Source: a virus (Duplodnaviria; Caudoviricetes). Taken from it: a DNA stretch of 64,000 bases. This document shows positions 1 through 64,000 of the stretch, one piece after another (the stretch's first letter is position 1; each line of letters begins with the position of its first letter). The notes below the pieces were generated by a model, which ran no database searches, was not told the DNA's origin, and saw only the letters and a list, made by a program, of their open reading frames with translations. The stretch spans positions 32,001-96,000 of the IMG/VR virus record IMGVR_UViG_3300011008_000071. One strand, given 5' to 3'. The position numbers and the translations under genes are program-made.

Positions 1-134
1 GTCATGACAATCCATTTTCTTAAGCAATGAATAACATCTGACAAGTTTATCACTTGAGTATTTTGGAAATGGGAATGGCATCTGGCGGGCACTCGTAAAT
101 ATATCATGAAGATATTCATCGTAATTTTTAAATA
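1..134 (-). CDS. Partial open frame running off the window end; possibly the frameshifted continuation of 128..1045
   Basis: Minus frame reads VFKNYDEYLHDIFTSARQMPFPFPKYSSDKLVRCYSLLKKMDCHD with no stop to the window edge; joins the upstream ORF if one G of the G6 tract (135-140) is skipped. Confidence 0.45.
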
Positions 135-1045
135 CCCCCCTTGAGAAGAACTTCAAAGTCTTTGGCAAAGAATCCCTCTCGAATGATATACTGTTTAATT
201 CCTTCTGGAACAAATAATGACCTACGTTCATCATATTCTTCTTTTGAGAAGAGACCATCGTATTCATTCTTATCCCCATGATACCTGGCTCCATCCAGAT
301 CTACCAGTGCAATAAGTTCGGTATTGTCATTAAATATGGCAAAATCCCAGTGTTTTGTCATATTCTCAACAGTCACTGGATAATTTCGTTCGAAGTAGTA
401 CCCGTTTACAAGATGAGAATGATCAAACATGCTTGCAAATCTCTCATCCAGAGAATTGAAATCTTTCTTACCGCTACTTTCATTAGCAATAATTTTGCGA
501 CTGTGTTCAGCTCGTTTTTCTGGGGTTGCTTTAGCCCAAATATCTATCGAATGTTGACTATGCTTATCTTTGAACTCTTGGCTACTATCTCTCCATCTTC
601 GTCTTGCAGCTTCCCTTTCTGCCTCAAGCTGTTCAGGAGTCTTGGCAGCATGTCTCCGGCGGTTTGATTCGCTATGAGCCTCGGAAATCCGTTTCCGTTC
701 CTCATCGGTCTGGTTGGCAAACCATTTTTTCCTTCCGGGATTGACGTTTTCATCAAGCCACTTTGTTCGATCTTCCTTGGTTCCCATTTTTTCCCAATAT
801 GCGATCTTCTTCTCAGAAACGCTTTTGTAGTGAGCGTTTTTCTGTTCTTCCGTCCGAGCAGCGTTTCTTTCTGTCATCATCTTAGATCTATACTTGGTCA
901 TACAATCATGACACCTGAATGGACGCTTTTCACGTTTGATTGCATCATATGAACTCCTTGCACATTCATATATGCAACCACAGTCTGCACATTTAACTGT
1001 AACTTTAGGTGATTTCATAAAATCACATCCTTTCTTAATAGTCAT
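128..1045 (-). CDS. Putative endonuclease: Zn ribbon + NUMOD3-like helical repeats + Vsr/DUF559 (EDxHD)-like nuclease domain
   Basis: CADC...CHDC; basic repeats such as EERKRISEAHS; C-terminal WDFAI...VDLDGARYHGD. Likely start at 1018 after an RBS. Confidence 0.65.
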   Translation of the reverse strand: MTIKKGCDFMKSPKVTVKCADCGCIYECARSSYDAIKREKRPFRCHDCMTKYRSKMMTERNAARTEEQKNAHYKSVSEKKIAYWEKMGTKEDRTKWLDENVNPGRKKWFANQTDEERKRISEAHSESNRRRHAAKTPEQLEAEREAARRRWRDSSQEFKDKHSQHSIDIWAKATPEKRAEHSRKIIANESSGKKDFNSLDERFASMFDHSHLVNGYYFERNYPVTVENMTKHWDFAIFNDNTELIALVDLDGARYHGDKNEYDGLFSKEEYDERRSLFVPEGIKQYIIREGFFAKDFEVLLKGGI

Positions 1046-1107
1046 ATTTATAATATATAATCAAAAAAGAAAATGAAGATCACGGGAGCGTTTGCTCCCG
1101 TGCTCTA

Positions 1108-1942
1108 TTATTTTAACTCAAATTTGATGATTTCAATCATCTCACTGACTGTTGGAGCATTCATATATGAATATCCGAATGTCAGTATGTTGCCCGATGC
1201 AAAGGAGTTCACTGCTTCACCTGTGAAATCGTTCTTTCTGATATTTCCGTTCTTGTCTACTTCTTCATACGTCTGATTCTGTGACAAGTTCGGATACTGC
1301 CCAGATTTGAATTCTTCATTGATGAATGCCGCCTTTGCCAGTAGCGTGGAGCCATCGAGATTGGAGATTATCTTAACAGATGGATAAAACGCTCCCATAT
1401 CAAAGTCGACTGCGTTGATAAATATATTATTCGATTTACTTCCGAAGACATCTTCCCCGACATAGTCATTCATCAATGGGTTCGCATTAATAGCTCCTTT
1501 GAAAGAAGCCTTCTTCTCCACCTCGGCATTTTCATCTTCGTCTTCATCATCTCCGCCATAAAACTTCTTCTCAGTTGGGTCTTCTTCTGGTACCTTTAAT
1601 GTATTCAGATTATTACCCTGAACCCATCCTTCTTCCTCGAAATACTTCTCACGAACATTTCTGAGCAGATGTGTTTCTTTGAAGATTTTATTATATGGAG
1701 TAAGATTTTGATGTGATCTCATCCAGAAAGTTAGTAGGTCGTTTACCTTCCTTTCTATCCCATACTGTAAAAGGCAATCCTTCACATTATAGCATAGAAA
1801 TAACCCAAAATTTTCATACGGGAACCGGATAATATTACCATATTCACTGTAATCAACTTTCTTATCTTTCAGCTCTTTATCGGAAATAGAATTTAGAGAG
1901 AATGACCTTATCTTATGCTGGCTCTTACGTATGGACGCGTAC
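1108..1942 (-). CDS. Family B DNA polymerase N-terminal subunit, exon 2 (ExoIII + polymerase motif A)
   Basis: Frame open from 1942: YASIRKSQ...YNVKD (ExoIII)...DFDMGAFYPS (motif A); in frame with exon 1 after splicing, giving 621 aa. Confidence 0.85.
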
Positions 1943-3119
1943 CAATTATCTTCAGTATGATTCGCAACATCATACCCGCTTTATTCAAGCTGCACTGTAT
2001 CTCTACAGTAGTTGAGACTATATCTTATATCATTTCTGATATCTCCCCATTTCCTTTTACGTGTAATCATTCCACTATTACACAACCCATTAGCTTGGTA
2101 AGTACTCTACTGTCTAACCCAGGGTATTTCCCCGTCTGGGTGAAGATGGTCGATAGTCGTTGAAGTTTATTTATGCTTATATCTTATATCATAAATGGCA
2201 TGTATTATTTTATTGATACTAATGCCTGGAAAATGGGTTTGAATTTCTCTTGCTGATAATCCATCGTAATACAGGATACGAATATGATTCTTCTGTTCAT
2301 CCGTCAATGGTGCCTTTAGATGACGATATGATTTTGGGATATTGTATTGAGATGAAATATTGACTCTTTCTTTCCCCATTGAAACACTTTGAACTGTGTG
2401 AAGTTTGACACCAGTCATCTTTGCAATTTCTTTTGTTGGTAGTCCTTGTTCTAATAATGAGCATACGATGTGAATATCAGCATCTGTATATTTAGAAGCA
2501 TGATTATCGTCACCATAATGTTTATGGTGTAATCCAGTCTTATATGCTCTATAAGAATTTTCACTGTATGTTACCCATTCAAGATTTGAGGCATTGTTGT
2601 TCTTTGGATTTCCGTCAACATGATCAATCACAAGACCTTCGTGCCATCCGCCACACCATACTGTTGCCACCATTTTATGAACTTGCACATATGTTGGTTT
2701 ACCTTTCTTGAATCTTAGCCCCAATACATGATATCCATGGGGATTTGTTCCCGGCTTCATTATAACATCACTAATTTCACTATATACTCGCCCGTCTCTG
2801 GATACGAAATACCTAGTTGGAATTTTATTATGGTGAAAATATCTGACAAATGGTACATCACCAATGTAGATTTCACCTTCCAGGATTTCATTCTCACTAA
2901 TTTCATAATCTTCCATTCTTGCCATTAAATCACCTTCTTTCTTTTATTTTTAATTGATATAAGCATAAATTTTACTTGCGGATTGTCTCTATTCACATAC
3001 TTTTTACCATACCTGAGTGATTAGTTCAGCCATCATGCACATCACTGCCATGACTTGGTATATGCGACTTAACAAGAGTTCCCCGACAATTAAAGGAGTT
3101 TATTGAGAGCATATCGTTT
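1943..3119 (-). mobile_element. Group I self-splicing intron in the DNA polymerase gene
   Basis: P1: exon GAGAGU pairs with GCUCUC (U.G at the splice site); P-like AAUUGUCGGGGAAC; Q AAUCCGCAAG (~2975-2984); R UUCAACGACUA (~2154-2164); S AAGAUAUAGUC (~2016-2026); terminal G; splicing restores QMRVYASIRK. Confidence 0.9.
2167..2925 (-). CDS. Intron-encoded HNH homing endonuclease (NUMOD4 + HNH + HTH; I-HmuI-like architecture)
   Basis: YFVSRDGRVYS; VHKMVA...IDHVDGNPKNNNASNLEWVTYSEN; lies between intron Q and R elements. Confidence 0.9.
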   Translation of the reverse strand: MARMEDYEISENEILEGEIYIGDVPFVRYFHHNKIPTRYFVSRDGRVYSEISDVIMKPGTNPHGYHVLGLRFKKGKPTYVQVHKMVATVWCGGWHEGLVIDHVDGNPKNNNASNLEWVTYSENSYRAYKTGLHHKHYGDDNHASKYTDADIHIVCSLLEQGLPTKEIAKMTGVKLHTVQSVSMGKERVNISSQYNIPKSYRHLKAPLTDEQKNHIRILYYDGLSAREIQTHFPGISINKIIHAIYDIRYKHK

Positions 3120-4150
3120 ACTCTCATCTGGCATAAATATTGTGTGAATGATGTGACATATAATGAGTCATATTGTTTCTCAAGTTGCCACGTTGATTTA
3201 TCAGCTCTGAAATATGCTTTCGGGTTTGGTATCTCTGGGCTACATACGATGGAGGTTGGGTCATATCCCAGTACTTGTATCCTGGCTAGCAGGTATGGAA
3301 TATCGAATCGCATATTCCATATCAGACAGTAGTTTGGTTTCCTTGTATTGATCAGATTGAATACATCCGCAATCAGATCTATCTCCTGATCATATGTCCG
3401 GAGATGATATTCGAACTTACCATACATAGCATCGAATCTGGAGTGGAGATCATCTATGAAAGCCTGTCTATTATTTATTATGGATTCATACTGCTGGAGT
3501 TGGGATTCATATAGTTTGTACCGTTCCTCATACTCGGTTGAATTCCTTCCGCTTCTGGATGGGACGAAGGGCTTTAGTACAAACGTGAATACTTCCATTG
3601 TGTCTTCTAGTATGACTGTAACGCAGTTAACCGGAGCATACGCTGTTTCCGATACATGGCCCATATCAACCCTATTATCGATTATATCAACCTCGATATC
3701 GAGATATGCTTTGGACAGATGGGGTTTGTTCAACGGATACTTGTCATACCATTGCTTCATATAATAGTATTCGGGTTGGAAGTCACACCCATAACAATAT
3801 GGCCAAGCATACAACTGATTCATGATTCTCAGATCATGTCTCTCATAGGATTTGCGAATGATCGACTCGCCCCATTCACCGGCAGCATGACCGATTGCCA
3901 GTCGAATATTGGAATATCTGCAGCGGATCTTGTCCATGTGAGACATTAGCTCTTGTGGTTTGTTATATGTGTAATTCCGGAACTCTTCCTTCACAATCCA
4001 GATGTCGACATCTGCCGCAGCTTCTTCATAATGGACTTGACCGTTATCGTCTGCATACCATACTTGGAAGCATTCTTTCACGCCCTTCTTCCTATCAGGA
4101 CGAACATAATGGACATTTAACAACGTTGGATGTTTACCCTTAATTGCCAT
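3120..4150 (-). CDS. Family B DNA polymerase N-terminal subunit, exon 1 (3'-5' exonuclease ExoI/ExoII)
   Basis: YLDIEVD (ExoI), WNMRFDIPYL (ExoII); the ORF-track tail after YLCQMRV is intron read-through. Confidence 0.85.
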
Positions 4151-4170
4151 TTAATCACTTCTTTCATAAA

Positions 4171-4202
4171 AGTTAAAGGCCGGAATATTCCGGCCTTTAA
4201 CT
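4171..4202. terminator. 32-bp perfect palindrome, probable terminator hairpin
   Basis: AGTTAAAGGCCGGAATATTCCGGCCTTTAACT between genes. Confidence 0.6.
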
Positions 4203-4219
4203 CAATTACTGCAGGAAGA

Positions 4220-4522
4220 TTACTCTTCTTCGACGATTGCAACGCCGTACTCGGAAGCAGCCATATGTTCCATCTTACATCCGCGGGAGTTATCCCATCC
4301 CTTGGCAAAGAATGCAACATCTGCTTCAGACAGAAGCTGGAATGCCTTTCCCAGTAAATACAGCGGCTTGAACTCCGATGTCATGTCCTTCATGAAAGAA
4401 TCGATAATCTCGACTTCCTCATTCGGGTACTTCTCAATGACCTTGGCAACCGCATTCTTGCGTGTGTTCTCGATCTCTTCATTTGATTTGCCCTGCATGG
4501 GCTGTGATATGAATATCTTCAT
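4220..4522 (-). CDS. DUF4406-like protein (nucleoside 2-deoxyribosyltransferase-like fold)
   Basis: MKIFISQPMQG...ADVAFFAKGWDNSRGCKMEH. Confidence 0.75.
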   Translation of the reverse strand: MKIFISQPMQGKSNEEIENTRKNAVAKVIEKYPNEEVEIIDSFMKDMTSEFKPLYLLGKAFQLLSEADVAFFAKGWDNSRGCKMEHMAASEYGVAIVEEE

Positions 4523-4537
4523 GATGTTACCTCCTGA

Positions 4538-4813
4538 TTATATGTGCCAATGCTTCTTGTGTTTCTTATGCTTCTTCTTACTGGTTACATAGAAGCTGAA
4601 GCCTGTGAGCTTCTTATTCTTCTTACCCTTGTTCTTATGACTGTGCTTCTTCTTTTTCTTCTTCTTGTCATCGGCAAACTCGACGATACCCATGATGACG
4701 TCATATGCCGCTCTGGGAGTACCGTTCTTCTTGGTGCCGAAGATGTACTTCTGGACACCCTCAGGTGTTGCCAGAACCGACAGATTTTCTGCAAGTATGC
4801 TTTTCTCACTCAT
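4538..4813 (-). CDS. Small Lys/His-rich basic hypothetical protein
   Basis: AGGAGG RBS; poly-K and KKHKKHKKH tail. Confidence 0.65.
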   Translation of the reverse strand: MSEKSILAENLSVLATPEGVQKYIFGTKKNGTPRAAYDVIMGIVEFADDKKKKKKKHSHKNKGKKNKKLTGFSFYVTSKKKHKKHKKHWHI

Positions 4814-4830
4814 TGTGAATTCCTCCTGGA

Positions 4831-5712
4831 TTATTTATTTGGGTCTGACCAGCTGTCGATCGGAACCGAGAACAGCTTCTTGGTCATTCGTAATGCCTTC
4901 TTGGTGGTTTTGGATTTCCTCTTGTTGGAAGCATGTTTCCGTACATCTCTTTCCAGAGACTTGAGCTGTTTCTTGCTCACTGTGTATACACGGAGCCAAC
5001 GCTCGGTAAGTTCTTTACGAAGTTCCTTCTTCCATCCTTGCTTACCTGGGATGAAGTCCTTCAGAAACTCTTTGATGATCTTCTCATCCTTGTTGATGTC
5101 TGACTTATCTTGTGCGATAATTACACCGTGTCTGTTGAACTCCTTCTTCGGGGATTTGGAATTCTTGAAAACTCTGGACCTGCCATAGTAATCCTTTTTG
5201 GATTTCTTATCATTGTAATTGCCCATGATATCGACGAATGGGTTGTCCGGTTCTTCTTCATCCTCATCATCCGTTTCACAACCATCAAATTCATCATCCT
5301 CGTCATCATCTGTTAGGCCGTCTAAGAATGACTGGAAATCATCCCCGCGTTCCCATGATATATTCGCCATCTTGGGAACGATGGCTTTTGCAATGATGCT
5401 CTCAACTGCCAAAAAATCATTAACCCAAGACAAATCGTCACAGTCATCATCGTCCAGTATTCCATCCGTGACGAAGTCCAGTGCAGTCCCAGGCAAGTTC
5501 TTCTGGAATAATCCAACCAAAGAAGCAGCCAGCTTCTCCGGTTCGATCTTAGCCAACTCTAATGCTGGGTACAGTACAGAATATCCGTCTTCGACCTTGT
5601 TGGCATTGATCTTCTCTCTTGTTGACAACACCCTGCCATACTTCCTGACACTGAGAGTGGTTGTCATCTTCTCTGTAGGTATTACGTAAATACTTATCGT
5701 CTTACGCTCCAT
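4831..5712 (-). CDS. Hypothetical protein (acidic linker, basic C-terminus)
   Basis: 293-aa ORF with RBS in a minus-strand operon. Confidence 0.75.
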   Translation of the reverse strand: MERKTISIYVIPTEKMTTTLSVRKYGRVLSTREKINANKVEDGYSVLYPALELAKIEPEKLAASLVGLFQKNLPGTALDFVTDGILDDDDCDDLSWVNDFLAVESIIAKAIVPKMANISWERGDDFQSFLDGLTDDDEDDEFDGCETDDEDEEEPDNPFVDIMGNYNDKKSKKDYYGRSRVFKNSKSPKKEFNRHGVIIAQDKSDINKDEKIIKEFLKDFIPGKQGWKKELRKELTERWLRVYTVSKKQLKSLERDVRKHASNKRKSKTTKKALRMTKKLFSVPIDSWSDPNK

Positions 5713-5735
5713 GAATTGTTTCCTCCTTATCCGTA

Positions 5736-5966
5736 TTAATCATCATCGAACGACTTAAATACATTCTTGTCTCCCTTTCGTAATTTTTTAACTAACTTCC
5801 TGCTTATGTCCAGTGCCTCCTCTACATTTTTCTTGTCAATACCCTTTGGAATGATCATTACGTCTGTGAACATCGACAGATAATCTTCAATAGCATCTGC
5901 CAGTATGTCCAAATCCTTTTGGTCAATATCCTTCGGGTCTATATAGCCATATTCAAACCCAGCCAT
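5736..5966 (-). CDS. Hypothetical protein
   Basis: ORF with AGGGGAG RBS before the ATG at 5966. Confidence 0.65.
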   Translation of the reverse strand: MAGFEYGYIDPKDIDQKDLDILADAIEDYLSMFTDVMIIPKGIDKKNVEEALDISRKLVKKLRKGDKNVFKSFDDD

Positions 5967-6043
5967 ACTCAACTCCCCTATGTTTAAAATTATTCAATGT
6001 CCTGATATAAATATAATATATACTCATAAGGAGGTCATTGTAA

Positions 6044-7342
6044 ATGATCATTAAATCAATCGATATTGCAGGTGCAACCAATACCCTGCGATATGCAATA
6101 TCTAAAGGTATCCCTATATTCAATAATCAAGCTATAGTAAATCTGATCGAATCTGAGATGTATTTCATGGTAACATATGCTGATGTCACGATGCTTGAAA
6201 CATTTCTCTTCGCTCAGAAGTACCGTGACAATATGTGGATTCTGAAATCAGATCAGCCTGAAATGCCTGATGATGACGAACTCTCGGTGGTATTCACCGG
6301 CGAGGTCATGTCAGACGACAAACAAAGCAAGGTTAAGACATTTGAACTTGCGAAGACTGCGATTGATCAGTTCCTCAGCATCTACAAGCAAATGCTTTCC
6401 GACTTCGACATCATACAGCCTGGTGTTGCAATTGAGTTTGCCCCTATGATATCCAGACGCTATGAGATACGTATTCCCGTTCCCTTCAGCCTCGTTCTTG
6501 GAACATTCCAGGATGAGGATTCGTTCAAAGAATTCTTCAGTATATTGAATACCAATGGTAACAATGAAATCGTTACATCCAGTAAATATTCTGGGCTGAT
6601 GAATACCCTGAGCACGCTGTTTGTCCGCAATACGTCCATTCCTATATATGATAAGGCGTTCGTTGCACTTGTTAATGCGATCAAGTACGGCTCTCTTAAC
6701 AGGGTTCAGTCGGACAAACTGTATCGGTACAAACTGATCGGTGTAAACAAACGTAACCGGGAAAAGAGTGAAGATTATTTCAGCTCAATGTTCAATACTA
6801 CTAAGGACGAGCTTCAGGCTAATGTTAACAATATGACACGGTTTGCAGGAGTCCCTCGCGCGAACTTCGCTGTCGAACTCCCTGTACAGAATATGCTTAA
6901 ACTGCTGAACTCCTTCTCGAGTGAGGAGCTCCCCGTGAACTTCATGTCTTCAATGAAGCAAATGGTAGATATGATTGAATATCTGCTGAATAACATCCAG
7001 AATGGAATTGTGAATCCATCTCTTGATCTCAGTAATCCCGAAGCACCTGCTTTGGTCGAAGTAAAGAATCGGGTGGATGCATATATCACACGGATCAATG
7101 AAGCCACCGGAATCATGCTTACGGCAATTCAGAAGATGATCGAACTTCCCGATCAGAAGTGCGATGTGACTTCAATATTCGCATTGCTGCCATCGATCGT
7201 TCTCACCAGAGCGGTGATTGAGGTAAGTGATGAGAATATTGGGAAACTGATGTATCGTCAGGATGACCCCGTGAACATTGCGATGTTCAATGATATCAGT
7301 CTCATTATCGAAAGTATAGATGATCAGTTCGGTAACAAGTAA
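6044..7342 (+). CDS. Hypothetical protein
   Basis: 432-aa ORF, AGGAGG RBS, followed by a hairpin. Confidence 0.8.
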   Translation: MIIKSIDIAGATNTLRYAISKGIPIFNNQAIVNLIESEMYFMVTYADVTMLETFLFAQKYRDNMWILKSDQPEMPDDDELSVVFTGEVMSDDKQSKVKTFELAKTAIDQFLSIYKQMLSDFDIIQPGVAIEFAPMISRRYEIRIPVPFSLVLGTFQDEDSFKEFFSILNTNGNNEIVTSSKYSGLMNTLSTLFVRNTSIPIYDKAFVALVNAIKYGSLNRVQSDKLYRYKLIGVNKRNREKSEDYFSSMFNTTKDELQANVNNMTRFAGVPRANFAVELPVQNMLKLLNSFSSEELPVNFMSSMKQMVDMIEYLLNNIQNGIVNPSLDLSNPEAPALVEVKNRVDAYITRINEATGIMLTAIQKMIELPDQKCDVTSIFALLPSIVLTRAVIEVSDENIGKLMYRQDDPVNIAMFNDISLIIESIDDQFGNK

Positions 7343-7346
7343 CAAC

Positions 7347-7376
7347 ATGATGGAGCCCTACGTAGGGCTCCATCAT
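7347..7376. terminator. Bidirectional hairpin between convergent genes
   Basis: 30-bp perfect palindrome ATGATGGAGCCCTACGTAGGGCTCCATCAT. Confidence 0.65.
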
Positions 7377-7972
7377 ATTACTAGTCGTCTGAACATGATC
7401 GTTGATATGAACGGGAGAATGATCGAAGCCATACCATATATGAGTTCCTTATTTTCCCGAATAACTTTCTTGAGTTTCCGAATACGTCTTTTGAACCAGC
7501 CTTTGATTGCACCGATAAATCGAGCAAGCCGTGTTCCACGGTCAAGATTGTTCAGGTTAATTCCGGACTGTGCCTGGAGCATCTGCAGTTCTGCATCGAT
7601 ATCCTTCAACTGAACATTGATTGCAACGATTCGTCTGACATCTTTCTTCTTACCAATATCAAGTTCACTGAGTTTCTTCCTCAAACGGTCACGTTTACCG
7701 ATTAGCTGCATCATCTCAATCTGCATTTCTTTGATGTCTTCAGATCTGTTCTTGAGATATTTCTTCTCCTTCTTAACGACCCAATCTTCTGTTACGATGA
7801 CAGGACCGTTTGCTCCTTTGCAGCCCGTAATGAAAGGCATTGGAACCTTCTTGATCCTCTGTGCTGGGATCGGATCGTTCTCATGTTCGTCATCATATTG
7901 TCTGTCTGCTTCCAGAAATATGGATGGGACATGAGATCCTCTCAGATAGAACTCTGGGTGTGAATGTTTCAT
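7373..7972 (-). CDS. Hypothetical coiled-coil protein with C-terminal hydrophobic segment
   Basis: 199-aa ORF; LIYGMASIILPFISTIMF tail. Confidence 0.7.
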   Translation of the reverse strand: MKHSHPEFYLRGSHVPSIFLEADRQYDDEHENDPIPAQRIKKVPMPFITGCKGANGPVIVTEDWVVKKEKKYLKNRSEDIKEMQIEMMQLIGKRDRLRKKLSELDIGKKKDVRRIVAINVQLKDIDAELQMLQAQSGINLNNLDRGTRLARFIGAIKGWFKRRIRKLKKVIRENKELIYGMASIILPFISTIMFRRLVI

Positions 7973-8589
7973 TCTAAATTCCTCCTTGTAATAGTTTCGT
8001 AATTGTAATCAGGCATACCCAGATGCCAATCATATTGTACCGGTTGTGGATTAAACAGATCCCCTTCATTCCACATCTTTATCAGATTTTCCCAAGTACT
8101 AGACCCTTCTGTATAATGGTATAGACAGTTTTTGGACTTAAGTCGATCGATAATTAATACAAATTCCAATCTAGATAATATCTGATGCATCTTCTGATGC
8201 ATAATATATTCATTCGAAATAAGTGAAAGACATATCCCGTTTGCATAATTGATACTATCCAACTGGTTTCTGAATATATTTATATGTGGGATATTTATCT
8301 CTGTACAATTGCCCAGGGAGGCTTCTATACCCAAATTCTCATTAAATAAGATGATTGGATCTCCCGGGCCGGCAACAAACCCTGGATGATATATGTGGCC
8401 AACTTGTAAAGCATCTTCAATTGTATCAAAATGACCATATGCAATACAATCCTCTTCAATCCATCCATCAGAACCTTCCACCAAATATTCCCAGGAGTCA
8501 CCGGCATATCGGAAGTTCCTTACATTCGTAAACCCAAACGGATCATGTAGGAAAACTTCCTCTCCTATAGTAAACTTTGGATTATTCAT
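7969..8589 (-). CDS. Hypothetical protein, PHxH paralog family member
   Basis: IPHINIFRN...GICLSL...TWENLIKMWN...MPDY; similar to 8582, 46112 and 46755 ORFs. Confidence 0.75.
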   Translation of the reverse strand: MNNPKFTIGEEVFLHDPFGFTNVRNFRYAGDSWEYLVEGSDGWIEEDCIAYGHFDTIEDALQVGHIYHPGFVAGPGDPIILFNENLGIEASLGNCTEINIPHINIFRNQLDSINYANGICLSLISNEYIMHQKMHQILSRLEFVLIIDRLKSKNCLYHYTEGSSTWENLIKMWNEGDLFNPQPVQYDWHLGMPDYNYETITRRNLE

Positions 8590-9157
8590 CGGCTAATATT
8601 TCCTCCATTTCCTTAGAGTTAATATTATTACCGAAATAAGTCAGTTCATCAAAGTCATAAGCCGGGATCTTTGTTCCTGGTTTAATTCGATAATTGGTGT
8701 TTAACATATTCCAACCTGACGCAAAATATTTCCACCATGAGAATACTCGGTAGTTCCCATCCCGTTTTGCACATGGCGACTTTATTTTGTTATATCTTAA
8801 TTGGTACACCAATGATTCAAACTGTTTTTTACCAATAACATCTTGGTGTTTCCCGTGATTGAAACAAGTATTATTGACCAATGATAAGCACATCCCTCGA
8901 TTGTACAGATCCCGATACCCTCCAGTATCTTTGTCATATATGTGTATGTGAGGGATAGGTCCTTCATCGCTGAATACATACACATATATGAAATCCTTCT
9001 TGTGTTGATCGATATAAATTTTACCTTCATTATCAGGGATCTTAAATTTATGAGCCTCGAACATAAGGCTCAGATAATTATCTACTGGATAATCAAGAAG
9101 GTCAAAATCATCCGCATAATCATCTTCGGTGAATATTAAATCATCCATATTATGCAT
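8582..9157 (-). CDS. Hypothetical protein, PHxH paralog family member (DUF4160-like motif)
   Basis: SDEGPIPHIHI...GMCLSL...FNHGKH...WWKYFASGWN...IPAY. Confidence 0.75.
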   Translation of the reverse strand: MHNMDDLIFTEDDYADDFDLLDYPVDNYLSLMFEAHKFKIPDNEGKIYIDQHKKDFIYVYVFSDEGPIPHIHIYDKDTGGYRDLYNRGMCLSLVNNTCFNHGKHQDVIGKKQFESLVYQLRYNKIKSPCAKRDGNYRVFSWWKYFASGWNMLNTNYRIKPGTKIPAYDFDELTYFGNNINSKEMEEILADE

Positions 9158-9238
9158 TCCTTTCTATAGATTTTTAAAATGTATAAAATCGCTTAATTTG
9201 AGTAATCCTCCTAAATCACTCCATATTAATAATATATA

Positions 9239-9272
9239 TGCATAGAAGCGGGTTTAAACCCGCTTCTATGCA
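9239..9272. terminator. 34-bp perfect palindrome after the giant tail gene
   Basis: TGCATAGAAGCGGGTTTAAACCCGCTTCTATGCA. Confidence 0.65.
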
Positions 9273-9281
9273 ATTGTGTGT

Positions 9282-12200
9282 TTACGGTTTAGCTAACTTC
9301 ATAATTCCCTTCATGGAATTCGTATTAGCTCCTTTAGACAGCGTCTTGTGGGTCTGTGCTTTAGACGCTGCAGACAATGTTGCTCTTAGATCTTTATCTA
9401 CACCGAAATCTTTTGTATTCAGTGTTGCAAGCTGATCGTTGGATTCTGCCGTATTACCAGCTATTGCGTATAGATACTGACCAAGAATTCCCATCATCTT
9501 CAATACTTCTGTCAAGTCTGTACCATTGTTGGTATTCGTTGTCGAAGTATTTGTTACGGTATATGGAGTAGCCCGAGGCGTATCGGGAGTTACGGTAGGT
9601 ATTGTGGATATAACGGAACCAGGCTCAGTGTTAGGACCACCGATTCTTGGACTAGCAGACTTGTAGTTGCCAGATACAATGGATGATCCTCCACCCTTAC
9701 CTTCAGAAGCAAGCGTATTCTGTACATCAGCGACATAGTCCGGAATTTGGATCTCTCCACCAGATTCCTGCCCACCGCCAATATGCATATGCTTAATAGC
9801 TTTGGAAATATCACCGCCTGTAGCATGGTCATTATTTTCATTGGCATATGCAGCTTCCTCATCTGACAGCAGTCTGCGTTCAGGGACGTCAGGGTATGAA
9901 CCCTTGTATTCATCATATATAGGAATGGCATTCTTTGCTGCCTTAGTGGCCCATTCATGTTGCTCACTATGGCCAGGCATCTCGTATCCAGTATAGAATG
10001 CACGAGCCATTTCTGCCGGTCCACGATTATCATTGAATAACCGTCTGAGCTTGTTATATGCAGAATCGGTTCGTATTCGTTCATCCATATATGCTAACTG
10101 TGCTCCACCTTCATCCCACGTATGTCCAGGAGCGTCAGACTTAAGCCAGTCAAGATACCGTTTCGTTTCTGCACCGGTAAATCCTACATATCCTAAACCT
10201 GTGTAGTAGTGACCATCGTGTTTGTAAGCATCCTTGAGTATACCAACGTTATTACGTGCATAGAATGGGAATAATCCATTCTGAACGTAATCATCCATCT
10301 GAGATCTATTCTCTGTAATAGTATCATACATAGAGTCATCCCACTTGGATTTGCTTCCGTAGATATCACCTTCGATTGCTCTGGAGCGTACTCCGTTTTC
10401 ACGTTGAATGTTACCGAGTATACCTGCAGCCTGTTCGTCTGTATATCCGAGTGCCTTCAGAGATGCCCATACAGGCTCGATATCACCCATCTCAACGACC
10501 TGAGAACTGATGTCATCTCTCTGCATTGACTGGCACATCTTCAGTGCATATGTACCGCTCTTGCCGGCAACCTTGTAGGGTACAGATACGACTTTGGCCT
10601 TTCCATTGATACCATCTCTACAGCAAGGAATGATTATGTTATACATTCCTGGAGCATTTTCGACTTTGCTATCTACAATTGCTAATGTGTAACTATCGAT
10701 CTTTGTCTTGCTGGTATCAATAGTATTACCATTGATATCCTTCTGCAGGTTTGAAGGAGCTCCGCCTCCAATCCCTCTTAGATATGACTTGATTGCAATG
10801 ATGTCACCGGGTTCGATAGTCGAATCATCTTCCTTGATAATTCCACAGTCTACTACTGACCACTCATATCTCTTGGCATTCGTCTTAACATACTCGAGGA
10901 ACTTTTCAGGCAAGTCTGAATCAACACCTATTTTGCAACCGATCTGATTGAACGCCCATAATACGAATGCAACGTTCCAGTTCTTGTAACGCTTGACGTC
11001 TTTCATCAACGTTCCGCCCTGGTATGTCTTCGTAAGTGTATTGGCCTTCTTCTCATTTTCAATTGCCTGTTGCATCAACTTCTGATGTTCAGGAGTAAGA
11101 ACCTTCATTCCTTGTCCGGAATAGTTGTATGCCTTGAGCTCACCTTCCGAGAGCATATTAAGAACATCTTGGATTCGGAGATCAGACGCGGCCGCAATTC
11201 GATCTTCTGTAAGCCCACCATAGAACCAGTTGTTGTATTTATTGATTCCATTTTCAGGATCTGTAAACCCAACTTCCTTACGTACTACGGCTAACAGGCG
11301 ATCTGCACTTGTCTTCTTTCCTACAGTACCGGTACTTGATCCGGTCACATAACTGTCACCAACTACGGTGTCAGATGTCTTTTCCTTCTTGGAGCCTAAT
11401 AGGCCGCCTGTGATTGCAAACAGGAATTCGTTTCCGAATTCGGTAATTTTGTCAATCAGGTTACCTAATATGCCCTTGTCTTCAGAATCGTCCTGACCTT
11501 CTTCAGCATCCGCGAGACTCTGTGAACCAGAAACACCGGTTGCTGCCATGCCATAATTGATTCCAGAGGAATCCTTGGATGTACTGAAGAACGGCGTAGG
11601 ATCTATTACAGTAGCATCACGTTGACCTGCCGTAGGAACATTACCCTTGTTCATCTGGTAATGTAGATGCACTCCTGATGACATACCGGTTGTACCCATT
11701 TCACCTATCTTGTCACCGACACTAACCTTTGCAGCTTCAAGATCCTCAGGATTACCGGTTTTCTTATATCGCTCATACGCAGCAGCTGCGTTCGTGATAT
11801 TCGATGGAACCGTATTGGGCTTCATATGCATATGACGAACTGTCATTTCTTGACCAGTAGCCGGGTTGGTAGTAAGAATCGAGACGTTGTTACCCGTAGA
11901 TAGGCTAGGATCAATGTTCATACCAGATGCTGTTCTGTTAGCTACAGCGTATGTTACGACACCATCCCATCTGGATACGATGTTGGCTTGTTTCGTGCCA
12001 TCCGTCGGATACATATCAATACCACCATGAGGTTTCTCTTTGGTATATACATCGCCCCATAGTCCGCCGTATCCAAGAGATACAGAAACTTCCTTATCGG
12101 TCGGGTTTCCGCCGGGTTGTTTGCTCTTCTCTTCTTCGAGATTTCTCTGGTTGGCATCATATGTAACACCATTCTCGTCAGCTCGAATGTTTGAAGGAGC

Positions 12201-15200
12201 ACCATTGGCAATCTCATGATCTTCACCACCAATTGGTTCTCCTGCTTCTCTTGCATCTTCATCTGGGCCACCAAACGGTTTCCAGTTACCACTCCACAGA
12301 TCGTCCCACCAGTTGGATTTCTTGACAGCAACGGCCCTAGTATCAAGCTTGCCAGTAAGAATAGGATTTACTGTGCTCGATGATGTCATAGCCATTCCTG
12401 TCTTATTTAAGCTACCGAAGATTTCTCTCTTGGTTACTGTTTCATCTCCTGATGTAGGTGTAGAGAAATTGATGTGAGACAGTGCTTGCGCAATGGCTGC
12501 ACCAACAGTACCGAGTGTTTCGGATATTCGTTTCGGAATCTCCTCGATGAGAGCTTGACCAACACCAACAGCAGTTGAATGCATGTAATCAGACAGATCT
12601 GTGATCTGCTTCTTGGTTTCATCAATCTTCTCATGTGATAACTCATCTGATACTCGAAGTGCTTCATCCTCTTCACCATCAACACCAAAGTGGAGATCGT
12701 GGTATATAGAAGCAACACCTGTTTCAATTCGACCGAGGTCATCATGTGTTGTTGCGGAAACGTATGGATGCAGATCATTCCATATGGAAGCCACACCGTT
12801 TTCAATACGTCCAAGAGCATCTTGAGTTCCCTGGTCATGAGTATATATGGATCCGACTTCAAGACCTGCTTTGATAAGTTCGTCCATACCGGAATTAGAA
12901 AGTTGATCTGAAATTCCTTCAATGGAAGCTGTAGTTCCTTCTGTAGCAGTACCGAGGTTCTGAAGTAATCCTGTAACACTACCGAGATCAATATCGCCAA
13001 AGATATTGTCGAAAAGGCTTCCGTCAGATTCTTCAGATACATCCATGCCACCGCCGATTGGTTCAGAACCATCCGGGCTCATACCAGGACCCAATGCCTC
13101 ATAGTCAGCAATTGCTTTATTGAGATCAAATTGCTGCCAACTATTGGTATCAGCATTATGATAATATGCAGTACCGTCTTCACCAAATGCTACAGGCAAA
13201 CCGAATAGACTAGCATTGCCCTGCTCATCGTACTGGATGTAATCCATCGGGTTTCCGCCTTCGCCGGTGTAATTTTCACTGGTACCACCAACGGGGGCGT
13301 TATTGGCAGTGGTATTCTTTGTATTGAACTGGATTGTCTGAACATTGCCCTTATCGATTGAGCCATCTTCATTTTCTTTCCAAACACCTTCTTGCACGGC
13401 TTTACGTGTATTCATTGAAGCGAAAGCAATTAACCTGGCAGCATTATATTTCATGCCGTCCAGTTCAACTTCTGCACCAGAATCCCATAGTTCTTTGAGA
13501 CTCATTTCTTGCATTGCCTTCGGAAGCATTTGGTTTACTTCATATGCAGTCGGGAAGTCCTTCTGAACTTTCCATTTCGCCTCATCTTCCTCAGTAGGCA
13601 TCCATGGGTAGTCTCTACTCAATCCTTCGGATCTACTCATATCCAGTAAAGCAGCAGCAGTATTGTCTATAGAAAGATTCGATGGGGTGGAACCATTCTT
13701 GATCTTACCATTTTCATCAAGTGTTTGACTATCACCTTTGATGATTTTACCATCTTTATCTTCTTTCCATATTCCCTGTTGAACTGCCAATCTGGTATTC
13801 ATTGAAGCGAAAGCAATATTCTGTGCCCATTGATACTCTTCAGAACCTGAATTAGCAAACTCTGTTAATCCAAGTTCATCAAGCTTCTTCTTCAAATCTT
13901 CAGGCATTGCATTGTATACTTCCGATGCAGTACCCCAGTCTGCTTGAACCGTCCAGTCTGCTTCATCCTGTTCAGATGGCATAAATGACATTGCTTTCTT
14001 CAGAGCTTCATTTCGTTTCTGTGTTTCTCCGAATTCACCACCTGTAAGGACATTCGTTATTCCGTAACCCAGAGTTCCTTCTTTAAGTTTACGATTTCCG
14101 GCACTGTCAATGGAATTCATGACATCATATTTGTCATCCGCTCCACCTGCTTTACCCCACCAGAGTTCATCCAGCCAATTATCATTGTTGATAAGATCGT
14201 TGAATTCCTGACGGTTAAGATTGGTACCGAACTTCTTATTGTAGTAAGCAGTAGTGTCATCAAATTTCTGACGTTTCTTATCAAGAACTTGGGTATCTCC
14301 GCCAAGTATACTATATACAAGATCTGCTAACCACTGTGTCGGACCCGTTGCTCCGAATCCATTCATTACAGCATCGAGTGCATACCAGAAGATCATACCT
14401 AATCCGATACCTGGAGCCATATCACAGGCGCCAAGAACCGTCTTAACGATTTGAGAAGCTTCATACATCTTCTCATCAGCCTGGTATGGTAAAACGCCGA
14501 AAAGATATTCGCAACCGATTGTACCATTTACGAATCCATTAAGTGCACCGATGCCTATTGCGAGACCAACTGTTGCACCAGCTGAAAGCTGTTTAAGTCC
14601 TTGCTCTCCGGTTTTCTCGGCAGCCTTAGTTCCGACTTTCTGAGCAACTTTTTCTGTCAGATTCGTATTTAATACTTTCTGAATAGCACCGAGTTTACTT
14701 GTAAACTTCTCTGCAATATTCGGGAATTTCTCTGCGAGGAACTTACCAAACTTCTGAATTGCTCCCCAGATCTTAGAGAAGATATTCTTCTTCCCCATCA
14801 TATTTTTAGCAGCTTCAGTCGTCATATAAGCGGATGTAACCGTATTAGCGGCATTTCCAACCTTGGCAGCAGTTTCTTCGTCGGCACCAAGAGATTTTGC
14901 AACGGAGCTACCTATACCACCGGCAGCACTTCCTGCAAGATATGTTACACCAGCAAAAGCAACCTGTTTACCGGCTTGCTTAATAAGGCTACTGCCTGCA
15001 CCCTTTACTTGCTCTTGAGACTTCTCATGAGAAGCATTTGCTTTCTCCTGCATAGCCTTCGATTTATCATCATATCTGATATAATCATCTGCATACTTGT
15101 TAGCAATTGATGCTTCAGTTTCACTGAATGCTCCCCCGCTCTTCGACTTTGCGTCCCAGTAGTTATATTCATCCAATGCCATCTGTGCTTTATTAGCATA

Positions 15201-18200
15201 GCTTCTAGCATTCGCGGCTTGAATATCACCGACCACATCATTGCCCCATGCCTTTGTCATTTGCAACTTTGCAGGAGCCATCCAAAGTTCATTCTTTGCA
15301 TGTGTTGCGTATGCATTGCGTATTTCCTGTCCACCAGCCGTTGTATTAACGTGATACAGATTAGTGCCAGGAAGCGCTGCAGAGGCCAGGCTTTGAGATC
15401 CTGTATCGGCACCTACTAAGTTGAGCATTGCATTTGCTCCACTCTTTGTTGGATCTGGAGAATCCCAATTGAAGATATTTTTCAAAAAGCCAGAGAGATT
15501 GGTTCCTATAGTAGATACGATATTCTTTAAGTCTGCAAGGAAATTTCCTGAACCGAGGAAATTATGTAATGCAATCAAGCCTGTAAGAATACCGGCTATT
15601 GGTAGCAATGCCGAAAGAATTCCGTTACCGCCAAATAGTCCACTCAATAAGCTTGATCCAATACCAAGAATCTTGTCCCAGATAGTCTCCTTCTTCTCTT
15701 CAGCCTTGTCATGGTCTTCAATCTGCATACGGTTTGCTTCCTTCAAGTCTCTTGCAAGAACTTGAGTGGATTTGTTCTCATCAGTAGCATCATTGATCGC
15801 CTTGTTGTTAATGGTATTCTCACGCTCGGAATATTCGCCTTGCATCATCGAAGACTGCATGCCTGCAAGGATATTGCCCTTCATGGCATTTTCTCTATCC
15901 TTATCAGCATTCTCCATGAGTGTTTCTGCAAGACCTTCAATTTCCTGAGATTCCGTATCATGTATATCGGGAGATCCAAAAGAATCGGAATACATGATTC
16001 CGTAGTCGGAATTCTTATTCATGAAATCCCATTGTTCCTGATAATGTGCAGCAGCGTCATAGTCACCAGACTCAAGAGCTTCATTATACTTATCAAGGAC
16101 ATCATCCATTTCCGGATTCGATTCAGGCACAATGCCTTCGATCTCTTGGGATTCTTCCGTTGTATTATCTCTTTCTTCTCCTTCGAGGATATCGATTATC
16201 TGCTCAAGATACCCATGAACTCCTTCATCGTGAGTATAGATAGAACCTTCTTCAAGGCCTGCCTGAATTAGACTATCAAGACCCTCAGTTCTTTCAAGCA
16301 TTCTATCATCGCGCTCTTCAGCTTCAGAACGTTCTTCGACGATCTCGGCATGTTGTTCATCAAGATCTTCTCTGATCTCTTCAACTATTCCGTCGATTTC
16401 CTGAGTTTGTTCTCCTTGCTGTTCAGCCAGTCTGGTAATCTCTTCATCAATATGCTCTGTATTGGATTCGATATTACCAACAGAACTATTTGTATCCACA
16501 AGGACTTCATGTTCTGCAGTATATTCACTGAACTTCTCATTGAGTTTCCGACGACGTTCTTTATCGGCAGCTTTCCAATCCGCATATGATGCAAATTTAT
16601 CTTCTTTGATTTCACCATTTCTGGCTTTACGTCTTTCACTTAAGCCATCATGAATACGGAATGTTTGCATTGATGCTTTCCATTCCTTCTTCTCGGCATC
16701 AGATAATTTGTCATATGTATCTTTGGTAATCTTCGCCTTCTGTTTATTTACAAAAAGAAGATTGCCCTGGGAATCTGTTTCTTGTCTCTGGCGTTTGCCA
16801 CCGGCAATGATATCCGCAACTCTGTTAAGACCGAAACCAGCAGCACCTGTTACACCGGTAATACCAGCACGTGCTGCACCACCAAGCATGCTCGGGATGC
16901 CTTTGAAGAGCAGTTTGAATGGGGCCATTATGATTTTACCGATACCTTTAAACGGAGCCAGAATCCATCCACCGATCTTCTTGAATACAGGACCGAATAT
17001 AGCCTTAGCTGTAGAGCTAACTCTTTCCTTGATAGCGTATCCTATATCAGATAACGGACCAAGAATATTCTTCTTCAGTTTATTACCAACATGATGGAGG
17101 GTTTTCTGGAATTGGTAACGGATAGGATTTACTATGCCTTTTCCAAGCTTGGTAAATATGCCATCCTTCTTATCGCCCTTCTCTTCACTACCGAAGAAGA
17201 GTCTCTTCAGTCTACCGCCGATATCGGCTTGACCAATTGCATTACCTGCGACGGCACCCATTAACAATCCAATGGGGCCTCCAAGTAAGCCGGCACCGGC
17301 CATTGCCCCGACGGATGCAGTTAAGAACTTCTTCCGCTTACTCTTGATATCACCCTTCTCATTCTTGTCACCATAATCAAAGTAACTGGCAACCTTCTGG
17401 AACCAGTTCTTGCCCTTTGCCTTAATGGGCTCAAATAAGTTGGGCATGTAATCACGGGCAAACCCGAGAAGTCCACCGGACTTCATTATCTCGTTTCCGT
17501 CTTTATCCTTCTTGCCAGTAGCAATCTTAGTATCGGCAACAGTAACCAGATTACCATTCTCATCTTCATACTGATAACCTTTACCAGTGAGCTTATGACG
17601 AAGATAGCCGGTAACATTACCAAACTTCTTATTGACTTTCTTGGCACCGGTCTTAAGTGAGTCCTCACCAAGTTCACGAACATCACGAAGAGAGTGACCT
17701 ATTGCACCAATGATCTTGGATGGATCACCGGAGAAGATTGCTTCCTTCAGTTCCTGGCCAGTGCGTTTACCCCATCCGGCAAGTCTCTGAGAACCAGATT
17801 TCTTCTTAGGCCTCTTCTGTCCGGGATTATCAGGATCATCTTCGTATATAGTATTACCGTCTTCATCCGTTTCATACTCAAGAAGTTTATTAGGATCTTC
17901 TTCTGAAGAACGTTTCATGATTTCAGGCATTAGGGCATTTGAGCCGGCACCGTCCTTTGCTCCTGCTCCTCCTGCCATTGTGGGCCTGTATCTTCCAGGA
18001 GGCTTGAGTCTCTTATCCAGATCATTCTGTTTGTCATCAAACTTATCCTTCTGCTTATCAGAAGCACCAACCTGGAATACATTGAGGCCTCTATGCATTA
18101 GACGGAATATCTCATACAGAGCACGGTTGGTGTAGTTCACACCGGTGAGATCCGAAGAAGTAGCAGGCTGCACAGAAGCAATTTCCTGATCAGAGCTCTT

Positions 18201-19838
18201 CATTTGGAATCCGGACTTCTTAGCAAGTCTCTTAATCTCTTCTTCAGGTTTGAGTTCTGCTCCACTCATATCAACATTATAGAGCTGAGCATTCTTCATA
18301 TACTCTTCACTTGCTCTATTTCTATCGACATTCATTTTCGCAACTTGAGTCGTCAGATCTCTGATGTTTGTCCGGGCATTCGGTCCGGCAAACATTTTTG
18401 CCGTCTCTGTGATCCACTCGTTCTGTCTTTCTTCGATTTCAACCCCAGCACGATTCAGAAGATCTTGAGCGTACTTCTCGAAGTCTTCCTGATTTCTGAA
18501 TGACTCGATTTTTGCTCTACGATCACTCCGTCTGTTATCCGAACCATTGGATGCCGATTGACCAGCTAAGTCGGCCAACATCAAGTCATAGAAGGATTGC
18601 CCATATTGGTCGGCACCGAATATGTTTTGAAGATTCTTGGAAGCATCATGGACATTTCCTCTTCTGAGCATTGCATCCTTATATTCTTCCATCTGATCTT
18701 CCTTGGTGTGGAAGGATCTAGACCTCATATCATAAGTGACATTCTCACCAGATACAGCCTCCAGAATCTTCTGCAGGTAGCCAGGTATCGTAGTAACGAT
18801 TGCTTCCTTCGTAACTGTATCAAACGGGGTTGCCTTGACTTCAAACTTCTGACGACCAACACCTGCTTTGACATTTCGATCTGATTTCAGACCGAACAGT
18901 CTGCCTAGTATTCCCTTCTCACCAAAGTAATCCCCAGCATTGTCTCCAATGTTGATAAGGAGATTCATGATCTCATCGTTAACCATCTTATCGAGACTAC
19001 CAAGGGTCTTCTTCATGTCAGGGAACAACTTGTTGATTCCAACGCTCATTGCTCCAGATATCAATGTTTCCGGAGTAAGAAGCATCTTCAATGTATCACC
19101 CTGCAGGAAAGGTGTTAGTGCACTTAATGAACCAAGAAGAGGATCGTTCTTGATATTCTGCCCAATCATCTTCTTGTAATCATTCAAACTGAATTTTCCT
19201 CTGGAGAGCATATCCCCACCAGAGTCCTTGGAGCCGGAACCTTCCGACACAGCTGCCGCGGTGGCAGCCGTTGTCTTAATTAATGCCTCCTGATTAGCAG
19301 TAACTATTTCAGTTATCTTCGACAGGGATTCATTTAGTGTATTAAATCCAGATGAAATTACAGCAGTCTGACTGTCAAACGCCGATAATATATTTGCAGT
19401 AAGTTGGGTCTGACCCTCAAGCATCTGTTTGGAAGATGCAATTACAGAAGAAGAAACCTGGTTTGCGGATTGAACTGTTTCTGATATTTGCTCTACAGCG
19501 ATTTCTGCAGATGAATCATCTGTGGGAATATCAAAGTTCAGATCCGAGCCATCAAAGCCGTTACCGAAACCATCTTCTTCCTGGAGGTACCAGCTCATGA
19601 CTTTTCTAAGCCCACCCTGTCCCTTAAGGTTCTTGACAGTAGGAGCAATAGACTGAGCCGTACTCTTGAATTTGTTAGTGACTTCCGTTACCGTACTTTT
19701 AGCATCATTCAGAATGGAGCTTGTGGTGGGCATTGTTGCCTTTAGGTAATCGATTGCACCATTTCCAAGATACTTGGCCGTCTGACCAATTATCTTACCA
19801 CCAAGCTTCTGCTTCTGAACTTTGGGTGTAGTAGCCAT
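9282..19838 (-). CDS. Giant tape-measure-like virion protein with M23 peptidase, degenerate CHAP-like and phage tail lysozyme domains
   Basis: 3518 aa; G/A-rich helical body; M23 HGGID...HMH...GVHLHYQ (~11570-12090); RKEVG...NKY...WNVAFVLWAF; LGYTDEQAAGILGNIQRE...AQLAYM...FYTGYE. Confidence 0.85.
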   Translation of the reverse strand: MATTPKVQKQKLGGKIIGQTAKYLGNGAIDYLKATMPTTSSILNDAKSTVTEVTNKFKSTAQSIAPTVKNLKGQGGLRKVMSWYLQEEDGFGNGFDGSDLNFDIPTDDSSAEIAVEQISETVQSANQVSSSVIASSKQMLEGQTQLTANILSAFDSQTAVISSGFNTLNESLSKITEIVTANQEALIKTTAATAAAVSEGSGSKDSGGDMLSRGKFSLNDYKKMIGQNIKNDPLLGSLSALTPFLQGDTLKMLLTPETLISGAMSVGINKLFPDMKKTLGSLDKMVNDEIMNLLINIGDNAGDYFGEKGILGRLFGLKSDRNVKAGVGRQKFEVKATPFDTVTKEAIVTTIPGYLQKILEAVSGENVTYDMRSRSFHTKEDQMEEYKDAMLRRGNVHDASKNLQNIFGADQYGQSFYDLMLADLAGQSASNGSDNRRSDRRAKIESFRNQEDFEKYAQDLLNRAGVEIEERQNEWITETAKMFAGPNARTNIRDLTTQVAKMNVDRNRASEEYMKNAQLYNVDMSGAELKPEEEIKRLAKKSGFQMKSSDQEIASVQPATSSDLTGVNYTNRALYEIFRLMHRGLNVFQVGASDKQKDKFDDKQNDLDKRLKPPGRYRPTMAGGAGAKDGAGSNALMPEIMKRSSEEDPNKLLEYETDEDGNTIYEDDPDNPGQKRPKKKSGSQRLAGWGKRTGQELKEAIFSGDPSKIIGAIGHSLRDVRELGEDSLKTGAKKVNKKFGNVTGYLRHKLTGKGYQYEDENGNLVTVADTKIATGKKDKDGNEIMKSGGLLGFARDYMPNLFEPIKAKGKNWFQKVASYFDYGDKNEKGDIKSKRKKFLTASVGAMAGAGLLGGPIGLLMGAVAGNAIGQADIGGRLKRLFFGSEEKGDKKDGIFTKLGKGIVNPIRYQFQKTLHHVGNKLKKNILGPLSDIGYAIKERVSSTAKAIFGPVFKKIGGWILAPFKGIGKIIMAPFKLLFKGIPSMLGGAARAGITGVTGAAGFGLNRVADIIAGGKRQRQETDSQGNLLFVNKQKAKITKDTYDKLSDAEKKEWKASMQTFRIHDGLSERRKARNGEIKEDKFASYADWKAADKERRRKLNEKFSEYTAEHEVLVDTNSSVGNIESNTEHIDEEITRLAEQQGEQTQEIDGIVEEIREDLDEQHAEIVEERSEAEERDDRMLERTEGLDSLIQAGLEEGSIYTHDEGVHGYLEQIIDILEGEERDNTTEESQEIEGIVPESNPEMDDVLDKYNEALESGDYDAAAHYQEQWDFMNKNSDYGIMYSDSFGSPDIHDTESQEIEGLAETLMENADKDRENAMKGNILAGMQSSMMQGEYSERENTINNKAINDATDENKSTQVLARDLKEANRMQIEDHDKAEEKKETIWDKILGIGSSLLSGLFGGNGILSALLPIAGILTGLIALHNFLGSGNFLADLKNIVSTIGTNLSGFLKNIFNWDSPDPTKSGANAMLNLVGADTGSQSLASAALPGTNLYHVNTTAGGQEIRNAYATHAKNELWMAPAKLQMTKAWGNDVVGDIQAANARSYANKAQMALDEYNYWDAKSKSGGAFSETEASIANKYADDYIRYDDKSKAMQEKANASHEKSQEQVKGAGSSLIKQAGKQVAFAGVTYLAGSAAGGIGSSVAKSLGADEETAAKVGNAANTVTSAYMTTEAAKNMMGKKNIFSKIWGAIQKFGKFLAEKFPNIAEKFTSKLGAIQKVLNTNLTEKVAQKVGTKAAEKTGEQGLKQLSAGATVGLAIGIGALNGFVNGTIGCEYLFGVLPYQADEKMYEASQIVKTVLGACDMAPGIGLGMIFWYALDAVMNGFGATGPTQWLADLVYSILGGDTQVLDKKRQKFDDTTAYYNKKFGTNLNRQEFNDLINNDNWLDELWWGKAGGADDKYDVMNSIDSAGNRKLKEGTLGYGITNVLTGGEFGETQKRNEALKKAMSFMPSEQDEADWTVQADWGTASEVYNAMPEDLKKKLDELGLTEFANSGSEEYQWAQNIAFASMNTRLAVQQGIWKEDKDGKIIKGDSQTLDENGKIKNGSTPSNLSIDNTAAALLDMSRSEGLSRDYPWMPTEEDEAKWKVQKDFPTAYEVNQMLPKAMQEMSLKELWDSGAEVELDGMKYNAARLIAFASMNTRKAVQEGVWKENEDGSIDKGNVQTIQFNTKNTTANNAPVGGTSENYTGEGGNPMDYIQYDEQGNASLFGLPVAFGEDGTAYYHNADTNSWQQFDLNKAIADYEALGPGMSPDGSEPIGGGMDVSEESDGSLFDNIFGDIDLGSVTGLLQNLGTATEGTTASIEGISDQLSNSGMDELIKAGLEVGSIYTHDQGTQDALGRIENGVASIWNDLHPYVSATTHDDLGRIETGVASIYHDLHFGVDGEEDEALRVSDELSHEKIDETKKQITDLSDYMHSTAVGVGQALIEEIPKRISETLGTVGAAIAQALSHINFSTPTSGDETVTKREIFGSLNKTGMAMTSSSTVNPILTGKLDTRAVAVKKSNWWDDLWSGNWKPFGGPDEDAREAGEPIGGEDHEIANGAPSNIRADENGVTYDANQRNLEEEKSKQPGGNPTDKEVSVSLGYGGLWGDVYTKEKPHGGIDMYPTDGTKQANIVSRWDGVVTYAVANRTASGMNIDPSLSTGNNVSILTTNPATGQEMTVRHMHMKPNTVPSNITNAAAAYERYKKTGNPEDLEAAKVSVGDKIGEMGTTGMSSGVHLHYQMNKGNVPTAGQRDATVIDPTPFFSTSKDSSGINYGMAATGVSGSQSLADAEEGQDDSEDKGILGNLIDKITEFGNEFLFAITGGLLGSKKEKTSDTVVGDSYVTGSSTGTVGKKTSADRLLAVVRKEVGFTDPENGINKYNNWFYGGLTEDRIAAASDLRIQDVLNMLSEGELKAYNYSGQGMKVLTPEHQKLMQQAIENEKKANTLTKTYQGGTLMKDVKRYKNWNVAFVLWAFNQIGCKIGVDSDLPEKFLEYVKTNAKRYEWSVVDCGIIKEDDSTIEPGDIIAIKSYLRGIGGGAPSNLQKDINGNTIDTSKTKIDSYTLAIVDSKVENAPGMYNIIIPCCRDGINGKAKVVSVPYKVAGKSGTYALKMCQSMQRDDISSQVVEMGDIEPVWASLKALGYTDEQAAGILGNIQRENGVRSRAIEGDIYGSKSKWDDSMYDTITENRSQMDDYVQNGLFPFYARNNVGILKDAYKHDGHYYTGLGYVGFTGAETKRYLDWLKSDAPGHTWDEGGAQLAYMDERIRTDSAYNKLRRLFNDNRGPAEMARAFYTGYEMPGHSEQHEWATKAAKNAIPIYDEYKGSYPDVPERRLLSDEEAAYANENNDHATGGDISKAIKHMHIGGGQESGGEIQIPDYVADVQNTLASEGKGGGSSIVSGNYKSASPRIGGPNTEPGSVISTIPTVTPDTPRATPYTVTNTSTTNTNNGTDLTEVLKMMGILGQYLYAIAGNTAESNDQLATLNTKDFGVDKDLRATLSAASKAQTHKTLSKGANTNSMKGIMKLAKP

Positions 19839-19929
19839 GGAATCATCACCATCCTTTTTGATTTAGCTAAATACATTAAATGGTTGGTGAAATGGCCCTT
19901 CGTGTATTAAATATAGAGAAATAATGCAA

Positions 19930-19957
19930 AAGAAAGCGGGGATATCCCCGCTTTCTT
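19930..19957. terminator. Rho-independent terminator (minus strand)
   Basis: AAGAAAGCGGGGATATCCCCGCTTTCTT palindrome with U-tract on the minus strand. Confidence 0.7.
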
Positions 19958-19963
19958 AGTCGC

Positions 19964-20704
19964 TTAATCCGTACGCGAAATATCCCAGAGCAATGCCATA
20001 ACCAATGCATGCCAGGAATCGGACTTTGTTTCTTTGAATATATTTCTGATTGATGCGTCACATATGGGATCTCTATACGAAAGGACGATACCTTCCTTGT
20101 AGCCGGCTAATATTTCATCCCGATCATTATATATGAACATCCTACCGCTTTCATGCCCTATAATCTTATTATCGACGATAATTTTGGCGATCATTCTGGA
20201 TTTTTTGTCTGTAAACTCTATGTAGAAATCACCTGACCTCGGATGTGTAAATCTCATAATAACTTCGCCGTTTCTGAGCTCAGTCAGCCCTCTCTTTTTA
20301 AGTTGAAACTTATCACTGTTTTCGAAGACTTTACGATCGATATATTTCATGAGATCGCCGAGAGTAACGTTATCATAGTTAGGGTCATCAACATATTCAT
20401 CGATAACAGTTATCTTTGTAATTTGAAATTCCTTCTGCATATTAAAGGCAAATAGGTAAAGAGTATCACCACAGTGAAGTACAGGAGTACGGAGATCTAT
20501 ATTCTCAAGCTCAGTGATATTTTTTATGTCGGGCAGTAACTCTTTAACCCATTCTAAAGTTTCGCCGTCACATATTAATGATATAACCGGATCGTTTACA
20601 TTAGTAAATTCAGAATTAACGTCGGCAAGTGTCACAGGCTTTTTAGCAATAGTCGCGTACGGCAATACCATTTCCAGATAAAATTCGTCTCCGAATAAAA
20701 TCAT
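19964..20704 (-). CDS. Hypothetical protein
   Basis: 246-aa ORF, GGAGG RBS. Confidence 0.75.
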   Translation of the reverse strand: MILFGDEFYLEMVLPYATIAKKPVTLADVNSEFTNVNDPVISLICDGETLEWVKELLPDIKNITELENIDLRTPVLHCGDTLYLFAFNMQKEFQITKITVIDEYVDDPNYDNVTLGDLMKYIDRKVFENSDKFQLKKRGLTELRNGEVIMRFTHPRSGDFYIEFTDKKSRMIAKIIVDNKIIGHESGRMFIYNDRDEILAGYKEGIVLSYRDPICDASIRNIFKETKSDSWHALVMALLWDISRTD

Positions 20705-20719
20705 TTCAGTTACCTCCCG

Positions 20720-21061
20720 TTAGATATTGGCTGCCGCGGCATGGAAGCCTTTCATTGCGTCTCTGATCGTTTCGATAACATCGCCCGTTGCAGGAAGCAT
20801 ATTAATAGGGCAATTCATTGTGAACTCTTTCGGATGGAAGTAGTCGCAGTATCCCGGTCTTTCGCAGCGATAAGCCTTGACCGTTTCATCATCACCCTGA
20901 AATACGATGTTCAGATGGGATAAGCCGTCTTTGCACACATTTACCTGATGCTTCGTTGAGTAGATCTGTAAGGACCAATCTCCACCAGGAAGCTTGTGAT
21001 CTCCCACATCATTTACCGGAGCAGTCCGTATCCACTCATAAAGATCTCTTAAAGTTGTCAT
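20720..21061 (-). CDS. Hypothetical protein
   Basis: 113-aa ORF with RBS and upstream ATATATTAT motif. Confidence 0.7.
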   Translation of the reverse strand: MTTLRDLYEWIRTAPVNDVGDHKLPGGDWSLQIYSTKHQVNVCKDGLSHLNIVFQGDDETVKAYRCERPGYCDYFHPKEFTMNCPINMLPATGDVIETIRDAMKGFHAAAANI

Positions 21062-21159
21062 AATTCATGACCTTCCTTTCATTTAAATTTGATAATCTAT
21101 GATTATCTTCTATATTGATAATATATTCGCAAAATCGACGAAGATACGATAAAAGTAAA

Positions 21160-21186
21160 AACCAGCAGGGCTAAGCCCTGCTGGTT
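21160..21186 (-). terminator. Rho-independent terminator
   Basis: AACCAGCAGGGC-TAA-GCCCTGCTGGTT followed by U-run on the minus strand. Confidence 0.7.
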
Positions 21187-21191
21187 GTTCA

Positions 21192-21995
21192 TCATTTAAG
21201 AAGATCAATAAACATACGGAGAAGATCTGCCGTACCGTGGATGGTTACTTTCTTCAATAACTGATCGATTGTATCTTCAGGATTTGCAACCCAGTTGTCA
21301 GTAGTATTGCTCAGGGTTATCCTCTGGAGTCCGGCAATCGCATCATTCTCAAATACCATGTAATGTACCTGATCCGTCTCCTTATTGCTGAATGCGTAAC
21401 GGCGGTTGTCATTACTCGAGGACGGAATTAACATAGTATTGAATTTTCCCAGAGAATGGATGTGATTTGAACTGGTATCCTCATATAGATTCTCTTCGAA
21501 GTAATTGAAAAGATCTTGGAATGTAGGACCGTTCGAGCTTACCTCATCATCCGGAAGATCTTCCGGAACCCCCTTTTCTTCAGCTGGTTCAGTTGCAGGG
21601 ACAGGCTTATCAACAAGAGTAACTTCAACCTGATCATAGTCGGCTATGTTATTCTCTGTGGTTTCGATATTCGGAAGCGGGAGATGATTATCATGCCCAA
21701 CAGGTTCCTCAATAACTGATTCTTCATCCTTATAGTGAGTAACCTCGATAGCCGAAATCCTGGTAGCAACGTCTGTCATTGTCACCAAACATGGAATAGT
21801 TGTATGGTGTTTCATATATTTCATGATGTCTGCCATCCAGTCGGCCTGATCTTTAATATCTTCTGAACCATCGAAGTTCAATGTGAAGTTAGCGAATTCA
21901 ACTCCACAGTGAATAGACTTTTCATACATCCTATCGAATATCCAATCGACGAACTCCCGTTCGTCCTTCTTGCTAATGTAAATAACTGTATCCAT
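21192..21995 (-). CDS. Hypothetical protein
   Basis: 267-aa ORF, AGGAGG RBS. Confidence 0.75.
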   Translation of the reverse strand: MDTVIYISKKDEREFVDWIFDRMYEKSIHCGVEFANFTLNFDGSEDIKDQADWMADIMKYMKHHTTIPCLVTMTDVATRISAIEVTHYKDEESVIEEPVGHDNHLPLPNIETTENNIADYDQVEVTLVDKPVPATEPAEEKGVPEDLPDDEVSSNGPTFQDLFNYFEENLYEDTSSNHIHSLGKFNTMLIPSSSNDNRRYAFSNKETDQVHYMVFENDAIAGLQRITLSNTTDNWVANPEDTIDQLLKKVTIHGTADLLRMFIDLLK

Positions 21996-22004
21996 ATTAT
22001 CCTC

Positions 22005-23093
22005 CTAGCCGATTAAGGCAGTTAAATTAATTGGGAAATCAAAGAAGCGTTTGTTATTCAACGCCGATAATGACATGAAGTCGACTCTGTCCACAATCTG
22101 ATCTTGCAGTGAAGATTTGTCTGCTTCACTCATCATGTTGAATTGTGTGTCAATACTCAGACATTGGAATGCCTTCTTAACATCTGCTCTGATTTCCTGC
22201 GGGAATAGTTGAATTATCGAATCGATAGCATTAAAGTCTCTCAGGATGATATCCCGTTCCAAACCATTTCGAATGATTGCCAGGAATGTGGAATACCCGA
22301 ATCTTGGTGCCGCCTTGATATTCCTGATCTTACTACCTCGAATCGACAATAATAATCTGTAGTACATTTCGGATTTGAATATTCCTAGATCTACAGGAGA
22401 TTCATTCTTCACAATCGTCTGCACCGTACTTTCGATATCACTACAGATCTTGAAGTAGGAGTATCTATTCTTGATATACAGAGTGAGAAAGTCGGGGTTG
22501 AACAGATACAGGGTGTCGAACACATCTCCTGTCACGATCACGTTCTTCGCTCCGGATAAGGATGAAATTGCCTGAGGGATGATCGACGAATCAAACGTCT
22601 TGGACTTCAGGAAATATACCTTGGGAACATAGGAAATGATCAATTCAATCTCTGGTATAACGATCTCCGTTAGTACCTTTCCCATCTCTCGGAATTCCGG
22701 GTTCTGTAAGTATCGGTTTCTGTAGTATGACCTGTAATACTTATTGATGCAGGTCATCTCTTGTTCCTCTTCTGCAAGCAGGTCTGTATAGTAATAGTAT
22801 ATATTAACATTGCATCTCATCTTCTTGGCAAAGAGGAGACGGTAATGTGCAACCAGATTCAGAATCGCCGATTCCAGTTCAATTACGACCTGCTGCTTAT
22901 ATTGCACCAGAGAGGTTATCAGCCTCGACTGTAGTGTCAGGTTACGTAACACAGATTCGAAATTGATAAACACATTTAGGTCATCACCTGGTTGTATGTT
23001 TAACATACTCGAATTGATATGAATATCCAGATCTGCCCATCTGGCCATATATCTACCTGCGGCAACAGCTACCCCAGGATGGTATCCTTCCAT
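22005..23093 (-). CDS. Divergent 5'-3' exonuclease/flap-endonuclease-like protein
   Basis: VFINFES, VIVTGDVFD, and H3TH-like LSIRGSKIRNIKAAPRFG; next to the primase gene. Confidence 0.5.
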   Translation of the reverse strand: MEGYHPGVAVAAGRYMARWADLDIHINSSMLNIQPGDDLNVFINFESVLRNLTLQSRLITSLVQYKQQVVIELESAILNLVAHYRLLFAKKMRCNVNIYYYYTDLLAEEEQEMTCINKYYRSYYRNRYLQNPEFREMGKVLTEIVIPEIELIISYVPKVYFLKSKTFDSSIIPQAISSLSGAKNVIVTGDVFDTLYLFNPDFLTLYIKNRYSYFKICSDIESTVQTIVKNESPVDLGIFKSEMYYRLLLSIRGSKIRNIKAAPRFGYSTFLAIIRNGLERDIILRDFNAIDSIIQLFPQEIRADVKKAFQCLSIDTQFNMMSEADKSSLQDQIVDRVDFMSLSALNNKRFFDFPINLTALIG

Positions 23094-23108
23094 GTACAAT
23101 CCTCCTTC

Positions 23109-23300
23109 CTATAGTATATTCATAATGATTAACATGATGCATGCGACCCATCGCAAAGTCTCATCACCACTCAGTATCAGTGCTAACATAATTCCTCCAT
23201 ATAATGTATATGGAATAAGGATTATCAGTGTTGCAGCAGTAATACTGAATTGAGAAGCGAAATCAATCAACAGGTCACGGGGTCTCCTTATTTGTTTCAT
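23109..23300 (-). CDS. Small membrane protein
   Basis: 63 aa, mostly hydrophobic; overlaps the primase stop (ATGA). Confidence 0.55.
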   Translation of the reverse strand: MKQIRRPRDLLIDFASQFSITAATLIILIPYTLYGGIMLALILSGDETLRWVACIMLIIMNIL

Positions 23301-24271
23301 ACATTCTTATGGGCGAGCTTGATTTCTTCCAGCTTCACTCCTACGTCCTTTCCTATAACATTCCAGCACAACGTGATCTGTTTAAACATCCACTTGTAGC
23401 CCTTTAATCGGAATATCAATTCTTTCATATCAATTCCTTTGTCGATGTAAATCCTTACAGATACATTCTTGCCTATGATACCTTTTCCTATCATGTGTTC
23501 TAGGGCGGAGATATAGTCGGAACCCAGTGCAGCAATGAATGCAGAATTCTTGGTATCATAGAAGTTCTTGTAAACGGAAAGAATATCAAAAACACCTTCT
23601 GCAATATTGATAACAATCGACTCCTGGGTGAATATATCAATCTGGGATTTGATTGTATAGAATGCCCGACCCATGCCTCTCATGATTCCCAGCTTCCTCC
23701 AGGAATGATCTTCATCTGCTGGAGTTAATCTTCGAATCATCAACGTGGTCTTATCATCTGATAAGAATGTAATGGTTTCGCCTGGGTTGGGTAATGTGTT
23801 GCGGACCTTGGCGGAATCGATATATGGAATAATTCCTCGGAAATCCCATACGATTTTGAACCTATCATAGTCTTCGAATGAGAAACCTTTTCCAAGTCGG
23901 TTTTCAATATATGCAACCTGGTTGGATGCAATTACAGGTGTTCCTATTACCAGACTTACATCCGATACCGATGTTAATGGAATCTTCCTAGAGCGGTTTG
24001 TTAATGCCAGTCGCTGTACATCTTTGCTCAGACCGAGCTTCTTCAGGAAGTACTTGTTCACAATACCATGTGCATTACACAGAAAGCAATTATAGAGCAG
24101 AGGTTCCATCGGATCATTTGAGCATTTGATGTAACAATGGCTGTCTGTTGGGTCCTTCTGACTATCCCCACAGATAGGACATCGTATCCTATATTCCACA
24201 CCGTTAACAGGTTTGCATATGGGAACGCCTTTCTGAATCTCAGAAAGGATTTCATATTTCGTTGGTTTCAT
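23297..24271 (-). CDS. DNA primase (T4 gp61-like; Zn finger + TOPRIM)
   Basis: RCPICGDS...YNCFLC; IAEGVFD, AALGS, YIDKG, KDVG. Confidence 0.85.
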   Translation of the reverse strand: MKPTKYEILSEIQKGVPICKPVNGVEYRIRCPICGDSQKDPTDSHCYIKCSNDPMEPLLYNCFLCNAHGIVNKYFLKKLGLSKDVQRLALTNRSRKIPLTSVSDVSLVIGTPVIASNQVAYIENRLGKGFSFEDYDRFKIVWDFRGIIPYIDSAKVRNTLPNPGETITFLSDDKTTLMIRRLTPADEDHSWRKLGIMRGMGRAFYTIKSQIDIFTQESIVINIAEGVFDILSVYKNFYDTKNSAFIAALGSDYISALEHMIGKGIIGKNVSVRIYIDKGIDMKELIFRLKGYKWMFKQITLCWNVIGKDVGVKLEEIKLAHKNV

Positions 24272-24322
24272 CTTTACATCCTCCTTCATCCTTGTTAAAT
24301 ACAGAATATATCATTTTAAAAT

Positions 24323-24331
24323 ATATATTAT
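24323..24331 (+). promoter_or_regulatory. Candidate phage early promoter motif ATATATTAT (representative copy)
   Basis: 12 exact and 4 variant copies, each upstream of a gene in matching orientation. Confidence 0.65.
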
Positions 24332-24438
24332 CATAGTAGATGAATTAAGGACGAATGCCAACCGAAGCAGTAATTGTCCATGGAGAGGCATACTTATTCA
24401 TTGGCAAAATTAAAAATTTTATACAGGAGGAATTTTCA

Positions 24439-25617
24439 ATGGAAACATTAGAAAAGAAAGCAGTAATCATAGGCATTGGTAACTGTGGTTCCCAGGTTGC
24501 TAATCTAGCCGAGAAGAAGTACTCTGATCTCTTCGACTGTGTTTACATCAACAGCAGTGAAGCGGATCTTGCAATGGTTCAGACACAGAGTAATCTGAAG
24601 TACAAAATCGGCGACAGAGAAAAGATAGAAGGCTCAGGTAAAGACCGCAGTAAGATGAAGGAATATCTCAGAGCAGGAGCGAAGAAGATCATCTGCGATG
24701 AGGCATTCAGAGATGTTGTTGCCAGTAAGAAATATTGCTTCGTAGTTGCATCATCTGCAGGCGGAACAGGATCTGGTTCGGCACCACTTCTGATGGAACT
24801 TCTCCGTCAACTCTTCCCTGACACGCATTTCATTCTGATTGGCGTATTACCACAGCTGGCTGCATCGCTGATGGAGCAGGGTAATACACTTGAGTTCCTG
24901 AATGAACTGTATGAGCTGTTGGGTGACGACACTACGTATATGATTTATGACAATGAGACGGTTTCCGATCTCCCGCCTACGATGGCTCTGGAGAAGGTGA
25001 ATGAATCCATCGTTGAAGATCTGAAAGTTCTTACTGGTGTTGACAACTACCCCACACCATATGAATCTATTGATGAGGCAGATATGGAACAGATCATCAC
25101 GACCCCAGGGAGGCTTCTGGTTACCAGAATCAACAAGGGACTTACGGAGAAGGCGATGGAAGACAATCGTCTGGACGAGCTCATTGTTAAATCGATCAAG
25201 AACTCCAACCACTGCGAGACGGACCGCAACAAGAAGGTTATTCGTTGCGGAATAATCACATTCTTCACGGACGAAGTTAACAGACTTTATGCTCCGAACC
25301 TGGAAGGGCTTATCAAGTTCCTCGGAACCCCGAAGGAGAGATTCAATCATAACGCGGTAAACGGCGGTCAGGAATCATTGAACTTCCTGTACATGATTGC
25401 ATCTGGTCTCTCCCCGATCAATGACAGGGCAAAGAAGATCAATGAACGCATTGAGGAACTCAAGGAGATGTTGGCAAAGGATGACACCAACAAGTATGTC
25501 CTGTCCGGGGATGTTGAAACATACTCCAGTGCCGCTGAGAGAAGGAAGATGGCTTCAAAGTCCAAGGAAGGAACAGCAATCGACACGGCTGCCATCTTCG
25601 ACAAGTTCATGAAATAA
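24439..25617 (+). CDS. Tubulin/FtsZ-family GTPase (PhuZ/TubZ-like)
   Basis: IIGIGNCGSQVA (T1), SSAGGTGSG (tubulin signature), SIDEADME (T7 loop); AGGAGG RBS before the ATG at 24439. Confidence 0.92.
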   Translation: METLEKKAVIIGIGNCGSQVANLAEKKYSDLFDCVYINSSEADLAMVQTQSNLKYKIGDREKIEGSGKDRSKMKEYLRAGAKKIICDEAFRDVVASKKYCFVVASSAGGTGSGSAPLLMELLRQLFPDTHFILIGVLPQLAASLMEQGNTLEFLNELYELLGDDTTYMIYDNETVSDLPPTMALEKVNESIVEDLKVLTGVDNYPTPYESIDEADMEQIITTPGRLLVTRINKGLTEKAMEDNRLDELIVKSIKNSNHCETDRNKKVIRCGIITFFTDEVNRLYAPNLEGLIKFLGTPKERFNHNAVNGGQESLNFLYMIASGLSPINDRAKKINERIEELKEMLAKDDTNKYVLSGDVETYSSAAERRKMASKSKEGTAIDTAAIFDKFMK

Positions 25618-25640
25618 TTTCATATCATATCAATTACAAC

Positions 25641-25669
25641 TTCATACCCCGCAACAGGCGGGGTATGAA
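25641..25669. terminator. Hairpin after the tubulin gene
   Basis: TTCATACCCCGC-AACAG-GCGGGGTATGAA. Confidence 0.55.
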
Positions 25670-25701
25670 ATACTATTTTAACTCTAAGGAGGAGTTTTAC
25701 A

Positions 25702-27024
25702 ATGGCTAGTTTACCTGTCAAGGCAGTACAGGCAGTTGGAAAATGGTTAGGCGACAAGGCCCTGAAAACAATCGCCAAACCACTCGATGAAATGGTTGAT
25801 AAGAATATCACTGATATTACGACAACCATTGGCTCATTCGTCATCCGTAAGGTACGAGGAAAGTTCCAAAGATCATTAACATTCGAAGTCGGGGTTCATT
25901 ACGGCGACAATTGGATGGAAGAAGCCCTGTATGGAATTCTGTATGAGTATAACAACATCAAGAATTCCACCCAGGTTCACCTTACCAATATTCGCAAGCC
26001 CGGGAAACCTGATGACTTATATTCCACCCTCGGTGAAGGTACTCACAACATGAAGTACAGAGAGTGGAACATTCTTCTGTGTATTCAGAGCAGTACCATA
26101 GGAGGACATGGTACACCTGTTCGACATGTGACAATATACACCATCATCACGTATGATATGAATCCGAAGTTCGTCAAGATGTTCGAAGCCGACATGCGTC
26201 GTCACCGCAATGCCCTACTTCATATCAGTCCTGATTCTCCTACTCTGAATGTGTATACCGATGGTCATGAGAATGATGGTCTGACATACTGGGAATATTC
26301 GGCCCCAATTCCCAAACGCAGAATCAATACCATCTATCTCCCCAGAGAACAGCTGAAACGTATCATTGATACCATCAATGAGTTCTTCGCTAACAAGCAG
26401 TTCTATATCGATCATGGAATTCCGTGGACATTGAAGATCCTGTTCTATGGTCCAGCAGGTACAGGCAAAAGCAGTCTTGTTAAGATGATTGCTTCAGAAT
26501 GGAACCGAAATCTCTTCGAATGTTCCGGTGGTAAGATGGGCAAATTCATTCCTAACTGTCTAACAGACTATATCGAGGGAATGATTGACCCTGTTCTATC
26601 AATATCTGATGTCGATAAGTATCCAATCCTGATCAATGAAGCCGATACCAACATTGCAAACAAGGACGAGAAGCAGAGCGAAGAACAGCTTCAGTACAAG
26701 CAGATCTTCAATAAGATGATTAATGCTCTAGACGGCATTACCTCAGGCGAGAACAGAATCATCATCATGACCACGAATCACATTGAGAAGTTCTCTGAGA
26801 CATTCCTGAGACCAGGTAGAATAGATCTGATCGAAGAGATCGGCTATGTTACACCGGAAACATTCAGACGGTTCTTCCTTGATTTCTATAATATCGTCCT
26901 TCCGGAAAATATTGAACTCCGTGACGGCCCGTTGACCATTGCAGAAATGCAGAGAGACATTCTGTATTACAAGCTTGATTCAGATCAGTTCCTTGAGAAA
27001 TATCTGAAGAAAAATAAGAAGTAA
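25702..27024 (+). CDS. BCS1-like AAA+ ATPase
   Basis: Walker A GPAGTGKSS; NALDG...IIIMTTNH...LRPGRID; atypical Walker B (SISDVD). Confidence 0.85.
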   Translation: MASLPVKAVQAVGKWLGDKALKTIAKPLDEMVDKNITDITTTIGSFVIRKVRGKFQRSLTFEVGVHYGDNWMEEALYGILYEYNNIKNSTQVHLTNIRKPGKPDDLYSTLGEGTHNMKYREWNILLCIQSSTIGGHGTPVRHVTIYTIITYDMNPKFVKMFEADMRRHRNALLHISPDSPTLNVYTDGHENDGLTYWEYSAPIPKRRINTIYLPREQLKRIIDTINEFFANKQFYIDHGIPWTLKILFYGPAGTGKSSLVKMIASEWNRNLFECSGGKMGKFIPNCLTDYIEGMIDPVLSISDVDKYPILINEADTNIANKDEKQSEEQLQYKQIFNKMINALDGITSGENRIIIMTTNHIEKFSETFLRPGRIDLIEEIGYVTPETFRRFFLDFYNIVLPENIELRDGPLTIAEMQRDILYYKLDSDQFLEKYLKKNKK

Positions 27025-27033
27025 AAGATCAAA

Positions 27034-27060
27034 AATCCCGGTGGAATTTCCACCGGGATT
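27034..27060. terminator. Hairpin after the AAA ATPase gene
   Basis: AATCCCGGTGGAA-T-TTCCACCGGGATT. Confidence 0.6.
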
Positions 27061-27200
27061 ACGAATTTATTTTTGTCAAAAATGGGCAAATTTTGGTCAT
27101 TTTTGGTCAATGTCCCACACTTTGCGAAAAGTAAAATTTCCAAACACCCTCTAGCTCCCAGCTCTGGCCGAGAAAAACGGATCCCGATTTTTCAGATATA

Positions 27201-27359
27201 TATTACATGTATAGACATGTAAATGTCTGTACATGTAACTCCTTGACAGTCGTTCCATGATCGACATGGATGAGTAATCATGTATAGTCATCCATGATTA
27301 CTACAGTCATGACATAGTCATGTAATCCATGTCTATACAGACTGTCTATACATGTAATA
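27201..27359. repeat. CATG-rich element bounded by 17-bp perfect inverted repeats (candidate origin or centromere-like site)
   Basis: TATTACATGTATAGACA (27201-27217) vs TGTCTATACATGTAATA (27343-27359); 11 CATG counted inside. Confidence 0.75.
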
Positions 27360-27465
27360 ATTCTCAGTGGAGTTTTCAATTTTTGAGGGTTTTCAAATTG
27401 ACTAAAATTGAAGATAATCAACCGTGGGTAAGACGGTTGATTATCACTATATTATTCTTTTCTGA

Positions 27466-28569
27466 TTATGCCTGTAATTCTCTTTCTATTACACTTATTC
27501 TGCCCGATAATGTTATTACTTCATTCCTCAGGTTATTCAATTCAGCCAGTATCTGCTCTACAGGTAGAGATACCTGCTGATCAATCTTTGATCTCAGTTC
27601 CATCAGTTCCTGTCTGATTTCAGGTATCTCTACGTTAGCTGATGATTGTATTGATACAGGCTGTGTATTTTCTAACTGGGTGATACGGTCAAGTATGATA
27701 GAGATATCATCAGTAGAAGCTTTGCCTAACAAAACACTGTCTAAGCCTGTAATGTCTTCGACGGTTAGTTGAGGTAAATCTTCTTTTGTCAGGTTTGATA
27801 CTCCTGTAATCTGCCCAGTACTGGATACAGTCAGCTTCGTGTATATACCAGGTTTGATATCGGTCTGCATGGCATCCAGTCTGGAAAATACAGTATCTCT
27901 GATATTGTTAATATCATCAATGGATGCCATATTCAGTATCCTGGATTCTATCTTCTGTAATCTACCTGTCAACTGAGTAGGAATATCCTGCATGGTCAGT
28001 TCAGAACCGCCTGTAACTCGACCTTTGGAATCCCAGAACACCTTGCAACCATTACCGGCTATGGTAGAGAATCTATCCTCAGTCACTGTAGGAATACTTG
28101 CTTTGATCAGCTCAAGATTCTCTGCCAATCCAGATATCTTCTCAACAGGGAGTTCTGGGATATCCTCAACCAACAATGGTGAAGCGTCTATGACCAAACC
28201 ATGGTCATCGACATTCACCTTACACCCGCTAACAGCAGGAATAGATTTTTTAGTGAAAGAATCAAATGCCGACGAAATGCGGGACAATTCCGCCCGCCCG
28301 GGCAGTGATGAAATGAGGTCACGTAGTCCAGTTACCTTGTCGATTGGAATGTCAGGTATATCGGAAACGTCAAGTGGAGAACCGGCGTACACCAGCCCCG
28401 CCGCGTTGTATGCCACCTTACATGCCATTCCAGGAGATATTGGTTTCTCTGCTTTCACGGATGTTTTGGAGTCTATCTTCAGAGCTGTTAATTGTTTCTT
28501 TGCTGCCTCCAGCTCCTGCTCCAGAGTCCGTATTCTATTCTGTATATCATTGATTATTTCAGTATTCAT
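27466..28569 (-). CDS. Tail-fibre-like repeat protein with coiled-coil termini
   Basis: Four repeats of GxxxKVxxxxxGxVxxxxxLxxxDIP, plus ITGL motifs. Confidence 0.65.
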   Translation of the reverse strand: MNTEIINDIQNRIRTLEQELEAAKKQLTALKIDSKTSVKAEKPISPGMACKVAYNAAGLVYAGSPLDVSDIPDIPIDKVTGLRDLISSLPGRAELSRISSAFDSFTKKSIPAVSGCKVNVDDHGLVIDASPLLVEDIPELPVEKISGLAENLELIKASIPTVTEDRFSTIAGNGCKVFWDSKGRVTGGSELTMQDIPTQLTGRLQKIESRILNMASIDDINNIRDTVFSRLDAMQTDIKPGIYTKLTVSSTGQITGVSNLTKEDLPQLTVEDITGLDSVLLGKASTDDISIILDRITQLENTQPVSIQSSANVEIPEIRQELMELRSKIDQQVSLPVEQILAELNNLRNEVITLSGRISVIERELQA

Positions 28570-28602
28570 ATCGATCCCTCCTAAGACCAAACCTTTAATA
28601 AT

Positions 28603-28639
28603 TTAAGCATCGGTTTTGCCCTGTGGAACGCAGTATTAA
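28603..28639. promoter_or_regulatory. Candidate back-to-back late promoters AAC-N7-TAA
   Basis: AACCGATGCTTAA (minus, 28615-28603) and AACGCAGTATTAA (plus, 28627-28639) before divergent structural genes. Confidence 0.4.
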
Positions 28640-28671
28640 ACCGAAAATCTATTGAGAGGAGTTGTTTCCAA

Positions 28672-31600
28672 ATGCGGAATAATATGTATGAAGGCAGATG
28701 GAGCCCATTCGATCCCATCTGGTATCAGCAAGCATTTGACAAATTTATTTCCACGGCAGATGAATTGTTTAACCAGGACGAAATCATCGCCGCTGGTTAT
28801 GAGCTCCCTGAGTCCGATGGATCTAAATCATCGGTCTTTCACCATGATGCAGTTACTAATAACTCATTCGATGAGATACAGCTCCGTGAGACCCTGAAAG
28901 ACATTTACTTGAATTCTCATAACCGTCTCATGGCTGCCAATCATGACAACGTTCATTTCTTTCAGTATCAGTGTACGATGAAAGACGTGAAGTTGATTCC
29001 GAATACCAGATTCTGTGAACTTACCATCCCTACAGAATCCCTGATCACATCACGTGATAAATACAAGTTCCAGCAGTTTTACCGTAAGTGGATCCCTATT
29101 ACGGATCTCCTGAACTCTTGGGACGTGTTCAAATTCTCCGTCCTGTTATTCATCAATCAGAAAATCTATTCTGAGTATGAGTTGCGGATGGATGACCAGG
29201 AGACGGTAATCCGTTTCAAGTATTATGATCACTGGATAGACAACGACTATACTATTTATATATACAAATTCGATACCAATGCTCAGTGTAGAGTAAAGGT
29301 ATCGAAAGAGTTGATTCTTAATCAGTGGAATTGGAAGATGCCCATATCCTATCTTCCTGATAAGCGTATCCTAAATTCCAATAAACTGATCTGTGCATTC
29401 AACAAGATATCGGATATGAATATCCGTACAGACGGCATTACCAAGGCGGAAGTCATGGGTGATAACCTGGAGTTCCTCACGATCGAAGATGGGTATATAG
29501 ATCTATCCAAATGCAGTGAATTCAACAAGCACCTGATGGTTACGGACAACCAGCAGTGGATATGGATGACCATCATCTGTCCGAAGTTCATGCATGAGTT
29601 TCCGATACTGAATCCGACAGATGTAATCTACCGTCCATATGTCCCCAGATACAAACAGATCAAAGTCAAGGATAATGGGATCTGGAAGAATGTCAGAACG
29701 GATGTTAACTCCGAGAGAAAGAATGTATACATCAACATGTATGACCCTCCGGCCAATCTAAGTTTCTATATCAATGAAGATGATGAACTCGTCATTGAAT
29801 ACAACGGAAATGACGATCTGGAAGTTGGAACGGACATATTCATTGATGAGAATGGGTATGTGATTCTGAACTCAAATGCTTCCGGTGTTGATATCGAACT
29901 TTCCAAGTACTACTTCAAAGAAGATGGAAATGGAGAGTTGAATGTATACTATTCATGGAATGATGGATGGAATTACATCATTCGACCAATTGTTTTATCA
30001 GATGCATATGATGTCCAAGATATGGACGTGTATGACCTGATCAATGCGGATATGGAACAGCTTAGACAGTTGACCATTGAAGCAGCAGATATGGTTGAAA
30101 CATTCCGCAGCTTCATCACCTATGAATACACCTCAGATGATGACTTCTTCACCAAGTTCAATGCTTTGATCGCCAAGTTCGATGAGATTCATACATATCT
30201 GAATGAGTATATGACCAAGAAACGGATGTCATATATCACAGAGTATGAAGCTGTATGGGAAGAGTTCCATGAAATTGCAGAAGAGATCATATCTACCCCA
30301 GGTACGGTTGTAACCAGAAACAATCCTGAAGATGAACTTAAGACGGTGAATGCTTACTATGCAATCACTCGTTTCCATCGGCAGCATTCCAAATATAAAG
30401 ACTTCTGGGCATTCATATCTCCTTTGATATATATTCCCCGTGAGTTTGCAGATAGATATGAAATATCCATCATCACTTCCAGAATTGGAAATGTTACTCT
30501 CTGGGAGGATCCCAAGAAGGCAACTACTAAGTTGAGATTCAAACGCCCCGTGGACACATCTGATTTCTGGACCTTCGAGTACGATCAGGATGATCAAGTA
30601 TGGAGACCATATATGCTTAATATTGATCACCGTTTCCCGGATGTATATCTCCTGACGGATCCAAATGAGGAAACTCCTACACCGAATCGTGTATTCAAAT
30701 CTTTCATATTCTATTCTGATACGATGAATGTTAGAGAACCCAGCTCTGATATCGTTAGAGCATCTGCTTCATGGGATGATGATATGAATGAATTCGAATA
30801 TGATAAGGCAGGATCATACCGGAATATCTTCATGGAGAAGTTCTACTGGATGGCTGTCAAGACCATCTACAGAGGAATCATGATGACGAACTATAGGTGG
30901 GAATGTATTGAATATATTCAAGACAATGCCAGCTATGAACGTTTCAATGCCCTGTTCCTCAACACAATGGAGCCATATATCAAGATGGGCGAAAGCACAT
31001 ATCTCAAGTCGGATGATTACGGCTTCCTCGTGGATAATCGAATCTCGAAGATGAATGAATACCTGAAGGCATCCTTCCTCGGGTATAATCAAACCACAGG
31101 GTTTGAGATGTATCTTAACAAGACATGGAAGCCTTCATACTATGATTTCATTGTGAATGTTGACGATAACTTCCAGGGCGATATGAGATTGGTTAGAAGA
31201 CCTAGATCCACATTCGATACCAGACGTGTGATCAAGACTCTGCAGGAAACCCAGTTTTATATCTCCGGAGCAATCAAGGTGCTGAATAAGAATATTGAGG
31301 AAATCATTTCCGACATCAAGTATTCAGGACTTAACTTCCAGATTGAGTTGCTTGAAGAGCTTTTCGATCTTACATCCAAACTCCAATCCAATATGGACAA
31401 ATGTATCGAGTTCGTAAACAACCTCGATCTTGATATATATTCCATAGAGGATGTAAATACAATCATCAGATACATTGAAAGACATTATGAACTCATAGAG
31501 ATTATCAAGGATAAATTCTCCGGTATCAAAGACTTGCTTGGAGACCCTTCCCTGTTTGACGCCAAACTCACAATTCTTGAAGCGATATCCGCTGTGATCA

Positions 31601-34600
31601 GAATCGATCTGTATGATATCGTGTTCGAACTGGGTTCATACATTCAGGTATTTGACATCGAATCTTTCATGAGAGGTGTAAACAACCCTGAATTCTTCAA
31701 TGATCTGGATCATGTTGATGATTCATCCCTCATAGGAGCAATCAACACATTCAAGACAGCATGGCCTGCATCGGTACAGAAAGCACGTAATGCACTATAC
31801 GTTTCAACGACATCATTATGGGCATTCTATAATCCGGATAAGTCATACAAACAGTCTGAAGTAGAGCGCATGCTCCAGTTGGTACAGAATGTACGAGATG
31901 ATATGTATGATCTTGAAACGGAAGTATACAAGTGCTGGCCAAAAGAAACGGACTATGAGCCAAACATCGTTTCCAAGATGATATTCGCCAAGGAATCGAT
32001 CGACGCTTTGGTTGATTCCATGGAACACATCGTAAATCTGAGGGTTCGTCTATTCAATGTCTTTGACGACATTCGCTCCAGAATCGTTGAAGTGACGTCA
32101 ATTGGAACCGATCAACAGGAAGATGATTATGCTCTCACCATCGATTCCGCCTTTGATGTGATTACGGAACATCTGTCATACATCGCAGGTGAAAACAGAA
32201 AATCCGATGCTCTCGAGGAGCATCAGAAATGTATTGCATCGATTGAAGGATGGATTACATATGTTACCAGAGCTAAGGATATTTACATGAGACTTGCTTC
32301 CGTTGTAGGAACTCCGAATGTGTTCTTAGATACACTTGCTCCGTATCATGAGTATCTTGATGCATTACTGGCATACATGCGTACGGTTGATAGGGAATTC
32401 ATACCTGATACCCATTCTCCGACATATTCTTCTGTATATCAGATTGACGAGATCCGTCTTACCAATGGCGGCTACAATCACCAAGTTGGTGATGAAGCAT
32501 ACTTCGAGAATCTCGGTGTATATACAATATCTGGTACAGATGGAAACATCAATGTTTGCACAGGTCTAGAAGATCCGAATCTGTATGAGATTGATCTTTC
32601 ATTTGATGCTTACATCGACAATGCCGGGGATCTGATTCTTGAGGTTCCTAATACTCCTGTGTCCGATGCATACATCAATGCATACGGGAATCTGGTGGTA
32701 ATCCTGGATGATGATTCTACCAGCGACATTCAGAATTATCAATTCAGAGTTAACCATGATGGATACCTATACATGACCCAGGTAAACAAGACGGGAATAT
32801 ATCTGAACTCGAGAGAGGAACTCATCATTGAAGTTGATACAGACGTTGATTTCACATTAGTGGTCAATGAGAATGGAGAATTGATTCTAACAATGAATGA
32901 AGACGATGCACTCGATCTTGAGCTGTATCGGTTCTATGTCACATCGGATGATGATCTGATGATCCGTCGTACGGATAACGTATTCTATCGTAATACAACA
33001 TTCAGAGATCCATGCGTACAATCTAACCCATATGATTCCATTACATCTGGAAACGGTGTAGGTATTACAATTGACTCTATTTCATCTACGGAAATCAAAA
33101 TCTTCAATGATTCGGTAATAACATCATACATCGACAGAGCTAAGAATCTGCTGCACATGGCTGAACGTGACATGTATTCTATTAACCCATTCAGCAATAA
33201 TGGTATACACACTCTGATTGAAAAGCTGAATGTTCTTCAGTCTGATTGGAGGAAGTTCCGTTCTGTATACTCTGAGTATATTTCTCCGTCAATTGTATCT
33301 TCAATGGATACAATGATTGAATCATTGACCAGTCTAATTGATCCTCTGAATGTTCTTGTAACTACCAGAGAGAAGAATGATCTGAAGACATTGGTTGGAA
33401 CATTCACCGATTTCCTCGATACTACGAATCTGGTATTCCAAAAGAATAACATGCGTACTCCAAACTACATCTACTTCGTTAATAGAGTAAATGTTAGATA
33501 TGGTGAGTTGGTGGATTATTACGGAAATGGAACCACTTGGAATGGCGCAGATGAACTCAGAGAGATACTGGATGACTGCGAGTATGAACTCAGACTTTTC
33601 AATCGAAAGATGATATCCCTTCTTCCGAATGAGGTTGAACCTCAGGCACTATATGCGTCCGTAATGGCATTGATTGCAAACAGTCTTATCTGTCTAACGA
33701 CAATACCAGAAACATATCAGGCAATCAACTCAGCAATTGTGAATATCAATTACTACATGAACCTGATTCCAGATCCAATCAGAGTTGATGAATGGTATCG
33801 TTTCAACAAGGTGACGATTGCGGAAGAAGGCCGTAACTACCAGCCTGGCGACATCATTGAAATCATTCCTGCTCTTCCTAAAGATGCATATGGGAATGAA
33901 ATTCATGATAACGAGGATGTTATCATGTCGGATAAGATGTTTATCAAAGTTACCAAGGTAACACCATCCGGCGGAGTAATTGAAGCAATTCCGATAATGG
34001 AATATGCAATCCCGTATCAGGCATGGGGAGTAAGAGATACAATAACCAAATCTGGAACAGGTGAATTCCTGAGGATAATGGTATACTCCTATCCAATTAC
34101 TCAGAATGATTCTACACTATTCCTGTCAGATGACTCGTATATTCCTCCTGTAAACCAATTCGATGAGAATGACTTGTTCATGTTCAAGTTTGGAAACATT
34201 CATGATCTTCCGATTGGATATGACATATTCTTCAACGGCAAGCAGGCACAGGACGTAATCATTCGTCATGAGCATGAAAGTAATCAATATCAGGGCAGAG
34301 ATGTCGATGTGATATACTTGAATGCAAATGAGGTAATGAGACTTGCAGATTCATCTGTATTCATGGAGAATGAAAATTACTTCGTATACAAGATTGATCA
34401 GCTGTCAATTACGGATCCTGGTGCAGGATATTACGAGGGACAGGTTATCACCATTGATACAGGTACAGTTGCCATGAAAGTTCAGGTAACTGCATTAACC
34501 GACAATCTTACCAAGGGTATCAAATCGATATCCATGGTTCAAGATTATCAACTCTTTGAAGGAGTTGATCCTACATGTGAAAGTGCTGAAGTTGTTACAG

Positions 34601-37600
34601 ATTCGATGAATAACATTGATGACGAATACAACTCTGGTTACTATGATAACATTCCTGCTGATGGAATTCTTAAGCCGGCAACGGCACCGTACAGAGCGGA
34701 TGAATATCCATTTGTATCCAGACGGTTTGAGGACGTTGTATATGTAGACCGTAACTCGGTATGGATGTATTGTGACGTTCCATTCCCCGAAGGATATGAC
34801 GATGTCGCCAATGGAGATCCCGATGATCACCAGTATCTGGGAATCAGAGAAGATAATTCATATTTGGAGATTTCTTCCGATGTATGGAATGGAATTGTTG
34901 AAGTCATTCCTGTAACTGATCCATTCATTCCTGATGAGGATCGTGTTCCCACAGGACAACCGACAAGAGGTGAATACCAGCACATCGATTCCGTTCGAAT
35001 TCATACGCTCAATACACAGATGATGGATTATATCCCTGAAAGATCCTTAAACAAGATCCTGGACAATGGAATTGTCGAAGAACCTGCTGAGGGAACATTC
35101 CGTACCAGGAATGGTTATGAATACGAAGCCGTTCCTACGGTGCCAAATACTTCCGCGTTCAACAACCCGACAGTTGTGGTTGATAACGAAATCATCAAGG
35201 CAATTGATATCCGTCGAATTGCAGCATTGATACGTGGGCAGGTTTCAAGTGTTCAGAACCCGGGTCCTTACTTCAGAGACTTCACCTTCTCCAATATTCC
35301 CGAGGTCGATAATAATGCATACTATTCAAATACAATCAATGTCGTAGGTGACAGGGTTGTTGAGACATATGCATCACTACCTCAGCATATCAATGAGTGG
35401 ACGGGAGTTGCCGTAGGAAATAGTGTAATCGTGGAGCATGATGAAACGATGGCCAACCACCGCACATCATACAAGGTTCGCACATTCATCATCTCTGGAT
35501 ACATCGTGTATGACAAGCCAATCATTGTTGATTATGAATGGAACTCATTCATTGTTGACTGGAATATGATTGACTACTATCCAGATATCCCAACACTGAT
35601 TCAGCAGTACCCGTCTGATATATGGGATAGCGCAGAGACGTTCTTGGATGTTCAACATGCAATCACTGATGGCAAGATTGACCGTGTTCTTACACCTAAG
35701 GCACATGTCGGTACATACATTGCGGATCTCACGGTAGATGATCTTTCCGTATATAACTTCACCTTGAAGAAATGGGAAGATCTGCACGATGATTCGAAAT
35801 GGTTGCTAACGGTGAATGATATGGGGTTTGAACTGAAGTATCTGTCATCCGAAACGTGTTCGTATAACATGATGCTCTTCCTGAATAAGACAGCAAGAAC
35901 CCAGATGAAGAATGCCCAGCAAAAGAGAAATGCTGTATTCAACATCAGTGCGGAAATATTCAATGATGTGAGCACCCCTGCTAGAAATATCAGAGTTGAC
36001 ACAGGTAACCATCTACGTATCAGGAAGATGTTCCCATATGAGCAGAAGGAAGAGTATATACTGGATGGAGCCAGACATGAATACACCATGGAATTCACTC
36101 TTGCTCCATATCTACATTTCAAGAATGAGATCCAAGTTGGAGACATTCTGATCTACAACATGTCTGCAGGACGCTTTGAAGATGCTCTGGACACATCGAT
36201 GTTTGAAATCCAAATCAAGGATGACAAGGCAACTTCCAGAGGATATGAAACCCAGACGAAGATCGAACAGGTGATACTTGTAGATACAGGCAATGGGTTC
36301 ACGAATGGGGAAGCATGGGCATGGAATGAAGAATATGGAGTTCATGTATTCGGACATATTGAAACCGATTTCGAGAATGACGGCCATATTCTGAAATTCA
36401 TCCCGGATCATACCGTAAATGCTCCTACATCTCATATCGCCCTAGAATTTAAACTGTACCAGTTCTCCACGGTATATGATTCATCTGTAGCAACAGTACT
36501 GATCGAATTCAATACGGAAAGGGTACAGGTAGCAGGAGACGGTTGGTTGCACAATGTAACGAATCCATATGCCCCGATCAAGAAAGCATTCCGAGTAGTT
36601 GTACAGTACGACTACGATGATCTTATCAAGTATCAGATCATCATTAATAAGAAGCCGGATGTATGGGGATTCATTCGTGATACTTCCGAAGTATTTCCAA
36701 CCTTCTCCATTCCGAATTCTCATATCAGATACAACTGTATCTATCTGACAACAGAGATGGGACGCCTCCCTCTGATCAATCCATCTACGGGCAAACCTTC
36801 AATCAATGTAACATATACAGATACGACTACGGAAGTGAAGTTCCTCAATATCTATCACAAATATGAAAAGATTAAGGTTCATTCCACGCCATACCCAATG
36901 AGGTCTGTATATGTACAGAGACGTATTCCAGAATCAGGTTTCATAGACCTGAAGGGAAGGATTAACAAGCCTCTCAACAAGAAGTATTTCGAGTTCTGGA
37001 TGAACGGTCGTCTTCTGAATGATGAAGTAACAATCATCAGTCCGACGAAGATATTTTTACATGGACTGAAGTCTTTACGTAATTTCGAAATCATCGAAAT
37101 TAACAGAGATCCCAACGAATACTTCTCCGATACATTCTTAGGCATGGAAACGGAATCCGGAATTCCTCATCCTGTATGGAACTATGACACGTATCTGGAT
37201 GATGCCCTTGAAGGCAATCTTGATTACGACAACTACACTATGAAAGAACAGGCTGCATTGCTATCACCAGTATGGCCACAAGTTAATATCGATGATCCTG
37301 AGTATTCATCGTATCCGGCAAACATGGATACTGAAGATGATATTCTCATGAGAATTGATTCCAATACAGATGCATCAGATATACTTGATATGCCATCATT
37401 CCAATTCTCTATCATAGACGTTCCGACAATCGAGGGTGTTCCTGTATACAGCAGAGATATTACATTTGAGCACTTTGGTTTCAAACCCATAACAGATCAG
37501 ATGATAATTGACATGCTGAATGAAGAATGGAAGGATGAGATTGCTCAAGGATTGATTCCAACTCATACTATCATATCCGATGATGATTGGTACGGCATTG

Positions 37601-37749
37601 CGTCACAACTGTATGACGAAGAAGGGAATCTGGTTCATACATTGGATGAAGCAGCATATCATGTTTCGAACAACCAGCTTCTGTCCATCAACACTTCAAC
37701 CAAGATATCTCGGATAACACAAACTTCTGTCAACTATGACCTAAGTTAA
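28672..37749 (+). CDS. Giant putative virion structural protein (baseplate/tail-associated)
   Basis: 3025 aa; repeated IxxxGxxYxxGD and (F/Y)IxxxGxLxx motifs; near the fibre gene. Confidence 0.7.
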   Translation: MRNNMYEGRWSPFDPIWYQQAFDKFISTADELFNQDEIIAAGYELPESDGSKSSVFHHDAVTNNSFDEIQLRETLKDIYLNSHNRLMAANHDNVHFFQYQCTMKDVKLIPNTRFCELTIPTESLITSRDKYKFQQFYRKWIPITDLLNSWDVFKFSVLLFINQKIYSEYELRMDDQETVIRFKYYDHWIDNDYTIYIYKFDTNAQCRVKVSKELILNQWNWKMPISYLPDKRILNSNKLICAFNKISDMNIRTDGITKAEVMGDNLEFLTIEDGYIDLSKCSEFNKHLMVTDNQQWIWMTIICPKFMHEFPILNPTDVIYRPYVPRYKQIKVKDNGIWKNVRTDVNSERKNVYINMYDPPANLSFYINEDDELVIEYNGNDDLEVGTDIFIDENGYVILNSNASGVDIELSKYYFKEDGNGELNVYYSWNDGWNYIIRPIVLSDAYDVQDMDVYDLINADMEQLRQLTIEAADMVETFRSFITYEYTSDDDFFTKFNALIAKFDEIHTYLNEYMTKKRMSYITEYEAVWEEFHEIAEEIISTPGTVVTRNNPEDELKTVNAYYAITRFHRQHSKYKDFWAFISPLIYIPREFADRYEISIITSRIGNVTLWEDPKKATTKLRFKRPVDTSDFWTFEYDQDDQVWRPYMLNIDHRFPDVYLLTDPNEETPTPNRVFKSFIFYSDTMNVREPSSDIVRASASWDDDMNEFEYDKAGSYRNIFMEKFYWMAVKTIYRGIMMTNYRWECIEYIQDNASYERFNALFLNTMEPYIKMGESTYLKSDDYGFLVDNRISKMNEYLKASFLGYNQTTGFEMYLNKTWKPSYYDFIVNVDDNFQGDMRLVRRPRSTFDTRRVIKTLQETQFYISGAIKVLNKNIEEIISDIKYSGLNFQIELLEELFDLTSKLQSNMDKCIEFVNNLDLDIYSIEDVNTIIRYIERHYELIEIIKDKFSGIKDLLGDPSLFDAKLTILEAISAVIRIDLYDIVFELGSYIQVFDIESFMRGVNNPEFFNDLDHVDDSSLIGAINTFKTAWPASVQKARNALYVSTTSLWAFYNPDKSYKQSEVERMLQLVQNVRDDMYDLETEVYKCWPKETDYEPNIVSKMIFAKESIDALVDSMEHIVNLRVRLFNVFDDIRSRIVEVTSIGTDQQEDDYALTIDSAFDVITEHLSYIAGENRKSDALEEHQKCIASIEGWITYVTRAKDIYMRLASVVGTPNVFLDTLAPYHEYLDALLAYMRTVDREFIPDTHSPTYSSVYQIDEIRLTNGGYNHQVGDEAYFENLGVYTISGTDGNINVCTGLEDPNLYEIDLSFDAYIDNAGDLILEVPNTPVSDAYINAYGNLVVILDDDSTSDIQNYQFRVNHDGYLYMTQVNKTGIYLNSREELIIEVDTDVDFTLVVNENGELILTMNEDDALDLELYRFYVTSDDDLMIRRTDNVFYRNTTFRDPCVQSNPYDSITSGNGVGITIDSISSTEIKIFNDSVITSYIDRAKNLLHMAERDMYSINPFSNNGIHTLIEKLNVLQSDWRKFRSVYSEYISPSIVSSMDTMIESLTSLIDPLNVLVTTREKNDLKTLVGTFTDFLDTTNLVFQKNNMRTPNYIYFVNRVNVRYGELVDYYGNGTTWNGADELREILDDCEYELRLFNRKMISLLPNEVEPQALYASVMALIANSLICLTTIPETYQAINSAIVNINYYMNLIPDPIRVDEWYRFNKVTIAEEGRNYQPGDIIEIIPALPKDAYGNEIHDNEDVIMSDKMFIKVTKVTPSGGVIEAIPIMEYAIPYQAWGVRDTITKSGTGEFLRIMVYSYPITQNDSTLFLSDDSYIPPVNQFDENDLFMFKFGNIHDLPIGYDIFFNGKQAQDVIIRHEHESNQYQGRDVDVIYLNANEVMRLADSSVFMENENYFVYKIDQLSITDPGAGYYEGQVITIDTGTVAMKVQVTALTDNLTKGIKSISMVQDYQLFEGVDPTCESAEVVTDSMNNIDDEYNSGYYDNIPADGILKPATAPYRADEYPFVSRRFEDVVYVDRNSVWMYCDVPFPEGYDDVANGDPDDHQYLGIREDNSYLEISSDVWNGIVEVIPVTDPFIPDEDRVPTGQPTRGEYQHIDSVRIHTLNTQMMDYIPERSLNKILDNGIVEEPAEGTFRTRNGYEYEAVPTVPNTSAFNNPTVVVDNEIIKAIDIRRIAALIRGQVSSVQNPGPYFRDFTFSNIPEVDNNAYYSNTINVVGDRVVETYASLPQHINEWTGVAVGNSVIVEHDETMANHRTSYKVRTFIISGYIVYDKPIIVDYEWNSFIVDWNMIDYYPDIPTLIQQYPSDIWDSAETFLDVQHAITDGKIDRVLTPKAHVGTYIADLTVDDLSVYNFTLKKWEDLHDDSKWLLTVNDMGFELKYLSSETCSYNMMLFLNKTARTQMKNAQQKRNAVFNISAEIFNDVSTPARNIRVDTGNHLRIRKMFPYEQKEEYILDGARHEYTMEFTLAPYLHFKNEIQVGDILIYNMSAGRFEDALDTSMFEIQIKDDKATSRGYETQTKIEQVILVDTGNGFTNGEAWAWNEEYGVHVFGHIETDFENDGHILKFIPDHTVNAPTSHIALEFKLYQFSTVYDSSVATVLIEFNTERVQVAGDGWLHNVTNPYAPIKKAFRVVVQYDYDDLIKYQIIINKKPDVWGFIRDTSEVFPTFSIPNSHIRYNCIYLTTEMGRLPLINPSTGKPSINVTYTDTTTEVKFLNIYHKYEKIKVHSTPYPMRSVYVQRRIPESGFIDLKGRINKPLNKKYFEFWMNGRLLNDEVTIISPTKIFLHGLKSLRNFEIIEINRDPNEYFSDTFLGMETESGIPHPVWNYDTYLDDALEGNLDYDNYTMKEQAALLSPVWPQVNIDDPEYSSYPANMDTEDDILMRIDSNTDASDILDMPSFQFSIIDVPTIEGVPVYSRDITFEHFGFKPITDQMIIDMLNEEWKDEIAQGLIPTHTIISDDDWYGIASQLYDEEGNLVHTLDEAAYHVSNNQLLSINTSTKISRITQTSVNYDLS

Positions 37750-37757
37750 ACAAAAGA

Positions 37758-37786
37758 AATGCACCCCGGCTCGACCGGGGTGCATT
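37758..37786. terminator. Bidirectional terminator
   Basis: AATGCACCCCGG-CTCGA-CCGGGGTGCATT between convergent genes, with flanking T/A runs. Confidence 0.7.
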
Positions 37787-37789
37787 GTT

Positions 37790-38752
37790 TTACTTCTTTT
37801 TGGTGGTCCTGGAAGCAGGCTTCTTTGTCGCGGGTTTAGGTTCTGCCGTAATGGTAGGAACAGCCGCACGCTTCTTCTTGTCTTCGAGGTAATCCTCATA
37901 CATTTCATTGAACCTGCCAACGATGTCACAGATCATCTTCTGGGTTGCAGCGAGGGTATTCTCGTTATCCTGGATCTTGCCGTAGATGTCTTTGAGTACT
38001 TGAGACATGTTGTTGATGAGCTGGTCCTGTGTGCTGGAGTATCTCTGCCCTGCCAGAATATTGTTGATGCTGGTAATGTGATCCTCGATACTCTTCAGAC
38101 ACTTATCGGTTTCCTCACTGAGCCATGCCGGGCTAACTTCCTCGATGGTGTTCTTGATCTCATCAAACCGTTCCTCGAGATTTTCGATCGCGAACGTGAG
38201 AGATTCGATGTGCTTCTTCTTGGTCTGAAGCACGATGTTCGTTCTGCGTACGCGCTTGATCTCTTCGAGGATTTCCGATATGCCAGCATCCATATCCGCA
38301 AGTTTATCATCGAAGTGCTCGTAGATATCTCCCAGCATCTCTTCGTATGTGCCGGGCCATTCACCGTCGCTTTCCGTAGCAGGGCATACATCAGGCTCAC
38401 ACTCATCACAGCATTCGGCTGCAAGATCTTCTGTCTCACGATACGTACTTCCTTTGGGTTCCATTTTTGTATCCTCCTCTAATTCCGTATTATCCATGGA
38501 GCACATCTCGAAATCGAGTTCCTTGGAATGTTTGTCCATGGCACCAACCATTCCTGCCAGCTGATCCTTCAACTTGTTTGTTTCCGAGATAAGCTTTTCT
38601 TTTGTCTCTTTCTTCCCGGTGAGTTGAATAGCTCCTTGGCAGACTTCGCCGTCCGGCATGAAAGTGATGTCGATATGAACATGTTCACATCCATTGAACC
38701 GTCCATCTTCCTTGATTGCCTTTGTAATTTTGGCTATGAATTCGTCCCTCAT
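37790..38752 (-). CDS. Hypothetical coiled-coil protein
   Basis: 320-aa ORF, AGGAGG RBS, upstream ATATATTAT. Confidence 0.75.
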   Translation of the reverse strand: MRDEFIAKITKAIKEDGRFNGCEHVHIDITFMPDGEVCQGAIQLTGKKETKEKLISETNKLKDQLAGMVGAMDKHSKELDFEMCSMDNTELEEDTKMEPKGSTYRETEDLAAECCDECEPDVCPATESDGEWPGTYEEMLGDIYEHFDDKLADMDAGISEILEEIKRVRRTNIVLQTKKKHIESLTFAIENLEERFDEIKNTIEEVSPAWLSEETDKCLKSIEDHITSINNILAGQRYSSTQDQLINNMSQVLKDIYGKIQDNENTLAATQKMICDIVGRFNEMYEDYLEDKKKRAAVPTITAEPKPATKKPASRTTKKK

Positions 38753-38915
38753 TACAAGCTACCTCCTTAAGTATTTTTTTCGTATGATAATGGTTACCAT
38801 ATCTACGTTAATAATATATATTCAAGATTACCGTATATCTGATACGAATATGAATATATTATCTTAATAAGATATCGCTCCCGATATCGAAATTACACAT
38901 TGGAGGAAATCACAA

Positions 38916-39533
38916 ATGAATTACACAAACAGACCATTGGACATACCTACAGCGGTGGAGTATGTAAGTAACATGTTACTGATCCAAAAAGGATTCTTTA
39001 TCATGACAGACATGGGCAGAATTGCAATTGAGGGCGTAATGGAAACTGATCCTGTCCACCCCATCTCCCTGAGGAATTGGAAATCCAATGACCTCACATC
39101 CAACTGGAAATCATCTCAGCATAATGAGATCGCGGACTACTATGTCCAGATTGGAATTCATCCTAATGCGTCTATGGACTATATCCGTCTATTATCCATT
39201 GCGGCATTAATGCATGTAAAGATGTACAATGCGGTGCATTACCATGTTACATATGCATACATCGACGCAGCCGTACTTAGCTATATTACTGAAACGGAAA
39301 GAGACCCGGAGTTGTACATCAGCAATATGCAGAAGGAGTTCATGAATCTTCATTACATGCTCAGACCCAACAAACTCGGAATTGAACTGGCACATTACAT
39401 GATGAAAGAAAGAATAACCAAAGCAGTCCAGTTAACAGACAAAGTCGAAAAGCAGTTCTATGCAAAATCAGGAGATAGCTATTTCAACTTCCTTACATTA
39501 GCACTTATCTATGATCTTCGGATGGCGAGTTGA
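38916..39533 (+). CDS. Hypothetical protein
   Basis: 205-aa ORF, GGAGG RBS, upstream ATATATTAT. Confidence 0.75.
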   Translation: MNYTNRPLDIPTAVEYVSNMLLIQKGFFIMTDMGRIAIEGVMETDPVHPISLRNWKSNDLTSNWKSSQHNEIADYYVQIGIHPNASMDYIRLLSIAALMHVKMYNAVHYHVTYAYIDAAVLSYITETERDPELYISNMQKEFMNLHYMLRPNKLGIELAHYMMKERITKAVQLTDKVEKQFYAKSGDSYFNFLTLALIYDLRMAS

Positions 39534-39546
39534 TCCTAAAGACAAC

Positions 39547-39579
39547 AAAAGAAAGGGTGGGATTCCCACCCTTTCTTTT
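39547..39579. terminator. Bidirectional Rho-independent terminator
   Basis: AAAAGAAAGGGTGGGATTCCCACCCTTTCTTTT. Confidence 0.75.
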
Positions 39580-39629
39580 CCAAGTCTCTTGATTCTCCCT
39601 TCCGCGGTCGGTTTCAGGGAGAGGCGGGC

Positions 39630-39703
39630 GCCAATAATCCAGTAGGAATAAGACACAGTACTATTCAGGAGGCACGAGAAAGCACCAGATCGAGCACCGT
39701 CAT
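39630..39703 (-). repeat. 74-bp dispersed repeat, copy 1 (DGR variable-region-like)
   Basis: Exact reverse complement of 60264-60337; minus strand reads DGARSGAFSCLLNSTVSYSYWIIG and continues ARLSLKPTA. Confidence 0.85.
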
Positions 39704-39720
39704 CTCCCCTATGAATTTTA

Positions 39721-41154
39721 TCACATATTGAATTGATGAATTTCTTTTACCAGAGTTTCGATCTTCTTCATACGTGAGCGATGCCACCATGTATTCGGAG
39801 GAACTGCGCGGTCGATTATATCCCAATAGTAAGTGTCCTTATCCGGAGCATATTCGCGCAGACGGCCAATCATTTGTTCCGTTACAACTTTGGACGCAAT
39901 GGGTTCCGCACATATCACTGTACGTAGGCCTTTAATATCCTTACCTGTACCACAGGACTTGATCGTTGACACAATGATATCCTTCTTAATAAGACCTTCT
40001 TCTTTTTCCTCCTTATCCATTTTAGAATGATAAGGTGTCACCGACTTTTCTGGGAAGTCGGTCTTTAATCTTCGTACTACTTCATCCACACCTTCAATGA
40101 TTGGTAAGAATATTATAGTCTTTCCTTCCACATCTTTCGTCTTCTTAAGGATTGAAAGAATCGTTTGATATAGCGTATCTGACTTATCCTGAAACAAAGC
40201 ATATCGTCCATACTTCACGCTGGAGAATCCTGGATAACTCATAAGCTGCGCTCGGGCATGTGCAGTGATCTTGGAATATACATTGACGGCGTGATAAACC
40301 ACATGTTTCCGTTTAACTTTCTTGGATTCTTCTTCACCATATGGAATTACAGACTGAAATGCTCGTTTGAAACATTTGGATTCTGATTTATCCGAACGAT
40401 CGAACGTTGCCGTAAGATACCATGTTCTATCCGTATTGGAGAAGAAGTCTATTAATAGAATATTGGCAAAGTCCATATGACTCTCATCATATACTTTTAC
40501 TCCGATATTCAACTTCTTGAAGAATTGATGAAACACATATCCGTTCGTCTGATTGAGGAATGAATGAAGTGTTTGGTGATTCACGAAGTATGCTTCTGCC
40601 GGTTTAAGCTGGTCATTCAATATGGCCTGAATAATCCCCGAGCCTGAAATGTTGCACAGCTCGGATTCTCTGAAGCCAAACATCTTCTGATACGTATTCA
40701 TCCACTGTATCTTCAGACCATCTGTCGGAGTTATGATTAATGCTCTTAAATGTAATTTTACACACGTATAAATAACACAGAAAGTTTTACCCCATCCAGT
40801 GGAGATGTTTAGCGAGAGTTGCTGGTATCGTTGTTGAGTGTCCTCCAAAAACTTTATACTCTCTTCCTGAATTTCATTACGAGGTTCATATAATGGAGAA
40901 TGGTAATTATCCATCTCTTCAGATGGATCGGAATCATTAATGAACTTCGCTTTTACACCCAGGAGATCTTCCAACCTGGATATGGAAGTTCCTCTTGGGA
41001 TATACAACTTGCCATTGTCGATAAGATAACCACATGGGAAATCATTCCCACTGAACTTATCCTGGGCAGTATACATATTCTCAATTACGGGAAGATCTCC
41101 TTTGGAATATGGATATATTTCAATATGTGTATTATAAATATCAAGATTAGTCAT
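39721..41154 (-). CDS. uvsW: UvsW-like superfamily II DNA helicase
   Basis: STGWGKT (motif I), YDESH (II), LTAT (III), QMIGRLR (VI). Confidence 0.85.
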   Translation of the reverse strand: MTNLDIYNTHIEIYPYSKGDLPVIENMYTAQDKFSGNDFPCGYLIDNGKLYIPRGTSISRLEDLLGVKAKFINDSDPSEEMDNYHSPLYEPRNEIQEESIKFLEDTQQRYQQLSLNISTGWGKTFCVIYTCVKLHLRALIITPTDGLKIQWMNTYQKMFGFRESELCNISGSGIIQAILNDQLKPAEAYFVNHQTLHSFLNQTNGYVFHQFFKKLNIGVKVYDESHMDFANILLIDFFSNTDRTWYLTATFDRSDKSESKCFKRAFQSVIPYGEEESKKVKRKHVVYHAVNVYSKITAHARAQLMSYPGFSSVKYGRYALFQDKSDTLYQTILSILKKTKDVEGKTIIFLPIIEGVDEVVRRLKTDFPEKSVTPYHSKMDKEEKEEGLIKKDIIVSTIKSCGTGKDIKGLRTVICAEPIASKVVTEQMIGRLREYAPDKDTYYWDIIDRAVPPNTWWHRSRMKKIETLVKEIHQFNM

Positions 41155-41223
41155 CGTTTCTCCTCCTATTGAAATTATATATTCTCAACTTGTAATGAAA
41201 ATATATCATTAATAATTTGAAAG

Positions 41224-42873
41224 GTGGGAATGTTAAAAATGAAGGATGTATTTTCGCAAATGTATTTCAGTGATACACTCAAGATCAAGGTGTGTAGATC
41301 CGGCAACTATGTATACCCTGTACCGATGAAGAGTTCGTTACCGGACAAAGAATACCTGGCAACACTGGAGTACTGCAAGATCGGTATAGTAGACGAATAT
41401 ATGAATCATGTATACCTGAAACATGTGAATGATTCTGTATTTGAATATACTCCTGATAAGAGCGATCATGTTATTAGTGACATCAATCGTTGGAGGAATT
41501 CGATCAGCATTTCATTACGTCGTATATCCAGGCTTGTCGACCTTCATAAGGAACCCATGGAGTTCTATATGCAGTCGGATCACTACTCACTTCGGTTGTC
41601 ATTGATTGACGACCGTGTTGAAGGTAATTCCTTCATCGTACATATGTATCTGGCGGATGATGCGGATAAGTTCATCCAAATGTGTATGATTAGTATTGTC
41701 ACCGATAAGGAAAGAACGGCTGATGGAGCAGCAATCATGGTATATGGATCCAGTACAGCATATTTCATGTCTCCTGTACGAAAGACTGCTGAAAAGATAG
41801 CAAACGGTTACAAGTCTGCCACATTGAACGGATTGGTTGGTACTTATGAAACATATCTGATCGATTGCGTTCTCAATAAGCTCTACGAATGTATTTGGAA
41901 TAATGATAAGCAAACAATCGATTACACATATACTCCGATCGAGATGTGGATGTTCAAAATGATCATGAAAGATCTCGGGAATGAAACATGTACCCATCGG
42001 ATATTCACTTGGGCACATGAAGAGGATCTGTCCAAGGATCTCTTTCTGGATGACCAGGAGCTCCCTGAATACGCAATCATAAACACCGATAGCTTTCCAT
42101 TGGTCGATTTCTCGGAGAAGGAGTGGAAGTTCGTAGACGGTTTCTGTAAACGGAATAACCTCTTTGAAGATGCTCCAACAAACATACTTCCGTACTTTGC
42201 TCAGCCGAGATATGGTAAAGTATACAGAATGGACGTAAGTACATCCGATGACAAGAAAGTCCCGTTGACAATAACATTCAAACTCAATGAAGAAAAGCGG
42301 TATCTCAAAATGTACATCGTAGAAACTCTAGATGAAAATACATATGTGTACGCAACCGTTGACTGCTCTGATATTGATCAATACACCCATGAGAACTCTG
42401 TGCGACGTTTGAGCAAACATGTATTGTACACGAAACTCACAGCAATGAGACCAACTGTCCGGGAACTGATCCATGATTCGTCGCTGCTTCAATCCGGTAT
42501 TGATAATACATCCTCTCTAGTAGGAGAGATACTGAAACTGTTTGCAATCATGTATCATAGACCGGAACGTAGCAGAATGATCAAGTGTGTTCGGCATCAT
42601 GAAACTGTCAAACATACAAAGCACGGTATTAAGCGTGAGCAGAAAGAAACGATATGGCGAATTCTGAAACCAACCAAAGAGGCAAAAGAATATGTATCCC
42701 AAATGAGTTCAGGCAGTGCACATCGACAGGCGGAATACACTCTTGAAGAGTGGCCGCGTATTGGATACAGTTACACAACAAAGACCGGAAGAGTTGTATG
42801 GGTTCCTCCTACAACATGCAGACGGCATGAGGACCTCCTGAACAAAGACAAAGAAATCAAAATCAAATTATAA
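41224..42873 (+). CDS. Hypothetical protein
   Basis: 549-aa ORF; basic C-terminal GYSYTTKTGRVVWVPP segment. Confidence 0.75.
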   Translation: MGMLKMKDVFSQMYFSDTLKIKVCRSGNYVYPVPMKSSLPDKEYLATLEYCKIGIVDEYMNHVYLKHVNDSVFEYTPDKSDHVISDINRWRNSISISLRRISRLVDLHKEPMEFYMQSDHYSLRLSLIDDRVEGNSFIVHMYLADDADKFIQMCMISIVTDKERTADGAAIMVYGSSTAYFMSPVRKTAEKIANGYKSATLNGLVGTYETYLIDCVLNKLYECIWNNDKQTIDYTYTPIEMWMFKMIMKDLGNETCTHRIFTWAHEEDLSKDLFLDDQELPEYAIINTDSFPLVDFSEKEWKFVDGFCKRNNLFEDAPTNILPYFAQPRYGKVYRMDVSTSDDKKVPLTITFKLNEEKRYLKMYIVETLDENTYVYATVDCSDIDQYTHENSVRRLSKHVLYTKLTAMRPTVRELIHDSSLLQSGIDNTSSLVGEILKLFAIMYHRPERSRMIKCVRHHETVKHTKHGIKREQKETIWRILKPTKEAKEYVSQMSSGSAHRQAEYTLEEWPRIGYSYTTKTGRVVWVPPTTCRRHEDLLNKDKEIKIKL

Positions 42874-42877
42874 GATG

Positions 42878-42911
42878 AAAAGAAAAGGCGGATACGTCCG
42901 CCTTTTCTTTT
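42878..42911. terminator. Bidirectional Rho-independent terminator
   Basis: AAAAGAAAAGGCGGA-TACG-TCCGCCTTTTCTTTT. Confidence 0.75.
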
Positions 42912-42915
42912 GTGT

Positions 42916-43434
42916 TTAAATTACCTGATATGGGATGTTCATGGTGAATGCCGTGTTCGGTATTGGGGTTTCAAACTTCTTCCGCACAACCAGAATCACC
43001 TTTTCCCGTCTGATGACCTGATACGAGAAGTTGGTGAATTCCGTCTTGCGGAGCTTGACTGGGAATATTTTCACATTGATTGGAATTGTGTACTCAAATC
43101 CCTCGATCTTTAGATGGACTAGATCACCTGAATACATCTTCTCCGGGTCGATTGGAATCCAGTCATCGTTCATGATGCTAAAGTATGTGAACTTGTCTTT
43201 GTATGTCAAGTCTTTAGCAGGATCAAATGGCTGAAGTGTATCCTTGAATTCCGTTTCCATTAATGCTGCCCATAGATCAGGTTCAACTATAATTGCCACT
43301 GTACCATCATCCTTCTTTGGAATGATAATTGTCTGATTTTGGTATAATCTGGGTGATGATAGTTTAGACCGTTTCATGATATCATTAAATATCAATATGG
43401 AGTCTTTAATAGTGGGCTCTTTCGCTTTGGCCAT
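42916..43434 (-). CDS. Hypothetical protein
   Basis: 172-aa ORF, AGGAGG RBS. Confidence 0.7.
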   Translation of the reverse strand: MAKAKEPTIKDSILIFNDIMKRSKLSSPRLYQNQTIIIPKKDDGTVAIIVEPDLWAALMETEFKDTLQPFDPAKDLTYKDKFTYFSIMNDDWIPIDPEKMYSGDLVHLKIEGFEYTIPINVKIFPVKLRKTEFTNFSYQVIRREKVILVVRKKFETPIPNTAFTMNIPYQVI

Positions 43435-44189
43435 ATTTTGTTTCCTCCTATATTAAGCTTCTTTGGATTTATCCATGGTTCATTCTCCAGTAACCTATTA
43501 AGATAGTATTCTGTAGTCTTCTTTGATTCTTCCTCTCCATCCTTACCGGCAATAAGTCTGGTGCAGTGCAGTCCGAAATTGAAATGGAGTTCGTTTCCTG
43601 TTAAACCAAACACAGCCTGTTCAAGATCCATCAGTACTTCCGTTTCTCTCCAATTGATTTTCAGATAGTTTGATGATAGCTTATCTGCCAATAAGATGAT
43701 ATCGATGTATCTTGTAGTCTGTATAGGCAATGACTGATATACTTCCATTATTGGGCATGAATGAAACATTACTGGATACAGAATCTCCGGGTCCTTGATT
43801 CCGAACTCTTTGTACAGGAATATTCCTCCTGCTAGTGCATGATACTGAGCAGATGAATTGAAGTACTCATCCATGTTGAACTTCTCCAGTGTATCCAAAT
43901 TGTTTCTGACATACAGGGTTGTGGATGTAGGGATTGATATCCCTTTGTATTCCCGAGTCGTTTCAGTGAGCCCATGTTCTTTAAGTATGTCGTGTGCATA
44001 TGCAATATATGCCAGCTTATGTTCATCCAGTCTATAGCCCAATTTCCGATTTAATATCAGAGCATATTGTTTCACCAAATCGATGTGTGCCCGGTGATAC
44101 TCTGCATATTCCTTCTTGGGATCGGAATGGATGAAGTCATTTATTGCCAACAACGACCTCAATTCCAAATCCAACTTTTCATGTAACAT
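43392..44189 (-). CDS. HD-domain phosphohydrolase (YqeK-like)
   Basis: H...AHDILKE...HALAG...FHS...LADKL. Confidence 0.75.
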   Translation of the reverse strand: MLHEKLDLELRSLLAINDFIHSDPKKEYAEYHRAHIDLVKQYALILNRKLGYRLDEHKLAYIAYAHDILKEHGLTETTREYKGISIPTSTTLYVRNNLDTLEKFNMDEYFNSSAQYHALAGGIFLYKEFGIKDPEILYPVMFHSCPIMEVYQSLPIQTTRYIDIILLADKLSSNYLKINWRETEVLMDLEQAVFGLTGNELHFNFGLHCTRLIAGKDGEEESKKTTEYYLNRLLENEPWINPKKLNIGGNKIWPKRKSPLLKTPY

Positions 44190-44314
44190 ATATATTTCAT
44201 CCTTCCTTTCATAATGATTCATATTAATAATATATAATCGTATATGAAAGATTCAAATCGATATATTATTACATTGAGGGAAATCAAATGATAGCCGTAA
44301 AGGAGGTTAATATT

Positions 44315-44986
44315 ATGGCTAAAAAGACTAACAAAAACAACTTCGATATCTTCCAGATTATATTCTGGGGAGTATTAAGCATTGCAGTAATTGCAATCAT
44401 CGTTGGGGTGATCATCTTCACAGTTAATCAATTCAGAGAAATCGGGAATACCATTGAAGGGAACCCGACAACTACTGCGACCGAAGAGTCAACCACGACG
44501 ACAGCAGAATTCCCGACATGGAATGGCGAGGATCCTGGAGTTGCACTTGGCGCTGTAGATCTTACGAGATACACAGACAGACTTGTTGCTACACCTGATC
44601 TGAATTTCCAGATAGGAAACGAAACAATCAGAATCGGTAATGACATATTCCTGCACAAACTCCCTGGGATGTCCCAGGGAGTTTCCCTTCTTACATCTGT
44701 AGATGCATGGGATGATTATGTAGATGCAGAAGGACTTGGGAGATCATTCACCCATGCAGGAATGTTTGCTGTCAACTGCAAAGATGATTACATGATTGCT
44801 GGAACGGAAATTGGCAAACGCTACCTCATCGTCACAGAAGATGATATGTTCACAGTCAAGGTTGACAGAGAAGTCACAGATGAAGAAACTCATGCGGTAT
44901 CGAATATCAAATACATATATGAGATCGAAGAATCGTATGTCGAAGAAGAATACCCAAAGACAGATGGGCATGGGAATCTGATCTGA
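44315..44986 (+). CDS. Membrane-anchored protein with Thr-rich linker
   Basis: N-terminal TM helix IIFWGVLSIAVIAIIVGVIIF; TTTATEESTTTT. Confidence 0.75.
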   Translation: MAKKTNKNNFDIFQIIFWGVLSIAVIAIIVGVIIFTVNQFREIGNTIEGNPTTTATEESTTTTAEFPTWNGEDPGVALGAVDLTRYTDRLVATPDLNFQIGNETIRIGNDIFLHKLPGMSQGVSLLTSVDAWDDYVDAEGLGRSFTHAGMFAVNCKDDYMIAGTEIGKRYLIVTEDDMFTVKVDREVTDEETHAVSNIKYIYEIEESYVEEEYPKTDGHGNLI

Positions 44987-45101
44987 CCGTATATTCCATA
45001 CATATGGGCATATATTATTAATATGAGGATACGAGAAGAATGTATCTTGATGGAGAAATCAAACGTACAAATCCAACACACATTGACAGGAGGAATTATC
45101 T

Positions 45102-45374
45102 ATGAAAAAGGAAAGAAATCTCACAATGGAACTTCAGAAGGAAGGACTCAAGGCACTTAAGATTTACAACGGCATGCTCATTGGCAGCGCAGTTATGACA
45201 GTTGCAGGACTCGGCATCATGGGCTACATTGCAGTAAAGCAGAAACTCGGAGAGCTTGAGGATGACGGCCTGTGGGCTCCCAGCGACAGCTTCGCTGGCT
45301 GGATTCAGAAGCACAAGACTGAAAGCGACAACACAGACGAAAATACCGAAGACGATACACCTGACGAGGAGTAA
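45102..45374 (+). CDS. Small membrane protein with acidic tail
   Basis: One TM segment; AGGAGG RBS. Confidence 0.7.
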   Translation: MKKERNLTMELQKEGLKALKIYNGMLIGSAVMTVAGLGIMGYIAVKQKLGELEDDGLWAPSDSFAGWIQKHKTESDNTDENTEDDTPDEE

Positions 45375-45469
45375 TCCTCATTTGTGATTTCCCCATCAGA
45401 AGGAAGCGGCCCCTCAATGCCGCTTTCTTTTTGCCACTGAAATGTAATATTTACAGGAGGTGATCCGTA

Positions 45470-46006
45470 ATGGATTGGAATAGTATATTTTCGAGTGGCG
45501 TTATAACACCAATATTGGGTGCAATTGTCACAGTAATTGTGGGCTATCTAGGGTGGAGACTGAATAAAGTATCGAAGGCTGCCATGGCAAAGAATGTAAT
45601 GGCAGAGATGGAGAAGAAGAACGGAATCAGAAACCAAGTAATGGATCTGATATCGAAGAATGTCAAATCGGCTGTAGAGTCGAATATGCAGCTGGCTGAC
45701 AGTATGAAACAGGCCGGGCATAGCCTTGATCAGGATGAAATTAAGGCTCTTAACAATTCTGCCAAACAGATGGTTCTGAACAACCTTCCGTTGGAACTCA
45801 CGAACTCTGATGGTGTTCTGTGCGAGATCATAGGCGGTGTAGACAAATTGAATTCCATCATAGATACAATGATGGAGCAGTATGTCTACGAGATCAAGCT
45901 GGCGAAGCTCCAGCAGAAGCCCGATACAATTTCCCAATCACTCCAGGACTATATCAACGAGAAGTCCAATAAACCTAAGGTAACAATCAAGCCTACTAAG
46001 AAGTAG
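45470..46006 (+). CDS. Single-TM protein (possibly holin-like)
   Basis: N-terminal TM helix, helical soluble body, basic tail; holin role is only a guess. Confidence 0.6.
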   Translation: MDWNSIFSSGVITPILGAIVTVIVGYLGWRLNKVSKAAMAKNVMAEMEKKNGIRNQVMDLISKNVKSAVESNMQLADSMKQAGHSLDQDEIKALNNSAKQMVLNNLPLELTNSDGVLCEIIGGVDKLNSIIDTMMEQYVYEIKLAKLQQKPDTISQSLQDYINEKSNKPKVTIKPTKK

Positions 46007-46111
46007 TATTACAGGGACCCATCATGGGTCCCTGTAATTTCACGTATATATTATTAACTTAGGAGGATATGAGGGTAAATCTTCCAAAAATACAGAAAGG
46101 AATGATATAAC

Positions 46112-46744
46112 ATGGATGAATATCCAATACTTAAAGGAATATTCAAAGAGGGTACAGAAGTTCTTATACCTGAACTACATTACGAAAGCGGAGTAGTATT
46201 GGGTATCGTTGATAAACAATATTTGATTAAGCTTGATGATGATACTATACTGCTTCCTGAGTATTCGTTGGAGTTTGCAGATTTGCTTGATACGCCAATC
46301 GATACGGAGCTGATATATGAGGAATCTGATTTACTTGCTAAATCGAATTCAAGAAACAAATATAAATGGACACTCCCAGACGGAATTCCTATAATCGGGA
46401 AGCCAAAGCTTCCACATTTGATATTCTGTGTCGGGAGCGATGAAGGGCCCATTCCTCATGCTCATATATTTAGGACAAAGGAAGATAGTATTGCATGGTT
46501 CAATGGTGCATGTTTGATACTTAATAAGAATATGTATTTCGATCATGCTCATAATGATAAGTCATTGACTAATAGAGAATTGAATAGTGTCATTGCAAAG
46601 CTATCTCAATTGAGGAATGATACAAATCGAACATGGTGGGATGAAGTAATAGTTCAATGGAATAAAATCAACGATTTTAAAATTCCATCGAATCTTCCTA
46701 TGCCATCATGGAATGATGGACATATCAAGAGAATGCATGAGTAG
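46112..46744 (+). CDS. Hypothetical protein, PHxH paralog family member
   Basis: SDEGPIPHAHIFR...GACLIL...YFDH...TWWDEVIVQWN...MPSW. Confidence 0.75.
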   Translation: MDEYPILKGIFKEGTEVLIPELHYESGVVLGIVDKQYLIKLDDDTILLPEYSLEFADLLDTPIDTELIYEESDLLAKSNSRNKYKWTLPDGIPIIGKPKLPHLIFCVGSDEGPIPHAHIFRTKEDSIAWFNGACLILNKNMYFDHAHNDKSLTNRELNSVIAKLSQLRNDTNRTWWDEVIVQWNKINDFKIPSNLPMPSWNDGHIKRMHE

Positions 46745-46754
46745 GAGGTATATT

Positions 46755-47426
46755 ATGGGTAGACCAGAATATCCAGACGGGACCAGAGTTTACAATATTG
46801 ACACTGATGAATTTGGGCATATACTATCATCACGTCATATGATATCATGGAGAAAATGTAATTGTCATGACCCGTATATTTATAAGATACAATACGGCAA
46901 TCATGTATCTGCAAGTAAAGGTTCTGCTCATTTATGTTCAGGAGAAATACGACCAGATGATCCAAAAGAACTTGCAGTCGGCAGACGATTTACTGAACGA
47001 ACGGTGAGATTCTTTAAAGGAACTGCAGGCTATTTAAATGTATTTCCATTCATCGTTGAATCCACTGGACATGAATTATGGTTTGATGTTGAATGGCCAT
47101 GCTCCGGACAAACACCGCATCTCCATGTATGGAGAAATGAAACCGATGCCCGCAATTGGGCAAATGGCTTTTCATTGTTGCTGAACTCCAATACATCATA
47201 TGAACATGACTTGTCGACGATTAATGGGACATCTCAAGAAGAACTTGATACAATTACAAACGCTTTCAATACAAAACTGATATCGGATGATGTATCTATT
47301 CAGACGTTATGGGAACGATTTATGAATGATTTAGCCGAAGCCGGCGAAGAGTATACTAAGTACAAAGATTATATATCCCCTCCATTGTATGATCTCAGTA
47401 CTATGGATAAGGTGTATACCCTATAA
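46755..47426 (+). CDS. Hypothetical protein, PHxH paralog family member
   Basis: TPHLHVWRN...NWANGFSLLL...TLWERF...PPLYD; AGGAGG RBS before 46755. Confidence 0.7.
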   Translation: MGRPEYPDGTRVYNIDTDEFGHILSSRHMISWRKCNCHDPYIYKIQYGNHVSASKGSAHLCSGEIRPDDPKELAVGRRFTERTVRFFKGTAGYLNVFPFIVESTGHELWFDVEWPCSGQTPHLHVWRNETDARNWANGFSLLLNSNTSYEHDLSTINGTSQEELDTITNAFNTKLISDDVSIQTLWERFMNDLAEAGEEYTKYKDYISPPLYDLSTMDKVYTL

Positions 47427-47433
47427 TATCAAC

Positions 47434-47466
47434 AAAGAAAAGGGTGGATCTCCACCCTTTTCTTTT
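47434..47466 (+). terminator. Rho-independent terminator
   Basis: AAAGAAAAGGGTGGATCTCCACCCTTTTCTTTT. Confidence 0.75.
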
Positions 47467-47509
47467 GTATTTGACCTACCGGATTTATAATCTTTACTAA
47501 GAAAAGGAG

Positions 47510-48938
47510 ATGGAAAGTATGAAGATATCCATACTTGATGTCGACCGACTTATCGAGGTTAATAAGCTGGAAGAGGTCACTTCACAACATCTGTTTTCAA
47601 ACAAGATGATGTATGACCCTCAGGGGATATTATCCACCGATATTTTCGGTATCTCAAAGAATGACAGACGGACTACGTTTGCATATATTAGCCTGAAGAA
47701 GAAATTCATTCATCCTCACATATACACCAAGGTGTTGAAGCCTATGTTCAAAAACATCGTGTATATCGTTGCTGGGCAGAAGCGGTATGTCATCGAGAAC
47801 GGATGGTTCAAAGAGGACAAGGATAATGGATGGACTGGGCTGGTTTCTTTGTATGATCATTGGAATGAGATTGACTGGTCTCAGAAACGTTCCGAAAATA
47901 AGATCAATAAGGAACTTCTTACCATACTAACCAGAGATCAGATATTCCTTGATAAGATCATCATTGTTCCCCCGGCATATCGTGACGTAATGTTGGCTGG
48001 AACAGTTGATGCTTCGGATCACGTATCAGAATTGAATGAAATGTATCAAAAGTTAATACGTGCTGTGTCAATGATACAGGAAGGCGGATTATTTGCCAGG
48101 ACCCAGTATGGGGCCCAGCTCAAGATACAGAATCTGCTATGTGATATTTCAAAATTCTTCTCAGATCAGATATCGAAGAAGACCGGGTTGATCCGTAAGT
48201 ATCTAATGGGTAAATCCGTTGATTACGGTACCCGTGTCGTCATCAGTGCTCCTACATACAACTTTGATCGCTTCGGAGATAATATGATTGATGTAGAACA
48301 CACGGCAATCCCCATTGAGATATGCTGCTCCACGTTCTATCCATTCATAGAAGCATGGTTGAAGAACTTCTTCACCAAGGAAATCGTGAATGATCCAAAC
48401 ATGTTTACTTTCTATGATATTGAAAATAAGAGAGAATTCACAGGAGTCATCAAAGACGTAGATATCCAGTTCTCTGAGAAGAATATCAGGAAGGTGATCA
48501 ATGATTACTGTCTGAATCCGGATAACCGATTCAAGATGATTACGCTGGAAGTCATTGCTCCTGGAGCAACGCCAAAGGAGAATAAGACTCTGAAGGCAAA
48601 TCTGGTATTGAAAGGAAATGTTCTTCTTCCTAACAATATCAGGCAAGTCCTGAATCGAGGAATGACCATTACGGACCTGCTGTATCTGGCATGTGTGGAT
48701 GTCTGTGAAAAGAGACACGTAATGGTATCCAGATATCCTGTCGGTACAGATAAGGGAATATACTTCTCGAAGATCAGAGTTCAATCCACTCCAAATCATA
48801 TCCGTCTAACATTCAATGGAAAAGATTATCCGTATTATCCGGATATAAATCTAAAAACACCAATTGATCAAGTTGGTGTGCAATTCATAGATACTTTAGT
48901 TCCATCCAATTCACACTTGGATGGTATGGGGGCCGATT
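47510..48938 (+). CDS. Phage multisubunit RNA polymerase beta'-like subunit, exon 1
   Basis: GILSTDIFG, PPAYRD, KTGLIRKYLMGKSVDYGTRVVI, RYP, GMGADY (first half of catalytic DxDGD). Confidence 0.9.
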
Positions 48939-50240
48939 ATATCTCCATGTCATGGTCGGCTAGAATAGCAATATTCTACAAGAATAATCTGGTGAACGCC
49001 TAACAAGCGGTGTCGTATATTTACGGCTAACGGTAAGAGTTATATAAGCTGGGTCAGGAATACCCCACCTGACTAATCAACAGACGAATACGCTCTCTGA
49101 GAGATTCTAAGGTCCATATTATGGATAGCTTGATAATACCGTGCGAAGACTCGATATTTGAGTAACGTGTAGAGACTAATTAGTAGGGCTATGGTGGAAC
49201 GCTATAGTTCGAAGTGCCAGACTCCTGATCACATCAGGATGAAGAGATAGTCCACATATTTATCATTTTTGATCGATTATGTATTCTAGAGGTTTCATTA
49301 ATTCAAAATCAGAAAAGTGAATCGATTTGGCGCCATTAGATATATAATCGGATACTTTATCGTATATTTCTTTATAACTGGCTTTAGATTTATTACTATG
49401 ACGATCGTCTTTAGCCAAGCCGTCTCCAAAAACATTCGTTTCTAGAATATACTGGCGTTTATCTTTATCAACATAGAATAGATACCAGCCCTTATACGGT
49501 CTTCCTTTACGAACAGAATTTTTGATCATATCCTTGCTAGAGGATATAAAATCCCCGAATAATTTCATAGAATCAGAATATAACATTTGCTTTGTATTAA
49601 TATTAATACAAAAAATTTGTTCTGAACGCAATAATTTTTCTTCCTGACTCAAGGATCTGCCAATAGTATTCGATGGCGGAATTGCTTTATATTGGTTATA
49701 TCCGTTCTTGACAGAATTGTATAATTTTATAAAGTAATTTTCCGCATGGGTATGTGTCCATCGAGTTGTTTCTGCAATAGGATACATAATGAAGTTTTCA
49801 ATTCCGTCTACAACCATTGCTCTGATGACAGGTCTTAACGTATTTAAGAGGTCTGGGAACGCATTGATCATACGGGTATCTCTATTATATTCATATATAT
49901 ACTGAGACGCTCGTTTGTGCAGGGAACAATATACGGTCGGTCTAGATATCCCAACCCATACTGAGTGTGTTGACCCGATATATTTCTTACCATTCTTCTT
50001 ATTCTCAATGCAGTAAATATATCCATATGGGATCATATCTTCTTTTAATCGAAATTCTTTCGGGATTTCCTTAATAACTAGGAAATTATTCATAATATCT
50101 CGATTTCTAGCTAAATTCTGTTCTGTCATAATACAGTACCTCCAGTGAAATTGTTATGAGATTTATTTGATCTCTATAAGTATTGTTATATGAAAAATAA
50201 AAGAAATATACGGAAGTAAAATCAGAAAGCATCTAATGAG
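48939..50240 (+). mobile_element. Group I intron inserted in the DYDGD catalytic motif of beta'
   Basis: P1 GCCGAUU/GGUCGGC with U.G; P10 GUCAU pairs with exon-2 AUGAC; R GUAGAGACUA (~49169); S AAGAGAUAGUCC (~49242); terminal G at 50240; splicing gives GAT T|AT GAC GGG GAT. Confidence 0.92.
49263..50129 (-). CDS. GIY-YIG homing endonuclease encoded antisense within the intron
   Basis: YGYIYCIENKKNGKKYIGST...R...E...GYN; GGAGG RBS; lies 3' of the intron S element. Confidence 0.88.
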   Translation of the reverse strand: MTEQNLARNRDIMNNFLVIKEIPKEFRLKEDMIPYGYIYCIENKKNGKKYIGSTHSVWVGISRPTVYCSLHKRASQYIYEYNRDTRMINAFPDLLNTLRPVIRAMVVDGIENFIMYPIAETTRWTHTHAENYFIKLYNSVKNGYNQYKAIPPSNTIGRSLSQEEKLLRSEQIFCININTKQMLYSDSMKLFGDFISSSKDMIKNSVRKGRPYKGWYLFYVDKDKRQYILETNVFGDGLAKDDRHSNKSKASYKEIYDKVSDYISNGAKSIHFSDFELMKPLEYIIDQK

Positions 50241-51643
50241 ATGACGGGGATCAGATCTCTTGCAGAGCTTTGTGGAGTGATGAAGCAAATCTCGAAGCAG
50301 AGAAGATCATGAATAGTAAGATGAGTGCATTGAATATTACAGGTACGAACAGTAAAGTTGTTGCCAAAGAAGTATTCAACTCAATGTATGAGCTTACTAA
50401 GATAGGAAATACAAAAGCAAAAACGGTTCCGGATAAATTAATCCGGGAGATAGTCGCGATACCTGCAAACGACATTACCAGAACAATGCTGGTTGAATGG
50501 TTCGCAGATACCGTTTCAGCAACCAGTGGCAATACCCACCCGACAGGAAAACCCAGACCGAATTTCAACACATGGGATACTGTTGAAATAGGTGAAAATG
50601 CATTCTATGAAGGACAGCCTAAAATGACTACAACATTCGGCCGTTTGATATTCAACAAGTTCGTTCTCAGTTCCTGCGGGATACTTGGGCTGATTCCATT
50701 TGTGAATGACACTGTTGCCAAAAAGCAAATGGGAGATATTGATGATCAGGTAGCAACACTGTATATGACAGATAAGATTACCAGAGCACAGTTTAACTCA
50801 TATCTAGATCATCGTGATACGTTAGGTTACTGGCTCAATGGTATGCTTGCCCACACTATCTCTGAAAGAATGGCTAAGCCTCTTAAGGAGATAGAGCAGA
50901 AGAAGGCAGAACTGTGCCAGAAATATGCCAAGGAGATCGAAGAGAAGAATATCGATGTCATGACCAAGATATCTGATGAATTGGTTGCATATGCCAAGGA
51001 AGTTCTGAAGGATGATCCAGGTATGGATCTGTATCTTTCTGGTGACTTGGACTTCGGTAACAACTACAAGAACAACTCGATCTTGAAGGGTGCCGTAATG
51101 AATAAGATCACAGGTGAGTTCGACTTCATCGAAACATCCTTCATGGATGGTATTGATGTCAAGGACATACCGGCTCATGCCAACTCTATTCTGGCGTCGC
51201 AGTATCCTGCTTCCATAGCAACGGCTGATGCCGGCTATATGGGCAAACGTCTCATGGCATTACTGCAGATGATGGATGTTGATGTGGACGGAACCGACTG
51301 TCATACCAAGAATCTTATCCCAATTACAATTACCAAAACCAACATGAAGAATCTGTTGTATAGATACTTCAAAGAGGATGGTGTGGAGAAGCTTACCACA
51401 CCTGAGAATATCAAAGGCTATCTCGGTAAGACATTGATGTTCCGCAGTCCCATGTCGTGTCTTGGAGATAAGATATGCTCGAAGTGTGCAGGCAAGCTGT
51501 TCTATATGTTAGGAGTAACACATGCAGGATTATTCGCGTCACAGATATCCCATGCTGCTCTGAATCTTGGACTAAAAGCAAAACATAATTCCGTTGTTGA
51601 ACTCTACAACCTGGATCCTGATAACATCATCAAACCTCTCTAA
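50241..51643 (+). CDS. RNA polymerase beta'-like subunit, exon 2
   Basis: DGDQ; TTFGR; bridge helix TADAGYMGKRL; Zn site DC...RSPMSC...ICSKC; trigger-loop-like C-terminus; spliced product 943 aa. Confidence 0.9.
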
Positions 51644-51737
51644 TATTTTTGAATATATATTCTTCTATTGAATCGAATATAATTCTATTCAATCCTAACA
51701 TAGTTCATTAACACTCGTAACAAAGGAGGAAGTTTAC

Positions 51738-52505
51738 ATGAGTGAAATTATGATCAAATCACAATGCCCGAAGTGCGGAGAAGAACTCGCACTCAAGGCA
51801 AATGTGCCGGACGTTATGCCGGCACAGGTCAGATCCGGTATGCAGCCGATCGGATCGATTCAGGTGTATAAGATTACATCTGAAATGATGAAGGAATTCA
51901 TTATCGCAAAGGCTAAGAAGTACTGCCCGGCGGTGAAGATGGAGATCGTGCCCAGATACACCGAACGCAAGCCCAGGCCGAATGAACCTCACAGAGCATA
52001 TGCATCGCTGCGTATTGCCTTCTCGGAAGAGGCAATGGAGAAGAAGGAAGACTATGGATTCTATGACCAGATAGGCGAGTCCAATCTCACACCTCATCTC
52101 CAGCCGAGCATCTTCCAGAACCTGATTCGTATGTACGGCTACAATCCTAAGGACATCAATGAATGGCTGCATTCGTACAAGAACATGGAGAAGCTTGAAG
52201 AGGCTCTCGGTATCACGGAAGCATACATCGACGATCTTAAGAAGTACGCAACACCGCGTCTGGTTAAGTCCAACGATGATCACAAGTGGATCATCTTCTC
52301 TGCTGCTGCTGAGAACGTAATCGCGGATATGCTTACAGATGTTACAACCAACGAGGTTGCCGGCAGAATCCAGATCCAGGATGTATACCAGATCAGCAAG
52401 GACATTGTCGAGTTCATCGTTTATCTCCATCCGGCTACAATGAAGATCAAAGAGAACCCGCACGTTCGTCAGATTCTTCTTGGTGAGGAAAAGCCCAAGA
52501 AGTAA
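51738..52505 (+). CDS. Hypothetical protein (N-terminal CPKC)
   Basis: 255-aa ORF, AGGAGG RBS, C-ending codon bias suggesting high expression. Confidence 0.8.
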   Translation: MSEIMIKSQCPKCGEELALKANVPDVMPAQVRSGMQPIGSIQVYKITSEMMKEFIIAKAKKYCPAVKMEIVPRYTERKPRPNEPHRAYASLRIAFSEEAMEKKEDYGFYDQIGESNLTPHLQPSIFQNLIRMYGYNPKDINEWLHSYKNMEKLEEALGITEAYIDDLKKYATPRLVKSNDDHKWIIFSAAAENVIADMLTDVTTNEVAGRIQIQDVYQISKDIVEFIVYLHPATMKIKENPHVRQILLGEEKPKK

Positions 52506-52562
52506 ACAGTTATATACCTAAAGCTTTAGGCATATTAATAAACATACAAGGAGCAATTGCAA

Positions 52563-52796
52563 ATGAAGGGTAAAGTAAAGTGGTTTGATGTTAACCGTGG
52601 ATTTGGATTCGTTGTTAAGGAAGATGGAACGGAGACACATATATCCGCTCGCAACATCAAGTCCGGCAGAACTTTCGTTGGTCTCACTGCAGGAGACACG
52701 ATCGAGTTCGATGAGAAGAAGTTCCGTAAGGGAATGGAAGCGGTAAATGTTACGCTGGCCGAGGACGATAAGGCTGAAGCAAAGACCGAAGAATGA
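52563..52796 (+). CDS. Cold-shock domain protein
   Basis: KGKVKWFDVNRGFGFV...HIS...L..GD.IEF...AVNV. Confidence 0.9.
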   Translation: MKGKVKWFDVNRGFGFVVKEDGTETHISARNIKSGRTFVGLTAGDTIEFDEKKFRKGMEAVNVTLAEDDKAEAKTEE

Positions 52797-52800
52797 TGTA

Positions 52801-52833
52801 ATGACCCCGGGGAGATTATCTCCCCGGGGTCAT
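52801..52833 (+). terminator. Rho-independent terminator
   Basis: ATGACCCCGGGGAGA-TTA-TCTCCCCGGGGTCAT followed by T-run. Confidence 0.7.
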
Positions 52834-52891
52834 GTCTTTTCTTTTGTCAATACAAACACTCATGGTAACTTTTGTGAAAGGATATGATCAT

Positions 52892-53461
52892 ATGCCAAAA
52901 ACAATTTTTATGAATAAATCTACCGATGATAAACCGGCTTCCACACCAACTAACGTTAGACCATCACCACAACCTGGCCAGAAACCTGGGATGAAGATTA
53001 GCCCACCTAAATCTCCACAACCTTCCCCGCAGCCTAAACTAAGTCCTCAACCAAAGTCGCCTGTTAAACCAAAGGCTGTTCCAGCACCGATTGAAATCAA
53101 AAAAGAAGAACCGGCACAAGAACCGCCGAAGGAACTTAAGGCTGGACGGAAGAATATCAATATGCAAACATATATTGATACTCCGGATGATGATTGGGGT
53201 GTAATGGCTCCTGTACACAAAGCTGTCGGTAATGCATTACCCAAGGTCACTAATCCCGTTCTCACTGTTCCCGTAAATCCACCTAAGGGCGAATCCATTG
53301 ATAAACCGTTGTATGTGTTGGACCAGGATGGTTTAAATACTCTAATATCATCTCTGGTGAATGAGTTATCAGAGAGATTCGTTACAAAAGAAGAAGTTCA
53401 AACACTGGTTCGAAACAGCTTGCAAACAATGGTAATGGAACAAGTACGTCCGAAGAAGTAA
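52892..53461 (+). CDS. Pro/Lys-rich hypothetical protein
   Basis: SPQP repeats; RBS before the ATG at 52892. Confidence 0.7.
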   Translation: MPKTIFMNKSTDDKPASTPTNVRPSPQPGQKPGMKISPPKSPQPSPQPKLSPQPKSPVKPKAVPAPIEIKKEEPAQEPPKELKAGRKNINMQTYIDTPDDDWGVMAPVHKAVGNALPKVTNPVLTVPVNPPKGESIDKPLYVLDQDGLNTLISSLVNELSERFVTKEEVQTLVRNSLQTMVMEQVRPKK

Positions 53462-53462
53462 C

Positions 53463-53492
53463 AAAGACACCCGGGATATCCCGGGTGTCTTT
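53463..53492. terminator. Bidirectional hairpin between convergent genes
   Basis: AAAGACACCCGGGATATCCCGGGTGTCTTT. Confidence 0.7.
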
Positions 53493-53496
53493 ACTG

Positions 53497-54795
53497 TTAA
53501 TAATCGAGAGATCTGTCATCAAATTCATTGCCTGGTTCGATGAAGGGTAGATGACGGTTAAGATCGGGTATGATATACTTCTTGACATTTTCCCAAATAG
53601 GCTTTTCTTTTGCCTCCTTGTAAATGTCTTTGAATGTGAATGTAAATGAGTCGTCGCCTTTGAATTTGAGACGGTTACGGTTACCTTCGATGATTCCGTT
53701 CTCTCTTCCATATGACACCAATGACCTCAGATTGTCGAAGCCGTATTTGTGGCTGAATACAAGTTCGAATGATATACCTTTGGAGTTATTTCCAGACTGA
53801 TTAGATGAGGATTTCACCGGTTCAACCATGACCATATGTCCAGATATACCATCAGCTTCTTCCGTAAAGTCGTCGCCTGGACGAGCCGTAAGCTTGATTA
53901 TATTGAATGGGTAGTATATCATTGTTTTTCCGCCTGGGATAGACTCATCCTGTTTAAGATAATTCTGCTGTCTGGCTACTGGTATGAAAGCATTCATGCT
54001 CATATTTGTATTGATATGGTTGATACCATATACGATAATATTCGCTTCCTTGCACATCGGAAGAATGTCTTTGAAGAAGCCTTTCATTGTCTTGGCATCT
54101 CTTGCGCCTTCGGTATTACCACGCATTGCTTCAGCAGCCGCAGCTTCTTTGGCATTATCAGGATTGAATGTTTCATTCATTACTGTGGTAATTGAATCGA
54201 TGATGACTACTGTAGGTTGGAATATTACAACGTCTTTACCGAACTCATCTTTGAATCCGGAATTGACCAGAAGCTGGTCTTTAAGCTTCATCTTGGATAC
54301 ATACGTCTTGACAATCATCTCCTGAATCGTATCCAGTCCGACCATACCAGAACGAATCATGTATCGCTCATTCTCAAAATACTGAGAGGGAAGACCAGTG
54401 ATGGTCTCGGCCCTGGATACATCGAAACGGTTTTCGCAGTCGAAATGAATGACATTGGCATACTTGTATTGTCTTATGATATTTGCAGCTATCTGTGCGG
54501 CTAAGGTCGTTTTGCCGCTCCCGCTGTTGCCAATGATGAGGTTAAATGTACCGGCAGCCTGGCCTATGCGTGCCTCCTGTTTTTCCAGTCTTCCTAAATC
54601 ATCATGTATGTTTATGACAGAACCGAAGTAGTAATCGAACAATGGATACCCCGTCTTGATGAACGCGGTGCGGACATTGGTATGAAACAGATTCTTCTTA
54701 TCATTGTCACGTAATGCAGTAAGTAACGGATTGAATGTAGATAGATCCTCCTGCTGTTGCATGATAGTATCAAGTGCATCATTTTTCTTAGCCAT
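53497..54795 (-). CDS. uvsX: RecA/UvsX-like recombinase
   Basis: IKTGYPLFD, GNSGSGKTT (Walker A), FDCE, VIIDSIT (Walker B), INH, IPGGK. Confidence 0.88.
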   Translation of the reverse strand: MAKKNDALDTIMQQQEDLSTFNPLLTALRDNDKKNLFHTNVRTAFIKTGYPLFDYYFGSVINIHDDLGRLEKQEARIGQAAGTFNLIIGNSGSGKTTLAAQIAANIIRQYKYANVIHFDCENRFDVSRAETITGLPSQYFENERYMIRSGMVGLDTIQEMIVKTYVSKMKLKDQLLVNSGFKDEFGKDVVIFQPTVVIIDSITTVMNETFNPDNAKEAAAAEAMRGNTEGARDAKTMKGFFKDILPMCKEANIIVYGINHINTNMSMNAFIPVARQQNYLKQDESIPGGKTMIYYPFNIIKLTARPGDDFTEEADGISGHMVMVEPVKSSSNQSGNNSKGISFELVFSHKYGFDNLRSLVSYGRENGIIEGNRNRLKFKGDDSFTFTFKDIYKEAKEKPIWENVKKYIIPDLNRHLPFIEPGNEFDDRSLDY

Positions 54796-54900
54796 ATTTA
54801 GGCCTCCTTAAATCATTTTTTTGTTTACCCATTCGGGTTCAGAATATATCATTATCTTATCGGATATTTAATATGGCCCAGGAATTCCTGGGCCATATCC

Positions 54901-55902
54901 TTATTCACTACATCTTGGCAGGAATTGACTCGTGTAATATATGGTAGGTTTGTCAAAAACCAATCTAGGTATCTGGATAGGTCCTTCAATCTTTTCAGTC
55001 TTGACGATCCCAAATGTTCTACGATGTTCCAACGATGGGTACATATAGTTTTTGACAATTTGTTGTTCAAGATATGACCAGTAGAAGAAGCCTGGATACC
55101 TGGCAGCATAGTCCAGAACATTGAGTTGATATTTGATTTTATCATTATCATATTCAGGATATTCTTTGAGCTCACATGGAATACCCATGCTCCATATCAT
55201 CCACTGTAACCATTCAAGTCTTTCTTTGGACCAATGGTTTACCGACACCTGATCCGGTGTTAAATCCTTTCTGTAGCCGATATCAAATGCTCCTCGGATG
55301 AATTGCACCCTGTCCTTCTTCCATGCAAACATGTACTCCAATGGGATCGGTGTCGAAGCAATACAGTGTGTCTTGGCAAAGAAGTTGTAACCCGGGAAGA
55401 ATTCATCCCATGTAATGCGGTGATCTGTGTCTTTGCCCTTCCACTGGAAATACAACTTCCCAGTACCGATTGTAGGAAAGTATTCGATATTGTATGTATG
55501 TGAGAGATTGTTATTCACTTCATATCTACCGGAAGGAAGATTCAGATATGGGTCATTGTAATCTCCATACATGAGCAATGCTCCGGCTACATATGGATCT
55601 GGATACAGCGGTTCCGTAATCCGTTTCCGATCAAACTCAACTTCATATAGAAAGAATGCTCCTTCTATTCCATCTTCTGGAATGTCCTTTGCATGCTTAT
55701 ATACTCCTACAGGAATATACTCACAGCATCCATATACATCTTCCCTGCCATCTGAAAATGTTATCTTAACTCCTGAATCAAATGTTACAGTATCTATGCT
55801 TCTAACTTCTATAGGATTTCCTGTTCCATATTCATATACCGTATCTCCAATAACGACATCTGTTACTGGTAAAATTCCTCGGGTTGTGATTACTTTAAAC
55901 AT
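54901..55902 (-). CDS. Free-standing degenerate intein-like protein (Hint + LAGLIDADG remnants)
   Basis: KVITTRG...DVVIGDTVY (block A tail), KITFSDG (block B), DPYVAGALL, IPLEY, RVQFIRGAFD, C-terminal YYTSQF; lacks Cys1 and terminal His-Asn. Confidence 0.7.
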   Translation of the reverse strand: MFKVITTRGILPVTDVVIGDTVYEYGTGNPIEVRSIDTVTFDSGVKITFSDGREDVYGCCEYIPVGVYKHAKDIPEDGIEGAFFLYEVEFDRKRITEPLYPDPYVAGALLMYGDYNDPYLNLPSGRYEVNNNLSHTYNIEYFPTIGTGKLYFQWKGKDTDHRITWDEFFPGYNFFAKTHCIASTPIPLEYMFAWKKDRVQFIRGAFDIGYRKDLTPDQVSVNHWSKERLEWLQWMIWSMGIPCELKEYPEYDNDKIKYQLNVLDYAARYPGFFYWSYLEQQIVKNYMYPSLEHRRTFGIVKTEKIEGPIQIPRLVFDKPTIYYTSQFLPRCSE

Positions 55903-56010
55903 GATTCGTATCCTCCTTTTGTAAGGTTATTATTAGCAATGGGTTTGAAACAGGCATATTAATCAGAGCCTGCCCGGCTCAATTATTTAACATTTATGAG
56001 GAGAATTACT

Positions 56011-57081
56011 ATGGAAAAGGTTAAAAACACAACAGCAGAAGATGTCCAGGCTTCTGTTAGCTCAATATATTCTGCTTTGATTGGAAAACGGAAAAAAGAT
56101 AAGGAAGCAAAGGAAGAAGAGAAACGTCTTGCAAAGGAGGCTAAGGAAGCAGCCAAGCAAGATAAGAAGGATGATGAAGAAGAAAAGATTTCCAAGCGTG
56201 CAAAACGTGAAAAGGAACTGGATGCATGGAAATCTGTGTTCTGTGAACTTACCGGAGATGATCTGGAATATGTCGGAACCAAGAAGAAGAAAGGTAAAAA
56301 GAAATACAAGAAATGGATCGATGATGATCTCGAGAATGAAGTTCGAGTTCAGAAGGCCAAGAAAGTAAAGAAGAAAAATTACCGCAAAGAATTTGAACCT
56401 GAACTGAACATGCTCAAGACACTGCTGGCTGAACAGAACCGCATCAATGCTGATATGTTGAAGCGTTTCCAGAATGCCGCAGGGCCAGCAACCAAGGATG
56501 CGATGTTCCCGAATAAGACACTCGTGGAGCTCATGGCTACCATTAATGCTGGTAAGACCAACTCTCTTTCTATGTTGAGGGAAATCGGGAGTCTGAAGAA
56601 GGCTGTGGCCGATCTGGAAATGAAGAGGAAGAAGATGGAGCTGGATGCTGGAGGCAGCAATAACGATAGTATGGATCTCGGATTAATGGGCTCTTCCCTG
56701 GCATCGAATATGTTCATGGGCTCTACTAATCCATATGCATCCACCCCTGTATCTAATCCTGTTGATTTGCCTGTATCAACACCGAATATTCCTCCTGTTA
56801 CGAACACTTTCACTCTTCCAACAGAGGAGTTTGATCCTGCCACATGGGAAGGAATCCCTGGGGCTAGCGAGTACAACTACGAGGACATTCCTCATGAGAT
56901 ATATGTGGAGCAGAAGGGTGATACAGGTGAGAAGAGATTCGTTGCTGTTCGTACCGACACCGGAGAAGAGATCAATATTCCGAATCTTCCAACGGTTGAT
57001 CCTAACACCCTTCCGGTAGATGAGAAGAAAGGTACAGTAAAGGGAAAGTTTGAAGAAGTATACAAACTGAAAATTGTATAA
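56011..57081 (+). CDS. Hypothetical protein (highly charged N-terminus)
   Basis: ~356-aa ORF, GAGGAG RBS. Confidence 0.75.
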   Translation: MEKVKNTTAEDVQASVSSIYSALIGKRKKDKEAKEEEKRLAKEAKEAAKQDKKDDEEEKISKRAKREKELDAWKSVFCELTGDDLEYVGTKKKKGKKKYKKWIDDDLENEVRVQKAKKVKKKNYRKEFEPELNMLKTLLAEQNRINADMLKRFQNAAGPATKDAMFPNKTLVELMATINAGKTNSLSMLREIGSLKKAVADLEMKRKKMELDAGGSNNDSMDLGLMGSSLASNMFMGSTNPYASTPVSNPVDLPVSTPNIPPVTNTFTLPTEEFDPATWEGIPGASEYNYEDIPHEIYVEQKGDTGEKRFVAVRTDTGEEINIPNLPTVDPNTLPVDEKKGTVKGKFEEVYKLKIV

Positions 57082-57095
57082 GGGAGTGATACCTT

Positions 57096-60000
57096 ATGAA
57101 TTATACGAATTCTCGAGAGACATCCCCTCTTCAGAATTTATTCGTTGATGTAAAGAAGATACTCGACTTCCTGGTTGTTAAGGATAACGAAGCGGCAAAG
57201 GAAGCCGAGACGGATGAAAGTAAATGGCTGGCATATGCATGGATGGATGCACGGATGCATCATGATGATTATACCACATACAAGAAGTTTTGGACAATCG
57301 ATATGTTCCAGCAGGTTGCTCCTGTGACGAAGCGGGAATTCAACTTCTATGTTGAACATCCGGACAGAGTGGGACTTAAGTTCCGTGATACGCTTCGGAC
57401 ATTGGGTAGAGAGAAGTTCTTAGAGTCTTACGTAGAGAAGAATAACTACTATCGAATGTTACAGGGTCTTCCGGATGTCGATGATACCGATTACATATAT
57501 CTTCCAACATCTCTTCAGGAGAAGTATGGTTTGACAGAACGTACTCCTGTGCATGAGTTGGATGAGTATCTCCAACGGCGGTATATGAACACCGATGAGT
57601 ATGCCAAAGTCGTTACAGATAACCCTAGTAAGAAGTATCTTCAATTCCTTGGAAATAACAAGGTTGACCTATACACTGCTAGGAATGCCAAAGACTTTGA
57701 AATCATTCGGTATCCAAACAATAGAGCAGATATCAATCCGAACCTGCTATTGTCATTTGCTGAGTTATATTCCAATTACCGTGAGTATGTGATGGTCGTT
57801 TTGTACAACCCCCAATTTGAGAATGTATATGACTATTACAGGACATTCATGGGAACATTGATCCTGGAATATACATTACTTCAGATTGGCAACTCTGCTT
57901 TGGAAGCCGTGAATACACACAAGTATCTGGATGATTCTGTGCTACATACGATACTGTCGATGTATGGAATTCCGGATTCATTAATCATGAACCGGAATAG
58001 CAGACGTGATCTGGCAATCAACATTCTGAAATTAGTCAAAGAGAAGGGAACGAATGATGTTTACTATGATATCATTCGGATTCTGGGCTACCAGGACGTT
58101 GCAATATCCAAACTAGTTCTGATGAAGGGGCAAGAATTCGATTCCAATAAGGATGCTTTAAGCACCGTCGATCCATACTTCCTGGAGATTGATCTGAAAG
58201 ATCCCAACCCATACAATACAATCACCAACGGGAAGGCAAATAGGTATTCGTATCATGACATCATCTCCGGGGATCAGAGTTGGTGGGATACCCCAGATGT
58301 CCAGAAGATTTTAAAAGAATCAGATTACTCCATGATGGACACCAAGTATATCACCATTGAGGCAACGATTAACCAGATGCAACATATGTTGGAAATGATA
58401 TACTTCCCCAGAATGATTCTGGATAACAAGTCCGTAGCCGAGGATCTGGAGATTGAGATTCCTGAATTGTTTGGTACCAATACCGTTCCCGTATATGATA
58501 TCATTCTATTCATCATCTCGGCACTATGTCTGGAGACGAAGTCAGAAGCAAAGTTCGTTGATGACAACTCATTGCAGGCTGTAGCCGGTTTCAACTTTGA
58601 TATCAAAATGGATTCGTTCAAAGAATTTCTGGATACGACTTCGTATGTCGATAAGGCCCAGATCATGAAGTTCATGAATGCAATCAATATCGGAAATCTG
58701 GATGACATTACCAGGGTCTTCTCAGATGTGATAATTCCAATGAGGGAATGGCTAGAACGGAAGGTTGTCAATGCGTCAACCAGGGAAGAATTCCTGGAAT
58801 ATGAATCCATATACAGAGCTCTCTTCTCATATGACATTGCCAAGAACTCTGTCGTAGATGATATGAACTTCAAAACACCTTTGGAGATCATATGTGAGGA
58901 ATATGGTATTTCCGAAGAACAGATAAAGGCATATCAGCACTTCTACCCAAGACAGCTGTCTGGAGAAGCGGTGCTAGATTCTGAATTCGAAAACTCCCGC
59001 TATGCAAACTCAAACGAATTCCGTTCCAAGATTGCATGGAAGTTCAATATCACTGTTGAGGTCGGCTCCAAGATTGACCAGCGTGGTTTCATATATTTAC
59101 ATGATATTCTGAACTACCATGACTGCCGGGATATCCCGTGCTATGTAATGGGCAATGACGGAACATACCATACTGAAGGTAGAATGTTCATGGATTATAT
59201 TTCCGAAGAAGAAGGATGGGTCGTAAACCAAGACGTTGTTAAGAAGGTAATTGAAAAGATAAACTATCTGGATGATAATCAGTTGAACGGGGCATATTTC
59301 GTTGCCGATACACCGATCATCAACTCTGGTGGACAGTGGTACAATTCCGGAACGAAACTGTCAAAGATTTCTCCCGTATTCAAAAACATTCTCATCGAGA
59401 AGATTCAATTGGATATGGATGGGAGAGCCGACCCAGCGGACAACTATTATGAACTCCTAAGAAGGAGAAATACATTGCTTTACAACACGTTATTCGGCAT
59501 AACGAAAGACCGATATAACCGTGAACCAGAAGCATGGCTTAACGATGTAATGTCTGTATTCACCTCCCTGGAAACGGAATTGTCCATTCATCTTAAGTAC
59601 TATGAACATTCTGTACTTGGAAAAGATATGTTCTTTAAACCTTTGATAACTCTCATCAATCATTTCAAATCAATGATGGTTCATATTGCCAAGACAGGCG
59701 TAAGATACATATTCGACTCCAAGATGGACATCACTGGTACATCGAATATGTTCCGACTTTTCGATGATACCAGTATGACTATCCATTTCACCACAATTGC
59801 CAACTCCGGCTTCACCTCCGAATTTGCATTGTATGATACTATTCCATCTACAAAAAGAAATATCATAATCAAAGATCAAACTAGGTTAATCAAAGAAACG
59901 GTTGGATCTGGATTTGCAACGGAAGTAAGAACACGATATGATGGATCAATTCATATGGTGGATGAAGCCAAATTCTATATCAATGGGAAACCGTTGGATC

Positions 60001-60167
60001 CTAATGATCATGCTTCACTATGGTTCAATGGAGAACCTGGAACTGGCCGTTGGTCGGAAGAAGATGACATCCTGGTACGTACCAGGATGGGTCAGGAACG
60101 TATCAAAGATTATAAAGTCGATTATGAAGGATGGAAGGATTTTATAATTTCACAAAGTCCAGTATGA
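57096..60167 (+). CDS. Virion structural protein, baseplate-wedge-like
   Basis: 1023 aa; NNYYRML and LVKEKGT (KGT motif typical of myophage wedge proteins). Confidence 0.65.
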   Translation: MNYTNSRETSPLQNLFVDVKKILDFLVVKDNEAAKEAETDESKWLAYAWMDARMHHDDYTTYKKFWTIDMFQQVAPVTKREFNFYVEHPDRVGLKFRDTLRTLGREKFLESYVEKNNYYRMLQGLPDVDDTDYIYLPTSLQEKYGLTERTPVHELDEYLQRRYMNTDEYAKVVTDNPSKKYLQFLGNNKVDLYTARNAKDFEIIRYPNNRADINPNLLLSFAELYSNYREYVMVVLYNPQFENVYDYYRTFMGTLILEYTLLQIGNSALEAVNTHKYLDDSVLHTILSMYGIPDSLIMNRNSRRDLAINILKLVKEKGTNDVYYDIIRILGYQDVAISKLVLMKGQEFDSNKDALSTVDPYFLEIDLKDPNPYNTITNGKANRYSYHDIISGDQSWWDTPDVQKILKESDYSMMDTKYITIEATINQMQHMLEMIYFPRMILDNKSVAEDLEIEIPELFGTNTVPVYDIILFIISALCLETKSEAKFVDDNSLQAVAGFNFDIKMDSFKEFLDTTSYVDKAQIMKFMNAINIGNLDDITRVFSDVIIPMREWLERKVVNASTREEFLEYESIYRALFSYDIAKNSVVDDMNFKTPLEIICEEYGISEEQIKAYQHFYPRQLSGEAVLDSEFENSRYANSNEFRSKIAWKFNITVEVGSKIDQRGFIYLHDILNYHDCRDIPCYVMGNDGTYHTEGRMFMDYISEEEGWVVNQDVVKKVIEKINYLDDNQLNGAYFVADTPIINSGGQWYNSGTKLSKISPVFKNILIEKIQLDMDGRADPADNYYELLRRRNTLLYNTLFGITKDRYNREPEAWLNDVMSVFTSLETELSIHLKYYEHSVLGKDMFFKPLITLINHFKSMMVHIAKTGVRYIFDSKMDITGTSNMFRLFDDTSMTIHFTTIANSGFTSEFALYDTIPSTKRNIIIKDQTRLIKETVGSGFATEVRTRYDGSIHMVDEAKFYINGKPLDPNDHASLWFNGEPGTGRWSEEDDILVRTRMGQERIKDYKVDYEGWKDFIISQSPV

Positions 60168-60244
60168 TAATCCACCAAAAATAAAGTATATCATATAAAG
60201 CCGGGCGCCAGGGATGGACGGGGCAGGATGTGGAAAGAGGGGCG

Positions 60245-60547
60245 CTATTCGGTGGTGACTCGTATGACGGTGCTCGATCTGGTGCTTTCTCGTGCCTCCT
60301 GAATAGTACTGTGTCTTATTCCTACTGGATTATTGGCATAAGGTACGGCGGATTTAATCCAATCAAATGCAACGAATTTGAAACTACCATTTCCTGCATT
60401 GGCATCTTCGATAGAATCGAATACGGTAAGATCCACTCCACTATTACAGAAGGATTTGATCTTTCCTATGACAATTTCATTTTTGGCACACTCGATGATT
60501 AACAGTGTCCCGTCTGTCTTGAATTGTTCCAACTTCTTTTGTCTCAC
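60245..60547 (-). CDS. Hypothetical protein whose C-terminus runs antisense through the 74-bp repeat
   Basis: 100-aa ORF with GTG start; last ~30 codons overlap the repeat. Confidence 0.5.
   Translation of the reverse strand: MRQKKLEQFKTDGTLLIIECAKNEIVIGKIKSFCNSGVDLTVFDSIEDANAGNGSFKFVAFDWIKSAVPYANNPVGIRHSTIQEARESTRSSTVIRVTTE
60264..60337 (+). repeat. 74-bp dispersed repeat, copy 2 (DGR variable-region-like)
   Basis: Identical, in inverted orientation, to 39630-39703; preceded in frame by ALFGGDSY. Confidence 0.85.
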
Positions 60548-60598
60548 ATTAACTCATCTCTTTTCTGTCTATATACCGTAATAACGGTTAAGACAGAG

Positions 60599-61159
60599 TT
60601 AGTTGCTAAGATTCTTATTCCACTCAGGATTTTCCGAGTCAGGATAGAACCATTTCGGTTTTCTTGTAGAGATGTAATAATCAGGGATATCAGGATATAG
60701 ATTCTGGAACTGGCCTGATGTGGGATCGCAGTAGATGGTAGTATGCTTCCAGTGTATTGCCAACCATGTATGTTCGATGTACCAATCCTCTTCTTTAATC
60801 TTCTTGCTGTGCTTCTGTTCTCCATGGATGAAGTCAATCGTTATGTCCAGTTCCTTAAGAACGTCACAGTTGGAAAGGTAATTGATGTTAGGCATATTCA
60901 CTGTATGGTAGGTAACGCTGCCATCTTCTTTGAACAGGGAATCAATCAGTGCGATTCCTACTAAGTAACGGAGATAGTCACAGAAGTAGATGTCAAACAT
61001 CAAACATGCCCGATTACATTCCCCTTCAAAATTTAATGGGACCTTTTGTCCACGTTGGGCATAATGCTTAGTAATTTGGTCACGGACCTTAATCACTGTC
61101 TGTGTGATAATGGATACCATATCATTCTTATCAATCTTTAAAATGTCTTTAATTTTCAT
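60599..61159 (-). CDS. Transglutaminase/papain-like Cys-His-Asp protein
   Basis: GECNRAC...EHTWL...YCDPTSGQF. Confidence 0.65.
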   Translation of the reverse strand: MKIKDILKIDKNDMVSIITQTVIKVRDQITKHYAQRGQKVPLNFEGECNRACLMFDIYFCDYLRYLVGIALIDSLFKEDGSVTYHTVNMPNINYLSNCDVLKELDITIDFIHGEQKHSKKIKEEDWYIEHTWLAIHWKHTTIYCDPTSGQFQNLYPDIPDYYISTRKPKWFYPDSENPEWNKNLSN

Positions 61160-61248
61160 ATTTCCTCCTTTGGAAACAAAAGACCCATATTGCCATAGCC
61201 CGGCAATGCCGGGCTATGGACAACACGGATCCGAATTCGATAAAAGGG

Positions 61249-61428
61249 TCACTCAGTAAAATACTGAAGTTTTTCATCGTCTGTATAAACGTCCTCTGTT
61301 ATGGGTTCTTCCCCATTCTTCTTTTTCAGCAAGTCGTCGACTTTGCTCTGAGAATTGGGACGGTTGATCAGTCCGTCCCGGAACATAAGATCATTGTCTT
61401 CGTTTGCCGAAATGACTTTGTCATTCAT
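61249..61428 (-). CDS. Small hypothetical protein
   Basis: AAGGAG RBS; MNDKVISANE..., 59 aa; overlaps the upstream ORF stop. Confidence 0.55.
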   Translation of the reverse strand: MNDKVISANEDNDLMFRDGLINRPNSQSKVDDLLKKKNGEEPITEDVYTDDEKLQYFTE

Positions 61429-61585
61429 TTTGAAACAACTCCTTTTCTTTACTGTAGTCCTTGGATTTGTCGATTTTAACAAGATATGAATATCTGCCCG
61501 GTTTGATTTCGCCACGAATCATCTTCGATAGAAGAATATCCAGAGGTTCGTCTCCAAACTGTTTCAATCGCTTTACTGCCTGCAT
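61421..61585 (-). CDS. Small hypothetical protein (absent from the ORF track)
   Basis: AGGAGG RBS, MQAVKRLKQFGDEPLDILL..., 54 aa; ATATATTAT motif upstream. Confidence 0.55.
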   Translation of the reverse strand: MQAVKRLKQFGDEPLDILLSKMIRGEIKPGRYSYLVKIDKSKDYSKEKELFQNE

Positions 61586-61700
61586 TTAAAGTCCTCCTTT
61601 ATACTTCCTATATCTATAATATATATCCATAAGATAAATATATGCTTAGAAGAACCCGAATTTAATTTGACTATACTTTTATATTATGAGGTGAATTGTT

Positions 61701-62750
61701 ATGGAATTTTTAGATCTTCCGATATACGACAATATACTGGATGAATTCCTTGATAGGAAATCGTTCCTGGAATCATGCTATGAACTCAGAGCACTTGAGG
61801 AGTTATGTAACCCCGTTGATGAACTCCAACGATATTTCGATGAAACATACATGAGTGAAGCACTGAATGATATCAATCAGAGCGCTGCCAAGACAGTAGG
61901 AAATGCATTGAAGGCAACGAGAGATACAACGACCGGAATGGTTAAAGCCCATTCTGCTCTTACAACATCTTTGGGTAATGCGATGGGGACGACATACAAT
62001 CTTCTGTATAACCTCGCAATGGGAATTATAAAGATAATTACATTTATCTTTAACTCTTTCACAATCCTTCCGAGAATGTTACTTAAAGTGACAAATGCAG
62101 TAGGAAATATACCAGGAGATGTTAGATCCAAAGTAAATGGTGATATTCAGCTCTTCATAACAGCTGAAGATATTTCTGTAATGTATGAGCATTCAATCAT
62201 CAAGAAGCTTAAATTATTCATAGCAAATGCTGCTGCTATGAGTAAGGGAGATATGTGGGGAAGCAAACATCACATGACATCCAAAGATAATGATGGAGAA
62301 AAGATCAAAGCAACCAATAATGATATTGGTCTCGCCAAGCAGCTGCACAAATCATATCTTGATCTTAGTCAGATATCATTCTCCAAAACATTGATTAAAA
62401 TCAATGACGATTCGGTGAGAAAATTATATTTTTCCAAAGATGATAGTGGCTCCGGGTCATATTTCAAAAGAATGGACCAGCTTCTGAAGGATGTTCGAGG
62501 AATGGAATCCGATCTCAGAGATATTAAGAAGTCATTGGAGGAAAAATATAATAAGACTGTTGACAATGGTACATTCATTAAGATGGGTAATTCAATAGAA
62601 GGATCTATGAATCAAAGTTGGATTACCAATTCTATCAGTGATGTATCTAAGACGATGACAATTATTGGGAATTTATTGAAGAATATCCATGAAGACATCA
62701 ATACCATCAACAGTGCCGTCAATAAGATTCTCAAAGCAGATAAAAAGTAA
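61701..62750 (+). CDS. Putative virion (internal head-like) protein
   Basis: Acidic N-terminus ending YMSEA, resembling Glu-specific prohead-protease cleavage sites; helical basic remainder. Confidence 0.55.
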   Translation: MEFLDLPIYDNILDEFLDRKSFLESCYELRALEELCNPVDELQRYFDETYMSEALNDINQSAAKTVGNALKATRDTTTGMVKAHSALTTSLGNAMGTTYNLLYNLAMGIIKIITFIFNSFTILPRMLLKVTNAVGNIPGDVRSKVNGDIQLFITAEDISVMYEHSIIKKLKLFIANAAAMSKGDMWGSKHHMTSKDNDGEKIKATNNDIGLAKQLHKSYLDLSQISFSKTLIKINDDSVRKLYFSKDDSGSGSYFKRMDQLLKDVRGMESDLRDIKKSLEEKYNKTVDNGTFIKMGNSIEGSMNQSWITNSISDVSKTMTIIGNLLKNIHEDINTINSAVNKILKADKK

Positions 62751-62754
62751 AATG

Positions 62755-62786
62755 TGTGTCACCCTGGGATTTCCCAGGGTGACACA
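62755..62786. terminator. Bidirectional hairpin
   Basis: TGTGTCACCCTGGGA-TT-TCCCAGGGTGACACA between convergent genes. Confidence 0.65.
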
Positions 62787-62791
62787 TTGTC

Positions 62792-63190
62792 TTATGCACT
62801 TAAGAAATCCCTTAAAGCCATTACAATCAGTTTATCAATACCGTCATTAACCTTGATGGCAATATGGTTGTTTAAATTGATCGGCTTGTCTTCCGGGAGT
62901 TGTTTCTGATACTTCTTAATTGATGATGAGAACTTCAATTGTTCCGTTTTGTGATCACTGTAGAATATTCCGATATTATCTCCCTCAACGGATGAAATTT
63001 TCATCGTAGGTTCTTCGAATGGATATGAGAAACCGAACTTGATACTCCCATACTCAGATTCTACTTCAGTAAGTGCCCCATACCAGGATGGCGTAGAAGT
63101 TTTACACTCGGCCATCTTCGGATGGTTAATGGTATTCCTTTTGATCACTTCTAGGATGTCTGAATACTTGTAATCACTTAATGATTCCAT
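62792..63190 (-). CDS. Hypothetical protein
   Basis: 132-aa ORF, GAGGAGG RBS. Confidence 0.7.
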   Translation of the reverse strand: MESLSDYKYSDILEVIKRNTINHPKMAECKTSTPSWYGALTEVESEYGSIKFGFSYPFEEPTMKISSVEGDNIGIFYSDHKTEQLKFSSSIKKYQKQLPEDKPINLNNHIAIKVNDGIDKLIVMALRDFLSA

Positions 63191-63193
63191 AAG

Positions 63194-63592
63194 TTATTCC
63201 TCCTCGCTGTATGGGCCATAATTATCATTGCCCGTAGAAATATAACTAGTATCAAGAAATATGAACCTAAATAATTCATCCTCGTTATCAATGATTGGTA
63301 TCAATTTCTCAAGATGTTCATCTGCGTGGTCAACATAGCATTCATTCCATGGCTTATATTTATCACACATCGGTCCCATACACACTGTGACACCGCAAGC
63401 AGTACATGTGTTACGAATTGATTTCACATTTGGTACCTTGACATGATACTTCTTTAGGAAGTTTATTAGTTTCTTTTTATATTTCTGAATTCGTAGATCA
63501 TGTGGATATGAATTCATGGCTATAGATATATGGACACTCTTCATCATCCCAATTCTCATCGGTTTGGTAACGCCAGTTACATTCAATCTCAA
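63194..63592 (-). CDS. Hypothetical Cys-rich protein (true start may be 63517)
   Basis: CTAC...C...C...C cluster. Confidence 0.55.
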   Translation of the reverse strand: MRLNVTGVTKPMRIGMMKSVHISIAMNSYPHDLRIQKYKKKLINFLKKYHVKVPNVKSIRNTCTACGVTVCMGPMCDKYKPWNECYVDHADEHLEKLIPIIDNEDELFRFIFLDTSYISTGNDNYGPYSEEE

Positions 63593-63785
63593 GCAATAAA
63601 CACCAAATGATGTTTATCTTCTCAGCTGCAGAATTGACGATGTCTCCTTCGGTATATGGTAACTTTGTATGAAGGATCACTTCCTTCGGCCCGTAATAAT
63701 AGCGGGCAGCATGTTCAGGAGATATGATAATCTGATTCATGGTGGAACTGTTGGTCTCCCACATTGATTGACGTACATATATCAT
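63498..63785 (-). CDS. Hypothetical protein
   Basis: 95-aa ORF, AGGAGG RBS. Confidence 0.6.
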   Translation of the reverse strand: MIYVRQSMWETNSSTMNQIIISPEHAARYYYGPKEVILHTKLPYTEGDIVNSAAEKINIIWCLLLEIECNWRYQTDENWDDEECPYIYSHEFIST

Positions 63786-64000
63786 TTATGAATCCTCCTT
63801 CGGATGATCTATCTCTCCGTAATATCTCTGGGACTTTGTGATCAACCATTTGTTGTATTCAGCCACGCCGTCCTTTACGGGATGTGATATGTTGTGGGCC
63901 TTGATGGTGTCATCAATATTGTTTTGGATATATGATAACATAGTCACCATATCGAATACACCGAACGTTGTGATAGTTGTAGTTTCTGTGTGGACTAGTG
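63786..64000 (-). CDS. 3' end of a gene entering from the window edge
   Basis: Open minus frame ...ITTFGVFDMVTMLSYIQNN...HPKEDS*. Confidence 0.55.
   Translation of the reverse strand, partial: LVHTETTTITTFGVFDMVTMLSYIQNNIDDTIKAHNISHPVKDGVAEYNKWLITKSQRYYGEIDHPKEDS

Follow-up and report, generated by a model that had tools for sequence, protein, structure and literature searches.

The primary replication origin of phage T7 consists of the phi1.1A and phi1.1B promoters plus an AT-rich region, the T4 origins oriF(uvsY) and oriG(34) combine a middle promoter with a downstream unwinding element and an R-loop primer, and the palindromic origins of HSV and SV40 overlap early promoters. To our knowledge, and according to our literature search, no replication origin has been described for the AR9- and phiKZ-like jumbo phages, which transcribe with their own multisubunit polymerases. 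The early promoters of the AR9 virion RNA polymerase (RNAP) follow the consensus AAATATATATTAT-(6N)-G(+1), at least one single deviation from it is reportedly not tolerated by the enzyme, and the AR9 transcriptome study describes antisense RNAs, but no small non-coding RNA (ncRNA), and makes no mention of an orphan early non-coding unit (PMC5312081). The AR9 early promoter motif has also been found in the Staphylococcus jumbo phage MarsHill (bioRxiv 10.1101/2020.12.14.422802). Here, we describe a CATG-packed gap in uncultured jumbo phages of the gut. It is a non-coding module, conserved and present once per genome, and its most likely role is to produce a small hairpin RNA or to initiate replication. 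That this non-coding element is under selection, depends on structure and is tied to a box of the early-promoter type is certain.

The window analysed is a stretch of 64,000 nucleotides, bases 32001-96000 of a 118,713-bp IMG/VR viral contig with a completeness estimate of 44%, and its source is an AR9-like jumbo phage of animal-gut metagenomes. The 21 public sequencing runs listed as containing the locus are of DNA or unknown type, which has no bearing on expression, and those labelled with an organism are mostly animal-gut metagenomes; contig break-points were seen near 27360-27367 in two low-depth runs. A search of 50,697 phage records returned no near-identical DNA for the 4.2-kb region, and all tblastn matches of the AAA protein among phages were below 60% identity (33% for the best listed), so the phage is without a cultured close relative. 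The gap follows a primase gene (23297-24289, minus strand; phrog_19847, 4e-31), a tubulin/PhuZ-like gene (24355-25617, plus strand; Pfam Tubulin, 8e-13), whose likely true start is AGGAGGAATTTTCAATG at 24426, and a BCS1-like AAA ATPase gene (25702-27024, plus strand). On its other side lies a convergent 374-aa ORF (27466-28590, minus strand), for which the PHROG tail-fibre match is weak and local. No DNA-binding-domain match was obtained for the neighbouring ORFs with Pfam or PHROGs.

The gap measures 441 bp from the AAA stop (27024) to the stop of the convergent gene (27466), as against the ~440 bp of the initial annotation, whose other readings of the letters were also borne out. All 11 CATG sites (27206, 27216, 27232, 27256, 27265, 27279, 27293, 27308, 27319, 27328 and 27351) are present, the 17-bp inverted repeat 27201-27217 / 27343-27359 is perfect (17/17), the TTTTG(G)TCA repeats TTTTTGTCA, TTTTGGTCA and TTTTTGGTCA lie at 27070-27109, and the right flank is AT-rich (28% G+C in 27360-27412). 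The 11 sites fall within 152 bp, where 0.74 would be expected from the contig-wide density of 4.9 per kb over 118,713 bp (Poisson P(>=11) = 5e-10; ~4e-7 once corrected for all windows). Over the whole window CATG is slightly under-represented, with 310 observed and 394 +/- 18 expected. The density scan that had been proposed, run over the contig, ranked the cluster in the gap as the densest; the second-densest, with 7 per 155 bp at contig 116.4-117.4 kb, lies in a Cys-rich coding repeat and is unrelated to the element, because its CATG come from Ser/Thr-Cys codons. In the gap the spacings are irregular (9-24 bp), and the real repeated entity is a unit of ~14 nt, CATGTATAGACATG, present in ~5 copies in both orientations, together with other CATG-centred palindromes. 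The self-complementary 8-mer TACATGTA has 3 copies in 118.7 kb, every one within the element. The 11 CATG are therefore there because this lineage-specific palindromic unit, CATGTATAGACATG, carries CATG.

The initial annotation proposed a replication origin, a tubulin-linked segregation site or a packaging signal, with methylation as a possible gate; such a methylation-gated site would be comparable to the GATC clusters of oriC or to P1 pac. Methylation of CATG as m6A is known, the 11 copies in 152 bp are the densest cluster on the contig, and the locus resembles the Dam-site clusters of E. coli oriC and P1 pac in that a 4-bp palindromic methylation target is locally over-represented. In those systems, however, the methylation target is conserved, whereas homologues of this element lose CATG and keep the architecture. 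No such cluster is found in the homologous elements on contigs L007, L025, L026 and L030; L007 has at most 2 CATG per 160-bp window across its 13-kb locus, and the L025 and L026 elements have none or one. The Dam-class methylase PF02086 is absent from this contig (G000) and from two complete relatives (G001 and G002), and PF01555 gave one sub-threshold match in these three (18.8 bits, cut-off 26.7). A host adenine methylase is a possible enzyme for CATG, and AR9-type phages have been reported with uracil DNA (bioRxiv 10.1101/2020.12.14.422802). Because CATG is lost in the homologues and no Dam-class methylase was found, gating by methylation is not supported and we regard it as very improbable.

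Homologues of tubulin and AAA with 47-70% identity were collected from viral and metagenome contigs, and in 11 of them a syntenic element lies directly 3' of the AAA gene. All 11 share a T-rich/TATAT box and an outer stem that begins 2-5 nt inside the end of the box, the stem being significant in each of them by shuffling (11/11, p <= 0.03). The sequences of these outer stems are unrelated (ACATGTATAGACA, GTACATGTAGAT, CTTATACCT, CCTTATGA, TACGTA and others). The inner hairpins form a variable set that spans 75-154 nt and is conserved neither in number nor in sequence, and a unit is reused across the hairpins: CATGTATAGACATG in the window, ACATGTAGTAC in L023, TACGTAGTAC in L030, where TACGTA is the building block, and CATAGTATG in L007, which builds its element from it. 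Downstream, the homologues have a 3' motif, TTCT-n-GGGA in form, with TTTTCAAT-like T-tracts after it. The element is single copy per genome and takes the same syntenic position in all homologues.

It is absent 3' of the AAA gene in L013, L014/L015 and L016-L019, all of which have tubulin plus AAA, and no relocated copy was found in the primase-tubulin gaps of the element-free relatives. In G002, a complete genome, no equivalent was detected by a fold scan or by a crude search for perfect-match repeats, the latter having missed the element of G001 itself. In the AAA tree, which is weakly resolved, taxa without the element are scattered among those with it, suggesting several losses. In relatives, the architecture is conserved in strains and the 11 syntenic homologues, CATG is not, and several relatives are without the element.

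The compound palindrome with its 11 CATG occupies 27201-27359, between outer arms at 27201-27217 and 27343-27359, has a G+C content of 34% and is paired at 73% of its positions in the minimum free energy structure. Its first hairpin (27203-27218/27223-27238) is 16 nt long with one T-G, and the central hairpins are formed by 27265-27276/27285-27296 and 27273-27285/27290-27302. Folded as DNA, 27190-27370 reached -37.8 kcal/mol (z = -7.1), a value equalled by 0/200 shuffles, and no 160-nt window of the 118.7-kb contig folds better than the element after correction for G+C. In G001 the element ranks 4th in the genome by folding, with plain terminators ahead of it. The predicted RNA 27213-27460 (248 nt) gave -76.7 kcal/mol (z = -5.5). 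Searches of Rfam returned no family at the gathering threshold, the best scores being 23-26 bits compared to the 72-175 required (E > 0.008) and falling on terminator hairpins. In five homologues the folding energy was equal on both strands; the G-U asymmetry expected of an RNA is therefore not seen, and the strand test is uninformative.

Comparison of strains showed that the element is under strong constraint. Among near-identical strains from four runs, 27132-27358 had 0 substitutions, compared to ~2.8% in the coding flanks (P ~0.002 and 0.0003), and the 335-bp block 27132-27466, including ~70 nt upstream of the box, is nearly invariant. Strain variation within the gap is confined to 27061-27131, with substitutions at 27061, 27063, 27066 and 27076 and indels at 27069, 27077 and 27090. 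In two strain contigs of greater divergence, only the first 37 nt are retained and are followed by hairpins, which differ between these two contigs by two compensatory pairs, TACGAC/GTCGTA versus TGTGAC/GTCACA. The elements of L023 and L024 are 95-97% identical, and their coding flanks 79-94%.

This constraint bears on whether the locus could be a palindromic mobile element of MITE/PATE type, domesticated or decayed to a relic, or a palindrome kept up by template-switch mutation, in either case without a dedicated function. The palindrome is flanked by short TTTTCAAT-like direct repeats, both copies of which co-vary between homologues, and presence and absence are patchy, both of which favour such an element. 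Selection on the element, however, exceeds that on the neighbouring coding DNA, the element is single copy at a constant syntenic position, no transposase is found nearby and the left junction varies (TTAC, TTCT, TTCC, TATC and others). IS200/IS605-derived PATEs have multiple copies or an association with TnpA/TnpB, and a fixed target tetranucleotide, none of which is found here. TTAC to the left and TCAA to the right of the palindrome recall the end sites of IS608; this likeness (TTAC...TCAA), as well as that of ATATTAC to the CRESS-virus nonanucleotide, was judged coincidental because the junctions vary and there is no HUH gene nearby. A mobile-element relic without a function is accordingly quite unlikely in our view.

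The reuse of one short unit in several hairpins of each phage is not required by a purely structural model, and it is what a binding-site array for a lineage-specific DNA-binding protein would look like, either as an operator that turns off the early promoter or as a tubulin-linked, centromere-like site. The protein would recognize the repeated ~14-bp unit as inverted pairs, a mode of binding to which we give little credence. The first 36-bp palindrome overlaps the predicted start, as an operator might, and the tubulin gene is two genes away. Nevertheless, no adjacent gene is a candidate for a co-evolving DNA-binding protein, and the N-terminal domain of the AAA protein is not the co-evolving reader of the palindromes, since it is highly conserved between phages whose palindromes are unrelated. 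An operator without a regulated downstream gene is hard to rationalize, and the compensatory changes, like the long-range outer stem, speak for pairing. The tubulin-linked segregation site put forward by the initial annotation is also unlikely, since a TubR-like gene is lacking and no direct iterons precede the tubulin gene, and the absence of the element from relatives that keep tubulin and AAA argues against such a centromere. The TubZRC systems (tubC of pBtoxis and phage c-st) resemble the locus in having a tubulin-family gene near repeat-rich non-coding DNA, but tubC consists of direct iterons upstream of tubR-tubZ that are bound by TubR, whereas the locus described here has inverted repeats on the downstream side of a tubulin-AAA operon without TubR. 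Overall, an array of protein-binding sites appears to be an unlikely explanation for the locus.

The central finding is the box in which the palindrome begins. On this contig the motif TATATTAT, usually after TTT(C/G)A-N-TA, is found upstream of ~24 genes with a ribosome-binding site (RBS) and start codon, including tubulin, in front of which the TATATATTAT motif is present, and the form of the early promoter motif in this clade is TTTTCAAT-N-ATATATTAT. In G001 (complete, 292 kb) the extended motif TTTTCAATnATATAT has 16 matches compared to 1 for the reversed control, and a tRNA gene lies behind one of these copies, which shows that non-coding genes are among those driven by early promoters. 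In the gap, an early-promoter-like box, TTTTTCAGATA-TATATTAC, lies at 27185-27206 on the plus strand and is close to the AR9-type consensus; the left arm of the palindrome starts inside this box (TTTTTCAgATA-TATATTAC). TTTTTCAGATATATATTAC agrees with the promoter consensus of the contig at all positions but the last, where T is changed to C. The full TATATTAT core is present in 0/11 homologues, which have variants such as TATATTAC, CATATTCT, TATATTCC, TATATACT and TATATGTT, among others. Since the core is non-consensus and AR9 RNAP is reportedly intolerant of at least one deviation, the box may be weak or inactive. A second class of gene-upstream motif on the contig, TATATTCT, indicates on the other hand that core positions 7-8 may tolerate change.

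The A/G at 27213/27214 fits the start geometry of AR9 and stands at the base of a hairpin. The predicted transcription start, six nucleotides after the box, is the base of the stem-loop AGACAU-GUAA-AUGUCU (27213-27228, plus strand). A hairpin (dG <= -4) lies 0-2 nt from the predicted +1 in 7/11 homologues, and a weaker one in 3 more; on the contig, 7 of the 30 TATATTAT sites, ~24 of which are upstream of genes, have a hairpin at the predicted start.

Upstream of the box, an intrinsic terminator of the tubulin-AAA operon, a 13-bp perfect stem followed by a T-run, lies at 27034-27060 (plus strand). It is followed at 27068-27110 (plus strand) by the T-tract/GTCA repeats named above, in which the variation of the gap among close strains lies and which resemble the T-rich upstream element of this phage's early promoters, for example that of CTTTTTGGTCA-TATATTAT at contig 24751 on the minus strand. 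The invariant upstream block (27132-27198, plus strand) holds ACCCTCT and an A-tract/T-tract inverted repeat, GAGAAAAAC...GATTTTTC at ~27170-27192, of which the 3' arm is the T-tract of the promoter box. ACCCTCT, at 27146-27152 and ~53 nt 5' of the box, is common to the window, L005, L007 and L023/24 and is not recurrent elsewhere on the contig. There is no basis for calling it a late promoter, the AR9-type late motif AACA-N6-TA/G not being enriched upstream of genes here.

Downstream of the palindrome, the 3' motif TTCTCAGTGGAG, then TTTTCAATTTTT and GAGGGTTTTCAAATTG (27361-27400, plus strand), is conserved in all homologues examined and may be the 3'-end or termination region of an orphan transcript. 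TTCTCAGTGGAG forms a mini-hairpin, CTC-AGTG-GAG, with a G-rich loop, and occurs once on the contig, so that it was rejected as a general terminator signal. The G-rich motif resembles an RBS plus spacer, similar to AGGAGGAATTTTCAATG at the likely true tubulin start. As the RBS of a small ORF it was discarded, given that it has the look of a Shine-Dalgarno sequence plus spacer yet no conserved start codon or frame follows; no ORF follows the box either, all ATG-initiated frames being of at most 17 codons. A terminator-like hairpin with a 13-bp stem (27413-27445) scores on both strands, and it ends the convergent 374-aa gene and could also stop the predicted rightward transcript. An exact TATATTAT core without the T-rich upstream element lies beyond it at 27448-27455 on the plus strand, antisense into the 374-aa gene.

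Our leading interpretation, because of the AR9-type early promoter box, which the initial annotation had not recognized, is a structured ncRNA, the outcome that the annotation had named as contrary to its proposals: the locus would be an orphan early transcription unit that yields a hairpin RNA of ~165-250 nt, a proposal that we hold tentatively but ahead of the others. The near-consensus virion-RNAP box at 27185-27206 would fire rightwards at ~27213 and give a transcript without an ORF, in which a 5' stem-loop would be followed by a multi-branched hairpin domain made from the lineage-specific palindromic unit and by the conserved, single-stranded G-rich/U-rich 3' motif. Transcription would stop either near 27373-27384, where there are U-tracts, or at the bidirectional terminator 27413-27445, and the product would be a compact, nuclease-resistant ncRNA of ~165-250 nt made in the first minutes of infection. 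The anatomy, the single copy, the synteny, the covarying stems, the purifying selection and the identity of the promoter motif are established; we infer the activity of the box, the ends of the RNA and that function resides in the RNA and not in the DNA palindrome or in transcription as such. This interpretation is favoured because the box is of the phage's own promoter class, because the predicted start coincides with the hairpin base in most homologues, because terminators and T-tracts frame the unit, with T-rich tracts following it in most homologues, and because an accessory role would agree with the patchy loss seen on the AAA tree. An accessory regulatory or anti-host role would fit the repeated loss of the element in relatives.

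Other observations count against an RNA product. The outer stem starts 2-5 nt inside the box and thus upstream of the predicted start, so that the RNA would lack most of the 5' arm, and this position points to a feature at the level of DNA or of single-stranded DNA. Furthermore, the palindrome has no conserved loop able to serve as a seed, neither the number nor the sequence of the inner hairpins is conserved, and the ~70 nt upstream of the box are invariant too.

These observations leave room for a transcription-activated palindromic origin, in which the DNA would be opened by an orphan early promoter, possibly also the source of an R-loop primer, in the manner of the T7 and T4 origins and of the palindromic HSV and SV40 origins, a possibility that we consider real though less probable than an RNA gene. 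On the displaced strand the palindrome would extrude hairpins, and the flanks, rich in AT and in T-tracts, would serve as the unwinding element; we hold this part to be possible but doubtful. If so, the module might be the first recognizable origin of an AR9/phiKZ-type jumbo phage, with the injected virion RNAP binding a promoter in the palindrome arm, which we would put forward only with reserve. Hairpin extrusion or an R-loop would then start DNA synthesis beside the primase-tubulin block, an outcome that is conceivable but on balance improbable. In a variant, a folded RNA or single-stranded DNA would display the promoter between helices and so titrate the virion polymerase, much as host RNAP is titrated by 6S RNA.

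The element is single copy per genome, as an origin may be, and purifying selection on it is strong, the nearly invariant block 27132-27466 including the DNA upstream of the promoter. The overlap of the palindrome arms with the promoter box in 11/11 homologues is a DNA-level property, and the fold energy is symmetric between strands. The right flank has 28% G+C with T-tract motifs on both sides, and the primase gene is 3 kb away. A promoter-like box followed by AT-rich DNA (34% G+C in the palindrome, 28% in the flank) is also the arrangement of origins made of a promoter plus a DNA unwinding element, although this is a resemblance only. The element lies in a broad skew trough of the source contig, and the global cumulative GC-skew minimum of G001, at 51.5 kb, is 2.6 kb from its element. 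That minimum, however, corresponds to the primase/tubulin divergence, a gene-orientation switch, and not to the element, and because of this coincidence GC skew is confounded as a test for an origin. The absence of the element at the syntenic position in several relatives, together with the G002 scans that found no equivalent, also speaks against an origin, as origins would therefore have to be redundant or relocated. Moreover, there is no recognizable initiator gene and there are no helically phased iterons. None of the supporting features is specific to origins. The proposal of a replication origin in the initial annotation therefore stands in part: single copy, selection, the promoter-like box, the AT-rich flank and the primase agree with it, but the skew minimum is not at the element and relatives lack the element.

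Whichever of these functions applies, the locus joins an early-promoter-like box to a palindrome in which pairing is conserved and sequence has turned over completely. An RNA gene would represent a new early ncRNA family of rumen and gut jumbo phages, and an origin would make replication initiation in the AR9/phiKZ-like group directly testable. Our results also show that a 4-mer can be strikingly over-represented at one locus as a by-product of a lineage-specific palindromic unit, and that diverged homologues separate such a by-product from the conserved architecture.

Like the promoter-dependent origins of T7 and T4, the locus has a phage-polymerase promoter, here a putative one, without a coding function and followed by melt- or structure-prone DNA, a replication-gene neighbourhood and a single or few-copy cis element. 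It differs from them in that those origins are without a compound palindrome over the promoter, and in that this element is dispensable in several relatives. Frpo of the F plasmid, ssoA and ssoU of rolling-circle plasmids and the sso of ICEBs1 (PMC4595007) are likewise non-coding imperfect palindromes of 150-330 nt, with a promoter embedded in a folded strand and a structure that is kept while the sequence drifts. In Frpo and the sso elements, however, the whole promoter is rebuilt in the stem, whereas the stem described here has only the 3' half of the box, and host RNAP reads transferred or displaced single strands there, while the phage DNA is double-stranded and the polymerase would be the phage's own. 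Unlike the early promoters of AR9/PBS1 and MarsHill, the predicted box has a core that ends in C and not T, is without a following gene and is fused to, and lies partly within, a long palindrome. It nevertheless shares with them an AT-rich core (TATATTA) and a T-rich upstream part, with a purine 6-7 nt downstream and then a 5' hairpin, and this hairpin is shared in turn by several other early starts on the contig.

An exact copy of TATATTAT, the core of the AR9-type early promoter recognized by the virion RNA polymerase, lies on the plus strand at window positions 27448-27455, directly past the bidirectional terminator and pointing antisense into the 374-aa convergent gene. The element of the related locus L007 likewise carries TATATTAT at its distal end (L007 8733), and the core at 27448-27455 may give rise to early antisense transcripts of a late gene.

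Among the early promoters, six or seven have an additional motif, A(C/T)CGTATAT, exactly 25 nt 5' of the core, and copies about 25 nt before TATATTAT cores are located at window positions 38830, 44237 and 44986 and at contig positions 107209 and 118542. No mention of this upstream element was found in the parts of the AR9 transcriptome study (PMC5312081) that the analysis covered. The window also contains promoter-like sites of a second type, (A)ATGATATATTCT(G), in which the core TATATTCT replaces TATATTAT. They are found 5' of the primase gene (24300-24330, minus strand) and of at least three further genes (41200-41225, 51660-51700 and 54830-54860), and they may represent a separate temporal class of promoters.

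The tubulin gene probably starts near 24442 rather than at 24355, as a strong ribosome binding site with an ATG (AGGAGGAATTTTCAATG) is present at window 24426-24444, about 30 codons into the annotated ORF, and alignment with tubulin homologues begins only at residue 32. The product of the AAA gene has 594-803 aa in several relatives (L006 7217-9412; L016/L017 2447-4858; L018/L021 2501-4813; L019 2462-4246) versus 440 aa, with similarity broken off after residue 253, which suggests an intein or other insertion within the ATPase domain. In the relative L022, whose AAA protein is 59% identical, the place of the palindrome is taken by a different 350-nt non-coding stretch (L022 2880-3240) containing several long-range complementary segments, such as GATGATATAATCATGCC...GGCATGATTATATC, and this stretch may be another structured RNA or intron-like element.

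Outside the window, a long coding region built on a short, Cys-rich periodic repeat of C-x3-C-like form (G000:C1:116390-117560, contig coordinates) is rich in TGT/TGC codons, probably encodes a Cys-rich repeat protein and holds the second-densest CATG cluster of the contig. A 340-aa open frame immediately to the left of the window contains a sub-threshold N6_N4_Mtase match (18.8 bits against a cut-off of 26.7; G000:C1:31599-31748, minus strand), and its product may be either a DNA methyltransferase of divergent sequence or a protein of the ParB-methylase-like kind.

In the complete 292-kb relative (G001), the best-folding window is a 23-bp perfect AT-rich hairpin with TATACATGT inside (G001:C1:290110-290160), which adjoins a GC-rich terminator and has no promoter association. 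The same genome has a canonical early promoter on the minus strand at G001:C1:47298 (locus L042), about 70 nt 5' of a tRNA-like sequence (GGGCCTTTAGCTCAGCCGGTTAGAGC), so that virion-RNAP promoters in this clade seem to drive RNA genes too.

Follow-up and report, generated by a model that had tools for sequence, protein, structure and literature searches.

The two inverted 74-nt repeats in this window (the whole 64,000-nt stretch analyzed, corresponding to bases 32001-96000 of a 118.7-kb phage record estimated to be 44% complete) are probably variable region (VR) copies of a single DGR encoded on the same jumbo-phage contig, where they would serve as non-coding bystander acceptors. The arms (39630-39703 and 60264-60337) are 100% complementary over 74 nt, both by repeat search and by direct reading, as an earlier note on this DNA had claimed, and they form the sole long inverted pair within the 64 kb. 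An exact match of 74 nt in a stretch of this size cannot be chance. The note had also described the copies as a DGR-type variable region detached from any target gene. The type is borne out by the recovery of an RT, a CLec-fold target and a TR whose differences are nearly confined to adenines, but a separation from any DGR is not supported, as the DGR lies 61-82 kb away from the copies on the same contig.

The RT, TR and target gene are located together on the record, about 22 kb before the start of the window and thus outside it. The RT ORF (record 8810-9919, minus strand) matches PF00078 (78.8 bits, 2.7e-23) and phrog_1423 (5e-99) and adjoins an intergenic TR (record about 10154-10243, approximately 235 nt upstream of the RT) that was located by an adenine-tolerant scan; this arrangement is a DGR feature. 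The target (record 10610-12220) is a 536-aa protein that carries VR element E1 and matches the phrog_5302 tail protein end to end; no Pfam match and no PDB match by sequence profile were obtained for it. When the AlphaFold model of its closest canonical homologue (P0002, pLDDT 77) was compared with known structures, the best match was TaqVP (5vf4, E 1.3e-11), followed by Mtd and then FGE, and on this model the DGR target is predicted to have a CLec fold. The statement in the earlier note that RT, Avd and a full target are missing is therefore accurate for the window, but not for the record as regards the RT and the target; no accessory protein, whether Avd or HRDC, was recognized there either, as the small ORFs around RT and TR (of a record that is 44% complete) had no Pfam match. 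A sub-threshold match to the RT-18 RNA was noted between TR and RT. Translation table 11 fits the genome, which includes ORFs of 3025 and 1023 aa.

The differences between the repeats and the TR fall almost entirely on adenines. The 74-nt arm of copy 1 is changed at 14 of 25 TR adenine sites and at 2 of 53 other sites (Fisher p = 4e-7), and copy 2 at 15/27 adenine sites and 2/59 others. Across all 10 elements recognized in this study, between 8 and 17 TR adenines differ, along with 0-2 other bases, and the bias pooled over the three independent variable sequences of the record is stronger still (Fisher p = 9e-25). Copies 1 and 2 agree at 74/74 bases, among them 10 adenines that were retained, and at least one copy would therefore have been made at the DNA level rather than from a separate mutagenic cDNA.

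Copy 1 (element E3, 39630-39703, minus strand) is a 5'-truncated VR homologous to TR 11-86. It is situated in the 3' untranslated stretch of a DEAD/ResIII helicase gene (39721-41154, minus; PF00270, PF04851, PF00271, phrog_16), in the same sense, 17 nt past the stop codon and ahead of a bidirectional intrinsic terminator (39547-39579) that is common to the helicase and ORF 38916-39533. The earlier note had placed it correctly, just 3' of a gene and in its sense, and had rightly called that gene a helicase (DEAD, ResIII and Helicase_C domains), whereas the more specific UvsW identity is unsupported by these matches. Directly after copy 1 comes an IMH-type 27-nt recognition end (GGCGCCCGCC...GAAACCGACC; 39606-39632, minus); the TR diverges from the IMH-bearing elements after GGCGCC. 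The IMH is followed by a hairpin with a 7-bp stem (CTCCCT.../...AGGGAG; 39592-39622, minus), predicted by DNA folding at -7.3 kcal/mol with a z-score of only -0.8, an energy that is unexceptional by itself; four of the 10 elements have this hairpin. An IMH and a hairpin suffice for DGR targeting (Guo 2011, PMC3240598). By these known rules, under which upstream sequence is dispensable, copy 1 should still accept cDNA. We also aligned the 17 nt that separate copy 1 from the helicase stop (39704-39720, minus) locally to the tail-gene coding sequence just before its VR, but the similarity is weak and gapped, and too weak to use.

Copy 2 (element E4) is a plus-strand VR spanning 60251-60337, which includes the 74-nt arm and is homologous to TR 1-87; neither the IMH nor the hairpin is present in the current assembly. 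Upstream of it are a promoter-like AGTATATCATATAAA at the module head (60185-60199, plus), common to elements E5 and G1_66k, and a GC-rich 5' leader (60200-60250, plus) that is nearly identical in the same two elements. The TATAAA(A/G) motif also sits just before the ribosome-binding sites of other genes on the record. The first 10 nt of the leader (GCCGGGCGCC) are complementary to the IMH at 9/10 positions, and every full module is predicted to fold with the beginning of the leader paired to the IMH. The reading frame of copy 2 is open only from 60185, with a GTG at 60230 as the only possible start. These sequence features make copy 2 the 5' portion of a non-coding module with a promoter-like box and a GC-rich leader, the IMH end of which has been lost in this assembly.

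The gene upstream of copy 2 encodes a 1023-aa virion structural protein (57096-60167, plus; phrog_20751). Copy 2 lies approximately 100 nt past the stop codon and in the same sense, again as the earlier note had it, although the description of this gene as baseplate-like is not supported, its only match being phrog_20751 (annotated "virion structural protein") and not a baseplate protein. On the other side, the VR abuts a small convergent ORF (60245-60547, minus; 100 aa here, native part 60338-60547), the last 30 codons of which are the reverse complement of copy 2 and its 5' extension. The junction itself (60337-60338), with about 3 nt of possible microhomology (GGC), could be either a deletion variant or an assembly join. 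No terminator was found between the convergent genes at this locus, unlike in the relative G002. The two copies keep different flanks, with the ALFGG-encoding 5' side retained in copy 2 and the ARLSLKPTA-encoding 3' side in copy 1, and the merged form proposed in the earlier note exists as a single piece of DNA in a public run. Neither copy is inside a target gene, as the note had also stated.

Five VR elements (E1-E5) were identified on the record and five more on a probable sister contig, G001, and only one of the 10 (E1, in the tail protein) resides in a gene. The 27-nt IMH follows seven of them: E1, E2, E3 and four on the sister contig. At least six are full modules, with a promoter-like box, a GC-rich leader and a full-length VR, and terminators follow full modules. 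Modules match the full 90-nt TR, as opposed to only the last 79 nt of the TR for the VR of the tail gene. Truncated copies begin at TR positions 11, 27 and 35, and the 3' end is kept in all of them; 3 of 4 truncated elements (those for which a partner was sought within the two contigs) share their variable sequence with a full module. We considered whether the modules might be translated and rejected this, since no start is conserved and, in E5 and G1_66k, a TAG interrupts the VR frame shortly before the VR; the modules thus appear to be non-coding. No Rfam family matched the module region. Three pairs of elements have identical variable sequences: E3/E4 over 74 nt, E1/E5 over at least 77 nt, even though the E5 module is located about 108 kb from the E1 tail gene, and G1_30.4k/G1_66k over 91 nt. 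Together the three pairs point to DNA-level copying between sites, rather than to independent cDNAs.

G001 was considered as an independent, distant relative, and this was rejected: it has no orthologous genes in common with the record, and its five elements show zero non-adenine differences from the TR described here. The final 85 nt of G001 match record 16055-16139 exactly, and the completeness estimates are 62% for G001 and 44% for this record. Judging by these sequence comparisons, it is more likely another part of the same or a sister phage. Scans of viral contigs for the junction flanks and the TR returned nothing beyond G001, and IMH-pattern scans of metagenome contigs returned no match.

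The RT copies TR RNA with errors at adenines and the cDNA overwrites DNA ending in an IMH; mutagenic copying of the TR into IMH-ended DNA gives rise to the adenine-specific pattern of the arms. Copy 1 is a 5'-truncated VR with IMH and hairpin that was inserted between the helicase stop and its terminator, and copy 2 the 5' part of a module that, in this assembly, has lost its IMH end and become fused to the neighboring small gene. Both may have spread as bystander acceptors through DNA-level duplication or recombination between VR elements. Their identity could mean that, since the last mutagenic event, one has been copied from the other or a third full module has served as the source of both, and the same DNA-level copying would apply to the two further identical pairs. 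From these sequence patterns, we infer that the DGR mutator also rewrites non-coding DNA and that copies have passed between sites.

A comparison with empty sites in relatives, one of the checks proposed in the earlier note, was informative: in G002 the genes at both loci are ordered as here but neither locus holds an element; a terminator comes directly after the helicase stop and, at the second locus, a homologue of the 1023-aa virion gene is followed directly by a terminator. This implies that both copies are insertions and that there was no 20-kb inversion. The perfect inverted repeat does bracket 20.5 kb, and flipping this segment would rebuild one complete module, so that the arms could be imagined as crossover sites of an invertible segment acted on by homologous or site-specific recombination. 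This is very improbable, as G002 has the as-assembled neighbors on both sides of both arms and the present order is thus ancestral; no joint or alternative orientation was seen in Logan contigs (at one locus), and a hypervariable sequence is an unlikely recombinase site. We therefore rejected the idea that the two half-elements arose through inversion of this 20.5-kb segment. The differing start points of the truncated copies within the VR (TR 11, 27, 35), all with the 3' end kept, might instead recall the 5' truncation of LINE/SINE copies, and the DGR RT could have produced them from module RNA as retro-copies or, as the earlier note had proposed, they could be independent ectopic cDNA integrations. 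Such an origin is scarcely tenable and was rejected, given that all adenines are identical between copies (10 across the 74 nt, and far more than that for the 91-nt pair), which an adenine-mutagenic RT would not give.

Two roles proposed in the earlier note, as cassettes stored for gene conversion or as 3'-UTR decoy RNAs, are both conceivable. It is doubtful, though conceivable, that the elements are silent cassettes, with DGR-diversified non-coding modules exchanging variable sequence with the tail gene and truncated copies by recombination and so acting as a store of receptor-binding variants. This would fit the identity of the tail-gene VR with a module 108 kb away, the full-module partners of the truncated elements, and the longer TR match of modules relative to the tail gene; however, on the 5' side of the variable stretch there is no homology between truncated copies and modules by which a conversion tract could be resolved, two of the three truncated elements with a module partner do not code for protein either, and the reading draws on two contigs. 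We give a similarly small chance to a two-tier system, in which the DGR would rewrite a bank of promoter-led non-coding modules, the leader-IMH stem presenting the repeat, and recombination would move finished variants to truncated copies or the tail gene. There is also a slim chance that the modules are small structured RNA genes (promoter, leader-IMH closing stem, VR loop, hairpin and terminator) acting on the DGR, for instance by sponging cDNA or RT, with copy 1 as a fragment. The promoter-like box at every module head, the leader-IMH pairing in every predicted fold and the terminators after full modules all agree with this, but Rfam offered no family, no RNA run is among the public runs listed, modules of the long-leader type have weak fold z-scores (-1.0 to -1.4), and independent module sequences are too few for a covariation test.

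Finally, the identity of the copies, or at least the structure of copy 2, could come from a chimeric or error-laden read path in a k=77 de Bruijn assembly of a low-coverage, repeat- and hairpin-rich spot, the true locus being a complete module that ends in an IMH and a terminator. We consider such an artefact unlikely, but far from negligible. Support for the junctions, on which the interpretation in the earlier note depended, was lacking at copy 2: its right junction occurs on this contig only, and among the Logan contigs listed for the best-matching run, X1 (8 further records lie outside this set), neither that junction nor the leader variant at about 60227-60237 was seen. Depth is about 6, and neither junction of the 60239-60337 piece turns up in the listed contigs. 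One of these Logan contigs has the same variable sequence running into the IMH behind different upstream sequence; it crosses the start of the 74-nt stretch unbroken, which argues that in X1 copy 1 lacks this sequence. The fused ORF of 100 aa is likewise unique to this contig, the small gene having a 72-aa form with its own stop on three others; the convergent genes have no terminator between them, and a chimeric helicase contig (P0124) exists in the same data set. The contig ends after exactly 77 nt in common with E1, as expected for k=77, and a repeat of 74 nt is just below the size that would break a contig at this setting. On the other hand, a de Bruijn path requires real reads across each junction, and the unrelated upstream flank of copy 1 excludes shared k-mers as the source of its junction to the variable sequence. 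In addition, the sister contig, which was assembled separately, has an identical pair of the same kind, and the boundary of that repeat is precisely where a third contig, from another sample, comes to an end. The unique copy 2 junction, the three contigs with the 72-aa form, the chimeric P0124, the unfound Avd, and the absence from truncated copies of 5' homology for ordinary gene conversion were all counted against the bystander reading.

DGRs are usually understood as diversifying the C-terminus of one or a few proteins, whereas here one TR matches at least 10 repeats, nine of them non-coding. The system resembles phage DGRs of the BPP-1 and Hankyphage type in its RT beside an intergenic TR, its CLec-fold tail-protein target, TR differences that are restricted to adenines, mostly in AAY codons, and a GC-rich IMH after the VR that is absent from the TR, with a hairpin after many copies. 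It differs from them in having at least 10 VR copies per TR, up to 108 kb away and nine of them outside genes, six VRs with their own promoter-like box and GC leader, pairs with one variable sequence, and an Avd undetected by Pfam. DGRs with several remote target genes are known from Treponema, Legionella and CPR bacteria, and they have in common with this system a single TR and several VRs spread over the genome; there, however, the VR is at the 3' end of a protein gene, while most VRs here are non-coding. Such "secondary targets", in which one TR serves several remote target genes, have been described (Roux 2021, PMC8144416). A VR at the 3' end of a protein-coding gene is found for E1 only, and not for either window copy; by their sequence, the window copies would belong to the VR set of the DGR without being target genes. 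Scattered, non-expressed copies of a variable segment, one of them identical to the segment of the expressed gene, are also reminiscent of pilE/pilS and vlsE. These are silent-cassette gene conversion systems, whereas here variation would arise by reverse transcription instead of being stored ancestrally, and the cassettes have promoter-like heads. Our literature search found no description of non-coding or paired VRs.

If real, this arrangement would mean that non-coding elements are caught up in DGR targeting, or exploit it, and that variable sequences are transferred as DNA from one locus to another. It bears on target counts in DGR surveys, in which non-coding VRs are usually dropped, on what an IMH alone can do in nature, and on the banking of receptor-binding variants by phages; should the two-tier reading be true, the phage would store and redeploy such variants as opposed to relying on a single VR. 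DGR repeats also shape metagenome assemblies, with contigs ending in them and internal junctions needing read-level proof. In support of the DGR reading, a run from another study (X3) contains a homologous VR with different bases at the TR-adenine sites, followed by the IMH.

A repeat search and direct reading both bear out the inverted repeat described in the earlier note: 39630-39703 and 60264-60337 are complementary over 74 nt at 100%, and this is the sole long inverted repeat of the window. A DEAD/ResIII helicase gene (39721-41154) ends 17 nt before copy 1, which is on the minus strand and separates the helicase stop from a strong bidirectional terminator (39547-39579). Copy 2 (60251-60337, including the 74-nt arm) is in plus-strand sense, some 100 nt past the stop of a gene for a 1023-aa protein (57096-60167), for which the only family matched is "virion structural protein." The two copies have different flanks, as had been noted.

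The 74-nt sequence is confirmed to derive from a diversity-generating retroelement (DGR). The viral record (C1; 118,713 bp, linear, estimated 44% complete), of which the window is bases 32001-96000, contains three further look-alikes, found with copy 2 and its flank as query, and an RT-family search of it returned one reverse transcriptase (RT) ORF on the minus strand (record 8810-9919) that also matches phrog_1423. An adenine-tolerant scan placed the template repeat (TR) ~235 nt upstream of the RT (record ~10154-10243), and no Avd was found by Pfam. Between TR and RT, the Rfam RNA RT-18 has a sub-threshold match (record 9984-10064, minus strand; bit score 27.7, gathering threshold 41.3, E 0.05), which may correspond to the spacer structure of the DGR RNA. 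Of the TR adenines, 14 of 25 are replaced in copy 1 and 15 of 27 in copy 2, against 2 of 53 and 2 of 59 of the other bases (Fisher p = 4e-7 and 8e-8, respectively), the changed sites falling mostly within AAY codons of the TR. The five elements of a probable sister contig (G001, 168 kb) show zero non-adenine differences from this TR. The earlier note had proposed to judge the DGR origin of the arms by a TR differing at adenines and by a DGR profile match, and because the differences of both copies are concentrated at adenines the outcome favors that origin. Its description of the copies as orphans holds in that they are non-coding, but not in the sense of lacking a DGR, which lies on the same genome outside the window.

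The tail gene upstream of the TR (record 10610-12220) encodes a 536-aa protein that matches the tail-protein family phrog_5302 end to end, shares its C-terminal domain with 440 homologues, and carries a variable repeat (VR; element E1) at its end. A structure model of the closest canonical homologue best matches the DGR variable protein TaqVP (E 1.3e-11), followed by Mtd and formylglycine-generating enzymes, and the target is thus predicted to adopt a CLec fold. Canonical homologues read ...NIKSG-TTFALVGGHSH-TGAGAGVF..., and the C1 protein reads ...NIKSD-HGAKDGAF..., without the ALVGG strand and a few residues after it; this strand is encoded by the TR and by the non-coding modules, not by the C1 tail gene. 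E1 and copy 1 are truncated at the same TR position.

Five VR elements occur on C1 and five on G001. Full modules are E2 (record ~23150-23310, a complete non-coding module), E4 (copy 2), E5 (at the very end of C1) and three in G001; truncated elements are E1, E3 (copy 1) and two in G001. The head of a full module consists of a TATAAA-containing box and a GC-rich leader, the first 8-10 nt of which are complementary to the IMH (the 27-nt target-recognition end after the VR) and are predicted by folding to pair with it in all full modules. The full 90-nt repeat follows, and then the IMH and a terminator wherever the 3' end is visible, the IMH being reduced to its first 8 nt in one G001 module (G1_113.5k). 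No full module lies inside a gene, and two have a TAG just upstream in the frame of the repeat. Truncated elements lack the first part of the repeat, starting at TR positions 11, 11, 27, and 35, and retain the IMH in every case. A hairpin follows the IMH in 4 of the 10 elements, with unexceptional folding energy. On each contig the full modules are all on one strand and the truncated elements all on the other, a split with a chance probability of about 1/256 if orientations were free, but elements take the sense of the upstream gene.

How the copies arose can be weighed against a contig from a relative lineage (G002, 52-64% protein identity), which has the same neighbors at both loci: the helicase gene, a terminator and a homologue of the neighboring ORF205 at the first, and the virion protein gene, a terminator and a homologue of ORF186 at the second, with no VR element at either. 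The as-assembled gene order is therefore ancestral, and half-elements produced by a 20-kb flip are rejected; by this comparison, both window copies are insertions. The G002 lineage has a related DGR, with its VR in the usual place within a tail gene reading ...RFALFGG.... Since DGR mutagenesis is random at adenines, the same 74 nt cannot arise independently at two loci, and copying by an adenine-mutagenic RT would not preserve all 10 remaining adenines; the identity of the copies at these positions thus speaks against independent or RT-made products. The most recent homing must therefore have been followed by DNA-level copying, either of one copy from the other or of both from a third. E1 and E5 likewise share at least 77 nt, and one full module of G001 has 91 nt in common with a truncated element, made up of 48 variable nt, the IMH and part of the hairpin; the edge of this 91-nt repeat is also the exact end point of a third contig, which comes from another sample. 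An identical-sequence partner was found for three of the four truncated elements, and that of the fourth may lie outside the examined contigs. Ordinary gene conversion would be hampered, as truncated copies lack 5' homology; a possible, unproven route would be new partial duplication close to the IMH and hairpin.

The stretch shared with E1 at the end of C1 is exactly 77 nt long, as a k=77 graph predicts, so that the 74-nt repeat just escapes breaking the contig. In Logan contigs of the best-matching public run (X1; 0.92 of sampled words, depth ~6), among the matches listed, the left flank of copy 2 stops in the shared leader, 60239-60337 is mismatch-free and continues into the IMH with 1388 nt of other sequence before it, and 46 nt other than the variable sequence stand before the right flank (60336 onward). 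In two other runs, the sequence before the right flank gives the small convergent gene (60245-60547, minus strand) a natural stop, and its product is 72 aa on three other contigs of the protein collection and 100 aa only on C1. The convergent genes at copy 2 have no terminator between them, unlike in G002, and the same data set holds a chimeric helicase contig (P0124). The junction 60337/60338 thus reflects a rare deletion, with ~3 nt of possible microhomology, or else a mis-join, and the intact second locus most likely ends in IMH and terminator. In X1, copy 1 seems not to have the 74-nt sequence, since a Logan contig runs unbranched through its start. In protein P0124, encoded on a 1760-nt JGI contig, the helicase is identical to that of the window from residue 31 on and fused to 78 unrelated N-terminal residues resembling a bacterial membrane protein. 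DGR repeats seem to be a regular cause of breaks in these assemblies: another contig of the relative lineage (G003, IMGVR_UViG_3300032167_003698) ends inside its own VR (31839-31928), and G002 ends 56 nt before its own RT gene. A GC-rich stretch of 85 nt between two genes (record 16055-16139) recurs, reversed and with 100% identity, as the final 85 nt of G001 and is another dispersed repeat that ends a contig.

Another study's run (X3) contains the homologous repeat after the virion gene, with the IMH behind it; its bases differ from the variable sequence of the window either at TR-adenine sites or by a return to the TR base where the latter has its two non-adenine changes; we take this as sequence evidence that the non-coding copies are still diversified. 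The window copies are best read as bystander VR copies, copy 1 a truncated element with IMH and copy 2 a module head, belonging to a family of at least 10 elements that would have been spread and homogenized by DNA-level copying. A banking or cassette function of the VR elements is possible, as is an RNA function, and exchange with the tail gene, if true, would sharply raise their significance.

Near-identical terminators (AAAGAAAAGG-stem-CCTTTTCTTTTG) occur at 42879-42929, 47434-47484, and 39547-39579, and the family is also present in G001, including directly after truncated VR elements. An AT-rich box (TAATAATATATAAT) that looks like a phage promoter recurs at 1042-1072, 44219-44249, and 61608-61638, and also 60-90 nt upstream of E5 and of one G001 module.
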